From assembly GCF_036588685.1 (NCBI RefSeq), contig NC_086377.1, positions 15,686,001-15,750,000 on the forward strand: a DNA stretch of 64,000 bases. The letters are read 5' to 3'. This document shows positions 1 through 64,000 of this stretch, piece by piece. The notes under the pieces are model-generated. The model ran no database searches, had not been told where the DNA came from, and saw only the letters and a program-made list of their open reading frames with translations. How positions within the stretch are numbered: the first letter of the stretch is position 1; each line of letters opens with the position of its first letter. The stretch is from Mytilus trossulus. Taxonomy: Eukaryota. The translations under genes were made by a program, and so were the position numbers.

Positions 1-450
1 GTCAGTTCCCATTTTCACCAGTGTGTGTTCTCATATGCCTTTGTTAGTTCCCATTTTCACCAGTGTTTGTTCTGAAATGCCTTTGTCAGTTCCCATTTTC
101 ACCAGTATGTGTTCTGAAATGTCTTTGTCAGTTCCCATTTTCACCAGTGTGTTTTCGTATGCCTTTGTCAGTTACCATATTCACCAGTGTATTTTCTCAT
201 ATGCCTTTGTCAGTTCCGATTTTCACCAGCATGTGTTTTCTCATATGCCTTTGTCAGTTCCCATTTTCACCAGTGTGTGTTTTCGTATGCCTTTGTCAGT
301 TCCCATTTTCACCAGTATGTGTTCTGAAATGCCTTTGTCAGTTCCCATTTTCACCAGTTTGTGTTCTCAAATGCCTTTGTCAGTTCCCATTTTCACCAGT
401 ATGTGTTCTAAATTGCCTTTGTCAGTTCCCATTTTCACCAGTATGTGTTT
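1..450 (-). repeat. 42-bp minisatellite (~10-11 copies, runs off the window start) derived from zinc-finger coding sequence
   Basis: Unit GTCAGTTCCCATTTTCACCAGTGTGTGTTCTCATATGCCTTT. The minus strand reads QRHMRTHTGENGN* per unit and closely matches the NGNLQRHIRTHTGD finger segment at ~12225-12266. Confidence 0.9.
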
Positions 451-690
451 ATGTGTCTCTGTAAGTCAATCCTTTGAATGTATTGTCCATCACATTTATA
501 AGGTTTATCTAATGTTTCTCCATGTCTCACTATTTTTAATGAATTGTTTATCACAAGTGTCACATTTATGAGGGTAATCGACAGTGTGTGCTTCATGTGT
601 CTCTCTCTGTAAGTTCCAACCACAAAAGACCATATTCCACATTTATACATTATAAAGGTTTGTTTGGAGAATACCTTCCACATGCATACA
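451..690 (-). pseudogene. Decayed C2H2 finger remnants downstream of the zinc-finger gene 1 stop
   Basis: Minus-strand translation retains DKPYKCD...IQRIDLQRHINT, similar to the last fingers of the paralogue at 12049-12759, but Cys/His ligands are lost and frames shift. Confidence 0.7.
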
Positions 691-1533
691 TTATAAAGGC
701 TGGTTTGGAGAATGCACAAAAAAATGTTGTATTAAGCTCTGTTCCTTACTAAACTCTTGACCACATTCTCCACATTTATAAGGTTTATATTCAGTGTGTA
801 TATACTCATGTCTCTCTAAGTTTGGAATAGTACTGAACACTTTACCACATACTGTACACTCATGGGGTTTGTCCCAAGGTTCACTAGTATGTATTTTCAT
901 GTGCTTCGTTAGTTGGTTACTTGAAATAAATTCTTTATCGCATTCTGTACATTTATGTGGTTTTTCCCCAGTATGTAATCGCATGTGCTCCTTCACTTGA
1001 GTTCTCCTAGTAAAACCTCTACCGCATAATGTACATTCATAGGGTTTCTCACCCGTATGTACTCTCATGTGCTTCTGCAAGGGATTACTCAAACTAAACC
1101 TTTTACCACATACCATACATTCATGGGGCTTTTCCCCAGTATGTATTTTCATGTGCCTATTTAAGTAATTTCTCACACTAAACTTCTTACCGCAGACTGT
1201 ACACTCATGTGTTTTTTCATCAGTATGTAATCTCATATGATCCCTCAAGTAACCACTCACACCAAACCTTTTATCGCATACCGTACATTCATAAGGTTTT
1301 TCACCATTATGTATTTTCCCATGTTTTTGTAAACTCTGACTTGTACCAAATCCTTTACCACATACTGTACATTCATGGAGTTTTTCACTAAATGTGTCCG
1401 CCATTTTTACCATACATTCATAGGGTTTTTCAACAGTATTTATTTTCATATGATTTTGTAAAATCTGACTCGTACCAAACCCTTTACCGCATACTGTACA
1501 GTCATGGAGTTTATCACTAAATGTGTCCGACAT
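691..1533 (-). CDS. C2H2 (Kruppel-type) zinc-finger protein, 280 aa, 8 intact fingers plus 1 degenerate finger
   Basis: Repeated CxxC-x12-HxxxH with TGEKP(Y/H)EC linkers. Candidate splice acceptor (polypyrimidine tract + CAG, minus strand) at 1593-1594, so the exon probably begins at 1592. Confidence 0.9.
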   Translation of the reverse strand: MSDTFSDKLHDCTVCGKGFGTSQILQNHMKINTVEKPYECMVKMADTFSEKLHECTVCGKGFGTSQSLQKHGKIHNGEKPYECTVCDKRFGVSGYLRDHMRLHTDEKTHECTVCGKKFSVRNYLNRHMKIHTGEKPHECMVCGKRFSLSNPLQKHMRVHTGEKPYECTLCGRGFTRRTQVKEHMRLHTGEKPHKCTECDKEFISSNQLTKHMKIHTSEPWDKPHECTVCGKVFSTIPNLERHEYIHTEYKPYKCGECGQEFSKEQSLIQHFFVHSPNQPL

Positions 1534-2456
1534 TTTTTTCTTCGTTTTCTTTGTGAACTGACGTCCTTTGTTTTATCAGGTTGGCCTGCAATCTGAATAA
1601 GAGAAGAAAATGATAAAATTGTGAGAAGCACTATGCTGCCAAAAGAATATTTTCAATCAGTATGGCATTTGTCAGCTCAGTACATCATGTTACAGAAACA
1701 GTCTTTTTTAAGTATAGAAACACATGTACATGTATGTCATGTATGTCATTTATGTAAAATATTGGGGTACATGTAAAATGCAAAACAAAATAGAAACTAA
1801 ACAGAACAAAACCAAACCAAACGAAAGGAATTGGCACAAAACAATACAAAATAAATCAATAGAGCATAAACTAAAACGTCTCTCCTTGTTCATGTTGTTT
1901 AATATTAACCATTGGCTAATACCATAATTTCATAACTGAAATGCAACCTGAAACACGACAACAAAGAAAGAACCTTTGTTACATGTAACTCCCTTGGATA
2001 GGAATATCATCTGAAATAGATTTTTTTCTGCACAACCTGCCAAAAAATGAATTTGACAACAAACAAGTACTTATTTTTTTAGCAACGTGACAGAAAACAC
2101 AGACAGACATTGAATCCTTCCATACACCAAATATAAATATTATTTTTCTAGACCTATTGCTTATAGCATCAGATATATGAACTTGACAATGAAAACTTAA
2201 CCTTCTGCGCTTCCTACAAAATGTACTTCAATCAACGCTTTTACACCCCAAAAAAGTTACAAAATGTTGCATTCAATTCTTAAATAAACATGTTAAAATA
2301 TATTCTTTATTTTTAGCCTCATTTTCAGTCGTTGCTTTCTATACAAAATAACTTGTTTTATACCATTGTATACGAATGCATCAAACAATCAACGAAAACT
2401 CATATAATTGATGTCTCAACAATTTGATTTAAACTTCGATTGAAATCAGTCTTGAA

Positions 2457-2737
2457 AGCCTGTCCTAAGTCAGGAGCCTGTAATTCAGTGGTTGTCGTTT
2501 GTTTATGTGTTACATTTTTGCTTTCGTTCATTTTTTTACATAAATAAGGTCGTTAGTTTTCTCGTTTGAATTGTTTTATATTGTCTTATCGGGGCCTTTT
2601 ATAGCTGACTATGTGGTATGGGCTTTGCTCATTGTGGAAGGCTGTACGGTGACCTTTAGCTGTTAATGTTTGTGTCATTTTGGTCTTTTGTGGATAGTTG
2701 TCTCATTGGCAATCATACCACATCTTCTTTTTTATAT
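2457..2737 (+). mobile_element. Abundant short interspersed repeat, family A
   Basis: CCTGTCCTAAGTCAGGAGCCT...TCTCATTGGCAATCATACCACATCTTC. Related copies at ~9850-10258 (+), 14470-14720 (-), 18110-18485 (+), 24430-25250 (-), 42795-42860 (-), 53460-53530 (-), 54250-54390 (-). Confidence 0.75.
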
Positions 2738-2871
2738 TGTTCGTTATAATTTTGAATTAGATGAAATATTCACGGTTTAAAAATACAAAATAGTTTATTG
2801 GCACAAAACTATTACAATAATTGGCAACACAATATATTGTTAAAAATCGTCTTTATTTCATTTCAAGTAAT

Positions 2872-4681
2872 AACCAGATGCTCCACAGGGCGTAGCTTTA
2901 TACGACCGCAGAGGTCGAACCCTGAACGGTTGGGGCAAGTATGGACACAACATTCAAGCTGGATTCAGCTCTAAATTTGGATTGTGATTAAATAGTTGAC
3001 ACAGCATAGGTTTCTGACACAGGATGAATGTGTTCTAATGAAATTAAAATTTTTGTTTTCTCTTAGAGCAATTCACTATGCTGTTGAATATTATTCCTCT
3101 CAAAAAAATGTTTGAAGAAATTTTCTTTTTATTTATGAAATTTCAAATGAGAAAATTGAACCCAATTTTTTTAATCACATCCCCCTTTCCCTTATTCCAA
3201 AACTAATCTCAATTAAAATTTCTAATGGAGTTTGCAACAATTACTACTTATTTAAATACATCATAAAATATTAAGATGTAAAAAAAACTGCTTGTTATCA
3301 CTGAATGGTAAAGATTATTTTAATTTATCAGTTAGTAGTAAAAAGTGGATATACATTGTATATTGTATATATAACAAAGATTTAAGTTGATTCTGGACAA
3401 AGAAAGATAACTCCAATTAAAAAAATTCTTACAATTAGATATTTCTTGCTTACTATTCTGGACAAAGAAAGATAACTCTAATTAAAAACAAAATTGTTAT
3501 TTCACAATATTTTGCAATAAGATATTTTTTGCCATTGCGCAATACTGTGCAATTGAAAAGACTTGCTATTGCATAAAACTTAATATAATAATTTTAGATC
3601 CTGATTTGGACCAACTTGAAAACTGGGCCCATAATCAAAAATCTAAGTACATGTTTGGATTCAGCATATCAAAGAACCCCAAGATTTCAATTTTTGTTAA
3701 AATCAAACTAAGTTTAATTTTGGACCCTTTGGACTTTAATGTAGACCAATTTGAAAACAAGACCAAAAATGAGGAATCTACATACACAGTTAGATTTGGC
3801 ATATCAAAGAACCCCATTTATTCAATTTTTGATGAAATCAAACAAAGTTTAATTTTGGACCCCGATTTGGACCAACTTGAAAACTGGGCCGATAATCAAG
3901 AATCTATGTACAATTTTAGATTCAGCATATCAAAGAACCCAACCAAGTAATTTTTTGTCAAAATGAAACGAAGTTTCATTTTGGACCCTTTGGACCTTAA
4001 TGTAGACCAAATTGAAAACGGGACCAAAAGTTAAAAATCTACATACACAGTTAGATTCGGCATATCAAAGAACCCCAATTATTCAATTTTGATGAAATCA
4101 AACAAAGTTTAATTTTGGACCATTTGGGCCCCTTATTCCTAAACTGTTGGGACCAAAACTCCCAAAATCATTACCAACCGTCCTTTTATGGTCATAAACA
4201 TTGTGTTTAAATTTCATTATTTTCTATTTACTTAAACTAAAGTTATTGTGCGAAAAAACCAAGAATAATGCTTATTTGGGCCCTTTTTTGGCCCCTAATT
4301 CCTACACTGTTGAAACCAAAACTCCCAAAATCAATCCCAACCTTTCTTTTGTGGTCATAAACCTTGTGTCAAAATTTCATAGATTTCTATTAAGTTAAAC
4401 TAAAGTTATAGTGCAAAAACCAAGAAAATGCTTATTTGGAACCTTTTTGGCCCCTAATTCCTAAAATGTTGGGACCAAAACTCCCGAAATCAATACCAAC
4501 CTTCCTTTTGTGGTCATAAACCTTGTGATAAAACTTTATAGATTTATATTCACTTTTACTAAAGTTAGAGTGCGAAAACTAAAAGTATTCGGACGACGAC
4601 GACAACGACACAGACGACGACGCCAACGTGATAGCAATATACGACGAAATTTTTTTCAAAATTTGCGGTCGTATAAAAAAA
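2872..4681 (-). mobile_element. Helentron-associated non-autonomous element (HINE/DINE-like) with internal core repeats
   Basis: Subterminal inverted repeats TTTATACGACCGCA (~2897) and TGCGGTCGTATAAA (~4664), (GAC)n microsatellite at ~4592-4622, short hairpin at the 2872 end, A/T-run flanks, internal tandem blocks at 3600-4570. A partial second copy lies at ~5043-5225. Confidence 0.75.
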
Positions 4682-5714
4682 TTAAATCCCTTATTCATGA
4701 TATTTTAACTTAATTTTAATTTTATTTTTTTTAATTCTAATTCTTTCTCTCTCAATACACAACAATATTTTACATTTATCGATCCTCTATAAACACAAAT
4801 ATATCTGTTCAGGTAAAATTTTATTCTTATCAAGCTGGTACAGACATGACAGATTGATTTACGACCTTTCACTTGGATATTGCACAGGTTAATATCACAG
4901 GGGTATTTTGAAAAGTAATTGATTAAATTAAATTACATGTCATCAGATTTTTGGTTGATTAATGATTACAATGATTACTCGAAAAATTGTAATCAATTAC
5001 AGTTGATTAACAATTACAATTACAATTACCCCAACTCTGAGCAATCCCAACCTTTCTTTTGTGGTCATAAACCTTTGTGTTAAAATTTCATAGATTTCTC
5101 TTTACTTATACTAAAGTTATAGTGCGAAAACCAAAAGTCTTTGGATGAAGACGACAACACCAATGTGATACCAATATAGGACCAAAAATTTTTTAATTTT
5201 TGCGGTCGTATAATTTTTTTTTTAATCCTATGTATAATACAAGTAGGGAGAATGATCTCTGGGTGAACAGAACCAGGACCAACATGTAATCGGAACGAAT
5301 GGATTTGATAACAAAATATATCTTGTTTGAGTACAACCAACAGAACAAGGGAGTGTGTTTTCACCACAGACTGTATTATCACATGATTATTAGATTTGCA
5401 TTTTATCTGTTTATAAAGTAATTTTACTCTGTTGTATATTTCAGTAGTTTAAATATATTTTTTAAAGGACGTTGTAACGGTCAAGTGATTGTTTACTCTA
5501 AACACGTGTGTGTGTTTATATCAAGCACATGGTGTGTGTTTAAATGTTCTATTTGATTGGATGGCATATACCTGTATTGCCGGTTTTACGGGTATATGCC
5601 CTCATGATTTTCTTGAAAAGCATGATTAAGTATTACTTAAGGGGGTAGGTTGAGAAAATTAAGTTATTTGAAGTTTGCCTATAGTTCAACGTAGCAGCAT
5701 TCGTTATTATGTTT

Positions 5715-5755
<41 letters not shown>

Positions 5756-6392
5756 TTTTATGAGATGATTATCGTTAATGGGAGTATATGCATATATTAC
5801 ATTATATTAATATGATTTTTTCCTCTTTTGTAGATAGTTTTTGATAGTGTTACTGTTACTGTATATAACTGTGCTATTGTATGATTGGACTGGTGGTAGT
5901 GTGCCTGAATTTAAAGTGAAGGACTTTAGTTTGAGAATGAAATTGAATGCAAACTTTAAGTTAATATTAAAGGCTGCTACAGCTGTAGGCACTAGGCACA
6001 CTTATCCTATTTATGTGTTGTTTTATTTATTAAATAATTTATATTCGTTTGAGTTGGCGAATTAAAATATAAATGTAATTTGTGTAGTTCTGTAGTGTAG
6101 TATATTTAGAGTGTTCTATCTATCTTCATATTTCCGCACTCAGTCACAAATTTGACTATGACATGTCGTTGCATGCGTGGCTTATTTACAATTTAACAGA
6201 AATAAATTTGCAGTAATCATGGTAATATTACGTTACATTGCATTGGTGCTTTGAAAAAATAAATAACGTAAAAATATAACAGTGATTTAATATTTTTTTT
6301 GTGGATTGTTATCCTATGTTTATCCTGTGTTTAGAAGTATTCTGCGGTGTTCTGTGGTATTCTCAATTTTTCGGTTTTCTTAGGTAAATAAA

Positions 6393-7027
6393 CAGGTCAG
6401 GAATAACCACCAATTGGTGGATTATACCTCAATTGATGTATAATCCACCAATTGAGGTATATTGGTATAGACCAATTGATGTATAATGCAAGTTTTTGGT
6501 AATTAAATGCTAGTGTGAGATAGGAGCATGATTTTGCAACTTGCAACCTATTTTATGACCCTTATTGAGTCCTATAAAAGTTTCAGTTTTGTCAAAGCCT
6601 GCTGCATCTCTTGAGAATGCATGTGAACAACAATTCTTTTGTTAGAACATTTGTACTATTGACCATGATTGACTTTTGATAATGAAAGTTAAGTGTTAAC
6701 AAAGAGCTCCATTCACCTGTGGAGTTGTACTCATGATCACATGACTGCAGACAGTAATGATGTCCATTGATAGGTGATTACAGGTAAATTTGCCAATCAA
6801 GAATTAACAAGATAACAATAGAAGAAACTTCAAATACAATTATTGATTAAATGCAATATGTTATGTCACTTTACTAAACTAGGAGTGTTTGACAAGATTT
6901 CATACCATAATATGGTTTTAACAAAACAATGCTCCATTTTGGTGGAATAATTTGTTTTGAAAAACAAAGAATTATCCACCAATTGGTCTATAGCATTATA
7001 TGTCAATTGGTGGTTATTCCTGACCTG
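6393..7027. mobile_element. Non-autonomous TIR DNA transposon with 5-bp TSD (hAT5-like)
   Basis: 24-bp perfect TIR CAGGTCAGGAATAACCACCAATTG / CAATTGGTGGTTATTCCTGACCTG, flanked on both sides by ATAAA, with subterminal CAATTG-containing repeats. Confidence 0.85.
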
Positions 7028-7622
7028 ATAAAGTTTTTAGCAATGTTATTGTCTTGCCCTTGGTTTTAATCCTACAATTTTCGGTTTTAAACCAATAAAA
7101 TATCTTATCTTATCCATGATTTTCCCATCAATTCATTACACATGAGTATATTCTTACCAAATAAATAAGCTTCGATACGTTATAAACCTTGATAATCCAA
7201 TCTTCATTCGCAAAATCACTGTTTTCCGATATTGATCACGATGTCAATATCTAGGATGTTCCAGTTTTTGTTTGTAAGACAAGTCGCCCCACACCAAATC
7301 GCCCCATTCTTGCTAACATCAATACTAAAGAATACACGGTGTCGCTCATGCGTGATTGACAAAAACATTTTTTTTTTATATAAATATAAATTCATATTTT
7401 AAGGGTTTGTATATATAATAAACAGATTGTGATTAAAAATACAAGTTGTATCAGGAACATAATATATTATATATAACGACGTTATATACTGTTCCCAGGT
7501 TTTCATGATTGATGTAGTACAACACTTGTTCGACAAGGATTTGTCACAGTATAGTTAGACTATACAAATCCTTGATTTGTTTAATATTTTAGGGTAGAGA
7601 GAAAAGCTGATATAAGCGCAAG

Positions 7623-7936
7623 CAGAGGCGGATTTAAGGGGGGGGGGGGGGCAGGGACCCCCCCCTTTTTGGGGAAAAAGTTGGTTAATTGCTTTTATAG
7701 GGAATCACTGAAGCGTGAACGGAGCGGTGTCCCTCTTAAGCAGTCAGTGGGCCCCCACTTATGAAAATTCCTGGATCAGAATTTTTTTCTGAGACAAGTG
7801 CCTGAGGGTACCCCTCTCCTTTTTGGGAAAAAAAGGTTGGTTGCTTTTATAGGGAATCACTGAAGCGGAACGGAGCGGGGTCCCTGTTAGGCAGTCAGTG
7901 GTCTCCCACTTATGAAAATTCCTGGATCCGCCACTG
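7623..7936. mobile_element. MITE with CAG...CTG termini and 5-bp TSD (hAT5-like)
   Basis: CAGAGGCGGATTT...GGATCCGCCACTG flanked by GCAAG on both sides, with an internal ~135-bp duplication. Second copy at 34599-34767. Confidence 0.8.
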
Positions 7937-8085
7937 GCAAGGATATTAACTGATCTCTAAATCTGTCAATTGTCTAGGTGATTTAAAAAATAACCGCCTT
8001 TGGTGTAGCAAATTCAATCGTATAATTGTCCATTTGTATTTGTCCTGGAAGTTTGGATATATTTGTATTATCCGTGTATTACGGT

Positions 8086-9082
8086 GTTTTGTCGAGACTG
8101 CGACTTTTGTTGCAAAAAGCTCAACGTAGGGATAGTGAATCGATGGCGGTGTTAGTTTACTTCTTTATTTCATTATTTATTTTGGAAAATTGAAGACCAT
8201 ATGATTCTTCATACTTTGTAACAGATCATGCCTCATGTTATGTAGTTTCCATCAGTCACATGTTCGTGGTCCTTGACCTCATTTTCATGGTTAAAGGTGA
8301 CTTACTTGAAAAAGTTAAGATTTTTTTGAAATGTTAATTCTGTCTTTTTATACTAATATTGGCCGGATAACTATATTTAGTATGTGTTTACCTTGCAATG
8401 TCCTCATGCCCGTCAGACAGTTTTCACTTGACTTCAACCTCATTTCATAGATCGGTGCACAAGCTTGATATTTGGTGGTCAAGTCCATATCTTAAGACAT
8501 TATTAGACATTTATTCTTATACATTATATATACATTTATTCTTATAAACATATTCTTATACTGTATGTAATAAGTTAACTATATTTGGTGTATGAAAATA
8601 TTGTAAGGTGTGCATGATATATGTCATCTGGCCTTGACCTCAATTTCCTGGTTCATTGCATTGGTCAAAATTAAGTTTTTGGAGTTTTTTTTTTTTTTTA
8701 ATACTATGTGCAATAGGTCAACTATGATATTTGATGTTTGATAATATTTGATGATCTATATGTCAGTCGCACGTACAGGTTTTATTTGACCGTGACCTCA
8801 TTTTCACGGTTCATTGTTCAGTGTTTGTGTCTGTTTTTCTTAAGCAATATGTCAACTATATTTGTTGTATGGAAGAATTGTTAACTGAACATGTCTGCCT
8901 TGCACGATTCATCTGACCTTGACCTCATTTTCATGGTTCATTGGTCAATGATTAGTTTTCTTGGTTAATGTCAAGTTTATGTGACAGATGTAATAAAGCT
9001 TTATAATTAGGACCATCAACATAATACATGTACAAATGATAAGTAAATAAGGCGAGATATTTCGGCATGTCCACTCTTGTGT
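8086..9082 (+). mobile_element. HINE-like element with internal GACCTTGACCTCATTTTCATGG core repeats
   Basis: Begins in a T-run (TTTTGTCGAG), has about five diverged core repeats, and ends in a short hairpin-like ...CACTCTTGT. Confidence 0.55.
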
Positions 9083-11508
9083 CACAAGTTGTTTTGTTGT
9101 CTGTTTGCTTAAGCATAGTTAGATAGAAAGATAAGATAAGAAGTATAAAATTACTAATCAAGGGCCAACACAGCGGCACATAGAGAATACAAGTATAAGG
9201 AAAAAGAACATTGATACATCAAAGAAAATCGATACATAGAATGTAAAGACACAATTATTATAGATAAAAAAAACTGTAAAAAAGAATATGCGTTAGAAGG
9301 GCCCGGTTACAAAAGTGAGACAACAGATTCCAGAGGGACAGTCAAACCGTATAAATTGAGTGTGAAAACTGACAGGCAACGCCATGACTATTAACAGAAA
9401 AAGACAAACAGAAAAATAACAGAAAGCTAAAGATTAAGCAACACGAACCACACCAAAAACACTAGTGTTTTACGTGTGGGTTTTTAATAATAAATAAGTC
9501 TGTTTTTTAAACACCTCTCAGTAGTGGTGGCCATTTCAACTGATTGAGCATGTTTGTGAAACTGCTCGTGTAAGGAGTCCGTGTTATTGAATGGCATTGC
9601 ACACAGTCGTATTTTTCTCCGTCTATGTCGTCTTTACACTAAATCCATTGGATGTTGGATGTGTACTTATTGATAGTTTAGTCTTAGATGCATGCTTTTT
9701 GTGAAAAGTTGGTAGTGGATTTAAACTAACTGTCAGTAACTGCTAGTAGTACTCTCGTGTATGTACTTAGTGTCTCAGTTTTGTACCTAGACACGTTCAC
9801 TTGTATTTGTAGTATTCGTAATTTTGTCCATATTATCATGTTTTATATGAGATGAGCCTTTTTTCAACTGATTTTTATAGTTCGTTCTTTTGTTGTACTG
9901 TTACACAACTGTCCCCGGTTAGGGGAGGGTTGGGATCCCGCTATATTCTGCATACTGTTTTACATGTATGTGTCTGTCCCAACTGGTCAGGAGCCTGCTA
10001 TTCAGTGGTTGTCGTTTGTTTATGTGATACATATTTAATGTTTTGTTGTTCCTTTTTTTTGTATATAAAATAGGACATTGTTTTTCTCGTTTGAATTGTT
10101 TAACAATGTCATTTCTGGGCCTTTTATAGCTGACTATGTGGTATGGACTTTGCTCATTATTGATGGCTGTACTGTGACCTATAGCTTTTAATTTTTGTGT
10201 CATTTGGTCTCTTGTGAAGAGTTGTCTCATTGTCTATCCTACCATATCTTCTTTTCTTTGACACTACGTTTTATTAAAGTAAATTATGACTCTGTTATTT
10301 GAATAAATATCATGATGGATTAATGGTTATTATGGTTAACTTATTGTTCAGTGGCAAATATTACAAGAAACAAGGATTCCAGCTTGTTAATATAATGAAA
10401 ACATATTATTAGGTAATCTAGAGTTGAATTTAAGGTTTGTGTGTCGTTTGGTTTTATATCAGGGGGCCTTTCCCTTCTTTGGAAAGAATTCATGACAAAA
10501 TTGTGTTTGGTGACGGTGATGTGTTTGTATATATCTCATGCCACTGAACATTCTTGCTGTTTACAATTATCTCTTTCTATAATGAACTTGGCCCAGTAGT
10601 TTCAGAGGAAAATATTTTGTAAAAGCTTACAAAAATTTACGAAAAAACTGACATTGTAGGGCATTACAGTCAAGTGACACTTTTGATCATTTGACTTATT
10701 TGTCGATCTTATTTTGGTGAACAATTTTGCTGTTTACAGTTCATCTCTATCTATTATATAATAATATTCAAGATAATTAACAAAAACTGCAAAATTTCCT
10801 AAAAATTACGAATTCAACATTGATCAAGAACAGCAACCAAACAACATGAACAAAGGGTTGTCTGATCGATGCAACTTAAAATTTCAGGGTGGATACATCT
10901 TGACCTGATGAACATGTTTACCACATCATTTTTATGTTATAGATGCTTTAGTTTCAGCATGTTTAGAGATAAAAACCAAAATCTGTAATTAATCCACATG
11001 TTCTCTTTTAAGCTGTGGTGGCCATCTTGGTTGATGGGCAAGGTCATCAGATGCATTTTGTTAAAACTAAATTACACTAAGAATGCTGCAGGCCAAGTTT
11101 GGTTTAGCTTGGTCATGTTGGCTCAGTTGTTTCAGACAGAGACTTTTGTAAAAGTAAACCAGACTACTAATGACGGCCCACTAACGACAGACACTATGTG
11201 ATAAGAAAAGCTCACTTGCCCTTTTGTGTCGGTGAACTAAAAATAGAGATACATGTTTCTCTAATTCTATGGACATTTATCCCTTTTCGAACTCATTGTA
11301 TAAAAAAAATTAATCAACGTGTGGTTGCTGGTGATCTCAGAAGATCATTGGATGATTTTAAGGGTCATGACCTTTTTGGCTGACTGGATGAACCAAAATT
11401 TGATAACAGGTGTTAATGAAATTGACAACTTCGTGCAATGTGAAAGGCACTCGAAGGGGATTTTCGGTAAACAAAAAAAGAAAATGTCTTTTTAATCATT
11501 AGAGAAAC

Positions 11509-11671
11509 AGATTCTTACATAGTTACTCGTGGATTATCGGATTTATTCAATCTCGATAGTTAAATTATAAATTTTAAAGTACTCGCCGAGGCGGCTCGAA
11601 CTTTAAAATTGATAATTTAACTATCTCGATTGGATAAATCCGATAATCCACTGGTATCAATGTAAGAATCT
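11509..11671. mobile_element. Long palindromic (hairpin) element with CTCG/CTCG bubbles
   Basis: ~80-bp inverted arms AGATTCTTACAT...ATGTAAGAATCT. Confidence 0.75.
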
Positions 11672-12048
11672 ATATATATTATTAAACAATTGTTGACTTT
11701 AGAAATCATTTGATCATGACATTGATTTATCAAACTATAAAATAACATGTATATTAAAACATTGATAAACATAATAAAGTTAGGGAGTTACCATTTGTTT
11801 TATGGGGGGCTAGGATGAAAAATTTTGTCCTGCATTTTTTTTAGTTGTAATCTCTGTTCTGCCTTTTTATTTTTCACTCTATCCGGTCCTGCTTTTTTTT
11901 TTAAAGTTTTAATAAAAGGCTAATAACTAGCTACATGACTTGTGTGTGTCTCTCCGTTATAAATGAATGTGACTGACATCTTTTTAAAACTATACAAAAA
12001 TGTACATGTATACATAACATACATAATATGATAATACTCATTGTTTTA

Positions 12049-12759
12049 TTAATCACCCGTGTGTGTTCGTACATGTTTATCTCTGCTAGTACTTTGAGTA
12101 AACCATTTCCCGCACACATCACATTTATAAGGTTTATCTCCAGTATGGGATCTCATATGTTTCTGTAGGTCATTACTTTGAATGAATTCTTTTTCACATT
12201 TATCACATTTGTGTGGTTTATCACCAGTGTGTGTTCTTATGTGCCTTTGTAAATTCCCATTATCACCAAATCCTCTTCCACATACACTACATTTATAAGG
12301 TTTATCACCAGTGTGTGTATTGATGTGTCTTTTAAGGTGCATATCCCGACTAAACTCTTTTCCACAGTCCCCACATTTATACGGTTTATCTCCAGTGTGT
12401 ATTTTCCCATGTCTTTTTAAATTGTGACTCGAACTAAACGCTTTACCACATACTTTACACTCGTGGGGTTTATCACCAGTGTGTATTCGCATGTGCCCCT
12501 TTAAGTGCTGACTCATAGTAAATTTTGTACCACATACATCACATTTATGAGGTTTATCACCAGTGTGTGTTCTCATGTGTTTCTCTATGTCACACTTTTG
12601 TAAAAATTCTTTATCACATTCGTCACATTTAAAAGGTTTATCACCTGTGTGTGTTCTCATGTGTCTTTGTAAGTGACCTCTCTGACCAAACCTTTTACCA
12701 CAAACTTCACACATAAAAGATAAATCCTCGCTGTGTGCTCTTTTATGTTTCTCAGACAT
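12049..12759 (-). CDS. C2H2 zinc-finger protein, 236 aa, 8 fingers; paralogue of 691-1533
   Basis: Eight CxxC...HxxxH units with TGDKP linkers. Acceptor context at 13121-13122 (CTGAATAAGA on the plus strand) matches that of the first gene. Degenerate finger sequence lies between 12760 and 13120. Confidence 0.9.
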   Translation of the reverse strand: MSEKHKRAHSEDLSFMCEVCGKRFGQRGHLQRHMRTHTGDKPFKCDECDKEFLQKCDIEKHMRTHTGDKPHKCDVCGTKFTMSQHLKGHMRIHTGDKPHECKVCGKAFSSSHNLKRHGKIHTGDKPYKCGDCGKEFSRDMHLKRHINTHTGDKPYKCSVCGRGFGDNGNLQRHIRTHTGDKPHKCDKCEKEFIQSNDLQKHMRSHTGDKPYKCDVCGKWFTQSTSRDKHVRTHTGD

Positions 12760-13630
12760 GATATTGACTTATAAAACCTTTACAGCGTATATCACTTTAA
12801 AAACCTTAAATCCAGTATGTGTTCTCTTAGATTTTCTCTAACATATCACATCCAGGACCTTATATATATATATACAGTATGTGTTCTCTTATGTGTTCTC
12901 TAATTTTCAACAATATGCATTCACCACAATTTACTTATGATTATTTCGAAAGTATGAAATCTTGCGTGATCTTGAATAAAGTGATCTATAGTCTACAATA
13001 TGGTCTTATACATGTATCATGTATATATATGGAGCATCTGTATTTAGGTGTTAAACTTTTTCTTTAGGTTCTATGTGAATTTTCTTCCCTGCATTTTGGT
13101 TTCTCCAACAGGCTTGCATTCTGAATAAGAAAAGATAATCATTAAAATTTGAAAAGTACCACGATTTGTGCAAAAGTTGAGATGCAAGTGCAACATAAAA
13201 CTTTGTGTTGAACCATGGAAGTAATATTTAAAAGGAATAACATCGACTATAATTAGCATGTATAAACGGCCTGCAGAGCCCTGTACTAAATTCATATGAT
13301 TTTAGTGAATTGCTTTAAATATAAAAAAAGTACGTAGAATTCATAGTAGATTCAGACTTTAACATAAGATTCCAACAAATATATTAAATGATCTATTTGA
13401 GTATTAAAATTTAGTCCCTTTTTATTTAAAATTACAATCCATTGAAAAATGAAGCACAAGGCTGATGTGCTTTTGACCAGTTTTTCTTATTCTACATGTT
13501 CTATGTCGATTATTTGTTTTATTTTCAAAATTCAAGTGTACGCCCGGGGTTTTTGACGTAAACGTAGCTACGCGCATGGATTAGGACAATTTAATGAGGG
13601 TAGTAAAAGGGATGCCTGCACGGAAAAAAT

Positions 13631-14010
13631 GTGAAATAAGACATAATTTCACTTTGAACATGAAATAAGACATAATTTCACTTTGATCGTGAAATAAGAC
13701 ATAATTTCACTTTGAACGTGAAATAAGACATAATTTCACTTTGAACGTGAAATAAGACATACTGTAACTTTGAACGTGAAATAAGACATATAATCATGAT
13801 AATTTCACTTTGAACGTGAAATAAGACATAATTTCACTTTGAATGTGAAATAAGACATTTATATATAATTATTATTTCACTTTGAACATGAAATAAGACA
13901 TAATTTCACTTTGAAAGTGAAATAAGACATAATTTCACTTTGAAAGTGAAATAAGACATAATTTCACTTTGAAAGTGAAATAAGACATAATTTAAATTTG
14001 AACGTGAAAT
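13631..14010. repeat. 29-bp minisatellite (~12 copies)
   Basis: Unit GAAATAAGACATAATTTCACTTTGAACGT. Confidence 0.9.
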
Positions 14011-16369
14011 AATTTTTGTCGTGAACATTGTACGAAAAATAAAGACTTTGAAGTGAAACTTTTGTGACTGAGTCACATTCTTCTTGTACAAATATAGTGA
14101 AATAAAAAACACTAATCATGTTGCATGAAAATAACCCTTTTTCGCCCTCTTTAATCTCTTCAAACAATGTCAAAGCATTTATAGTAAATTTTCAAACGGG
14201 ACTTAAATTTGATGGACCTGGATTCGTAGAACTTCAATTAACAATGATTTATGTCCCAAAATTTGTGTCAATCTAATTTTACGGAGTACAGTTGGGAAAA
14301 TGATTTAAAAATAGAAGTAGGTCATTGAAGGTCTTGGAAGAAATTGATCAATAATTTTTGAATATTTCTGAAAATATATTTCACCAAAAGAGCATTTATA
14401 CTATAACATGTACAAATGTATAAAGAGCATATGATTTACACTGTCATGACTGTCAAAGGTATAAATATAAAAAAAAAGATGATGTGGTATGATTGCCAAT
14501 GAGACAACTACATGTATCCACAAGCATGGCAAGAGACCAAAAATGACACAGAAATCAACAACTAGGCTATTATATATAGGTCACTGTATGGCCTTCAACA
14601 ATGAACAAAGTCCATTCCACATAGTCAGCTATAAAAAGCCCTGAAGTGACAATGTAAAACAATTCAAACAAGAAAACTAACGGCCTTATTTATGTACAAA
14701 AAATGATTTAAATTAAATAAGTTAGTATTTACATGATAAATATATGCTAAAATTTCTATCTGTTGATAAATATTCATCCTTAAAGTTGAAAGCAAAAAGA
14801 TGTTGCAAATTTCAGCCAACGAAAAATATAAATAACCAAAAGAAAATGCAAATAAAATCAAACATTTGTCAAATGAGATGAATTTGCCACATTATTACAA
14901 ATGATAATCTATAATTAAAATTCATTCACTTTGTTATGTATATCAATATTCTATGTGTATTAGCTGCGTAACCGTAGCTCTTAGGTCCCTATGTTAGTTT
15001 TTAATATTTGCTGAACCATCATGACCATAGATGGTCCACAAAATAGAAAATAAATTAAAAAAAGGACCATAATTAACATGATTAATGTAACAGTTCAGTT
15101 ACTGAGTTAGCTGTATTATGAACATGTATGATCTATCATAATGTATAGTTGTATGATTATCATGTATTTTATGTGGAACCTAAATATATTATTGTATCTC
15201 CTCTCTGTATCTGAGACCAATGAAATGTATCAATTGTCACTATTTACATGATTTAAGTCTATACACATTCTTGGTGAGACTAGTATTGAGACTACTAAAT
15301 AGACTAGTGTCTCCTGGTGTCTCAGTAGTTATCCTCGCCTGTTCAACAGCTGTTCAATGAAGTGTTTTAGGTGTCAGACCACCAATTACTCCCTCCAATT
15401 TAGAACGTATGTAAAAGCTGTTCTTTGAAGTGTAATTTTTCGTTTATAGATCATGGATATTAAAGACAACCCATTAATTCAGAAACCAAGAGACTATATT
15501 CTCACCATATTATTACGTTTTAATGCGTCGCATAACTGTTACAGAATATTTATGAAAAGAATATTAACGGAAAAAGTGGACTCACAAAAATGGAAAAACA
15601 CATCAGGTTAATATCTAGGTCGTTCCGGTTGGAATGAAGACAACTCGGACCAAAAATAAAACTCGTACCATTCCAAATCGATCTTCTGTGAGTGTTTGTA
15701 ATTTATCGTTCTAGAGTTATGCCCTTTTTTCTAATACGTTGTTTATAAATAATTGACATATGATATTGTGGAATAATTATTAAATTATTAAATTATCGCC
15801 TGTACAGAAAAGCACAGGTTTTTCCAAATAAATTTTGACAGACAACGTAAAGTTATATTTGATTTATTAATTGGTAAATATTTGATGTATTTATGTTATT
15901 TGTGTTTAACGCCATTTTCAGCACTATTTCGTAAGGGTCACATTATTGGTGGATGCAGACAGGGTGTTCGTAGAGAAATACAGATCTTCCAATATCGGCT
16001 GAAAACTGACAATCAAATTCAATCCTTGTCAATTAAAATTTCTTATACCACAGGTCGGCCACCGAGGCTATTGCATAGTGTGTGTGCAATGACACGTTTG
16101 GTTGTTTTATTTTCTAGGGAGATCGATGCTTCAATCATTCTTCATATACAAGCAATTGGCGACCGACTGTCACATTTGATACATTCTGGACTTTAACAAA
16201 TTTTAGTTTGTGTGGGACCAGGTTTTTTGTTAAAAAGTTAAACTAATTTTATCATACGGCTTGTAGAGCTTGATATATATAGATTATAAAATGACATTTT
16301 TCATATCAGACCTTTATATATGTCATGATCTGTTGTCATGATAGCAGCCCAGTTTTATGAATTATTATT

Positions 16370-16564
16370 GAGGGGGGTCGGAGGGGCCCTGATCCCAATA
16401 TTTCAGGCTTAAAAACCTGAAAACCCGAGGTCCCGATTTAAATAAAAATTAAATCCCGACATCCCTAAATACGAAAAAAGAATTCCCGGATCCCGAAAGG
16501 ATTAATCCTGAAATCAACGAGTTTTAAAACACCCGATCCCGACGTTCCGACCCCCCTCCCCCTC
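16370..16564. mobile_element. Small MITE-like element with ATCCCG subrepeats
   Basis: GAGGGG...CCCCTC termini within an ATT-repeat target, with repeated ATCCCG motifs. Confidence 0.5.
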
Positions 16565-17356
16565 ATTATTAACCTTGATAACAACAGACCGAAAGTATCG
16601 TGTCAAAATCTTGAAAACATAAGACAAACAAGTATAAGTCTTGGAAAATACAGCTATCAATTATTGAAGCAGTCTGCTTTACAAGACCTCATGCAAATTG
16701 TCAAATACAGTATGCAAATAAAGTTAGTGTATATATCAAAGAGACAGAAGATATAGAAGGAAAACAAGTCTTAGCTCAAACTGACAACTCACTAAAACCG
16801 GGGTATCACAGGTACTCCGGAAGGGTTAGAATATACCGATCCTTACGTGACACCCTTCAAATATTGGAATCTAGCAGACACAGGATTCAAATAGACACTA
16901 GGAGTAGACATTTACAATCAACGGTGACGGTTTCTACAGTGACGTTGACAGACATTTGATTTAATTGATTTCATGTTGTTTGCTTATATAAATACGCAAA
17001 TATTGACAATAATTTTATAAAGGAGACTTCTTGTACTAATTTGTCTGTATTACTCATCTGACCTATTGTCCAAATTCGTATTATTAAAAGTCAATCTGTC
17101 ATCATATGAAAATTGGGATTATTGATTAAAACTATTGAATGTTTTAAGTTTGGTACATGTATTACAGTCCCTATTATAATCACGTCATTTAAATTTGATA
17201 CCTTTTAAGTTTATCAGATGAATCTTATAATTGTAAGCAGATTTATCAATGCAAATATACACCATCTGTATTTGAAATATTTATAATTGTTTTACCCTTT
17301 GTATAGCATGGCGTGTAGGTGTGAGTTCGTCAATACTTATCATAATAGGTGCTCCA

Positions 17357-17423
17357 TTTATAAGTTGATTCGTTAGGGCACAGGCACACTAATCTTCAAC
17401 TCTTTAGGAATTAAGGACAAAAC
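17357..17423 (+). promoter_or_regulatory. Candidate TATA box and non-coding first exon of the TIMP-like gene
   Basis: TTTATAAG at ~17357, then a strong donor AAC|GTGAGT at 17424. The next acceptor (TTTTGTAG, 17715) lies 1 nt before the ATG. Confidence 0.4.
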
Positions 17424-17716
17424 GTGAGTAGCTTCTCGAAATTTTATCACCTAAAATGCATATAAAGCGTTTGTTTTAATGTTCAACCACATACTTATAT
17501 ATAGAAACACATTTTTATATATGTTGACTGCTGTTTTTTTTTTTTTTACGAATTTCTGTTGTTGTCAATTTTTTTTCGACTTACGTTTTTTTTTATTATT
17601 CCTATTTATTTTGTGTGAAGGTATCAGTTTTCGCTAAATTGGTCTTCCTGAAATACGGATGATAAAATAATTTTAGCCGCCAATTGTACATTCGTAGTTA
17701 TTCTATATTTTGTAGA

Positions 17717-20700
17717 ATGAAAATGTACTCGCTATCAGTGTTCTTGTTAGTGATCATCACTACTGTAGTAGTATCAGAAGCATGCGACTGTACAAAAACA
17801 TCATTGAAAACAGTGCTTAAAGACAACGACTCATTTTGTAAGTAGGTCTACATGATACTATTTACCCGTTTTTCAGACACAGTCTTGTGTTCACTGTGAA
17901 ATGTTAAATTTCGTAATTTTTCGTGATTAATTTTCAAATTCATTGTCATGGTGAATTCTCCTTTCCATTTTAAAAATATTTTTCCCTTTGAGTAAAATTA
18001 AGAATGGAAATGGGGGAGAACAGAAAAGAACAGAAAACAGCCGATGGCCACCCATTGAGTACCTTCATCTCATATATTCCAGTAAACTTGATTTATTATA
18101 TAAGAATACTATTCTATGTTGTGATGTTATGCTATTGTTTCAGAAAAAGGGAGAAGGTTTGGATCCATTAAAACGTTTAATCCCGCTGCAAATGTTTGCA
18201 CCTGTCCTAAGTCAGGAATTTGATGTACAGTAGTTGTCGTTTGTTTATGTAATATATACGTGTTTCTCGTTTCTCGTTTTGTTTATATAGATTAGACCGT
18301 TTGTTGTCCCGTTTGAATGGTTTAACACTAGTAATTTTGGGGCCCTTTATAGCTTATTGTTCGGTGTGAGCCAAGGCTCCGTGTTGAAGGCCGTACTTTA
18401 ACCTATAATGGTTTAATTTTTAAATTGTTATTTGGAAGGAGAGTTGTCTCATTGGCACTCACACCACATCTTCCTATATCTATATTCAGATGAAAAAAGT
18501 TTCTGCATATCTATAAAAAAAAAAAAAAAAAAAAAAAAAATTAAGCTTTTTTCAAATTGACGTCGGAAGATGATGAAAACCTACAAAATATGACAACCGT
18601 TGAGATATAATTTTCTTTATATTGTCGACTTCCCATTTTGAATATATACCCTGTTGGCCTAACTGCTCATATTTACCTTAACCTTAACCTCTTGATAATA
18701 CGTGCTTACTTTTGTCAAATTGATTTAAATTTTTTCCTAAATCATGATAAAAGGATATTATTAAGGTATGAAACTGACTTTGTCGTTTCAAAAGTTATTC
18801 GATGTACTTATGTTTGATTGATAGTTACACTGAGACTGTGTAAATTAACTTGACTTAATGGGGAGATAACACTTTGTGTACAATCATGTTTATGTTTCAC
18901 AATTTATATGAGCTATCATCCAACCTTTCAAATAGTCCAGTCAATCTAGCATAAATTTGACCCTAACCTAAAAGTAATTGCAACAGAAGATTTTTAAGTT
19001 TTAATCTTTAGCATTATACCCCAAATATACACAGAAAAAAGTCCCATAAAATCTAACTTGAGGAAGACTAAAAAAATCACCATTTAAAATTCCTATGTAG
19101 ATTTGTATTGAAAAGGGAGATAACTCTTGCAAAAAAGGCAGAAATATCAATAAAAATTGATACAAAATTATAACTTTACCGCTTCTATCCATCAGAATGT
19201 ATTGATTTTTGATTTTTTAGGGGTCTTTACAGTATAATAAACAACTTTTAAGGTGTTTTCATATATTTTATCAAGCTTTAATCTAGATTTCGTTATTCAA
19301 TAGTTGACCATTTATTGAATTTTTCAACATGTCAAGGTAAAGAATCTCAAATTTAATAAAAATAATTAAGCATGTATTTTTCTTTTTGTGGTTTAAAGTT
19401 TCTTTAGATAGGTAAGTTGCTGAAATAATATACTATACAGATATAAACATTACCAAATTTTCACATTATTTTTTCAAAATGGTTACAAATATATATAAGC
19501 TTCAAATTTGCAAATTCTTTAATGAAAAATGCATGAAAAAAATAAAACTACCCATACCATTTTGGTTTTGTACATTTCATGAGCAGAAGATTATATATTT
19601 CAGTCAAATACAAACTTATAACCCCATCAAAGTATCATACTGTACATACCTTTCAAGAAAAACAACAAAAAACTGACCAAAAAAGACTCATTTTTGTAAG
19701 AGTTATCTCCCCTTCCAATGTTAATTTCCATAGGAAATTAAAAGTGCTGATTTTGAGTTTTCCTCAATTTAGATTTTATGGGACTTTTTTCTGTGTATAT
19801 AAAGGGCATACTGCTATAGATTAGAACTAAAACATTTTCTGTTGCAATTAGTTTTAGGTTAAATCTTAGTTTGACTGGACTAAAACGTTTGTTCTAATAT
19901 GACGTCCTTATTACGCTTTGTTAACAAAGCCATGTTCTAATTCGAATAGAACATAGGCTGCACGTGATTGACGTCACAATTGAAATTGCAACGTCAGATG
20001 AATTTTGAACAACGCCAGAGATCAAAATGGACATTTTTTATGGTATTGCTCGCTAGTAAATTAAATAAAAAACATTCTAAAAGTCAGTTTAAATGTTTTT
20101 GTTCTTTTTTTGTTGATAAACTGTTGCTTTTTCTATAACGTTTTTGTTCATCAAACAAAATGGCGACATTTCGAGCGTGTACTGTAGGTCCGCTTCGAAG
20201 TACAAAAGTTCAAAATATTCCTATTAGAATCGAAATAATTCTATCATGCCATGCTCTATGCTCATTTTAACATGGGTAGGCATTATATTTGTAAACATTT
20301 AATACCTCGCTATCGCTCGGTATTAAGATATTAACAAATATAATGCCTACCCATGTTAAAATGAGCATAGAGCATGGCATGAAAGAATTATTTCTTAATT
20401 AAATACGAATGGAACCACAATTTTTAGAAACCAAACACTGGAAACTTATCAGATAGAATACCAGCTTATCAGATCAGCACGAAGCACAAAAGAATAGCAG
20501 CTTATCAGGTCAGCACAAAAGTCAAGATAGACCAAGACCAAGACGCAACATGTCAGATTAAGAGTACTCGCAGTTACAGTTCCTTAATTTTCTTTTCTTT
20601 TTCTTTTTCTAGTAATCAAAGGAAAAGTTCTGAACTCTGCAGAATGGTTTACAGGATTGAATATTGATTTTGATATCGAACAAGACTATAAAGTGAGTAT

Positions 20701-21290
20701 TTCATGCAGTCGTTGTTTTTTTATTTTTTTATTTTTTTTTTTTATCAAAGCAACTTTAAAAAAAATACTTCATTGTAAATAATTGTTTCTACCAGCTTCA
20801 ATGGGTAATTTATGATTAGTCGTTCTAAATCTGCAAAATTCTACAAGATTTTTGTTATCTAAAATATCTAAATAAGCTTCAGAACTAAAACTATCTTTAA
20901 ATACTTTGTAATTTATGGCTTTTGGTGATTCTTCTAACAGTAAATGCCAATTCTGTTCAAATTGATCTTTAAGGTTTCTACTAACTGTAAGACGTAGCCA
21001 ATTCAAATTAATAAAAGTTTGTGAATTCCAAATATATGTTAAGCCACATTCATTCAAAATATTTTTTATGTTATCTAACCATAAAAATTTATCTCCATTT
21101 ACAAATGACAATTGAAAACATAAGTTATAGACTAAGTGATAGTCCACCGTCAGAAGTATCATGACAACCGAATACTCGAAAGCCAATGGAATATAAAAGA
21201 GCCGACACAGTTGAAGAGCTATTTGAATATAGCATTTGTCCATGTTGTATTTTTTTGTCCTATTTCTATAGAATTCTAATAGAAAAGAAA

Positions 21291-21324
<34 letters not shown>

Positions 21325-23888
21325 GGTATTCGTCCTGGTCACACAATCAGTCTATGGATAGCACCAAACACAAAACGAAAAGCAAAACAATGCTTCTATG
21401 GCTGTTCTTCATCTTAAAGTCACAGCGAGACTTTCAACAACGAGGAACAAATATTTGGGCTATTTTTTTCTTCTGTTTACATTTTGTATTTTGCACTCAT
21501 TCCCCATTATTCTCTGTTCTACAGACCCTCTTGTATTGGGTTCTTGTCTCGATGATTTACACGTGTACAAAATTGGCATATACACAATTTTTTTTCAAAT
21601 GAAGAATAACCGGTACAATTTAAAAGGAACTGTCAGATATTTGATGAAAATATTCATATTTTAAAACAATAAATCAAATAGGATGAACAGCCTATAGGTT
21701 AATGCTACGGTACTAACATGATATATAAAATGTACTTATATAAATCATTAAGAAACTAACTAGATCCAAAGTCCTTCTGGCACATCTATTTAAGGTCAAT
21801 TTTACTAAATCAAGTGAATACCGAAGCACTGACCTATGACCCCCTCACCAATTGATGGCCCAATCAACAAATTTGATTTATTGTCTATAAAAGAAAACAG
21901 GTATATGGATACCCCATATTGAAGTAGTTAATACAGTCTCCGACTTTCCAATTTCTGTGTTTCAGGGTCTCTGATAAATGTAACTTCCAGAAAAGTTCGC
22001 CAGAATTGGGAACAGTATATCTGAAATTAATTTATATGTTCCTAGTCGAACTCACCAAAGTAAAGGTGTCATTTTCATCATTTAAGTTTTTGTTACTGAT
22101 TTTCAGAACAACATGAAAGATATAAATGGTACTCCTCGTAAACAAGTCGTTTTATTGTCACCAGTTATTCAGATGCATTGTGGCATAAGTCTCGAAGTTA
22201 ACAAATGTTATCTGATATCGGGTAGGTATACAACCTAAAAACATTTATTATGTATTTTGACAAAAATAACATCTAATATTGGAATATTTGTGTTGTGGTA
22301 GTCAGTTTGACAAAATATATACTTGATCTGACATTCATCAAAACGAGAAACAAATAGGAGTTAAGAGTGAAATTCCGTAACAGATATATGTTAAGTGAAA
22401 TGTTAGTGACCCGATGTCTGTTCCATCTGTAATATATATCTATGCCAACTTGTGATCTGATTCAATGTAGGCTAACAAAACCGAGAAGCATGCATGGACA
22501 CAAGGTGGAAGATTTTTGCGCATGTCCCAAGTCAGAAGCCTCTGGTCTTTGTTAGTCTTGTATTATTTTAATTTTAGTTTCTTGTGTACAATTTGGAAAT
22601 TAGTATGGCGTTCATTATCACTGAACTAGTATATATTTGTTTAGGGGCCAGCTGAAGGACGCCTCCGGGTGCGGGAATTTCTCGTTACATTGAAGACCTG
22701 TTGATGACCTTCTGCTAGTTTTTTTTTCTATGGTCGGGTTGTTGTCTCTTTGATACATTCCCCATTTCCATTCTCAATTTTATAAATAAAATACAGAGCG
22801 GTTTGGGGATAGTTTAGTGAATTTAAACATCAGAATCGCCAACTAAGTTAGGTTGTTCCAGTATTTACTTTAACAAGACTAGACGACGCACGAGAAATCG
22901 CGGTACAATTAAGCAAGTGTTGAAACAAACAGTTTTTTTTTCATTTTCGAGGGCAGTAAATCGACTGAGAATGTGCCAATCGATTACGGTCTATGAATTT
23001 AGATATTTTCTCAAAACACTTAGTTTTCTGTGGAATAAAAAATGTTATTTCAAAAATAACGACTTAGCTTAATTAACTCGTTATAACAACTTAGCTTAGT
23101 CGTTATAACGACTTAGCTAATTTAACTCGTTATAACAACTTAGCTTACTCGTTATAACGACTTAGCTAAGTCGTTTAAACAACTTAGCTAAGTTGTTGAA
23201 ACGAGATAGGTAAGTTGTTTAAACGACTTAGAAATGTCGTTATAACGAGTAAGCTAAGTTGTTATAACTAGTTAAATTAGCTAAGTCGTTATAACAAGTT
23301 AGCTAAGTTGTGTAAACAAGTTAGCTAAGTCGTTTAAACGAGTTAGTTTGGTTGTTTAAATAAGTAAGCCAAGTCTTTGAAACAAGTTAGCTAAGTTGTT
23401 ATAACAAGATAAATATGATAACTCGTTATAACAACTTAGCTAAGTTGTTTAAAAAAGTAAGTTAAGTCGTTAAAACAAGTTAGCTAAGTTGTTATAACAA
23501 GATAAATATGTTAAGTCGTTTTAAAAAGTTAGCTAAGTTGTTATAACAAGGTAAATATGCTAAGTCGTTATAACCACTTAGCTCAGTCGTTTTAAAAAGT
23601 TAGCTAAATCGTTATAACGACTTAAAAATAAAACTCTACCCTGACACTAAGCGGCTTTCGGACATAGCAGTGTATGAGCATACATCGTTCACGTTGACTT
23701 TGTCATCGACATCTTTGCCTTTATACAACTGTATTTATTTTGTAGGTAAACTTCAGCGTGAGACACATGACATTTATTACAGAGTGAACTCTTGTGAGCT
23801 TCTGGTGGAATGTAAGAAAGCCAGAAAACTGAAGAGAATGGAGAAAAAAGTTAAAATTTACCAGGCTTTAGCTAAGCTAGCAGGTTGA
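17717..23888 (+). CDS. Secreted single-domain TIMP-like / netrin-module (NTR) protein, 152 aa, 4 coding exons
   Basis: Exons 17717-17837, 20613-20692, 22107-22221, 23746-23888, all GT-AG with compatible phases (1,0,1). Signal peptide MKMYSLSVFLLVIITTVVVSEA is followed directly by C-D-C. LIKGKV corresponds to the TIMP VIRAK motif; HCGISLEVNKCYLISG; six Cys; AATAAA at ~23910. Confidence 0.85.
18933..19882. mobile_element. Non-autonomous DNA transposon, Academ-like (TAG...CTA termini, long TIRs)
   Basis: TAGTCCAGTCAA / TTGACTGGACTA termini, imperfect inverted arms of ~200 bp, AAA on both flanks (3-bp TSD). Confidence 0.75.
20232..20394. mobile_element. Long palindromic (hairpin) element with a central CTCG/CTCG bubble
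   Basis: Near-perfect inverted arms GAAATAATTCT...AGAATTATTTC. A GACGTC-rich tail lies upstream (~19900-20230). Confidence 0.8.
20770..21135 (-). mobile_element. Non-LTR retrotransposon ORF2 C-terminal fragment (RTEX-like) in TIMP intron 2
   Basis: Translation WLDNIKNILNECGLTYIW...LKDQFEQNW...YKVFK...YL...FRTTNHKLPIEAGR matches the post-RT RxxxHxLxIExGR region typical of these LINEs. Confidence 0.75.
22518..22783 (+). mobile_element. Short interspersed repeat, family B
   Basis: GGGGCCAGCTGAAGGACGCCTCCGGGTGCGGG...CATTCCCCATTTCCATTCTCAATTTTAT. A longer inverted copy lies at ~27113-27565 and a fragment at ~60755-60860. Confidence 0.75.
23054..23625. repeat. ~21-bp palindromic-unit satellite arranged in inverted orientation (probable MITE interior)
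   Basis: Repeats of CGTTATAACGACTTAGCTAAGT and its reverse complement. Confidence 0.8.
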
Positions 23889-24689
23889 AATATAGTTGTG
23901 GACCAAATGAATAAAAATTATTAATTTATGTTATTGTTAATTGATATACATTGTAAATCAAATCTACATCCACACATTCAAGTACAAATATGAATAGTTT
24001 TGTTACGTCTTAAGTTTTTATGCGATGCTTTGTGTTTATTGGTTTTATCCTTTTTTCGTTTTTTTTAATCATGGTATTGTCCGTTTTATTGTTTATTTTC
24101 TTTCCCAAAATGCCTCGTATCTTCGTTCAGATGTACATCTACATGCAACGGTTTAACATTTCACTACTCGTAAATACTACCTTTGAGCTACTTGCATGTT
24201 TACGTTATGCACATACTTTTTTTCATGTTCCACCCCTAACAGTCCCTAGTTTGCGACCCATTCAATATTCAAGTCTGACAATTACTGCAAAATAATAAAA
24301 ATTAAAGCATGTAATCATTCAAACAAAATGTTCTTCCTTTGTAAATATAGCCTTGAGATTTCAAGTTAATTTTTTTTTTATTACACGTTTTATTATTAAT
24401 GATAATTAAAAGTAACGCTAAATATGAAAAAGGAAGATGTGGTATGTATCCATTGAAAAATCTCTCCATACAAGACCGGATGACACGGAAATTAACAAAT
24501 AATTAGGTCTTCAACAATGAAAAACACACTATGTAGTCAGCTAGCTAGAAAGGCCCCTGCATGGAAAGTGTATTTTAGATTACCTCAGCTGTATTTGGCA
24601 AAACTTTTAGGAATTTTGGTCCTCAATGCTCTTCAACTTAGTACTTTATTTGGCTTTTTTTTTTTTTTTTTTTTAACTTTTTTGGATTC

Positions 24690-24736
24690 GAGCGTCACTG
24701 ATGAGTCTTTTGTAGACGAAACGCGTGTCTGGCGTA
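24690..24736 (+). ncRNA. Type I hammerhead ribozyme motif (partial retrozyme copy ~24578-24775)
   Basis: GCGTCA-CTGATGA-GTCT tttgt AGAC-GAAA-CGCGT-GTC-TGGCGT: intact core, stems I and II, GUC triplet. Confidence 0.85.
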
Positions 24737-26229
24737 TATACTAAATTTAGTCCTTGTATCTATGATGAGTTTTTTTACCGATTCAAACGAGAAAAATTAA
24801 CGGAATGATTTTTGTACAATATAATGAAAGAGAAACCAATATGATATACATCAACAAACGAGTCGACAACACTGAATTACATTCTCCTGACCTGAGGTGG
24901 GAGTTTGGGTTATGCTAAGTTGAAGGCACATACCCTCCCCTTACCTGTATTAGTGGTGTAGCAGTAAAGCATAATAACAAGCTATATATAGAAACCAGTT
25001 GAAAAGGGCCGAACTAATCAGATCAATACAGAGCAAAGATACATCTAACAAAAACACAACCCGTACCTGGAAGAGTACTTATACATCACCACAACCAATA
25101 AGGAACCAGGGACAGTTCTTATAGTACTGTACTCGCAACCACTTACAGCTAGTTCAAAAGCAAAAAATAACTAGTCTTGCATCTAAGACTTACAAATGTA
25201 CCTATCATTTAGTACACATACAACAGCAATGTAAAGACGTCATTAACAATTAGACCTTCAAGTTGTACAATGACAATCGACAGATTGTAGAGCTAAATGC
25301 ACACTTAGGAGTAAAAAGGCATATGCTCTTTATGAAACTAATTGGGTGTTTTTCTTTTTTCTTTTTAATATTTAATACTTTTATTAGTACCTTAGTTTAA
25401 ACAGTAGCTACATTTATTATACTCCTTAAACCTTTGTCTTGCATCCACTACAATTTTTTTTTAAGTCGATGAAAAAACATTCACTGCGAAAAACAAACAA
25501 TTTGGCATTCAAAAATAGTTTTTATTTTTGGTTGAATTATCTTTTTAAGTTCATATTAAAGAAAATTTACTTGAAGAAGTAAACACTGAACGGAAAATTA
25601 GAAAATTAGGTTGACATTGATTCATGTTCAATAAACAAAACAGGGTGAGGTGGAAATAAATTAACTTAAAAAATGTAGTAACTCAAACATTTCAAAATTC
25701 TCAAATCTAATATAAAAAAAAAGTTTTCCGAAGCAGTTGAACATGTAGAAATGTTTGCAATTATAAAATTATCATTTTCGGCCATAGACTGTCCTAATCA
25801 TTATTCTTAATTTTGAATTTGCCAACATTTTCCTAAATTGTCAAAAAACAAAAATTTTGATTGACTCAATGTAACAACTGCGTAAAAATGAAAATTGACA
25901 ATTTTATTGAATAATCATGGTCTAGTTATAAGTAAAATAAATGTGGTATATATAGATAAGAGTCCAAAGCTCGAGGACATATTTCGAACATTGACCAGCA
26001 GATGACATACGGTGAAATTTTAAAATAACGCAATTTAACTTTTAACAGATAAAATCTTATTATTAAAAACAAAGTACTTGTATAGGTTTGAAGGCTATAT
26101 TTTTATAAATGCCTGCGGAAATTATCATTGATACCGCTCTTCTCCGTCAAATGATAAAAATATTTTATGCTTATATATAAATATACTTGGTGGTTTTCGA
26201 AAACAAGAATAATTCAGCATAGGGGAAAC

Positions 26230-29200
26230 ATGTATCTCTCATTTATTTTCATATCTTTTATAATTGCGAGTTCCGCCGAGTACTCGAGATGGCGATATTG
26301 GAGAAGAGCGAAAACAATGGATATTTATGTTAGTCCGTGTGGTTCTGACAAAAATGAAGGGTAAGCAGAATATTCCGTAATTCAAGATGAAACTGCGCAG
26401 TCGCTTGTTATATACATTTTTTCTTGACTGATGTTTCTTATAAGATGTTGAAGTTTGTTTTTTGAAAGACGACACCTCCAAATGATAGTGCGAATGGAAC
26501 ATTCGTATACTTGGGTTACATTCTTGTTCTAACATGTTTTATAGACATTTTTAGATCAGCACGGTCAAGGTCAAGAATGTATTTCTACATTGTCAGTGTA
26601 CATAAAATATTCATTCAGAAGTAGAGTTTTTTTTATAAGAAATATGAAAGGATAATTATGCAATATTCACCCACGACACAAAATCCGTACATGCATTACA
26701 AAACACTTAAAAAAGCAAAGAAACAGTGTTTGAATTGTTGTTTTTCATGTAAAAGTCACAGTGATGCCTTCAACAAGGAAAAACACGTAAAAAATAAACT
26801 CTATCTCAGATGCAAGTTAAAGACTGCCCCTTGTACCGAAAATGGCGGTATTCGTCTAACAAAATAATTCGGATAGACTTTGTCAGGCCTTTGAAAATAC
26901 CTTAGTCTACACACTTCCTATCTACTCTACTTGTTGTCTAACAGGAGACAGGAACAAGCACACATATTTCGACCTACCAACAAAATGCATATAGTCACTG
27001 TATTATTCCGCACTATTATTGAAATATTGTCTGAGATCACAGCTACATGTACAGCAAATCATGCAGCTCGTTTATTATGGCTTTTACGTATTTTATGTTT
27101 GTTTTGTCAAACAATAAAATTGAGAATGGAAATGGGGAATTTGTTAAAGAGACAACAACCCGACCATAGAAAAAAAACCCAGCAGAAGTTCACCAACAGG
27201 TCTTCAATGTAGCGAGAAATTCCTGCACCCGGAGGCGTCCTTCAGCTTGCTCCATAACAAATATATACTAGTTAAGTGATAATGAACGCCATACTAATTT
27301 CCAAATTGTACACAAGAAACTAAAATTAAAATAATACAAGACTAACAAAAGCCAGTGGCTCCTGACTTGGTACAGGCGCACAAATGCGGCGGGGTTAAAC
27401 ATGTTTGTGAGATCTCAACCCTCCCTTATACCTCAAGCCAATGTAGAAAAGTGAACGCATAACAAAACGCACATTAAAATTCAGTTCAAGAGAAGTCCGA
27501 GTCTGATGTCAGAAGATGTAACCAAAGAAAATAAACAAAATGACAATACTACATAAATGACAACAAGTCCACTATTATTTGTTTGATATATGTATTTGAT
27601 CTTATTTACACAGAACGAGTAGCGGGTCCCCTATGAAGACAATAGAACATGCGCTGTCATTAATAAATACTGATAGTTACAAAGGAAACGGTGAGTTAAT
27701 TAAACGTTGCTAAAAAAAAACTAAAAATAACAACTATAAATTAGTGTAACCATTATGAACAAAATAACAACTATAGATTAGTGTTAAATTATTATGAACC
27801 TGCAATTCGATTATACATGGCATACAATGGGAAATAACTCGCATTGCAACCACTAGTAACAGGTAGCGACTGTTTTCGTACAGCAATGGAACCATCCCTC
27901 TTATGTTTGTGTTTTTTTTTTATCAAGAATTGTCTTTAGTTTTTAAATTCATTTTTTCTGATTTAGTGTGCACTTGCTCTTACCCATATGATATTATAAT
28001 GCACGAGAAGTGTTTGAACTAACCGAAGGGTATTCAAACTCACAAGTCGATTTCAAATACCAAAACACTACAAATACCAAAAACACTACAAATACCAAAA
28101 CACTACAAATACCAAAAACACTACAAATACCAAAAACATTACAAATACCAAAAACACTACAAATACCAAAACACGGCAAATATCAAAAAACGACCAACAG
28201 ACAATTTAAAGTATACAACACACTATAAAACACTGATGGCTGAGCAACACGAACCTCACCAAGATCTGAAGTTGATCCTGAGTATTATAGCAGGGTAAGC
28301 AGATCCAGTTACAAATTAGACACCTATCGTGTTGCTCATTTAAGTAGAAAATATCAGTAGTTTTATAAATTTTCTTTGTAGTTCTGTGCTCCACGTAAAT
28401 GTATGTATGAATGTGCCGGTGAAGAATCTCATGTCGTCACGTTTCAATCCTTCAATACCTTACATTCAATGTTTCAAATATTTAATTACTCTCATCGGTA
28501 TCACTTACTTTTTTCTTGTAATGGTAGTAACATTTCTTTTTGGAGAACAGAATAATGATATATTTTACTCAAGCAACATATGAAACAGATGATGATAATG
28601 ATGGTCATATGTACCTTCTTTATTTAGATATTGTAATAGAATTGATGTGTGGAACTTGTGGACCTACATGTTACTTTGATCTAAAGTCTACTTTAGTCAT
28701 TACAAACAAGGAGTCCCGAAAACTAACCATCCGAACAAATAAAACAGATAAAGTTCGAGTGGTACGTATATTCTAAGACTATCTTAATTTGATTATTTAT
28801 TTTGATTAAATATTTCATTTAAATAACCTGGAAAAAGTGCAAGAATTCAAAATACTATTGCCACTTTGTCTTTTTGTTCTTAAACCATGATGCTCGTTTT
28901 CATACACGTATCTTAAAGACTATCTAACATCCAGAACAGACGCAAGCAAAGATTACTCGCAGTTACTGTAACGATCTCATAGCACATTGAGCAACACAGG
29001 CACTTGTCTCAGAATTTTGTTTTCTAACACAAGTGTATATTAATGTTCAGCAACTAGATTTTTAAAATTTTTTTATGAGACAAATGCCTGTGTTCAGCAA
29101 CTAGAATTTTATTTGATTTAACTTGGCATTATATTATCTTCAACAAGAATCGAGGTGTGCACAAAGCGTGATCCTAATTCATTTGATGAAATGTATTCGA

Positions 29201-32200
29201 TCATTTTAACTTTCAGACAGGAGGGCAACGGATACCTTGGAACAAGTTTAAACCAGTTAAATACCATAAGAAAATACCACCCGCTGCACTTAAAGTGGTA
29301 AGTGGAAAAGTGTTAACTAGTTACCAGCCATGAAAAGTTGTTGTCTGTTGCACTGAAATCGGTAAGTGGAACAAGTTTAAACCAGATACCGGCCATGAAA
29401 AGTTGGTGTCTGTTGCATGGAGCGTCACTGATGAGTCTTTTGTAGACGAAACGCGCGTTTGGCGTATATACAAAATTTAGTCCTGGTATCTACGATGAGT
29501 TTATTTACAACCACTGGGTCGATGCCCCTGCTGGTGGAGATTAATTTCCCCGAGGGTATCACCAGACCAGTAGTCAGAACTTTTGTGCTGTCATAAATTA
29601 TAATTGATATGGTTATATTTATAAATTAATTGTAACGGTTTACAACATTTTGAATTTTTGAAATTTTAAGGCTTTTCTACCTCAGGCATAGATTACCTTA
29701 GCTGTATTTGGCAAAACTTTTAGGAACTTTGTTCCTCAATGCTCTTCAACTTCGTACTTTATTTAGCCATTTAAACTTTTTCGATTTGAGCGTCACTGCT
29801 GAGTCTTTTGTAGACGAAACGCGCGTTTGGCGTATATAATATACAAAATTTAGTCCCGGTATCTTGATGAGTTTATTTGCACTGAAAACGGTAAGTGGGA
29901 CAAGTTTAAAAGTTACAAGCCATGGAAATTTGTCGTCTTCTGTACTTAAAACGGTAGGTGGACCAAGTTTAAACCAGTTACCAGCCATTTAAAGTGTGAT
30001 CTGCTACACTAAAATGGAAAGTTGATAAAGTTTAAACCAGTTACCAGTCGTGAAAATTTGTTGTCTGCTACTCTTAAAACGGTACTTTTTTACTCCGTAG
30101 TATCTAGAGTATATTAATTTTCGACCGGTAAAATACTTTGTGATAGGACGTTCTGGCACTCCGTGAATTAAGAATAACCAGAAGAAGTTTAATCAAGCTA
30201 TTAAGTGGTGCAGTTTCGGAAAAAAAGCACTGTTTTATGTGTTCTGTATATGAACAAATCAAAATAAGGTAATTTAAATATGTCATGAATGTAGACAAGC
30301 TGACTCCAAACAAAGAAAGTATGCTCCTTAGTTAAAACGACGAACAAAAAGGGCAATAAGCGTTTGTTTTACACAGTTTTGCTTTAGTTTTTCATCCTTT
30401 TTCCTTTTTGCCAAACTTGTCTTGTATTACAGTGCTGCTTTAATTACTCATTTTACACAATGAGAGAATGGGTCGTACGCTGACCAAGACAGAATATCTC
30501 TGTCTATCTCATCTCTTATTTGAAATTGCCGTGACAGTAAAACTTTTCCCCGTAAAAATATACTTATGCCTGGCATTTTTCTGTTTATGTGTAGGTACAA
30601 CAGGTGTCGTTACCAGATGTTGGCATAACAGACTTGGGAGAAATGTCTACATACGGGTATTACACCAGGCGTACGTCTTGGTTGGAAATCTTTGAAAATG
30701 ATCGACCTCTGACCTTAGCAAGATATCCAAATGAGGTATGTCAAATATATCTATTTGTCTCTTTGTTTATTTTAATAAAAGTATTTAGATTTGTTATGGC
30801 TGCATTTATCTATCATTTAAAACTATTTTAAACTTTACGTCAGCCTCAAGCTAATGATATGTGTAATGATTTTCATCAAATGATTATGTATTCCACTTTA
30901 AAAACAAATGAACTTTAGGGGACGTGATGGATGTATGTTTTTACTGAACACGTGCATGGTAATCTCTGTCGAACCAAAATTCAAAGTAATCTACAGAACG
31001 AGGCAATAAAAAAAAATTAAATAATAATTTTATGCTTGTTTACTGTGTGTGTTTCTACGAGAATGAAAACAGGCAACAAGTAAGTTTTTGAATTACTTTG
31101 AGTATATCAGGTTAGAATCGATCATGATCAGACTTTAAATTCGGGAAATTTATCGAAAAGTGTATTTATGTAACCTCTGTTCCTTTCGAAAATAATGTTG
31201 GAACGTAAAATCACAAAAATGCCGATCACCGAGGAAATTCAAAACGAAAAGCCTCAAATCAAATATACTAGTATCTAAAACACACCAAACGAATGGACAA
31301 CAACTGTCATATTTCTGACTTTGTACAGGCATTTACAAATGTAGAAAATGGTGAATTGAACTTGGTTTTATAGCTATCTAGACCTCTCACTTGCACTTGT
31401 ATGACAGTCGCATCAAATGTATTGAATTTTATTTGATCTTTTTGATTGAAGGGTTATATCAACATCGACAAACCAGGTGCGGATGGTCAATCGTTTCATT
31501 ACGAATCAAAAGAACCATATAAATGGATTCCGGAAGACGATCTCTGGGTACATGGATTCTGGTAAATAATATATATATAATATAGAGGCCCTTCATGGGG
31601 GTGTCCAAGGAATGACATAATCACAAATGTCCTGCTTTTATAATCACATAATCATATTTTTTTTAAATAAAATAATAAAATAAGCAAAAATACAGTCCCA
31701 GATTATCAAATAATCAAATAATCATCAAATATTTGGACTTTTAATCAAATAATCACTATGTAAAATCGACAGAGTAATTACATAATCAAAAACCCCATCA
31801 TCAAGCTGTGCCGACCTATGTTACATACTACTGATATTCAATGTGATGTTAATGTGTAAAATCGTACCTTGCAAATAACGATTATTTGGACAGTGCTTTA
31901 AAATTCAACACACTAGCTTGTTTTCATGGTTTAAATATAGTCATCATAGATACCAGGACTACATTTAGCATATACGCCAGACGCGTGTTTCGTCTACAAA
32001 AGACTCATCAGTGACGCTCGAATTAAATAAAAGTTAAAAAGGGCCAAATAAAGAACGATGAGTTATAGTATGCAACCCTGAATTTAAATGTACAAAGCTG
32101 TGTTCTGTTGAAATGAATTTTTGTTAGTATGCATTTTAATTCTATCATATTCATGACCATGCTTTTTCTGCGATTTTTTTGGAGAATTTTTGTTTGATTT

Positions 32201-35200
32201 TTTTATGTAATTTGAATGTCAGAAATTAAAAAAGAGAGATACACGTGAAACATGAAATTATTTATATAAAATTTTGAACATTTTTCACAGGTTCTGGAGC
32301 TGGGCTGATAAAGCTTACAAAGTTGCTAAGTTTGACCCCAAAGGTCAATGGTTGTCAGTCACAGAAAAAGTCATGTACGGAATGAAGAAAGGTAAACATT
32401 GACCTTTTGATGCTAAGGAGTCCATTTGTTATTTGTTTTGGGGAAGTAATTATTGTGCGGTAAATGGGTTTTTGCACATTGCCAAAACCCCATTGTTACC
32501 TGTATCATTGCCGAAACCCTATTGTTACCTGTATCATTGCCGAAATCCTGTTGTTACCTGTATCATTGCCGAAACCCTATTGTTACTTGTACGTGTTAAC
32601 TTTTATATCAGTTGATATCGGTAAAGAGTTGACTCATTGCGTAAACCCTCCAGTGGGTGACTTAGCATGTTGTGAAGAGGAGAGAAAAATATTCCTTGGT
32701 TGCGGGCAATGATTGCTTTACCAAGAATATAACAACCCACATTGAACTGTGTCAACAATCAATGTCAGTTTTTAAATCTTATACCACAAAAATTATATAT
32801 ATAGAATAACCATACATTGTCTCGAAATATCAATGTTATTTGTACGAGGCTAAGAAACAGGTAGAAAGCGAGGCTGTGCCGAGCATTTCTACCTGTTTCG
32901 AGCCGAGTACAAATAACCGATTGATATTTCGAGACAATGTATGGTTATTCTTTATATGCTGCAACTCTTTAAACGGTTTTAAATGAAATATTTAGGGTAA
33001 AAAACATCATTTTTTTAATTTGAAGCGGACGACGTAAAATTTCCGCGAACCTGTATGTTTTATTGACGTTATAAATAAAACTCTACAGAAACACATTGTC
33101 AACGTCATAAACAAGGTGATATACGTTCAGTGACTGTATATCACATATAAATAATACAGTCAATGCAATTTGACTGCTCAAATAGGACAGCTGCAGTATA
33201 TAAAACAATACATCTTTAATATTAAACAATTAGCGCTATATTACCAGGTTCTTTCTATCCACAATTTTTCGACATCAGAAAATGTCTGTCCAAGTCAGGA
33301 ATATGACAGTTTTTGTCCATTCGTTTGTTGTGTTTTATTATTTAATTTTGCCATTTGATTTGGGACTTTCCGTTTTGAATTTTTCTTTGAGCTCAGTATT
33401 TTTGTGAATTTACTTTTTACAATATTTTTGTGTTTTGTTTCAGGGAATTATAACGAGAAAAATCCTGGTTTGGTAGATTACCATAATCAAGGTGGCTATT
33501 TCAGATTTGTAAATGTGCTGTCTGAACTTGACCAACCTGTAAGTATTACCTGCTACTTCGTTTCGATGATACACAAATAATGACCAACGGTGACAATAAT
33601 TTACGCTAGTTACATGATTGTTTAAGGATTCAATACTTTTTTTCAAGTCTCAACACTCCATTCCAATACATTTAATATTTTTTTCTGTCTATGAAGAAAT
33701 AACATGAAAAATTTGGTGCACACTGAATAACGTGCGTATGTTATTTCGAATAGACAGAAAAAAATATTACAGTCATTTCTTATAATTTAATTCTAAATTC
33801 CATTTTAAACGTAGAAAACCACGAAAAAACGTTGATGACGTTACGGTCACATGACTAAATTATGTCTATGGGCTCATAACAAAATAACGTCAGCCAATCA
33901 GAAGACGCGTCACATCGAAAGTTAAATTATTCCAATATAAAAAGCATATAAAGCATTGCGTATAACAACGTTTAAACGAGCTTTGATGATCACTAAAACA
34001 ACTAAACAAAATAAAGGAAAATCAATTAAAGGAAATGAATTGAAAGTAAAATAACAAAAACAGTCCGAGGATAATTCGAAACAGAAAGTCCGTAGTCAAA
34101 TAACAAAATCAACGCTTATTTTTCGATAATTAAGATCCAATCAACAACCTTGTATTTTATATTTCATCTAAATTTCTCAATCTTTCATATATCACGAATG
34201 TGCTCATCCGTTTTTTCTGTCACAACTTACATAGTAATATGCTCCCGAGTAATTAAAAGTGACGTTGTTGTATTCATTAGGTTAAATTAATTCCAATTTA
34301 CTATTTGACAGAACATTCCCCCCCCCCCCCCCCCCAAAAAAAAAAGAAAAAAATAATAAAAAAGAAAAACGAACACAATCTTATATTATGCAAATTGTCT
34401 CTTTATTAGCTAAACATTTGTACATTTATATTTGATTATTTCTAGGGTGAGTTCTATGTGGATAGGAAGACTAAAATGTTATACATATGGCCCTTGAAAA
34501 ACGCTCATTATGCCAAAGGTGACGCAATAGAAGCTTCTATTATCGACACGTGCATCTCGTACGTATATATTTATCCTATTTAGCATTTTACACATTTTCA
34601 GAGGCAGATTTGGGGGGGGGGGGGGGGGCAGGGGTCCAGGGCCCCATTTTTGGGAATACATTTGGTTGCTTATATAGGGAATAACTGAATCGTGACTGGA
34701 GCGGGCCCCCTCTTATATAGGTCAGCCAGAGCGCCCCCACTTATGAAAATTCCTGAATCCGCCACTGCTTTTTACATATATTTGATTCGTTCTGAAGATT
34801 CAAATGTCATCTTTATCTTCATAGTTGGAATATAAAAAGTTCTAGCTATCATCGAATGAAGGGAAATCATTTGATTAACGAAAATCAGTGAATTTAAAAA
34901 AAGAATGTTTTTTGTAGAATATATAAAGATTTGGCTACTTTCGAACGAAAGGAAATCTTTTATTTTTTTTAAATATCTGCACGTTTGTCTGTTTTTATTA
35001 AACATCCATGAAATTATGTCCTAGTACTAGGTACAATTTTTCACTAAGGGAGACACTATTTTATAGTTTACAAATGTGATATTCTGTCCCGTGAACGAAA
35101 TATCACAGATGAACTGTGAAATATAGTTCAAGAAGACACACGATCTAAAACTGAATATTTTCTTGCAGAATTTCAAAAGATTCGGCTAATATCGTACTTG

Positions 35201-38200
35201 AAGGGTTTACGCTTCAGTGTTGTCGGAAGTTTGGAATAGAGGCACCTCAAGTAAAAAGTATAACATTTACAGGACTTAGAATTCAAAACATAGGTAAATA
35301 TTTAAGGATTCAAAACATTCTTAGATATTTTAGAATTCAAAACATAGGTAAATAATTTAGGATTCAAAACATAGTATAAGGTTAATATTTTAGTATTCAA
35401 AACAAAGGTAGATATTTCAATTTCAAGATGGCGTGTATGTCTACTGAAACTAAAAGCTCCGCACCGTGATGCGAAGCAACAATGTACACTTGAAGGTTCG
35501 TCATATTAGAAACATATCTTTTTTTTATTGATCTTTGTATTGTTTTTATGTCCCATTTATGGACATTATGTTTTCTGATCCGTGCGTCCGTCCGTTCGTT
35601 CGTCCGTCCGTTTGTCCGTCAGTTCATTCGTCCGTCTGTCCCGCTTCATGTTAAAGTTTTTGGTCAAGGTAGTTTTTGATGAAGTTTAAGTTCAATCAAT
35701 GTGAAATTTAGTACACGTGTTCCCTATGATATGATCTTTCTTATTTTAATGCCTCATTAGAGTTTTTACCCCATTTAAACGATCCACTGAACATAGAAAA
35801 TGATAGTGCGGATGGGGCATCCGTATACTAGGGACACATTCTTGTTTTAAAGTATAAGTTTATTTATTTATATCATCGTATTATCTATTGAATCATGATT
35901 TTCTATTGTCTCTTTACTATAAATTATACATCCTTTATACCACTTATTCACGCTAATCGAATACGATTTCCTTTCATGTTTTTAAAAACAAATTACAGGA
36001 TCATACGGTATAACAACAACAGGGACCAATTTGAAAATTAATCAAAATCTGATAAGAAATACAGATGGTGGAATCGATATCAGAGGTTAGTAATAATACT
36101 TTATTCCAAAAGCAATACAACTTATAGGATACATCCACATACTAATAACAATTTTATATCCACTTATATACGAATTTTAAAATATTTATACAATATACAG
36201 TTGGGTGCAGACCAAGCATTAGATGTAGACGGAGATCGAGTATATTTTTCGGACATCCCAAAGATCATTTATAATGATTTTAATCATCACGGATAAGTCT
36301 GTCTAAATTGAGGAGATTGTACAAATGTACTTATACAACACTTTATTTATATCCCTTTGAGTTTCAATACAATGTATCATTTGCGTATACACATTTGACA
36401 AAACAGAAGCTTAAATCTTATAAATCCAAGTCAAACAAGGTGAATTACGATTACAAATATCGTTTTAAATATTTATGCATCAAGTTATGGTATATATGAA
36501 TTCGAAGAGACAGTTAACAATGGGGAACGAAGCAACGTCAACAATGATGCTTATTTCCCATGATATAGAAATATTTTCCCGATGTGATGGATAACCTTGC
36601 TATCCGTCTCGATATTTGTACATGTAACTTTTAAAAAGAAAATAAAGAAATTCTGCTAGTCAATAAAGTTATTTGAACTGCTTTTTTGTAATTAAATACA
36701 ATTAATATTTCGTATTAAAAGTGTTTTTGAATTGTTCTAGTTTGAAACCCACATACGAAAAGTATGTAGATTACAGTTGTTTTAATAAAATACATGTACA
36801 AATGAACATGAAGTTTATCTCTTAATTTACATAATAAGTGCACGTACAAATACACTTGTGAAATCTCTAGTAAACGCCCGTTTACTTTTAAGTGCACGTA
36901 AACATAAATTTGTAAAATTTGAAGTAAAAGCCCGTTTATTACTGACTAAACGGACACAGAGTAAACGCCAATAGACATTAGAAATTTCCATTTCGACCGC
37001 GTTAACGTAATTATAGTAATTCGAAGTAAACTAACGAAATATGTGCACGCGGCGTTAACTTGCGGTTACTTTATGTAATGCTAGGTCTGCACCCAATTGT
37101 ACGCATAGAAAGGCGTATGAAAATAAATATAGTATTTAATACAAAATGCGAACGGTCTTTAAAGCCTCGGTCACACCTTACCGGATAGCTCGAACGGACG
37201 CCTAACGGATGACTTTTTTTCAATCCGTTCATGTCAGTTAGACGTCCGTTCTTATCCGTTAGGCGTTCGTCCATCTCCGTTGCATGTCCGTTAAGCGAAC
37301 GTTTTATCCGTCGACGTCCGTTCTGTCCGGTGGAAAATTTTGAGCATGTTCAAAACTTTGAACGGACGTCCAACGGATAAAATGTCCGTTGGACGTCCGT
37401 TAGGCGTCCTTTTTGTACGGTACTCGTCTGTTTCGTTTCCATCCGTTACGTTTCCTTTTTTTATCCGTTACGTGTCCGTTATACATCCGTTGGAGGTCTG
37501 GCAGATAAATTCACCAACGGACTTCTAACAGACGTCTAACGGATAAAACGGATGTTGAACGAATGTGAAATAGACTTCTACCGGACGTATAACGGATAAA
37601 ACGGATGATGAACGGAACTGAAACGGATAAATTCCAATTGAAAATTTCTCGTCAGAAATGCCAATTAGATTTCTTAAGGTTCATGAATTCTTATTATTCA
37701 TAATCGATCTCAGAATAAGGGCACATTTTCACAATCAAGCAGATGTTATTCAGGTCAGACACTGCCCTTTAGCGGCATTTTGAAGAAAAAATCAAAACTA
37801 GTTACACAGAACATTTTCAATATTAATGCGATTTACATGTATTATTATTATCGCCTTTAAATTTTTCGTATATCTTTTTTATCCGTTTTATCCGGTTCTC
37901 TTCCGTTAGGTGTCCGTTTTATGCGGTACTCGTCCGTTGGATGTACGTTCGACATCCGTTCTGTCCGGAACGTCTCCTTTATCGTCCGTTGCATATCCGT
38001 TGCATGTCAGTTATGCATTCGTTAGGCGTCCGTTTTAGTTGGTCAGTACATCAACGGACAACTTTTATTTTCATCCGTTAGGCGTCCGTTTGTCTTATCC
38101 GGTAAAGTGTGACCGAGGCTTAATAAAGTGAGAGTAAATATACTTTATTATGAATCTAAGTTTTTCTGCTGATTTTAAAAACATACCTAAGTTAATTTTT

Positions 38201-41200
38201 TTTTAAATATTTCTGACAGAAAAAAACAACTGGATAAAGTTGTATGAAGGGCTTCAAACGAAATATATTTTTTGAACAAATTTATGCTAAAATATCTTAT
38301 AAATCGTAAAAAACTTGATATATAATATTTTTTGCGATCAAAAGAAGGCGTGCTCTTTGTGCACACCCGATAGATCCGCCATGCTGATTTAAGTCGGTCA
38401 TTTACTTGCTAGCGTACCAAGTAACATCCTATAGAAAGAAATTGGTAACACTACAAAGACACACAATGCTGACTAAGTAACACTTTTTTGGAAGAAATGA
38501 TACCCGCGATGGATATATTAGTGCACGGCGATCCAATTAGTTGGCCGCTTTTTTCTGAATCAGTTGAAAACATAAAGATAAGGTTCATATTCAATTTTTG
38601 AAGCATGGGACATATAATTTAAAATAGAATTCTTAAACTTGCTAATCAATACGTCGGTTGCTTCTTCTAGCCTAGATTTTTTTTATATAAACAAATTATG
38701 CAACAATTACATGAATTATTTAGGTGTATTGTAGTCTCTTTGACACATTCCCAATTTCCATTCTTAATCTTATTTGAATGAATTTCTAGGCGGTGATCGA
38801 AAATCATTAACTTCTTCAAAGAATGAAGTTGCTGATAATATTTTATACAATTTTGGACGTGTTGGTTATGTTGGCAGTGATGGAGTCAACTGTGATGGCG
38901 TTGGTGTGCATGTGCATCATAATATTTTCTTTCAAGGAGCATACACAGGAATAAAATGGGCTGTAAGTAGATTTTTAATTTATTTTTGTTTTTTATGCCC
39001 CACTTTAGGGCATTATCTTTTTCGATCGGTTCGTTCGATCGTTGGTCCGTTGGTCCGTTCGGCAGCTGTCTGTCCTGGTTCAGGTTAAAGTTTTGAGCAA
39101 GGTAGTATTTCATAAAGTTGAAGTTTATGCAACTTGAAACTTCGTATTTTCCTTAGTGAATGATCATTCTAATTTTCACGTTCCACTTAACATAGAAAGA
39201 AATGATAGTAGAAGTGGGGCATCTGTGTACTATGGACTTATTTTTGGTAATTTCTTAGAAATATAGCAAATAAAACACTAGTTAGGGGAGGTTTATCGGA
39301 AAGAAAAACTTTTACTTTAATAAAATTAATCTAGTTTTATCGTTTCTACAGCTTCATAAAATAAGCCTAGACTAGCAAAACTGTTGCAGTCTGCTAAAAA
39401 AGGCAATTAGAGTAAGTCATTGTACTGATTTAAAAGGACAAAATTTCAACGCTGTAAATCACAGATTTACATTTCGAAACTTGCAGTGCAAGGTTTATCT
39501 CTAACATTTAAAACTCTCGTAGTCATTGCACTGTACTGACATGGCCATAAGGTTGTTGTTTCATTAAAATTTACTGATATACAATTTGGCAATTATTTAG
39601 AATAAAAGAGAGTATGATGCTATAAGATGAAATGAATATGACAGAAACTATATTAGATGTTTCAATTATATATTTAATATAATGGAAAAATATATATAAA
39701 TCTATATAACCACACGTTTTAGTCATAGAACGGTTTTTAGCTCAAAGTATTTGTCTGTATACGAATCTTCAATAACAAAAGACTAATTAAGATCTGTACT
39801 TTAAAGTTCAAGAAGTAGGAAGTTCCAATCCTGATGCATACAATGGTAACAGGTTACACCGCTGTTCGTTTAAGCAAAAAAATAATCCGTGTAACAAACT
39901 AAAATGGAAGAAAAAACAACAACTAAAGAGTAAAACATCGGAACAACATAAACAGTAAACAACAATAAAAGCAAATGCCAACATATAGGAAAACAGACTG
40001 TCTGATAAAAAGTTTTATTTAACTGATTTGGTATAGGATATTTTAAGAAATATTGGTAAGCTTAACCTGGTGTTATTGCTTGCTAAACACTACAAATGAA
40101 AGATATAGATTCAAAATAGGAGAAATGAAATGCAGGGTCCGAAATGATTATACTTCATTCTATGAATATACAGAAATTTACAATAAATATTTCCGACAAA
40201 ACACTAGAGATAAAAGCACAGACTTATGCGTTTAAAATTATCCCAAACAAATGGCAAGTCGTTGTACTAATGTGGGTGTTTTTTTTCGTAAAATAGCATG
40301 AAAATATCGAGATTTTTATTATATGAAAAATATCGTGATTTTTACTATATGAAAAATATCGTGATTTTTTTTACATGAAAAATATCGTGATTTTTATTAC
40401 ATGAAAAATATCGTGATTTTTTGTACATGAAAAATATCGTGATTTTTATTACATGAAAAATATCGTGATTTTTATTACATGAAAAATATCGTGATTTTTA
40501 TTACATGAAAAATATTGTGATTTTCATTACATGAAAAATATCGTGATTTTTATTACATTAAAAATATCGTGATTTTTATAACATGAAAAATATCGTGATT
40601 TTTATTACATGAAAAATAACGTGATTTTTATTACATGAAAAATATCGTGATTTTTATTACATGAAAAATATCGTGATATTTTTTGAATATAAGATACAAT
40701 GATTTTCATTGAATAAGAAACTAGTAAAAACTATTTTAGCGGTTTAAAACTTTTTATGCAACACCAGTGCATGCTTACTATTGAAATTGTGTAATTTATT
40801 TTGGCGATTTTGTTATATTTGCGGTTATAAGAGAAAAATTACACCCGGCGAAAATAACCCTCTATACAGATGTTGACCAAAGTAACATTGTGCACTATGT
40901 AATTTTGCAGGGAAACGATCATATATTTGAATACAATCATTTATCTGAAATGTGTAGATTCACCAGTGACTGCGGTGCGCTCATGAGCGGACGAGATTGG
41001 ACATGGGTAAATACTTTGTACATATTACCAATGTTATTTCAACTGATCGGGCGGAGCTTACGTTTTAATTTGCATAAGGACGGTCTATGTGAAGATGTGT
41101 GTGATAAGGATGATTGCCGTTATAATTTTACTGATTTCTAATCACCTATCAGTGTCATCAGAGGAATTTACAAAACAATGACTTGACACTTCACTTTTGA

Positions 41201-44200
41201 GTTTATCCTTAAACCCCTAACTATAGATGGACTGGTTTATTATGAGCGAACCGGTTAAACTCCGCCCAGTCAAGTGAAATACATTGAGTAATATTCATAG
41301 TATATATAGGATATGAGTCTTACATGAAAACAATTTTTTTTAATGTTGGGTGCTTAAAAAAATAATCATTATGTATGAGTTGTTGATTATTTGATGTCAT
41401 CATTTCTCATCTTATATTGGTTACATGAGGTAATTAAACTGTCAAACCAACGGCAAACATGTATCGAATGCATTGTTAAGTAACGTCATTACTTTATAAG
41501 ACATTACCACAATTGTCAAATAAAGATTCGGAATATTGGACATTCGCCATGAATGAAATCATTAATTCCTTTGTTATCTTCATATACATATATATAATAA
41601 CAGATTTTCCATGATAGCAGTTCAATAATTTGTGAGACGGGGTGCGTTATTCCTGATAACTGAAGATACAACGCAGAGCTAAAAACGACAAAACAATTTT
41701 TGCACGATATTATATTTAAAATGTATATATAACATGTATAACGTTTCAAATAGCGTCCGCTTCGTATCTCCAGGATCCGTCACTGTTTGCTAAGAAATAA
41801 GTATCAATGCCTTTCATATTACATCTACATCAATTTATAAGAAGGCAATACACTTTTAGTATATTTGATTTAATCGATTTGATTTGTTCAGAGAGGAAAC
41901 ATCATAAGGAAGAATCATATTCAGCGAACTAAAAAGAATGTTCCAGGAGCAGATGTACGAGGAATTATGTTAGACGATCAGTATTCCAGTGCTTTGATTG
42001 AACAAAATGTGTTTCATGACGTAAGTTACTGTATTCAAGTTTTCCTGTTGATATAAACATCAAATATTGTTTTTTTTTATGCATAACGTTAATTGTACTA
42101 AAAAGTCAGATATATGTTTAATAGAACTGTCGTTGTTTTATTTCACCACCACAGCACGGCTAAACCACAGAAATACTTTCGAAAAATAAGCATGATTTTG
42201 TTTCTATCTTACTCATTAGGCTTCTGCTTAATAGTTTAAAAATGAACAATACAATGTAACTGAATTTAGTCGCAAAATAGTTAACGTCAACGAGAGACCC
42301 AAATTATGAACGCCATGACTGCGTTATTATAAATGATAGTCATTATATGCAGTGGTCACACCACTATATGCAGCCGTGACAGAATTATTTACATGAAGTG
42401 GTCATAACATCATATAATGTAACCACTGCAAAAAACGTTGTAACCTCTGCATATAATTATGTTGAGACCACTTTATATAATGCTATAACGGGTATATTAT
42501 GCCGTGACCACTGTATATAATGCTATAACGGGTATATTGTGCTGTGACCACTGCATATAATGCTATAACGGGTATATTATGTTGAGACCACTGTATATAA
42601 TGCTATAACGGGAAAATTATACTGTGGCCACTATATATAATGCTATTACGGGTATATTATGCTGTGACCACTGTATATAATGATGATCATCAACATAAGG
42701 CAGACGTGGCGTTCCATACAAAATGACAACACAATAAAGCGTACATTTCCAAATATTCATTCTGTAGCTCAATGGGGCAGTTATTCAAATATGAAAAAAA
42801 AGATGTGGTATGATTGCCAATGAGACAACTCTTCACATGAGACGAAATGACACAGTTTTCATAGGAGAGAACGGTGAAAAAAACGCTTGATGTTAACGTC
42901 ATGTATACACAACAATTTAAAATCTAAATAATTCTAATAGTTGAACCAAACAAGCTATAATACTATAGAATTTAAAATGCTATTAGATGCAAATCATTTC
43001 AAAGTTATATCTGAAGTCGATGATAAGTTAATATTTAGTCTACTACGTCATCAAGTTTAACTTGTGTTATTAGAACAAGTCGATAAGTTGATATTTAGTG
43101 TACTACGTCATCAAGTTTAACTTGTGTTATTAGAACAAGTCGATAAGTTGATATTTAGTGTACTACGTCATCAAATTTAACCTGTGTTATTAGAACAAGT
43201 CGATAAGTTGATATTTAGTGTACTACGTCATCAAGTTTAACTTGTGTTATTAGAACAATGCACATATAATCATTGGTGGAGGAAGAGATAACATAGTTAG
43301 ACAGAACATATTCAACAAAGATGTGCGATACTCAATTAAAGTGGACGCCAGAGGGGCTGACGGGAAATCTAATACAAAGACACTGCTGGAAAAACTAGAG
43401 GTAAGTTAGATGAGTCGATGGGACAGCTATACAAAGGCAATGCTGGAAAAACTAGAGGTAAGTTATATGAGCCGATGGGACAGATCTACAAAGGCAATGC
43501 CGGAAAAACTAGAGGTAAGTTAGGTGAGCCGATGGGACAGCTTCTACAAAGGCAATGCCGGAAAAAACTAGAAGTAAGTTAGATCAGCCGATGGGACAGA
43601 TCTACAAAGGCAATGCTGGAAAAAAAAACTAGAGGTAAGTTCGATGAGCCGATGGGACAGGTTCTACAAAGGCAATGCTGGAACAACTAGAGGTAAGTTA
43701 GATGAGCCGATGGGACAGGTTCTACAAAGACAATGCTGGAACAACTAGAGGTTAGTTGGATGAGCCGATGGGACAGCTTCTTCAAAGGCAATGCTGGAAC
43801 AACTAGAGGTACGTTAGATGAGCCGATGGGACAGCTTCAACAAAAATAATGCTGGAAAACTAGAGGTAGGTTAGATGAGCCGATGGGGCAGCTTCTACAA
43901 AGGCAATGCTGGAAAACTAGAAATAGGTTAGATGAGCCGATGGGACAGCTTCTACAAAGACAATGCTGGGAAAACTAGAGGTAAATTAGATAAGCCGATG
44001 GGACAGCTTCTACAAAGGCAATGCTGGAAAAACTAGAGGTAGGCAAAAGCAGCAGGTAGGACAGATTTAACAAAAGAAATTTTGAGGTAAGCTAGAGGAG
44101 CTGATTAGATAAGGTTTTACTAATGTAAGACTGGAAAGAGAAGAGGGAAGGCTGAAAAGGAAGGTTTTTCTAATGTAAGACTGGAAACAGAAGAGGTAAG

Positions 44201-47200
44201 GCTGAGAAGAAGATGAAAAAGGTTCTACAAAAAGTAATGCTGACAAATTAAAATGAGAGGTATACCATAAATGCAGATGGGAAAACTTATAGCAAATCTA
44301 AAGTAGAAAAATGAGAGATGTAAGCTAGAGGAACTGATGGGAAAGGTTTTACTGAAGTAATGCTGGAAAGATAAGAGATAAGATAGAGGAGCAGACATAA
44401 AAGGTTTTACAAAAGTAATGTCGGAACAGGTAGAGCTATGTTTGAGGAGCAGACAAACATTTGGGAAAGGTTTTACTAACGGAATGCTGGAAAGATAAGA
44501 GTTAAGATAGGTGAGCCGATAGGAAAGATTTTTAATTCTAGAAGGTTAGAGGTATGTCACCGGATCATATGGGAAAGGTTTTACTAACGGAATGCTGGAA
44601 AGATAAGAGTTAAGCTGGGTGAACCGATGGGAAAGGTTTTTAATGTTAGAGGTATTTCAGCGGTTCATATGGGAAATGTTTTTGAAAAGTAATATTAAAA
44701 AGATTATAGGTAAGTTAGAAGAGCAGTCGAGAAGGTTTGAAAATTGTAAAGCTAAAAGGTAAGAGGTATGTCAGCGGAGCAGAATGGAAAATCCTTACAA
44801 ATGTTATGCTAGAAACGTAATCCTTGTGGAGGTATAGTGCTTCAAGAAAAAATACCATTGAACTTGGAATCTTAAATATTAACTGATATGATATTCAAGT
44901 TAAGAGACTCCCGTATCAGACTAAACAATCTTCCAAAAGACCGATATGTGTTATTGGAAAATGTCATTGTTTTTACCAGAACCGATACCGGCGCATTTTT
45001 CGAACAGATGACTGTGTCGAGGAACACAGGCAATTACGAAACTGTATAGTGAAAGTAATAGTTACTGTAATAAAAGTGGCATGTTGTAATATATTGTTTC
45101 AATATATTCAACCTCGTCTTCCGTATCAGATCGCGTCGGTGGTGTGGTTGTAACTCATACACTGGTCAATGTTTCATTGACACAAATTGTTCAAACAGAG
45201 TTTATGTAGAACGGCTGAATTCCACACTACATAAGTTTTACGATTTTCATTTCGAAACGATTAACGACGCGATATGTAGACCTGTGAATTGATTTCCTAC
45301 CGACATGTTTAAACGGTCTTATGTTTTATATAGTTATATTATTGTCGTCTTGCCTATGAATGTATCGAATGTGTGTTTATTTGCACCTTTAGGGTCATCT
45401 GGTCTTCCTGCTTTTGAAATAAATGCGATTCGAGATTTGAAAATCATTGATTTGAAAATTAATAAACTACTGTTGCTCTTACGGTCCATAATGTCATTTA
45501 TTGAAATGTAAGAAATCAAGCGGTATTTGTTTTGACGTTTACTTTTCAAACGAGACAAGACTATGGCTCACAACGGCCCATAGGAAAAATATGATTTTTA
45601 GAAATAATTCTTTGCACTTTCTGTAACAAGCGTCACAAATACTCCACAAATTAAATTAGGGGCTAAATATACGAGAACATTAGCTGTGTCAGCTGTAGAA
45701 AAAAGCAATGCTACCATGGATATTTATAAATAATAATGTGATATGATTTTTAATCATTTCAGAAAATTCCATATAAAGATAAACTATGGGCAAATAAATA
45801 TCCTAAGCTTGCTAAAATCATGGATGGAAATAACCCAGGAAATCCTGTTGGTGAGTAATTATCATGATAGGGGGGTTGGGGTTAACCTTGATATCAGTAT
45901 AAATAAGTTTTAGCAGGGGCAATGTATGTATGTACTTCGAGATTCCGCCAATTGAGACGCACTCCTTGATTTACGGATCCAAGTACACTCCCTAAGGATT
46001 AATGGAGATGTGTTCTTTACAATATAATCCCACCACCAGAACAATCCCCTCACAACACAAAGGGAGCGTGTAGGACACTGGGAGACTGTTATTATGGGGG
46101 AGGAAGACGAAGTACTCGGATTGAACCAATGGGCTTATCGGCAATGGCCATAGTAGTATTGTTATATTTGAGCGGGTTTGTGTTGCTAAGTTTTTCGTTT
46201 TTTATGTTGTATCTTGTGTACTATTATTTGTCTGTTTATGTTTTTCTTTATTAGCCACTGCGTTGTCAGTTTATTTTCAATCTATGCTATCTATCGCCCC
46301 TCTTTTATAAAAAGTGTAACTTACTCCATTGTTTTCAGAACTATAACTTTTAAATGTTTGTTTTATAATACTTTCCACTTCTTTGGTAATGATGGTTCAT
46401 TTTAACTGTTTGATTGTAGCACCACTGATGCAAACCTGTAGTAATTCGTTTTACCTAATTTCTATATTTCGTTTGAACAATCACATAATCATGCAACTAT
46501 GAAGTATATTATTTACACTTAAAAAGCATCTTTATGGTCACAGGCCGAATATGCCAAGAGTTTTAAATTCTGTTTCTAATATCCTCTCGGTAGACATTGT
46601 CTTTAAGTATTACTCATTCGATAAAAAATATCCTTGTAAAGCAATTTTTTTTAGTAGTGACTGCAAATGATATATTGAAACTGAACAATTTTAACGTCGA
46701 CGTTTAGAAATATAAATACACAATTTATTGTTGGTTTTGTTTTTTTTACCAAATTTGTCATCGTGTTCCTGTGTTATTGAATGTTATAACGCCTCTCACA
46801 CACACATGCGAATGAATTAGAACAATAGCAAAATGCGACAATTTAATAGCGTCTAATATTACATTGCATTCCAGCTTAACATAGTCACATTTTGATATCA
46901 GACACCTTCGTTCATTGTTTATAAAAATATAATCATTATAAATATATTTTGTAGGTAATGTAATCGAAGGAAACATATTCTGCTCTATAAAACACCGTAT
47001 TGATGGTAATAAATTTGTCACTGAATGGTTCAAGGTCGATGGTAACAAAAACGTGAGAAAAATAAAATATTTTAAAATCAAAATTACACATTATTATTTT
47101 GTAGGTCTGGAAAACTTTTCCGGATTAGGCATCACCTAAACATGCAAATCTTGCCACCGAGCACTTACAGAGATCTGACAACTCCCCGTCCTATTTTCAA

Positions 47201-50200
47201 TTTATGTTTACTATTATATGAACCAAATGAAGTGATTTTTCCCCGAATTTGTGAATGTTTGTATCATCACACCAAACAAACGATCCCGAATAATTGTTCA
47301 AAAAGCAAGTAGAATGGCTCGTTTTCTGATCTCTGAAAGCGAGACTTGGACAAAGGACTAGCATGTTAAAGTAAAATTATGGAAACGCCTGACACAAATT
47401 TCTAAAGGCAAAGATATAAAAATACTTGAATACCCAAAAAATAACATACATTTCAAACCAATGTTTATTTCATTGAAATACTTATATGATTTGCATATGA
47501 TGGAATAAGTTTATATAATTAGTTATCAAAAGTACCAGTAATACACCTCATCGCTATTTATTCCATTCTGGATAAGTTCTAAATTTACACAACTTTTTCA
47601 TCCAGTTGAAGCTATCTGGGACCCTGTTTATAAACAATTCATAATGCATGATACCTTTTAATGAGACCTGTTTAAACTACCGTAAATACTTCAAACAAAA
47701 TATTTGTTTACTTCAGTTTTAATTTCGAAAAAAGTGGATCATACTATATCAAAGTTTCTTGATGATCACTTTCTAAAGTTTTTTCTCCCTCAGCTCACTA
47801 CTGATGACCTCCATTTTTCGGCCGGTGACCCAAACAGGAAGTTGTATCAATGACTGTTTTTCCAGGAATAGACTAAATAGCGATAAGGTGTATAGGTCGA
47901 GTGGTTCTCGTCGATATTTCTTTTTCGATTGACGACGTTGAGAGAACTACCTTTTGCCACCAATGTAAACAAGATGACGGCGACGTTCAAAATATTTATT
48001 TTCAATTTAAGTTCCTTAAATCAATTGATATACACAAACCATTTATCTAAATGATAAAACGATATTGTTAATGTTTATATATTTTTTTATATCATATAAT
48101 ATTCAATTCCATGGAGTACCATTTCTTTGCCCTAACGAAACACATTCATGCACAAAACCGTTTCAGTTACGAAAATACACGTGTGATATAGATTATGAGT
48201 GGGTAAATTGAATTCCTTTTCTTAAAGTTCAAAGAATTCTAGAGATTAAACGCCTTTATCAAACAAATTATGGATGTATAAACTGGACCTAAGCAATCAT
48301 ACACATATGATAACAGTCCTTTAGATAGCTTTATCTTATATATATGGAACGGTGAATGTTTTATCCTATATCTATGGAACGGTGAATGTTTTATCCTATA
48401 TCTATGGAACGGTGAATGTTTTATCCTTTATCCATGGAACGGTGAATGTTTTATCCTTTATCCATGGAACGGTGAATGTTTTATCCTTTATCCATGGCAC
48501 GATGAATGTTTTATCCTTTATCCATTGCACGATGAATGTTTTATCCTATATCTATGGAACGATGAATGTTTTATCCTTTATCCATGGCACGATGAATGTT
48601 TTATCCTTTATTCATGGCACGATGAATGTTTTATCCTTTATCCATGGCACGATGAATGTTTTATCCTTTATACATGGAATGATGAATGTTTTATCCTTTA
48701 TCCATGGCACGATGATTGTTTTATCCTTTATCCATGGCACGATGAATGTTTTATCCTTTATCCATGGAATGATGAATGTTTTATCCTTTATCCATGGAAC
48801 GGTGAATGTTTTATCCTTTATCCATGGCACGATGAATGTTAAATGTATCATGGCATGATGCCATAACGCCAATGCTTAAAGCTTACGTAATAAAACAAGA
48901 ATTGTAGTATTTGTATAGAATTTACATACATATATAACATATTTTTGGTGTTCCAAACAGTTTTCTTGATTTACTTTCAACAAGAACGTAGAAAGCCGAG
49001 TATTTGTAAACAAGGAATGGGAAAGAACCTAAACGAGTGAAATACTTTATAACTAGAATTGGACTAACAAATAATAGGGTATTCCATTTATGAGATTTTG
49101 TATTGTTGTTCATTGAACGTTTCTTTTTAATTCTAATTGTAATTTACAAAAATAACAAACAAAAAACACTTTTATAGAAAAATAAGTATATCTACACATG
49201 ATTCGCGAATTGTCTTTTGATGAAATCAATAACGTTTAATGATCATTTAACAGTAGTGTAATAGTTTCTGCCCTATGATGTGACATAAAGAATCTGTATG
49301 AGTTAACATCATCTTATTAACGAAAAAGATTTTCTTTTTTTAAAGGTTACCAGCGACAACAACTTTTATGCACCTACCTACGGAGATTTTGATCCGAGAT
49401 GTGACCTGAACGATTACGCCTGGGACACAAAGTTTCCTCATCCGGTTTTACCAAATGAAGCAAAACCAAGATATCACGTTGGGCCTGCTGCAATATGTAT
49501 GTATATTTGCCGAGGTGCTGTCAGTTTTCTTTTAACTTTGAGTTTGAATATCCCCACAGGTATCTTTTGCCCTTTGTTCTCTTATATGGTTTGGTATAAC
49601 TCGGTTACCATTTTGCTATGCATACCTGCCAACTTTTCAAAATGCCTACGGGGGTTTGCGTGCAAGATGACTGTCATAGTCTTAAAAAACCGTCAAGGGG
49701 GCCTCCAAATACATTTTAATGTTGTTTTTTGGCTTCTTCATACCTTTATAAGCCTCATGTCATTGTGAAATTAATTGGTTTGTTTAAATTGTGGACAGAA
49801 TTGCTCTTTCAAAATTTCAATTTGGGAGCCTCCATGGGGGAAATCCCCCGCAAATAGTGACAGTTGGCAGGTTTGGCTATGATTTTCTTATATGCTATGC
49901 CCTACCATGAACTAGACATTTGATGTTTAAAGGAGATGTCTGAAGCATTAAGAAATATCTATCTTCATTCGACACAGTGCAGTTGATGCCATTTACTCGT
50001 ATATCTATGCATGCAATAGTTGATTTTTTGATCAGCTCTGTAAAAGTCCATAATGAAACTAGTTCACCACTTGTGTTGTTTTATGTATATTTTGGTCGCT
50101 TTCTTATTGACTTGTAACTCCACTTCTAAGTTCTTTTGTTTTATATTTAAAAAAAAAAATGCAACCGACAGACTCATCAATGATAACACAAAATGTTCGT

Positions 50201-52017
50201 TTTACTCACACAGAGACCCACGTTATTTATTATTTTCTCTTACGCAGTGAACTACCAAAATATTTAAACAATTGTGTGCAAATGACAATTTATTTCCAAG
50301 CCATTTGTATAGTTAAAAACTTATAAGAGCATGACTTAATTTTGATTTTAGAGAAAAAAAGCTATCAGTGGTAAAAAACTGATTGCATCCTCGGATATGC
50401 AAGGTTAAACATTCCCGCTGAAGATAAATTGTCCTGTGCTGTCTTTGATAAAACACCTTGAAAAATTAGAATTCACAGGCGTGAAATAAATACAAACTTA
50501 TTGTAAAATGTACTGAAAAAGAATAATAACAAAAAAAATCCAGAATTTTATATAAATCATCATTATTTTGAGAGGGGTTTCCAGAAGAACTATGAAGTAT
50601 CTTATACAGGACAGTCGCGCAATCTGTATCACCTATTAAGGACGCTATTCATTTTATTTTGTAAGTAGGGAAATTTCTGCGAGATTAAATATCGCTATAT
50701 AGCTATAAAAAAAATTCCCTCACAAACAATTTGATCTCAAAATTAACATCAGTAACACGAAAAGTACAAAAATTAAACCTAGCAACATGCTTAGTTCCTA
50801 TCTATAGAAATCATAAAATAAAAACTCCGCAAAAATGTGGAATATAACGTCATTTAAACTATTATGGTACCTGTATATTTCAGCTGAAGAACCACTGCCA
50901 CTAGGTTATAAGACAGGAAATGAACCTGCACCTAAACCTTGTGAAGGAAAACGAACAATAGACTCGTTCAATGATAATAACCTGTATAAAACTTTAGGAG
51001 AACTTCTAGATGAGGGTAAGCACAGTTGGTTTAACTAAGTAAATTAGTAATGTTACAACCAGCACAGAGATAATCTGGACTGTCAATGTGGTCTTCACAC
51101 AACGTATGTATTACTTAATGTAACAATTAGAAAAAGAAAAAAAAACAACAGGAAAATTAAGAAATAAAGAAATAAAGTATTTATTTCGTCAACAATCACA
51201 TTCATAAGTTTTAAAATTTACATACAGTCACTGTGTACAAATCCTAGTTCTGACGACCTAACATAAAGTGGTTCACAAAACTACAGAGAGATAACTCTCT
51301 AAAAACCAGAAGAACGTTTTACAAGTTTCTATTATTTAGGAAATAGCTTCTTAACATCAAACATAGTGTTTGTCCAACTGCTATGTTAACATTGAACTGT
51401 TTCCGGTTTATTGAATTTTTCATATATTTTATAAAGACAATTATGAAAATTAAACAAGTAAATATGGTATTATCACTAAACTCGTCAAATAATTCGTTAT
51501 ACGAGTTGTAACAATGATACAAATATGTTCCACATTCATGACTCATTTTACGTTAAAGTCTGATTTCCTTAAAATTGTGATAATTATAGGGAAACACTTA
51601 AAAGTAACACACATTTAACGATTAGTCATCCCGAAATTGGCGATTGAATTATAATAGGAGTTATTGCCCTTAAGTGATAATAATAATTCATGTTTAGAGT
51701 TGATTTATTTGAGACAGAACATGCACGTGATATGGATTAAACTTATTCACAATCTCACTGAGAGTATGAAAGATTGAAGTCGATCATTGTTGTAAATGAT
51801 GTTACGTATATAGTTATCAAAGGTATCAGGATTATAATTTTAAACGTCAGTCGCGCGTTTCGTCTACATAAGACTCATCAGTGACGCTCAGATCAAAATA
51901 GTTGTGAAGCCAAATAAGTATAAAATAGATTATAATGCACATACTGGTAAGTAATTTCCTCTTATGGAAGTCTTTAAGTTTCTTAACACGATATCTTATG
52001 TTTCAGATTGGTATTAG
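26230..52017 (+). CDS. Secreted right-handed parallel beta-helix (pectin-lyase-like fold) protein, 739 aa, 20 coding exons
   Basis: Exons 26230-26360, 27614-27690, 28628-28761, 29217-29297, 30595-30735, 31452-31561, 32291-32391, 33444-33538, 34446-34558, 35169-35293, 35999-36085, 38790-38962, 40911-41006, 41892-42020, 43254-43400, 45763-45850, 46955-47052, 49346-49496, 50884-51015, 52007-52017. All introns are GT-AG with compatible phases and the 2220-nt frame is open. Motifs: IYVSPCGSDKNEGT..PMKTIEHA, LTLARYPN, VHGFWFWSWAD, NVLSELDQPGEFYVD, GNDHIFEYN, DCGALMSGRDWTWRGNIIRKN, GIMLDD, IGGGRDNIVRQN. AATAAA at ~52203. Confidence 0.88.
28057..28175. repeat. 17-18-bp minisatellite
   Basis: TACCAAAA(A)CACTACAAA, about 6 copies. 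Confidence 0.85.
29238..30084 (+). repeat. ~64-bp tandem repeat made of the exon-4 3' end plus its splice donor (6 copies, one interrupted by the retrozyme)
   Basis: TGGAACAAGTTTAAACCAGTT...GCAC...GGTAAG repeated; the first copy is the true exon end. Confidence 0.85.
29419..29878 (+). mobile_element. Retrozyme-like unit: two hammerhead motifs in direct repeats, 368 nt apart
   Basis: ~87-bp direct repeats at 29420-29506 and 29788-29878, each with CTG(A/C)TGA-GTCT..AGAC-GAAA-CGCGC-GTT-TGGCGT. Inserted into a minisatellite unit with TTGCA on both sides. Confidence 0.85.
31974..32019 (-). ncRNA. Type I hammerhead ribozyme motif
   Basis: Reverse complement GAGCGTCACTGATGAGTCTTTTGTAGACGAAACACGCGTCTGGCGT; core intact. 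Confidence 0.85.
32479..32592. repeat. ~31-bp minisatellite (3-4 copies)
   Basis: TTGCCGAAACCCTATTGTTACCTGTATCA repeats. Confidence 0.8.
32803..33203 (+). mobile_element. Hairpin element (32803-32951) with CGAG/CGAG bubbles plus a GACGT-rich tail
   Basis: Inverted arms AGAATAACCATACATTGTCTCGAAATATCAAT / ATTGATATTTCGAGACAATGTATGGTTATTCT. The tail is bounded by TTATATGCTGCA / TGCAGTATATAA. Confidence 0.75.
33673..33930 (+). mobile_element. Degenerate hairpin-plus-tail element
   Basis: Arms TAATATTTTTTTCTGTCTAT / ATAGACAGAAAAAAATATTA (33673-33769), followed by a tail with TGACGT and CCAATCAG motifs. Confidence 0.6.
34599..34767. mobile_element. MITE, same family as 7623-7936
   Basis: CAGAGGCAGATTT...GAATCCGCCACTG; flanks ATTTT/CTTTT (4 of 5 match). 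Confidence 0.75.
35278..35418 (+). repeat. ~27-bp tandem repeat of the exon-10 3' end plus donor (~5 copies)
   Basis: AGAATTCAAAACATAG|GTAAATATTT repeated. Confidence 0.8.
35543..35848 (+). mobile_element. HINE-like element with (TCCG/TTCG)n microsatellite
   Basis: T-run start, CGTCCGTCCGTTCGTT tract, GGGGCATCCGT...CACATTCTTGTTTT end. A related copy lies at ~38990-39250. Confidence 0.65.
37163..38120. mobile_element. PIF/Harbinger-like non-autonomous transposon
   Basis: TIR AGCCTCGGTCACAC / GTGTGACCGAGGCT extending ~45 bp, TAA TSD on both sides, dense TCCGTT/AACGGA subrepeats. Confidence 0.85.
40298..40684. repeat. 26-bp minisatellite (~15 copies)
   Basis: Unit ACATGAAAAATATCGTGATTTTTATT. 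Confidence 0.9.
42445..42682. repeat. 40-bp minisatellite (~6 copies)
   Basis: Unit TATAATGCTATAACGGGTATATTATGCTGTGACCACTGTA. Confidence 0.85.
43017..43258 (+). repeat. 60-bp tandem repeat containing the exon-15 splice acceptor (4 copies)
   Basis: Near-identical units ending TGTGTTATTAG|AACAA; the last copy is the true acceptor. Confidence 0.9.
43352..44800 (+). repeat. ~57-bp tandem repeat of the exon-15 3' end plus donor (~12 well-conserved copies, then decaying copies)
   Basis: TACAAAGGCAATGCTGGAAAAACTAGAG|GTAAGTTAGATGAGCCGATGGGACAG versus exon TACAAAGACACTGCTGGAAAAACTAGAG|GTAAGT. Confidence 0.9.
47544..47890. mobile_element. Tc1/mariner-like MITE
   Basis: TIR CACCTCATCGCTATTTA..TGGA / TCCA..TAAATAGCGATAAGGTG with TA on both flanks. 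Confidence 0.7.
48330..48842. repeat. 30-bp minisatellite (~17 copies)
   Basis: Unit TTATCCTTTATCCATGGCACGATGAATGTT; accounts for the three repetitive ORFs in the track. Confidence 0.92.
49621..49875. mobile_element. MITE with 6-bp TSD (hAT6-like)
   Basis: TIR CATACCTGCCAACT / AGTTGGCAGGTTTG, flanked by GCTATG on both sides. Confidence 0.8.
51844..51889 (-). ncRNA. Hammerhead ribozyme motif with altered cleavage triplet (GAC)
   Basis: Reverse complement GAGCGTCACTGATGAGTCTTATGTAGACGAAACGCGCGACTGACGT. Confidence 0.7.
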
Positions 52018-55000
52018 AGAGGTACATAAACAGCTTTAGGATAGATAGTTATCGCCAACTTTGCAGTAATGACTTTATTACAAACTCATGTTACGTAGTG
52101 AGATTGCAACTGAATTGTACTTTCATTCATTTCATAGTTTTAATCATCTTTTTGAAACTGTACTTATGATCGTTAAATATTTACACATTTTCGTGTTAAA
52201 TTAATAAATGATAAAAACAAACAAACATATACATTGTATTTTCTCTATTTCGCCTTCTGACAAAGACATTAAAATGAAGCTGTTTTTAATGTTTAAATGA
52301 CTGTGTAGATGTATAACACGTAGGACCTGCTATTATTGGAACCTCTTCATATCTACTTGAAAGTATCTAATCCAGATTTGTTGGTTTTTTGGTGCAGTTT
52401 TCGAGTATGATACCACCCCAACAGTATCTCTAAATATGAAGCTCTAAGGTACATTTAATAAACACTGACAAAAAAAGGCAAAAATACGCATGCTAAATTC
52501 TACGCCATTAGTATTAGTGCATTCGATCTTAACAGGATAACAGTCTAATAACATAATAAGAAATAAAAAAAAAAAACTGTTTCTTTGAGATTTTCAACAA
52601 AATATCGTAAAGTGAGCAATCTCAAGACGACTGACCCTTTTGTTGCAGGTCAATTATCATTTTTATTATCATTCATCACCCATGATTGACATTTTATTAC
52701 ATCACAAGCAACCAATGATATTTTAAAACTAATACGGAAAATGTAGGTAAACGCCGCTAATATAAACAATGACACAATTTTTATTTAAGAACAAAGTTCT
52801 TATTTCTTCCACGTTGCACGTATTTTATCTAACAAAAGGCAAAAGCCAACAATATGTTTATACATCCGTAAAAATTTGACGGGACATATTATGGTATACA
52901 AATGCCCGCGTCCGTCTGTCCGTCGTAAACATGGTACAGCATATTTTCCAAAATCATAAGACGACGGGCGTATCATGCGCTCGTAGCGCAACTGTTTATT
53001 TTAGGTTTTATTTATATTTTTTTTTATAAATATAATAGAGAAATGACGGAATGACAGCAAATACAAGGCAATTTCCAATATAATCAATATTTCCGAATGG
53101 CATAAGTCTTTTGAAGAATAGAGGATATACACTGATTTTCGAGTGTGTCCATACGATATCAGTTTTATAGAATGTTAACAAGAATTGTACACTTGACTAA
53201 TTCAATTAATCAAAAGGACCGGAAGGACAGACAGAGAAATGGACCTGCGATATTTTATTTACGCGCTATATGGTGAAAAAAAATATATCGTTATTTACCA
53301 ACGCTATGAGAGAAGAATTTTAATCGCAACTAATCCAATCGTATTTGCCAAATAAAAAAAAAATCAAAGTTATAGTTTCATTGTTTGGACAAAAGCATTC
53401 TTTAGCAAATTGAATACTTCTCCTTTACAAGATTTTGCTTTTGTTTTCCGACCACATAAAACAGATGATGTAGTATAATTGTCAATGAGACAACTCTCAA
53501 CAAGAGACAATAATGACACAGAAATTATCTCAGATGGTGCCATTAAAACATTATACATATATGGTTTGGCGATATCTGGCCACAGCTTTTATTCATAATA
53601 TGATAGATTCATATAATATATAATATATATATATATAGATAGATAGATAGATAGACCATAGACCATGTATATGTAGATAGATCTATGGTCGGTTACCCGA
53701 AGATAATATGGCAGCCAGGTAGGTAGATATATAGATATATGTGAAGATAGATATATATGAAATGCACCGTTGAATAAACTGGTGCTTAAAATTTAGAAAA
53801 CACCGTGGGATATACAAGTGTAGTCTGTATTATCCAAAAACCTAAAATTTCATAGTTAACATTAAGATTCTATGCAGCGAATTCTGCCATTTACGGGAAT
53901 ATATTTATGATGCTCAAAGTTCAAATAAAAGTCACTTTTCTCAACAGCAAACGATCTAACATCATCAGTCAAATCTGTATCACCACTATCACCGACACAA
54001 ACCTGAAAAATAAATACAAAAGAGCAGTATCTTGTTCAATAAAAAGGAGTGGGAGCGCGAGTTTTCAAGTTTACCGCATACAAAATTTAAACAGCTTGCT
54101 TGCTGCGATGAATTTCTAAAAAGGAATAACTGACGTCACAGAATATAACGTCACTCTTGTCGGGTAAATCTAAAACAAGAAACACGACCCGTGAGTAGCC
54201 CCAGCGATAACTTAATTTAAGTCTATTAACTTAAATTCCATTAATAACTATAGGTCACCGTACGGTCTTCAACATTGAGCAAATCCCATATCGCATAGTC
54301 AGCTATAAAAGATCACGAAATGACAATGTAAAACAATTCAAACAAAAAGTAAAGGCCTAGTTTAGGTGCTACAAGTTATGTACAAAAAAAGAAGTTCCGT
54401 TTGCAGGATAATGCTGAGTTCACACGTAATTCGAATTCGATTCGCATTAACTAATTCGAAAAATTCAAAATGTTTCACGTATTAACGTAAATTTGATTTA
54501 CTGTCCAAACGACGTTAACTTTAAATTCGTATCAACAAAACCAGATTTCTCAGTGATTAAAACGTGAATAAAGGGATTTTAAGGAATATTTGTAATGAAA
54601 CAGCAGCCCACCAAAACAAAACAAAATAAATCTAAAGGTCAAAATACGGTATGCAATAATATACGAGTGTGTACAGTGCATGTACCTGTATGTCAAGTTC
54701 TAAATTACCGAGTCTTTAATTTTAAAAGCCGTAAAAATTATTCAAAGTCCGTAATAACTTTTCTTGAGATGTTTCTCACTTAGACCACAAACAGAGAGAG
54801 GGATTTGTTACTCACATGATTTTATTTCTGGAAACAATAGTACCAACTTATAGATAATAATTTACAAGCAATATTTATACATCTGAAAAATGTCTCCGGT
54901 CATTCGCAGAGATAACGTCGAAATTGTGTGCCAGCGACGTCGTGCACTTTAGCGCTAACGTTGACTGTACCAAGGGGGACGCAAATTTTAGGATAAATCG

Positions 55001-57627
55001 CGTTTATCATGGAATCAAGCACGGTGACCTATATTATTTTTTGGGAATTTGGAGAAAGCATGACAAAATGCAATTGATGCAGAAAAATTATAAAAATTAC
55101 ATTTTCAGAAACAGTTTATTTCCATTTTTTTAAGTTTAAAAAATACCACCTTGAGTATCTGGTCCGCAAAGACAAGCAAGGCTTGAATAATTGTATAGTT
55201 ATTCATGTAGTTTTTCCTTTTTGTCACTTATCACAGCTTCAGATTGAACCTGATCTTAACAATTTACGACGAAAAATATCTGATCCTTGGGGCCAGGTGA
55301 GCTAAAAAGGAAGTATCATAGATCTGTCAACAGTATCAAGTGTTATGAATGACTAAAACAAATTCCCAAATTGAATATCCGGTCATGAAATATGAACGAA
55401 TGCTTGCCAATGTGTAATACTGATTTAAAAAATCCAATAACACGCTCTATTAAACTTTTTATAATTTTAATTACGATGTTTAAAGAGTACAACTGAATTG
55501 TTTCCTTGTTGAAAGTATTTATAATGTGGAAATTGTAATTTTAGAAATCAACATGTGAATGCAAATCAGTTCAAATCAAATACGGAAGAATTAAATTAAA
55601 AATTCAGTACAAGGATTATAACAGCGCAATCGCCATTATATTTAAAGTTAGTTTGTTCTAAGCTCTGAACAAGTGCATCTCTTAATATTTATTGAAAAGT
55701 CTTATTTAAACTAAGTTTACAGACCAAGTTGGAACCATAATCAATTACCTATATTTAACAAGGTATGGACTCTTTGAAACAATTTCTGGTTCTGTGCATG
55801 CTTTCTTTTCACTAAATTTTAAAAAGTGGTATTTCATTTCAAATGCTGCAGTGTAAAAAGCAAAATCAGAAAAATACTGAACTTAGAGGAAAATCAATTC
55901 GGAAATCCATCATCACATGGCAAAATCAAATAACAAAACGCATCAAAAACGAATGGACTAGAACTGTCATATTCCTGACTTGGTACAGGCATTTTCAAAT
56001 GTAGAAAATGGTGGATTAAACCTGGTTCTATAGCGCTTACCCTCTCACTTTAATGACAGTCTCATCAAATTCTGTAATATTTACATTGATGCGTTAAATA
56101 AACGACCACAATAAATGAAATAGTCAAAATAAGGGTACACCAGTAAAGTTGAATATTATTTGCAAACACCAATTTGTAAATGGTATCGATTTCAACAAGT
56201 CAAACGGGCATTGGAATGATAAATTGTTGTATTAGGCTGACTTTCTTATCCAAGGCAAACAGTTTTTTTTTGTAAAATAGGGAAAACAAATCTCTTTTGT
56301 GAAATGAAATAGACACAAACCGCATTTGAGATGAAATACTGAGCATAGTATTCACCAGTAACGTGTTTACAAATAGGAGAGCATAAAAAATATAAAAAAA
56401 ATATACCCAAAAGTATATAATATGCAAAATGTTAAACGCTATACACCAATTGAATGCGTTTAAAACAACTGTCAGATTCCTGACTCGGTACAGAGCAACA
56501 CAAACATACATGGTAGGTTAACATGACAACAAGTGGGATCTAAAAACCAAAACACATATAACACAAACATGCAATGCAACTGACTAAAAAATTCAAATAA
56601 ACAAACAAACAAACAAATCCAACAAGGACGACAACAAAAACATTTGTGTAAATGAAGGTTTATGTAGAAAGATGCCGAATAAAAGGTTTGTGTAGTTGAT
56701 AGAACAAACTGTTTACGGTGTAAACTTTCTCAATGAAGGAAAAATTAGGTAAAATAGAAATGTAAAGGTAAAAAGTGTTAAAATATAACTGTAAACACGT
56801 ATTAAGTCCAGATCTCACATCAATTAACACCTGCACCATGAACACAAAGTAATACATTGCGATATATGCACACCTTTTATCGTCAAAAGTCGTATGACGA
56901 ATGCAATGAAATAACAAACACTAATAAAATACGCTTTAAAGTTTTTGAATTTTAATTAAGATGTTTGCTTTAGTTTTGTTGTGCTGTGATTCCCAGCTCG
57001 TTGATGCCTTCATCTTCTCATATATAAGCTTCTTTAAATGGTCACTAGCTACGAAATACATACAAAATAAAATTCAAATTACGATTTGTTTGTTTTGTTC
57101 AATCATGAATGAAAGTGAAATAATAATTCCCTAATAACAGCCATAGAGTATGGTTCAAATCTGTCCATAAGAGACATCGAAGATACGTATGCATGTTAAC
57201 TTAAATTTTACCTCTTAAGTAGAATTGGAATATGCATGATAGACGTGTTAGACTTTTAAAAGAAAAAATGTCACCTAATCAACGTTAAACAAAAGTAAAT
57301 CATTTGATTGAATGATTCAATCTACAAAACAAAATTCATATGCAGTTAAAACCAAAAAATCAGTTGTTTTTTAAGCTTAAAAATTAAATAAAACTGACAT
57401 AGACAGATCCATATGTACGAGTTTCATTTACTATCTATATGTATTTATGTTTGTGTTTATATCGTGTGATAAGACCGTCGGCTGGTGTCGGCGTAATCTA
57501 TTCTCGATAGTTGATAAGATGGCTTCTAGAGTAAAATTTACACAAAATTAAGGTAATAGTATCGTACCCTTGCCCTGGAAATCGTTTGTTTTAGACTTTT
57601 GGAATTTAGATAAATGTCTTACATGGT

Positions 57628-57745
57628 TATAAATCTAATAAGAGCATTTAATCAAATCGGTGAACATACATTTGACGGTGAGTGCTTCTTTAACTTTCAA
57701 TCTGGTGAAATGACATTTAATTTATTTGGTTGATCTTTATTTCAG
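57628..57745 (+). promoter_or_regulatory. Candidate TATA box, short 5'UTR exon and 68-bp 5'UTR intron of the TLR gene
   Basis: TATAAA at 57628; donor ACG|GTGAGT at 57678; acceptor TTTCAG at 57745, 12 nt before the ATG. Confidence 0.45.
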
Positions 57746-57757
57746 ATAATTCTTGAA

Positions 57758-59902
57758 ATGAGAATATACATCATTTTTGTGTTGACGGTGTGTATTCTAA
57801 ATATAGGCAAAGGGCTTGTAATGCAAAAGGAATGCCACAAGAATTGTAAATGCACAATTACGCGTTCAAAGAAACGTCAAGCTGTATGTAGGGGACGGGA
57901 TTTGCATTACATCCCACAATTTCCAGAATTGATACTTTCTGTTATTATGAGTGGAACAAATTTGACGAATATTGATAAAAATGGATTCAAGAATTTGACC
58001 TATATTAGACTGAAAGAATTAACATTAGATAACAATCTTATTACGTTTATTAATGAAGATGCATTTGTCAATTTAAAATATCTGGATAGTTTGAGTATTG
58101 CTCAAGAAACAAATCTAGCAGTGAATGTAATTAAGGTATCCGTTGGGAAAATGAAAACAAGAAATCTCCGATCTTTATATTTTAAAAATAATAACTGGCT
58201 TTTCCTTCCAGTCGATATGTTTACACGTTTTGCATACAGTGAAATACGAACTATTGGAATGTATGGTAATAGTTTGTCCGAACTACAGAGTGCGATATTT
58301 TCACCATTAAAAAAGTTGCAAAAGCTGTATATGAATAAAAATGAGATTGAACATATTGATTTAAAAGGCATTTCAAAGGATTTAGTAGATTTGCGTTTGA
58401 ATGAGAATCTTCTCCCAAAGGTTCCGGAATTGTGTACAAAGGATAGACGAGGTAGCAGTTTAGTAAACAAATTAGAAACGTTAGATTTAAGCGATAATAA
58501 CATTGGGGACATAAGAATAAAAGCTTTTCAATGTTTGCCAAATTTGAAAAAGCTTTTACTCAATAGAATACCAATGAAGAGAATTCGGTCAAATATATTT
58601 GCATCCCTCCCAGTTTTGTATTCTTTACAACTCTCGAAGATAGGATTTCCTTTGCAAAAAATAGACGATTATGCGTTCAATAGTTCATCTCTTTCACGTC
58701 TGCTTATGGACGTTGCAAATTTCCATTTTGATCGAGAGGAGTTTAATCCACAGACTATTTTTTCAATGTCACCAAATCTAAGTTTTCTAAACTTAGACCA
58801 TAATTTTTTGCCTAAGAATGAAACAAAGATGCAACAAATATTTTCACCTTTGGTAAGCCTGAAAAATTTAATAATATCCTCAACAAGTCTTTTTATTCTT
58901 CCAAAAAATGTCTTCCCGTACTTAAAATCACTCGAGAATTTGACCCTAAGCTCAAACAGACTGTCAGATTGGAATGACGGTAGTGAAATATTTCGGAATA
59001 TGACGTCTCTTAGAAACCTCAACCTGAAAGATAATTTCCTCAAAATTATAAACAAAAAAACTTTCCCTGCAGACGTACTCAAGTCATTAAAAGTCCTGGA
59101 TTTGAGCTATAATTCGTTTGTATGCACGTGTGATCAACTATGGTTTACAGAATGGGTTAAATCAACTAAAGTAAAGCTTCTTAGTTATCCAACGCTATAT
59201 AAATGTAGGTCACCACCAGCGCTTGATGGAACGTTACTTCAAAAGTATGTTAACTCGTCTAAGGAGTGTCCCCCATGGAATCCTATGTATACCACGGTAA
59301 TTATCTTGTTATTGTCTGCTGCGGTATTAGCTGTGATATTTTCGATACTAATGAAGTGTCAAACAAACATTAAAAACTATTTATACCTATGGAGAATCAA
59401 TTACAACAGAAGAAAAGGTTATCTCCCCTTGCAGGATGCAGATGATTTCGAATATCATGCATTTGTTGTATATTGTGATGCAGATCGCCAATGGGTTCAC
59501 CAAAAGTTTCTAAAGAAACTAGAACAAGATGAAGGAATGAAACTTTGCATTCATCATAGAGATTTTGAAATCGGGGAATCAATTACTGCAAACATCAATA
59601 ACTATCTCGAGAAATCATGGAAAGTGGTTGTTATTTTATCAAATGATTTTGCGAAGAGTGAATGATGTCAATGGGAGGTTGATGTCGTCCAAGAGCGCAG
59701 GCGTAGACAAGGAAGGGATGTATTCTTATTGATTATGCTAAAAAATATCGACTCTAAGCATATGACGAATCAACTCAGAGCCCTTCTAGACAGTGCATCA
59801 AGTCTGAAATATCCAATTGGTGTAGGTGAAGAACTGTTCTGGACGGCAGCAGTAGAAACACTGAGAAAGCCATTAGGTCATCCACCGACAGCATTGTTAT
59901 GA
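57758..59902 (+). CDS. Toll-like receptor (single cysteine-cluster type) with a premature TGA at 59663-59665 in the TIR domain; possible pseudogene or nonsense allele
   Basis: Signal peptide, LRRNT (CHKNCKC), multiple LxxLxLxxN LRRs, LRRCT (NSFVCTCD..C..C), a TM helix, and TIR (YHAFVVY, LCIHHRDFEIG, VILSNDFAKSE*CQWE...FW). The frame stays open for 78 codons beyond the TGA to TGATAA at 59900; full length would be 714 aa. Confidence 0.92.
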
Positions 59903-60298
59903 TAAGTGTACCAAATCTAAATATGCATTTTAGAATTTGTTATACAACTGTGTAACAATAATATTTCATAATGTGAGCATTGAGGAAACATTTTCTATGA
60001 TGGTTATTTGATAATTGATTCAAATGCGTTTTGTAATTGTACTTGAATTGTTAGGAAAAAAACCCATATATAATTACAAATACATCTGGTTTAAAACCAT
60101 GTATCTTGAAAAAAAAGCTGTTAATCAACTTGTATTATTTTCCCTAGGATATTCTATTGTTACTTACTTCTATGTCAATATGTCTTTTGGGGAGCGTTGT
60201 ATATATATCCTACAATATGCTCTGTTTTAAATATTTATTAAAGCATTCCAAGATTATTTTTAGTTCGTTCTTTATTTGGTCTTGACCTGTTTGAATTC

Positions 60299-60348
60299 GA
60301 GCGTCACTTTTGAGTCTTTTTGATGTAGACGAAACGCGCGTCTGGCAT
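60299..60348 (+). ncRNA. Degenerate hammerhead/retrozyme remnant
   Basis: Same flanks as the other copies but the core reads CTTTTGA. Another degenerate minus-strand copy lies at ~62304-62344. Confidence 0.6.
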
Positions 60349-62418
60349 ACTAAATTTAGTCCTGATATCTATGATGAGCTTATTTATTACTTGTGTCAAG
60401 TCATGGTGATATACATATTGCAGCTACATAATGCAGAGTTGATCGTTGATTCTTCTGACAGTTGATAATTTGTTTTATCTATTGATGATTTATGTTTTTC
60501 TATTGCACCTACCAGTTTACCGTTTATCTTCCAGTCCTCGCAGCACAGTTTATCTTATTTGATTTTATCTTAACAATTTTAATCCTTTTATCCCCGTCGT
60601 TGTAACTTACACAACTTACACATTAATTATTCATTTGTTTTCTAATTTCGTCTTTAATATACTTATAAGATTAACCATTGGACGTTAGGCATTCCAAAAC
60701 CATTCGAATCATGTATTTGATAAAGTGTCCTGTCAGTATAGCATACATCAGAAATAAAATTGAGAATGGAAATAGGGAATGAGTCAAAGAGAAAGCAACA
60801 TGACCAAAGTGCGGAAAAACAGCACAAGGCCACAAATGGATTTATAATACAGCGGGGAAATCAATGATAAATCTGAATGCATACAGTAAACCATATGTGT
60901 CTCGGGATACATAAGATAGTCAGTAACGTAATGCTGTATCTGACAAATGTCTGACCGTTAAAAATTATGGAAAATATTAATGTAACATTTAAGAATCCAA
61001 CCGGAGGTAAACCGAAGGGTAACTGACAATGCAATCGTTCCCCCATTCACAATAATAAGACAGAATAAAAAAACGACGAAAAGAAGAAAAAAGTCAACAA
61101 TACACTACAAACAAACTACAGAATGGCAGACATGAAATATATAAAAAAAAGACACACTGTCCAACTCATGAGCTTGGGAAGTTAAGATGTTTAATTAACA
61201 AGTGGTACCAGTCGTGTTGATAGTGTTTTTACAGCACATGATTCGGCCTTAAGTTGTAAGTTGTACACATGAATATTCAACAGAAACGGATTTGCCGTAT
61301 TAGGGAATTACATGCCAAAAAGGTATGAGATTTTAATTTCTCGACCGACATAATTCACATAAATTTTGTAGTGTTGAAAGCTTTTGAAAATTTTTACATT
61401 CATAAACTTTGAGTTTTGCCAACGAGATAAGTATGTTCTTTTGATTATATCCGGTTTATTTTTGTTTTATTAGTAATTGTCACTCTTTGTAAACATATTT
61501 GTATTGCAATGTATGTCGATGCAGCATAACGTCTATCCGTGCTTGTTGTGTACGTCCTTCTATTTAATAATTATTGCCCATAATAGAACAGAACATTTAT
61601 AATTAATGTCTTTGTTTATATGGAACACAATAGAAACACATTTATTATTGTTTTATTCTTTTGAATCGATATGTCTGTTTTATATAAGTTCTAAATTCTT
61701 TTAAGGATTTTTGTTCAAAACAATTATAATTTCGTTTTCTTATTAACACAACAATTAAGAGTGCATGTAACAATTCACAATAATTACTGTATTTCATAAT
61801 GATAAAATGTATATGATGAATCACAGAAGTAATAAATATGAATATGTTATTCATTATTAAAATTTGAATTCATGCGTTTAAATTCATAATGTAGCTGCTT
61901 TCAGTTGTTTCTTTTAAAACTAAATCGAAACTTGAGCAAACTTAAACGTGTTTGATCTTTGTAATCAAATAAGTAAACGCTACACCATAAAGTGACATAC
62001 ATTTTTAAACAGCAATTAATCACAAGTTTCCTAAGCTATGAATATTAATCAGTAAGTAGTATCAGAAGATCATAAAAATATTTTAAAAATAAGGAAATAT
62101 GTGAAAACTCTCCATCAAATTCACAGTGTACAAAAAGTAATAATTATAGTTCACAAATCGATCTACATCTATGAGTCTTGTCTCGCACCAAACAGAAAGA
62201 TATTAGAGACCCCTAAATGAACAGTGTAACACAGTATAAACAGACTACATCTTTGTTAATACACCCATTATATATACCGTGATTTAAATTTTATATATTC
62301 ACACAGACGCTCGTTTTTATCTACAAAAGACTCATCAGTAACGCACGTATCTAAAATGTAAAAGGCAAAACAAAGTACGAAGTTGTTTTTTAATATACTA
62401 TATGCATTTCACTGACAG

Positions 62419-63663
62419 ATCGAAGGACAACATGCAGATAGGACAGAATTGAATGCCATAGAAATTATATGTGGAAGTAGAAGTGGGGAACGTTGTGGCG
62501 ATACGGCCAGTTCTGGTCAGCAGCAATGGGGAACATGGAGAGTTGAAGCACTTTGTCCAGCAACGACATTTCTTACTGCATTTTCTCTTCAAGTAGATCA
62601 ATACAACGTAAGTTAATTAGATCCAAAGATGTAACAAATATTAACTCGTTTTGAGCCATTGCAAAACTTAACAAATTTCCTTATGACGGATATATATAAA
62701 ATGTATGCAAAAAAAAAACCAAAATCTACATGTTTAGTTGTTCGAATCTCCTTTGTAAGTTTGATTAAAGTCAATTACAAAATAGGCATTGAACTGGCAT
62801 TTGAAAACAAAAAAAACAATGTATGTGATGTGATGTCATTTGGTCTCTGAAAGATATTTGTCTGACGAAAATCATACCACATTTTTTTAATTTAAAAGTG
62901 TTCATGTTTTATGATATATAATGATGTTGTTAAGTTTATTCCCTATTATAACGACTTTGAAAAAAGTTTAATTAGATTTGACCTTTTTTATATGAAGTTT
63001 TGTTTGTGTACAATACTGCATTAAGTTTGAAATTATTGGACACAAAAACAAATTAGTGTGAATTTGATTTCCTACAAATTGTCAAAATATATGATACATT
63101 TTAAAGATATATCTATACTGCTTAAAATAGATTTGTAGTTTCATGTAAAAAACACCTTAGAGACTTGCATTTTCAATTAAGGTTCATAGTATTTTAACGC
63201 TGATCATATATTCAGTAATTTACCTAATTAAAAAAATCAAAACTGTATGTCAGGCTCTGATGTATACAGTATTTTAAAATTTGTCCGACACTATATCATC
63301 TTGGATGACACTGCCACCTAAGCCACCTTTTAAGTCGCGGTTAATTACATAAGTTCCACACCAAATGCATAAATGTTTGTTTAGTGAAAAAAACTCAATA
63401 TGCGTTTTTTTATTGTTTTGTAGACTTACGACAATACAGGTGCCAACTACGTTAAATTCAGATGCAGATATTTCAAAGATGAATATTTAGATTTTGAACT
63501 GAGCGTTTCTCCTGGGCATGCAACACATGGCTCCTATGGTGAATGGAGTGACGCTTGTCCAGCAAAAAGTGCCATATGTGGTGTTAAAACAAAAATACAT
63601 GCTACCCAATGATATGGAGATGATACTGCACTTAATGATGTTCAATTCTTCTGTTGTGAATAA
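62419..63663 (+). pseudogene. VMO1: Vitelline membrane outer layer protein 1-like (beta-prism); last two exons, with an in-frame TGA at 63610
   Basis: Exons 62419-62607 (IEGQHADRTELNAIEIIC...WGTW...CP...LTAFSLQV) and 63424-63663 (DNTGANYVKFRC...YGEWSDACPAKSAICGVKTKIHATQ*YGDDTALNDVQFFCCE*). No convincing 5' exon was found. Confidence 0.8.
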
Positions 63664-64000
63664 AGAACCGTATCCACTTAAGCAAAATGTACTACACTAA
63701 AACACTTTTAGTAATTTTGATTTTAAGTCAAGATGGGAAATTCAGAATATAAAAAGTGATTTGATTTACTTAAAACAAAAGTGCAATATTTTTATCTAAT
63801 ATATTACAATGTTAATGTATGTAGCAAACTGTATTGTATATTTTATTTCAGTTTGTATTTTTGTTTGTCTCATTGTTAGTGGTATAAGACGCAGACATCG
63901 AGTTTTCTTTCCTAAACCTACCATTGTCTGTTCAAATATCATTGGCATATTTAACTGTTCTATATTGCAGTACAGAATTTTTTTAGAATTTTGATGTTAA

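Follow-up and report, generated by a model that had tools for sequence, protein, structure and literature searches.

A stretch of 64,000 nucleotides of Mytilus trossulus (contig NC_086377.1, positions 15,686,001 to 15,750,000 of the forward strand), called here the window, contains four long hairpins, E1 to E4, whose arms are unrelated in sequence and yet break their symmetry with similar G-A mismatches. This locus raises the question of whether these mismatches are an inherited signal and, if so, which enzyme would read it.

Purine mismatch loops in four unrelated hairpins

The coordinates and mismatches that the initial annotation gave for E1 to E3 were recovered, as was the GAA/GA bubble of E4 (Table 1), and pairwise comparison of the arms yielded no match longer than 29 nt at 79%. 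The stems measure 65-80 bp, except in E4, where comparison with public contigs indicates that the window copy has lost about 30-40 nt from the middle of the hairpin, leaving a stem of 33 bp; the contigs that fill this gap carry the family tip GC-GTA-GC. Five of the six two-by-two loops of E1-E3 are GA/GA, that is, CGAG facing CGAG, and the sixth differs by one base. The chance of GA/GA per loop is 1.2% from composition, 1.4% under a uniform model and 0.8% for decay of a perfect stem, values that apply to a motif picked post hoc in a sample of six loops. Within each element all the GA loops lie on one strand (the GA strand), its complement being the TC strand. A bubble near the loop recurs in E1 to E3: the window contains three CGAG-stem-loop-stem-CGAG modules, each capping the hairpin of E1, E2 or E3, whereas 200 shuffles of the window averaged 0.15 such modules and never gave more than 1. 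The arms additionally hold eight single mismatches and four bulges of mixed types, so the asymmetries are not all G-A.

Tandem sheared G-A pairs in a YGAR context are stable. The GA strand had been expected to be the more stable one, and nearest-neighbour energies agree for E2-E4 (by 1-7 kcal/mol) and disagree for E1. In E2, the CGAG/CGAG loop closes a GC-GATA-GC mini-hairpin. This tip and the E4 family tip are exact members of the d(GCGNAGC) and d(GCGNNAGC) mini-hairpins, which are far more stable as DNA than as RNA (PMC13037366), with the difference that in E2 and E4 the motif caps a long rod; the tips of E1 and E3 are not GNA loops and do not belong to this class.

Table 1. Positions of the elements and of their parts in the window
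Feature	Position	Strand	Description
E1 whole element	11255..11679	minus	limits inferred from repeat pair and L004
E1 inverse copy of short repeat	11255..11265	plus	far end
E1 short repeat	11498..11508	minus	abuts hairpin base; 11/11 match, reached in 4/200 shuffles
E1 hairpin	11509..11671	GA strand minus	two CGAG/CGAG loops (CTCG/CTCG 11552-55/11625-28 and 11582-85/11595-98), one CCAG/CGAG loop (CTCG/CTGG 11526-29/11651-54)
E1 terminal (AT)4 run	11672..11679	minus	common to L004; flank similarity stops there
E2 whole element	19891..20402	minus	far limit tentative; no second copy seen
E2 tail	19900..20165	plus	TGACGT sites, CACGTG (19961), AAAATGGCG (20157) facing hairpin
E2 candidate short repeat, 8 bp	20222..20229	minus	inverse 19892-19899; not significant alone
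E2 hairpin	20232..20394	GA strand minus	sole CTCG/CTCG at tip, 20306-20319
E3 whole element	32794..33202	plus	high-copy; TATATA at each end
E3 hairpin	32803..32951	GA strand plus	CGAG/CGAG 32845-48/32904-07 (outer) and 32869-72/32880-83 (tip, 32869-32883)
E3 short repeat	32952..32963	plus	abuts hairpin; inverse 33192-33203; 11/12, 6/200 shuffles
9-bp direct repeat flanking E4	33660..33668	plus	second copy 33929-33937; offset by 4 nt
E4 whole element	about 33670..33930	plus	very high-copy by public-run depth
E4 hairpin	33673..33769	GA strand plus	GAA/GA loop 33693-95/33748-49
E4 short repeat	33782..33790	plus	9/9, 10/11; inverse 33922-33930, where read depth ends
E4 tail	33836..33900	plus	two TGACGT/ACGTCA sites, CCAAT-box match (33892)

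Repeat families with a common layout

E1-E4 are almost certainly mobile repeats. In four public runs, E3 and E4 reached 10^3-10^4 times the depth of their single-copy flanks (a measure of depth, not of copy number) with sharp limits, and the step at E3 agrees with contig pieces that start at 32794-32799 and stop at 33201-33210. A second E1 copy, at locus L004, matches 86 of 87 nt of the arm, keeps both tip CGAG and extends no further than the (TA)n end; it shares the ordinary mismatches and bulges of E1 as well. A metagenome scan with the E1 arm motif returned one locus, this short E1 copy, and the E4 motifs had no match in viral contigs or in prokaryote genome contigs. Conservation of every bubble as CGAG/CGAG did not hold. 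Position 32846, in the outer loop of E3, reads A in 93-98% of the depth in the four runs, so that the family majority is CAAG/CGAG; in E1, the two copies seen both have CCAG/CGAG as their outer loop. The letters of the E3 tip and of the E4 bubble are absent among the 40 majority-type differences listed.

The four elements follow one order, which is new in this analysis: an AT-rich end, arm A, the tip, arm A', a short repeat B', a promoter-like tail and B, the inverse of B', at the far end. The short repeat, beside the hairpin, measures 9-12 bp (only 8 bp in E2), and in E3 and E4 its inverse coincides with the far end defined by reads; the E3 pair becomes 12/12 with the family-majority A at 32958 (public runs). 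It should be noted that the E2 and E4 pairs were chosen by eye, that of E4 additionally by read depth, and were not recovered by an automatic repeat-pair search, whose own picks were non-significant (30/200 and 45/200 shuffles). The two ends of each element are not the inverse of each other, no clear inverted repeat links B to the base of A (7/11 in E1, fewer in E2-E4), and no empty site was found among the joints listed. No clear direct repeat flanks both ends of E1 or E2, the E1 far end being without a match. E1, its L004 copy and E3 terminate in (TA)4-5, either element- or target-derived.

The tail lies on the same side relative to the GA strand in 4/4 elements (measured for E3 and E4, deduced from the far repeat for E1 and E2). 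A GACGT-rich tail had been noted for three of the hairpins, and GACGT indeed occurs 10 times, at 8 sites, in tails that total 1005 nt, with limits set by hand, against 1.1 expected, and not at all in the opposite flanks or in E1. The tail motifs are CRE- and CCAAT-like. The tail is likely the promoter end kept from an autonomous parent, and the promoter-like motifs of E2 suggest transcription of the TC strand.

Taken together, the purine loops are very probably an inherited design. The proposed strand-specific signal in a folded single strand of DNA or RNA is supported as to its design by the bubbles on one strand, the constant tail side, the inherited tip bubble of E1 and the DNA mini-hairpin tips of the E2 and E4 families, with single-stranded DNA favoured over RNA, and neither of the enzymes proposed for it could be linked to the elements. 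We count against such a signal that the GA strand of E1 is not the more stable one and that the outer loop of E3 is mostly CAAG/CGAG.

Candidate partner enzymes

A Crypton-like tyrosine recombinase and an HUH protein are still the right two candidates. Pfam detected no recombinase, RepHel or transposase in 222 of the 238 window ORFs of at least 55 aa, the 16 excluded ORFs lying mostly within tandem repeats or antisense to genes. An ordinary HINE-like element is found at window 3250-4690 and, unlike E1-E4, it has a 5' inverted repeat, a microsatellite and central repeats.

We give about even chances to E1-E4 being non-autonomous Crypton-type DNA transposons whose folded GA strand would be read by a tyrosine recombinase, and somewhat better than even chances to the partner enzyme being a tyrosine recombinase. 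Like the non-autonomous CryptonA and CryptonV elements (PMC3212892, PMC5753468, PMC8869645), they are short (260-510 nt here), non-coding, high-copy animal elements without evident TIRs at their two ends. The short AT-rich repeat with which E3 begins and ends, the TA-repeat termini of E1 and E3 and the activity of Crypton-A in bivalves may add to this likeness; in an oyster, Crypton-A is one of the chief contributors to insertion polymorphism of DNA transposons (bioRxiv 10.64898/2026.02.10.705023). Terminal direct repeats of 4-6 bp are described for Cryptons, and for recombinase sites a pair of 11-13 bp arms that enclose 6-8 bp, although in animal Cryptons Kojima and Jurka saw no terminal repeats (PMC3212892); some CryptonV families target microsatellites for insertion (PMC8869645), and the salmon non-autonomous Cryptons and Eulor6, alike at their termini, were classed as Cryptons (PMC5753468). 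By contrast, the accessible parts of these three papers mention no hairpins, whereas E1-E4 carry hairpins of 65-80 bp whose G-A loops are strand-specific; E1-E4 further differ in their internal-terminal inverted repeat pair. No description of hairpin ends for animal Cryptons, and no match to six window motifs, was found in the literature searched, which misses most subscription journals and Repbase Reports. We count against a Crypton origin that no recombinase gene was detected in the ORFs searched, the HINE-like layout, the T-runs at the far ends of E2 and E3, the missing direct repeat at the far end of E1 and the result of Kojima and Jurka on animal Cryptons.

A family with the same layout and unrelated sequence is found in IMG/VR record 638275880. 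It forms a head-to-tail dimer (L117/L246) in which the B-core-A junction is present as DNA, and an A5-6 run followed by T stands at 6/6 free far ends, compatible with T|T insertion; Pfam detected no recombinase, RepHel or transposase in 28 adjacent ORFs. In viral contigs, the E2 tip had 3 matches and the E3 tip 38, none with long arms; a generic GNA tip had long arms at six loci of one record and at one GC-rich locus among the 78 matches listed, and two other generic tips had none in 119 and 50 scored matches. The tip module is promiscuous and so names no enzyme: it is also present within a TIR element of L004 and, unaccompanied by long arms, in many phage contigs.

The layout fits Helentron-derived HINEs as well as non-autonomous Cryptons. 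It is possible, though rather unlikely, that E1-E4 belong to the non-autonomous Helentrons (HINE, HLE2) and depend for movement on a RepHel HUH protein acting through a rolling circle, with B/B' as subterminal inverted repeats, the hairpin as an enlarged 3' stem-loop and the G-A loops as strand marks. HLE2 elements have two subterminal inverted repeats and then a 3' stem-loop (PMC4067079; PMC11417382), and HINE and DINE-1 elements (PMC4067079, PMC7492417, PMC11417382) resemble E1-E4 in having a short inverted repeat at one end and its partner beside the terminal stem-loop at the other. The stem-loop of E1-E4 does occupy the end of the element, outside the inner repeat, and repeats of 9-12 bp are compatible with the subterminal repeats of about 11-18 bp (E1 11/11, E3 11-12/12, E4 10/11, E2 only 8). 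The single-stranded stage inherent to rolling-circle elements, the far-end T-runs of E2 and E3, and the look-alike family, which is embedded in A/T runs and includes a tandem dimer, also speak for Helentrons. However, stems of 65-80 bp with G-A loops contrast with stems of 5-7 bp in 11/11 oyster HINE families and 5-10 bp in mite HINEs (PMC4067079), no E1-E4 stem being that short; bivalve HINEs have a 5' inverted repeat, a microsatellite and central repeats, all of them absent here; T|T ends are seen in some elements only, since the far ends of E1 and E4 have no T-run and L004, read in HLE2 orientation, has C instead of T on its hairpin-side flank; and no RepHel was detected in the ORFs searched. 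Six generic tip motifs had no match in ten supplements of PMC4067079. Helitron1 (HLE1), with 5' TC, 3' CTRR and A/T insertion, was rejected, the read-defined ends of E3 having neither TC nor CTRR on either strand. Because the stems are about ten times those of oyster HINEs, the ends are mostly TA repeats rather than T|T, and Crypton layouts are known that resemble them, we favour a Crypton assignment, to which we give slightly better than even odds, a Helentron one being rather unlikely. The Repbase/Dfam consensus sequences of the salmon non-autonomous Cryptons and of Eulor6 have a hairpin-repeat-tail layout.

It is improbable that the loops of these repeats, real as the repeats are, go unread by their enzyme, the loops either breaking a long palindrome cheaply, with less cruciform cutting or long dsRNA, or being an amplified old template-switch inversion. 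The 12 ordinary mismatches and bulges, carried by L004 too, the variable outer loop of E3 and the formal equivalence of the CTCG-to-CGAG change to an inversion of 2 nt are as expected from this; five of six identical loops on one strand across unrelated families, the fixed tail side and the mini-hairpin tips on the same strand would be left unexplained. Even less probable are elements with an RNA stage, such as DIRS-type deletion derivatives, in which A'-B' would be the internal complementary region (ICR) and the G-A loops RNA kink-like motifs. Like an ICR, A'-B' has the joined ends as its complement (PMC13465315), and by RNA energies the GA strand of E2-E4 is the more stable one; the promoter-like motifs of E2, however, suggest transcription of the other strand, the mini-hairpin tips are a DNA feature (PMC13037366) and the window is without an Rfam match at gathering level. 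DIRS derivatives would combine ITRs around an internal region with an ICR; the arms here are adjacent with nothing internal between them, which speaks against this class. Chance decay of perfect palindromes is largely refuted and very improbable, for although only six loops are available and the motif was chosen post hoc, the per-loop null, the three modules, the tip bubble kept in L004 and the absence of E3 tip and E4 bubble letters from the listed differences all stand against it.

A proposed folded-strand recombination model

If E1-E4 are Crypton-type elements, the element would be excised or copied as a circle, bringing B against the AT-rich end and arm A. This junction, single-stranded or extruded as a cruciform, would pair with the internal A'-B' and so rebuild a two-arm duplex with an AT-rich core of 6-10 nt, arranged like the site of a tyrosine recombinase. 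The GA strand would be kept rod-like by sheared G-A pairs and GNA/GNNA tips while the opposite strand opens at T-C bubbles, so that we propose that a single strand only would be a good substrate. A similar choice is made at integron attC sites, where unpaired bases select the strand (PMC2727003); as there, unrelated sequences share a fold whose unpaired bases would pick the strand for a tyrosine recombinase. E1-E4 differ from attC sites in being eukaryotic, dispersed and present once per element end, with symmetric tandem G-A loops instead of single extrahelical bases. They were not assigned to this class: the DNA is animal, there is no cassette array and no integrase was found in the 222 of 238 ORFs. 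A comparison with REP elements was dropped, the accessible part of PMC2817692 giving no support for a G-A mismatch. That animal Cryptons in general use an integron-like route, in which a single-stranded circle folds, the joined ends pair with the internal complement and the G-A loops and mini-hairpin tip pick the strand, is a tentative and rather unlikely proposal.

Were it true, recombination read from structure and independent of sequence would exist in animals, with a design rule common to unrelated families. The integration model for Cryptons is borrowed from bacteria, and the animal families have been described without terminal structure; the shared fold offers a testable substrate for end recognition and a structural criterion by which abundant non-coding repeats could be sorted into classes. 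Should the partner be a Helentron, the loops would instead show how HLE2 elements choose their strand. Whichever the enzyme, these elements spread many copies of CRE- and CCAAT-like motifs.

Hairpin ends and their G-A loops

The initial annotation described four hairpins with recurrent mismatches, and all of them, bubbles included, were verified at their positions in the window, each at the end of a short non-coding element (E1 to E4). Their arms, said to be unrelated in sequence, indeed share no relationship on comparison. Most long inverted-repeat matches in the window stem from a 22-bp satellite; outside satellites, a gapped scan detected no long hairpins but those of E1, E2 and E3. Five of the six two-by-two loops in E1-E3 are CGAG/CGAG (null expectation 0.8-1.4% per loop) and the sixth is CCAG/CGAG; within each element these loops are confined to one strand, called here the GA strand, the other carrying T-C bubbles. 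The same arms additionally contain eight single mismatches and four bulges of other types. Modules of the form CGAG-stem-loop-stem-CGAG occur three times in the window, all as E1-E3 hairpin tips, compared with an average of 0.15 across 200 shuffles. The window is animal DNA rich in AT (GC 30-36%). Its sequence is present in public runs, among them one from a gill metagenome and others from mollusc metagenomes, and the source is probably a mussel-like bivalve, judged in part from repeat types.

Features of the window and of outside loci (L-numbers)
Feature	Position	Remarks
E1	11255-11679 (putative limits)	GA strand minus
E2	19891-20402 (far limit tentative)	GA strand minus
E3	32794 to ~33202	GA strand plus; single element (contigs of four runs)
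E4	~33670 to 33930	GA strand plus; limits from contigs of four runs
9-bp direct repeat around E4	33660-33668, 33929-33937	offset 4 nt from hairpin base; possible repair scar
Repeat fragment	33286-33420	highest summed depth of the contig-covered stretch 32740-33990, exceeding E4
Element with ~80 bp terminal inverted repeats	18933-19882	stops a few bases short of E2 far end
HINE-like element, ordinary	3250-4690, 5040-5215	135 + 160 bp central repeats, GAC microsatellite, short hairpin, A-run
22-bp satellite	23056-23624	units self-complementary
Dispersed repeat with hammerhead ribozyme core, four copies	24690-24778, 29420-29508, 29788-29876, 60299-60387	presumably retrozyme-type; 29422-29465 matches Rfam Hammerhead_1 at E 9e-5, score under gathering level
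C2H2 zinc-finger exons (two)	694-1572, 12052-12768	
Toll-like receptor gene	57734-59899	LRR and TIR; stop within TIR region
VOMI-domain exons	62416-63609	
TIR element cutting short the second E1 copy	L004 226-1819	hAT-like by eye only
Two hairpin-repeat-tail families, IMG/VR record 638275880	L045, L048, L098, L111, L117, L241-L246	one tandem dimer, two inverted pairs

Read along the GA strand, E1-E4 all consist of an AT-rich end, arm A, tip, arm A', a short repeat B', a tail of 150-330 nt and the inverse repeat B. The B/B' pair matches at 11/11 positions in E1 (reached in 4/200 shuffles), 11/12 in E3 (6/200 shuffles; perfect with the majority letter at 32958), 10/11 in E4 and over 8 bp in E2, the E2 and E4 pairs being chosen by eye; the search on the control sides of the hairpins found no repeat pair. 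When the far end is joined to the hairpin end, the resulting B-core-A is a near-complement of the internal A'-B'. In agreement with the GACGT-rich tails reported earlier, the tails of E2-E4 hold 10 GACGT matches against 1.1 expected, and the opposite flanks hold none. The tails further match TGACGT, CCAAT, CACGTG and AAAATGGCG, motifs that we take to be promoter-like. On the GA strand, GAAGCGGAC is common to E2 (20190-20198) and E3 (33022-33030), 35-70 nt into the tail and inside a 20-nt match at 85%. The tips of E2 and of the E4 family are DNA mini-hairpins, a class whose RNA form melts at 39 C versus 76.5 C according to PMC13037366. Energy models favour the GA strand by 1-7 kcal/mol in E2-E4 and the other strand by ~1 kcal/mol in E1.

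Inheritance of the loops across copies

Contigs from four public runs, aligned to 32740-33990, give the limits and majority letters of E3 and E4, whose summed depth, which is not a copy number, is 10^3-10^4 times that of the flanks; in both elements B coincides with the depth end. Position 32846 reads A in 93-98% of the depth in the four runs. The CGAG/CGAG bubbles claimed initially are correct in position and letters for the window, but the outer loop of E3 is CAAG/CGAG in the family majority, which remains purine-purine. The E3 tip-bubble letters, the right-side letters of its outer bubble and the E4 GAA/GA bubble letters are absent among the 40 differences listed (share down to ~55%); since 63 further differences lie outside these, the evidence for conservation of these letters is indirect. 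The window copy of E4 lacks ~30-40 nt of the hairpin centre, and gap-filling contigs include a GC-GTA-GC tip. The second copy of E1 (L004) is identical to one arm at 86/87 nt and retains both tip CGAG, the similarity ending just beyond a (TA)n run; because its other arm is missing, the middle bubble of E1 can be checked on one side only. A CGAG-CGAAG-CGAG tip module is also present in the TIR element of L004, at about 1755-1775 on the minus strand. E2 is known here from the window copy alone.

Look-alike elements and spread of the tip

A scan with a generic tip motif identified an unrelated repeat family of the same layout in IMG/VR record 638275880, likely an insect polydnavirus (AT-rich segments, BEN-domain genes). 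This family shows seven left ends in total and one head-to-tail dimer, whose junction is again B-core-A; a second family in the record is present as an inverted pair. All six free far ends of the first family lead into A5-6 followed by T, a context that would be compatible with T|T insertion, and a search of 28 nearby ORFs yielded no mobilising gene. Three large phage contigs (L001-L003, 1501-1520) contain an exact match to the 20-nt tip of E2, and more than 120 viral loci (L120-L240) contain a related tip, in both cases without long arms. Of 121 matches, 83 have two flanking A/T pairs that complement each other (1 in 4 expected; related contigs counted in); for a second tip motif the figure is 16/50. 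As the bare tip is this frequent in phage contigs, it represents a general single-strand fold and is not diagnostic of an enzyme.

Candidate enzymes and a proposed folded-strand route

Apart from the outer loop of E3, the initial observation stands, and its interpretation as a strand-specific folded signal for a recombinase or HUH enzyme is supported in part. Salmon non-autonomous Cryptons and Eulor6 have the same hairpin-repeat-tail layout as E1-E4. PMC5753468 supports their classification only. We consider a tyrosine recombinase, the enzyme of Cryptons, to be the probable partner of E1-E4. The fit to Cryptons lies in the TATATA at both ends of E3, the TA repeats ending E1 and E3, the targeting of microsatellites by CryptonV (PMC8869645) and the activity of Crypton-A in an oyster (bioRxiv 10.64898/2026.02.10.705023). 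PMC3212892 describes either short direct repeats or no repeats for Cryptons, and reports those of animals without terminal repeats; a 2026 paper finds repeat description still wanting for some families (PMC13465315).

Movement by RepHel, as for HLE2-type Helentrons, is a rather doubtful alternative. [quoted passage not shown] However, oyster HINE stems are 5-7 bp in 11/11 families (PMC7492417 supplement 1), bivalve HINEs have an inverted repeat, central repeats and a microsatellite, and in E1, E4 and L004 there is no T on the flanks where HLE2 insertion would place it. The HINE-like element in the window provides a contrast case. A literature search covering neither Repbase Reports nor most subscription journals found no description of such hairpin ends.

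With a tyrosine recombinase as partner, a circular single strand or a cruciform would fold through pairing of its joined ends with A'-B', and the folded junction would present two arms flanking an AT-rich core. We infer this route throughout, its circles, single strands and binding included. The G-A loops and mini-hairpin tips would hold the GA strand rod-like, with T-C bubbles on the other; one strand would therefore be chosen, a strand choice of the same kind as that described for integron attC sites in PMC2727003.

Follow-up and report, generated by a model that had tools for sequence, protein, structure and literature searches.

Retrozymes are recognised by a unit of 150–450 bp (350–390 bp in mussels), a GC content below 45–50% and no protein-coding capacity; a target-site duplication, when present, is longer than 4 bp. 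They are further marked by the absence of LTRs, of a primer binding site and of a polypurine tract, and by a circular monomer that pairs with itself. Their internal sequence is species-specific. The closest described system is that of Mytilus galloprovincialis, for which Cervera and de la Peña 2020 (PMC7229834) report ~5000 hammerheads of type I, which form two similar families and lie in 350–390-bp repeats. According to the same paper, the repeats cleave at ~0.1 per min and give abundant circles, and a 353-nt clone was circularised by RtcB; a preprint names a 375 clone. Mussel circRNAs are deposited in GenBank as MN642551–MN642576.

Penelope-like elements (PLEs) and vertebrate retrozymes provide the other points of comparison. 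[quoted passage not shown] In Xenopus, 42–44% of retrozyme copies overlap introns, and eight of nine genomic dimers do not cleave in vitro (10.64898/2026.07.22.740005, in the text available).

Here, a locus from Mytilus trossulus is compared with these systems. The best explanation as a whole, to which we assign a probability of about three in four, is that it is a copy of the known mussel retrozyme, inserted by a Penelope-type route and largely unable to cut itself out.

The hammerhead motifs and the layout of the unit

The window is the whole 64,000-nucleotide stretch of M. trossulus DNA that was analysed. The locus has the following features, all on the forward strand.

29217–29297 (+): fourth coding exon mapped in the host gene (protein match, tblastn and frame check)
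29238–30086 (+): minisatellite of 63–65-nt units, derived from the host exon's 3′ end together with its 5′ splice site
29413–29417 (+): TTGCA, left target-site duplication (3–5 bp) or microhomology; a minisatellite unit is split in register
29418–29876 (+): retrozyme insertion of ~1.25 units (sequence, alignment and jump in depth in DNA run X1)
29422–29465 (+): hammerhead 1 (HH1), type I, RF00163 at 28.6 bits; core CUGAUGA intact at 29428–29434, GAAA at 29448–29451
29449–29460 and 29817–29828 (+): 12-nt palindrome created by U17 (folding prediction)
29460–29827 (+): 368-nt monomer between the nominal cleavage sites, 36% GC
29790–29833 (+): hammerhead 2 (HH2), type I, RF00163 at 21.4 bits and alignment; core with A6C at 29799
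29828–29876 (+): 3′ tail after HH2, where family copies stop
29877–29881 (+): TTGCA, right copy, whose leading TT matches the element's 3′ end as well

From 5′ to 3′, the insertion consists of two extra nucleotides (TG), HH1, the internal region, HH2 and a tail of ~48 nt. The direct repeat 29420–29470/29788–29838 (51 nt, 98% alike, spacing 368) belongs to a duplicated segment of ~88 nt in whole, with 82 of 93 columns identical; this terminal repeat represents part of a second unit and not a pair of LTRs. Both motifs have stem I GCGTCA/TGGCGT, stem II GTCT/AGAC, GAAA, ACGCGCGT and GTT triplets, and their cores read CTGATGA in HH1 and CTGCTGA in HH2.

The initial annotation had described two type I hammerheads 368 nt apart, with predicted cleavage after 29459 and 29827, a mutated second core and GUU at both sites. 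All of this is borne out: stems, cores, palindrome and triplets are as claimed, N17 lies at 29459 in HH1 and at 29827 in HH2 (where the site is nominal), and the second core carries A6C. Two of its adjectives fare less well. Helices I, II and III have 6, 4 and 2 bp, the last with a palindromic tetraloop; such sizes are termed the canonical architecture in the available text of PMC4209133, as opposed to the minimal PLE form, so the motifs are not of the helix-III-less 'minimal' type. The word 'complete' overstates a unit with only one intact core.

A search with Rfam Hammerhead_1 (RF00163, gathering score 34), proposed as a check, recovers both motifs but leaves both under gathering: HH1 at 29422–29465 with 28.6 bits (E 3.6e-4) and HH2 at 29790–29833 with 21.4 bits (E 4.1e-3), the latter match appearing only when 161 nt are scanned. 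At the gathering threshold, there are no matches across the 64-kb window. Every family hammerhead that was scored falls under this cut-off, and relatives with C17 and A6 reach 31–33 bits in four of eight cases scored (best 33.3).

The monomer has no meaningful ORF, and no long ORF was found in or beside the unit. A 53-codon frame matches only seven translated repeat copies, all without Pfam domains; the search for an autonomous PLE partner by way of this frame returned only repeat-derived ORF calls. The protein calls P0003–P0009 are spurious products of the repeat, some of which read TGA as Trp across the hammerhead core. As a circle, the monomer folds no more stably than shuffles (61% paired, z −0.27, 41 of 100 shuffles as low); the circular monomer of a tandem relative, L002, is likewise 61% paired, with z −0.77 against shuffles.

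The host gene and the insertion site

An exon query matched two proteins, M. trossulus LOC134719447 (100%) and M. californianus LOC127721850 (91%), and the host exons are ~100% identical to M. trossulus XP_063438512.1. According to tblastn, the host gene lies on the + strand from 26317 to ~51017; its product is a right-handed beta-helix protein (PF13229). Exons 26317–26360, 27614–27690, 28628–28761, 29217–29297 and 30595–30735 have GT/AG borders and are in frame, with no stops. The retrozyme copy sits in the intron 29298–30594, sense to the host gene; the proposed intronic position and orientation are thus confirmed by the exons on either side (29217–29297 and 30595 onward).

The RefSeq protein XP_063438512.1 (582 aa) begins at a Met within the exon that follows the retrozyme intron. 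Exons 1–5 are in frame in the window despite this shorter protein, and the orthologues in M. californianus, M. edulis and M. galloprovincialis carry 128 extra residues. The shorter M. trossulus start may be an annotation artefact or reflect altered splicing.

The units of the minisatellite are 72–83% alike, and the third is interrupted by the retrozyme. Donor-like sites occur within it at 29298, 29362, 29891, 29954 and 30082. The duplication at the insertion comprises 3–5 bp and is partly microhomology. A target-site duplication of 63 nt was considered and rejected, because the two units beside the insert, at 82%, resemble each other to the same degree as other unit pairs. The same gene contains a second exon-derived minisatellite at 43350–44700, with units of ~57 nt that again consist of an exon 3′ end and its 5′ splice site; both minisatellites yield rows of cryptic donor-like sites.

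Abundance of the repeat and a likely empty allele

In DNA run X1, 44,641 contigs fall on 28600–30760. Their summed depth, which is not copy number, is 0.5–2.1 million on the element and mostly 13–57 on the flanks (one flank bin has 2175), a rise of four to five orders of magnitude over 29403–29840; this marks the full length of the monomer as a very abundant repeat. The internal region of the present copy has at least four bases unlike most family contigs (97–99% of X1 depth).

Contigs from RNA runs X15, X17 and X20 cover the element, with none on host exons. Such contigs cannot reveal ends, strand or circles, and as evidence of expression they were set aside, DNA carry-over of a very high-copy repeat being enough to explain them. 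'Goes back' joints were also discarded as evidence of circles; they are present in the DNA run too, and arise because family copies fit HH1 better than HH2. The RNA runs hold no usable evidence for expression, ends or circles at the locus.

An X1 contig over 29811–30153 crosses the right junction with three differences, and the filled allele is therefore present in X1. An X1 contig of depth 13.9 carries ten substitutions at 29263–29296 which, translated by hand, give the exon peptide of M. galloprovincialis XP_076081681.1. The second half of a 274-nt X1 contig, equal in depth, maps to 30011–30153, and the length of the contig fits, to ~5 nt, the exon joined straight to 30011. X1 probably contains a second haplotype over 29226–29344 and 30011–30153, with the M. 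galloprovincialis-type exon peptide. This points to a likely empty allele that lacks the retrozyme and about three minisatellite units, a paralogue being possible. Filled and empty forms would permit an allele-specific test of the effect of a sense intronic ribozyme pair on its host gene.

Relatives within the window and beyond

The unit is not the only one of its kind. A BLAST search with the region reveals five further family hammerheads in the same window, all 5′-truncated, which gives seven per 64 kb:

24576–24778 (+): 5′-truncated copy (BLAST), intact core, GUC
31920–32058 (−): 5′-truncated copy with intact core and GUC, lying antisense in an intron further along the host gene
51808–51917 (−): 5′-truncated copy from the second subfamily, with A in place of U16.1
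60264–60386 (+): 5′-truncated copy, broken core
62253–62385 (−): 5′-truncated copy, broken stem II/G12

An exact 27-nt pattern matched eight metagenome contigs, and pattern scans gave no match in viral contigs or in prokaryote genomes. L002 is a head-to-tail array whose units are 90% alike, with hammerheads 355 nt apart; the array is revealed by self-BLAST and was missed by Tandem Repeats Finder. It is 81% identical to window positions 29421–29840 over 423 nt. The copies form two subfamilies that differ in loop II and tail. N17, a base left free in the search pattern, is C in all 14 other copies that have the position, and U in HH1 and HH2. No two-sided covariation is seen among 14 copies (469–500 of 500 shuffles score as high).

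L003 has copies of different subfamilies at 1672–1845 (+) and 2596–2686 (−), in opposite orientation and ~750 nt apart. In the metagenome contigs L007 (1437–1695) and L005 (2085–2136), retrozyme sequence is joined directly to bacterial-looking genes; with a contig coverage of ~2 by name, these joins are most likely assembly chimeras.

The likeness to the M. galloprovincialis retrozymes (PMC7229834, as far as its accessible text describes them) extends to the genus, a type I hammerhead in head-to-tail repeats, a unit of 368 nt against the described 350–390 (and of 355 nt in L002 against the 353-nt clone), low GC (36%), two similar subfamilies, thousands of copies and no coding capacity. The present copy differs in having only 1.25 units, A6C in HH2 and U17 twice. 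A 14-nt motif is absent from the searchable paper text. The locus is a copy of a very abundant mussel hammerhead repeat, which is likely to be the known Mytilus non-LTR retrozyme. The family match is strong but circumstantial, drawing on genus, size, GC and subfamily number compared with published descriptions. Type I hammerhead, unit size, low GC, lack of coding capacity and a multi-copy distribution, both dispersed and tandem, all agree with a retrozyme. The initial annotation's reading of the unit as a PLE-linked metazoan non-LTR retrozyme is well supported, and the family has apparently already been described in Mytilus.

Vertebrate retrozymes (newt satellite 2, axolotl and Xenopus; 10.64898/2026.07.22.740005, in the part available) share the dimer layout and the weak helix III, and intronic copies and non-cleaving dimers are common among them. 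Their internal sequence is taken to be unrelated, given the species-specificity stated in PMC7229834. By the criterion for an 'active' copy in Li et al. 2026, a complete hammerhead in two consecutive units, the mussel copy does not count as active, HH2 carrying A6C.

Can the present copy cleave?

A6C strongly lowers cleavage in Mg2+ and spares cleavage in Mn2+ (PMC7151607, in the text available). GUU is cleavable, with the highest intrinsic rates for GUC and GUA (PMC3138052, likewise). U17 turns an 8-nt palindrome into one of 12 nt. Because of core topology, each copy in a double hammerhead has its site acted on by the core of its partner, so both sites could in principle be cut by way of the HH1 core.

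Folding predicts that pairing between the two palindromes of the pre-mRNA gives a 12-bp helix in which A13, A14 and N17 are sequestered. When HH1 and HH2 are cofolded, a locked dimer is favoured over the active one by 3.0 kcal/mol, with P(A14.N17) = 0.90; in the fold of the full unit this value is 0.96–0.97, and the productive stem I has P ~0.05. For the natural C17 pair L004×L004, the active double hammerhead is the MFE structure. For the C17 pair L002×L002, a different inactive dimer is preferred by 5.1 kcal/mol; in the two-hammerhead stretch of L002, P(A14.N17) is 0.0 and stem I between upstream core and downstream site forms with P ~0.4. The folding model ignores tertiary contacts, proteins and co-transcriptional folding, and even intact monomers fail to adopt the hammerhead fold in it (p ~0). 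As intact monomers are misfolded and L002×L002 comes out inactive, the 'lock' is a weak predictor.

Polymerase proceeds at 1–3 kb per min. HH1 is alone only during the synthesis of 368 nt, and at a cleavage rate of 0.1 per min less than 4% would be cut in this time. With the 12-bp lock and a C6 core that is weak in Mg2+, the intron would mostly be spliced out whole, and little or no circle is predicted to come from the locus. Judged from these models, the present copy probably cuts little. The proposed release of a 370-nt circle from a complete unit is doubtful, given A6C in HH2 and the predicted locking of both sites by U17. The intronic and non-cleaving dimers of Xenopus indicate that a silent intronic dimer is commonplace.

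Fixed tail and proposed route of insertion

Among 12 terminal copies with flanking sequence, 11 end 41–54 nt past the cleavage site, and L007 ends at +11; this count leaves out L005 and L008, which reach contig ends, and the read-through units HH1 and L002. Loose contig ends occur at 29505–29507 in runs X17 and X20. The mussel tail stops just ahead of ACAACCAC.

Compared with PLEs (PMC4209133, PMC11167929 and PMC8557442, in the parts available), the locus shares the partial-tandem layout, 5′ truncation, a short palindromic helix III and a fixed 3′ end ~45 nt past the cleavage site, beside an AC-rich stretch. It differs in that helices I and II are canonical in size rather than of the min-HHR form, that no autonomous partner was identified for the mussel unit, and that there is no RT or GIY-YIG ORF; its flanks are host intron, so that it does not qualify as an autonomous PLE. 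By analogy with the anole element, the fixed 3′ end is a putative signature of an internal PLE start of reverse transcription. A fixed tail was not found stated for retrozymes in a narrow check of the available literature text; it would tie mussel retrozymes mechanistically to PLE internal initiation.

Insertion into the intron was likely carried out by a Penelope-type reverse transcriptase. Reverse transcription would have begun ~48 nt 3′ of the cleavage site, at the start position fixed for the family, and the insertion starts 40 nt upstream of site 1; the cDNA would then comprise one full unit plus ~90 nt, stopping at the 5′ edge of the hammerhead. As such a cDNA crosses the cleavage/ligation junction twice, its template would have been either circular or a multimer left uncut; the simplest reading of U17 at both sites is that a single template was used. 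At the target, one minisatellite unit is split in register, with the 3–5 bp duplication described above. The duplicated segments differ by five events in ~88 nt, including A6C, and these differences presumably represent decay after insertion.

Alternative explanations

The duplication could instead have been made in DNA, by unequal crossover or slippage in the minisatellite or by two nested insertions, and not by reverse transcription of more than a unit. The site does lie within a tandem array whose unit number seems to vary between haplotypes, and local amplification by unequal crossover is discussed in the accessible text of Li et al. (10.64898/2026.07.22.740005). However, the family monomer aligns collinearly across all 368 nt that separate the hammerheads, the insertion ends in the usual family tail, the two hammerhead copies have no flanking minisatellite DNA between them, and the insertion splits its target unit in register, all of which makes an origin in DNA very unlikely. 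Somewhat less improbable, though still unlikely, is a locus that remains active, the single intact core of HH1 cutting site 2 via the double-hammerhead fold and site 1 as a monomer; RtcB would ligate a 368-nt circle whose C6 core resists re-opening. The intact HH1 core, transcription of the unit in sense as part of the host intron, stem I formation in the C17 control L002 (P ~0.4), and the ~0.1 per min cleavage and RtcB-circularised monomer of the cloned mussel repeat (PMC7229834, text available) speak for such activity. Against it stand the values for the present copy (P ~0.05 for the same stem I, N17 paired with P 0.96), the GUU triplets at both sites and the RNA runs, which contain no locus-specific RNA evidence.

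The weakened sites also invite the reading that U17 and A6C were kept by selection, since an active sense ribozyme would cut the host pre-mRNA. Both sites are indeed weakened in a copy that lies in sense, and in Xenopus, introns contain fewer retrozymes than expected once size is corrected for (10.64898/2026.07.22.740005). Core lesions are, however, found in five of the seven copies that were not preselected by the core pattern; the search pattern fixed A6, and its eight matches are left out of the A6 tally. The lesions are at 51889 (U16.1), 60299 (G5/A6) and 62344 (G12), and at G8 in both the first copy of L002 and the plus-strand copy of L003. Within the window, lesioned copies occur on both strands, two in sense (HH2 and 60299) and two in antisense (51889 and 62344). 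As lesions are common in both orientations, neutral decay suffices, and the earlier suggestion of mutations retained to spare the host transcript is unsupported. A single template accounts for U17 in both copies, and selection cannot be shown from one locus; of the readings weighed here, selection is the least probable.

Significance and other features of the window

The locus is likely an ordinary, decayed copy of an already described element. Its significance is small because a 2020 study already described and assayed mussel retrozymes, and the present copy is one decayed member among thousands. The 3′ end shared by the family and the likely filled and empty forms of the site are of modest value. 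It is very improbable that the insertion is a lineage-restricted one in a sense intron, in which both sites are cut by the one intact core and the circle set free has a dead C6 core that prevents reopening, while cleavage or the repeated cryptic donors disturb host splicing. If this were true, the start of the M. trossulus RefSeq protein just after the intron would be a trace of disturbed splicing, and animals with filled and empty alleles would offer a ready allele-specific test.

The window also contains C2H2 zinc-finger arrays, a Toll-like receptor (LRR + TIR) and VOMI-domain exons, at 694–1572 (−), 12052–12768 (−), 57734–59899 (+) and 62416–63609 (+). The TIR part of the Toll-like receptor runs on in another frame near 59662–59899. 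An inverted repeat at 32797–32957, with 38-nt arms that are 97% complementary and inner arms of 17 nt, is MITE-like.
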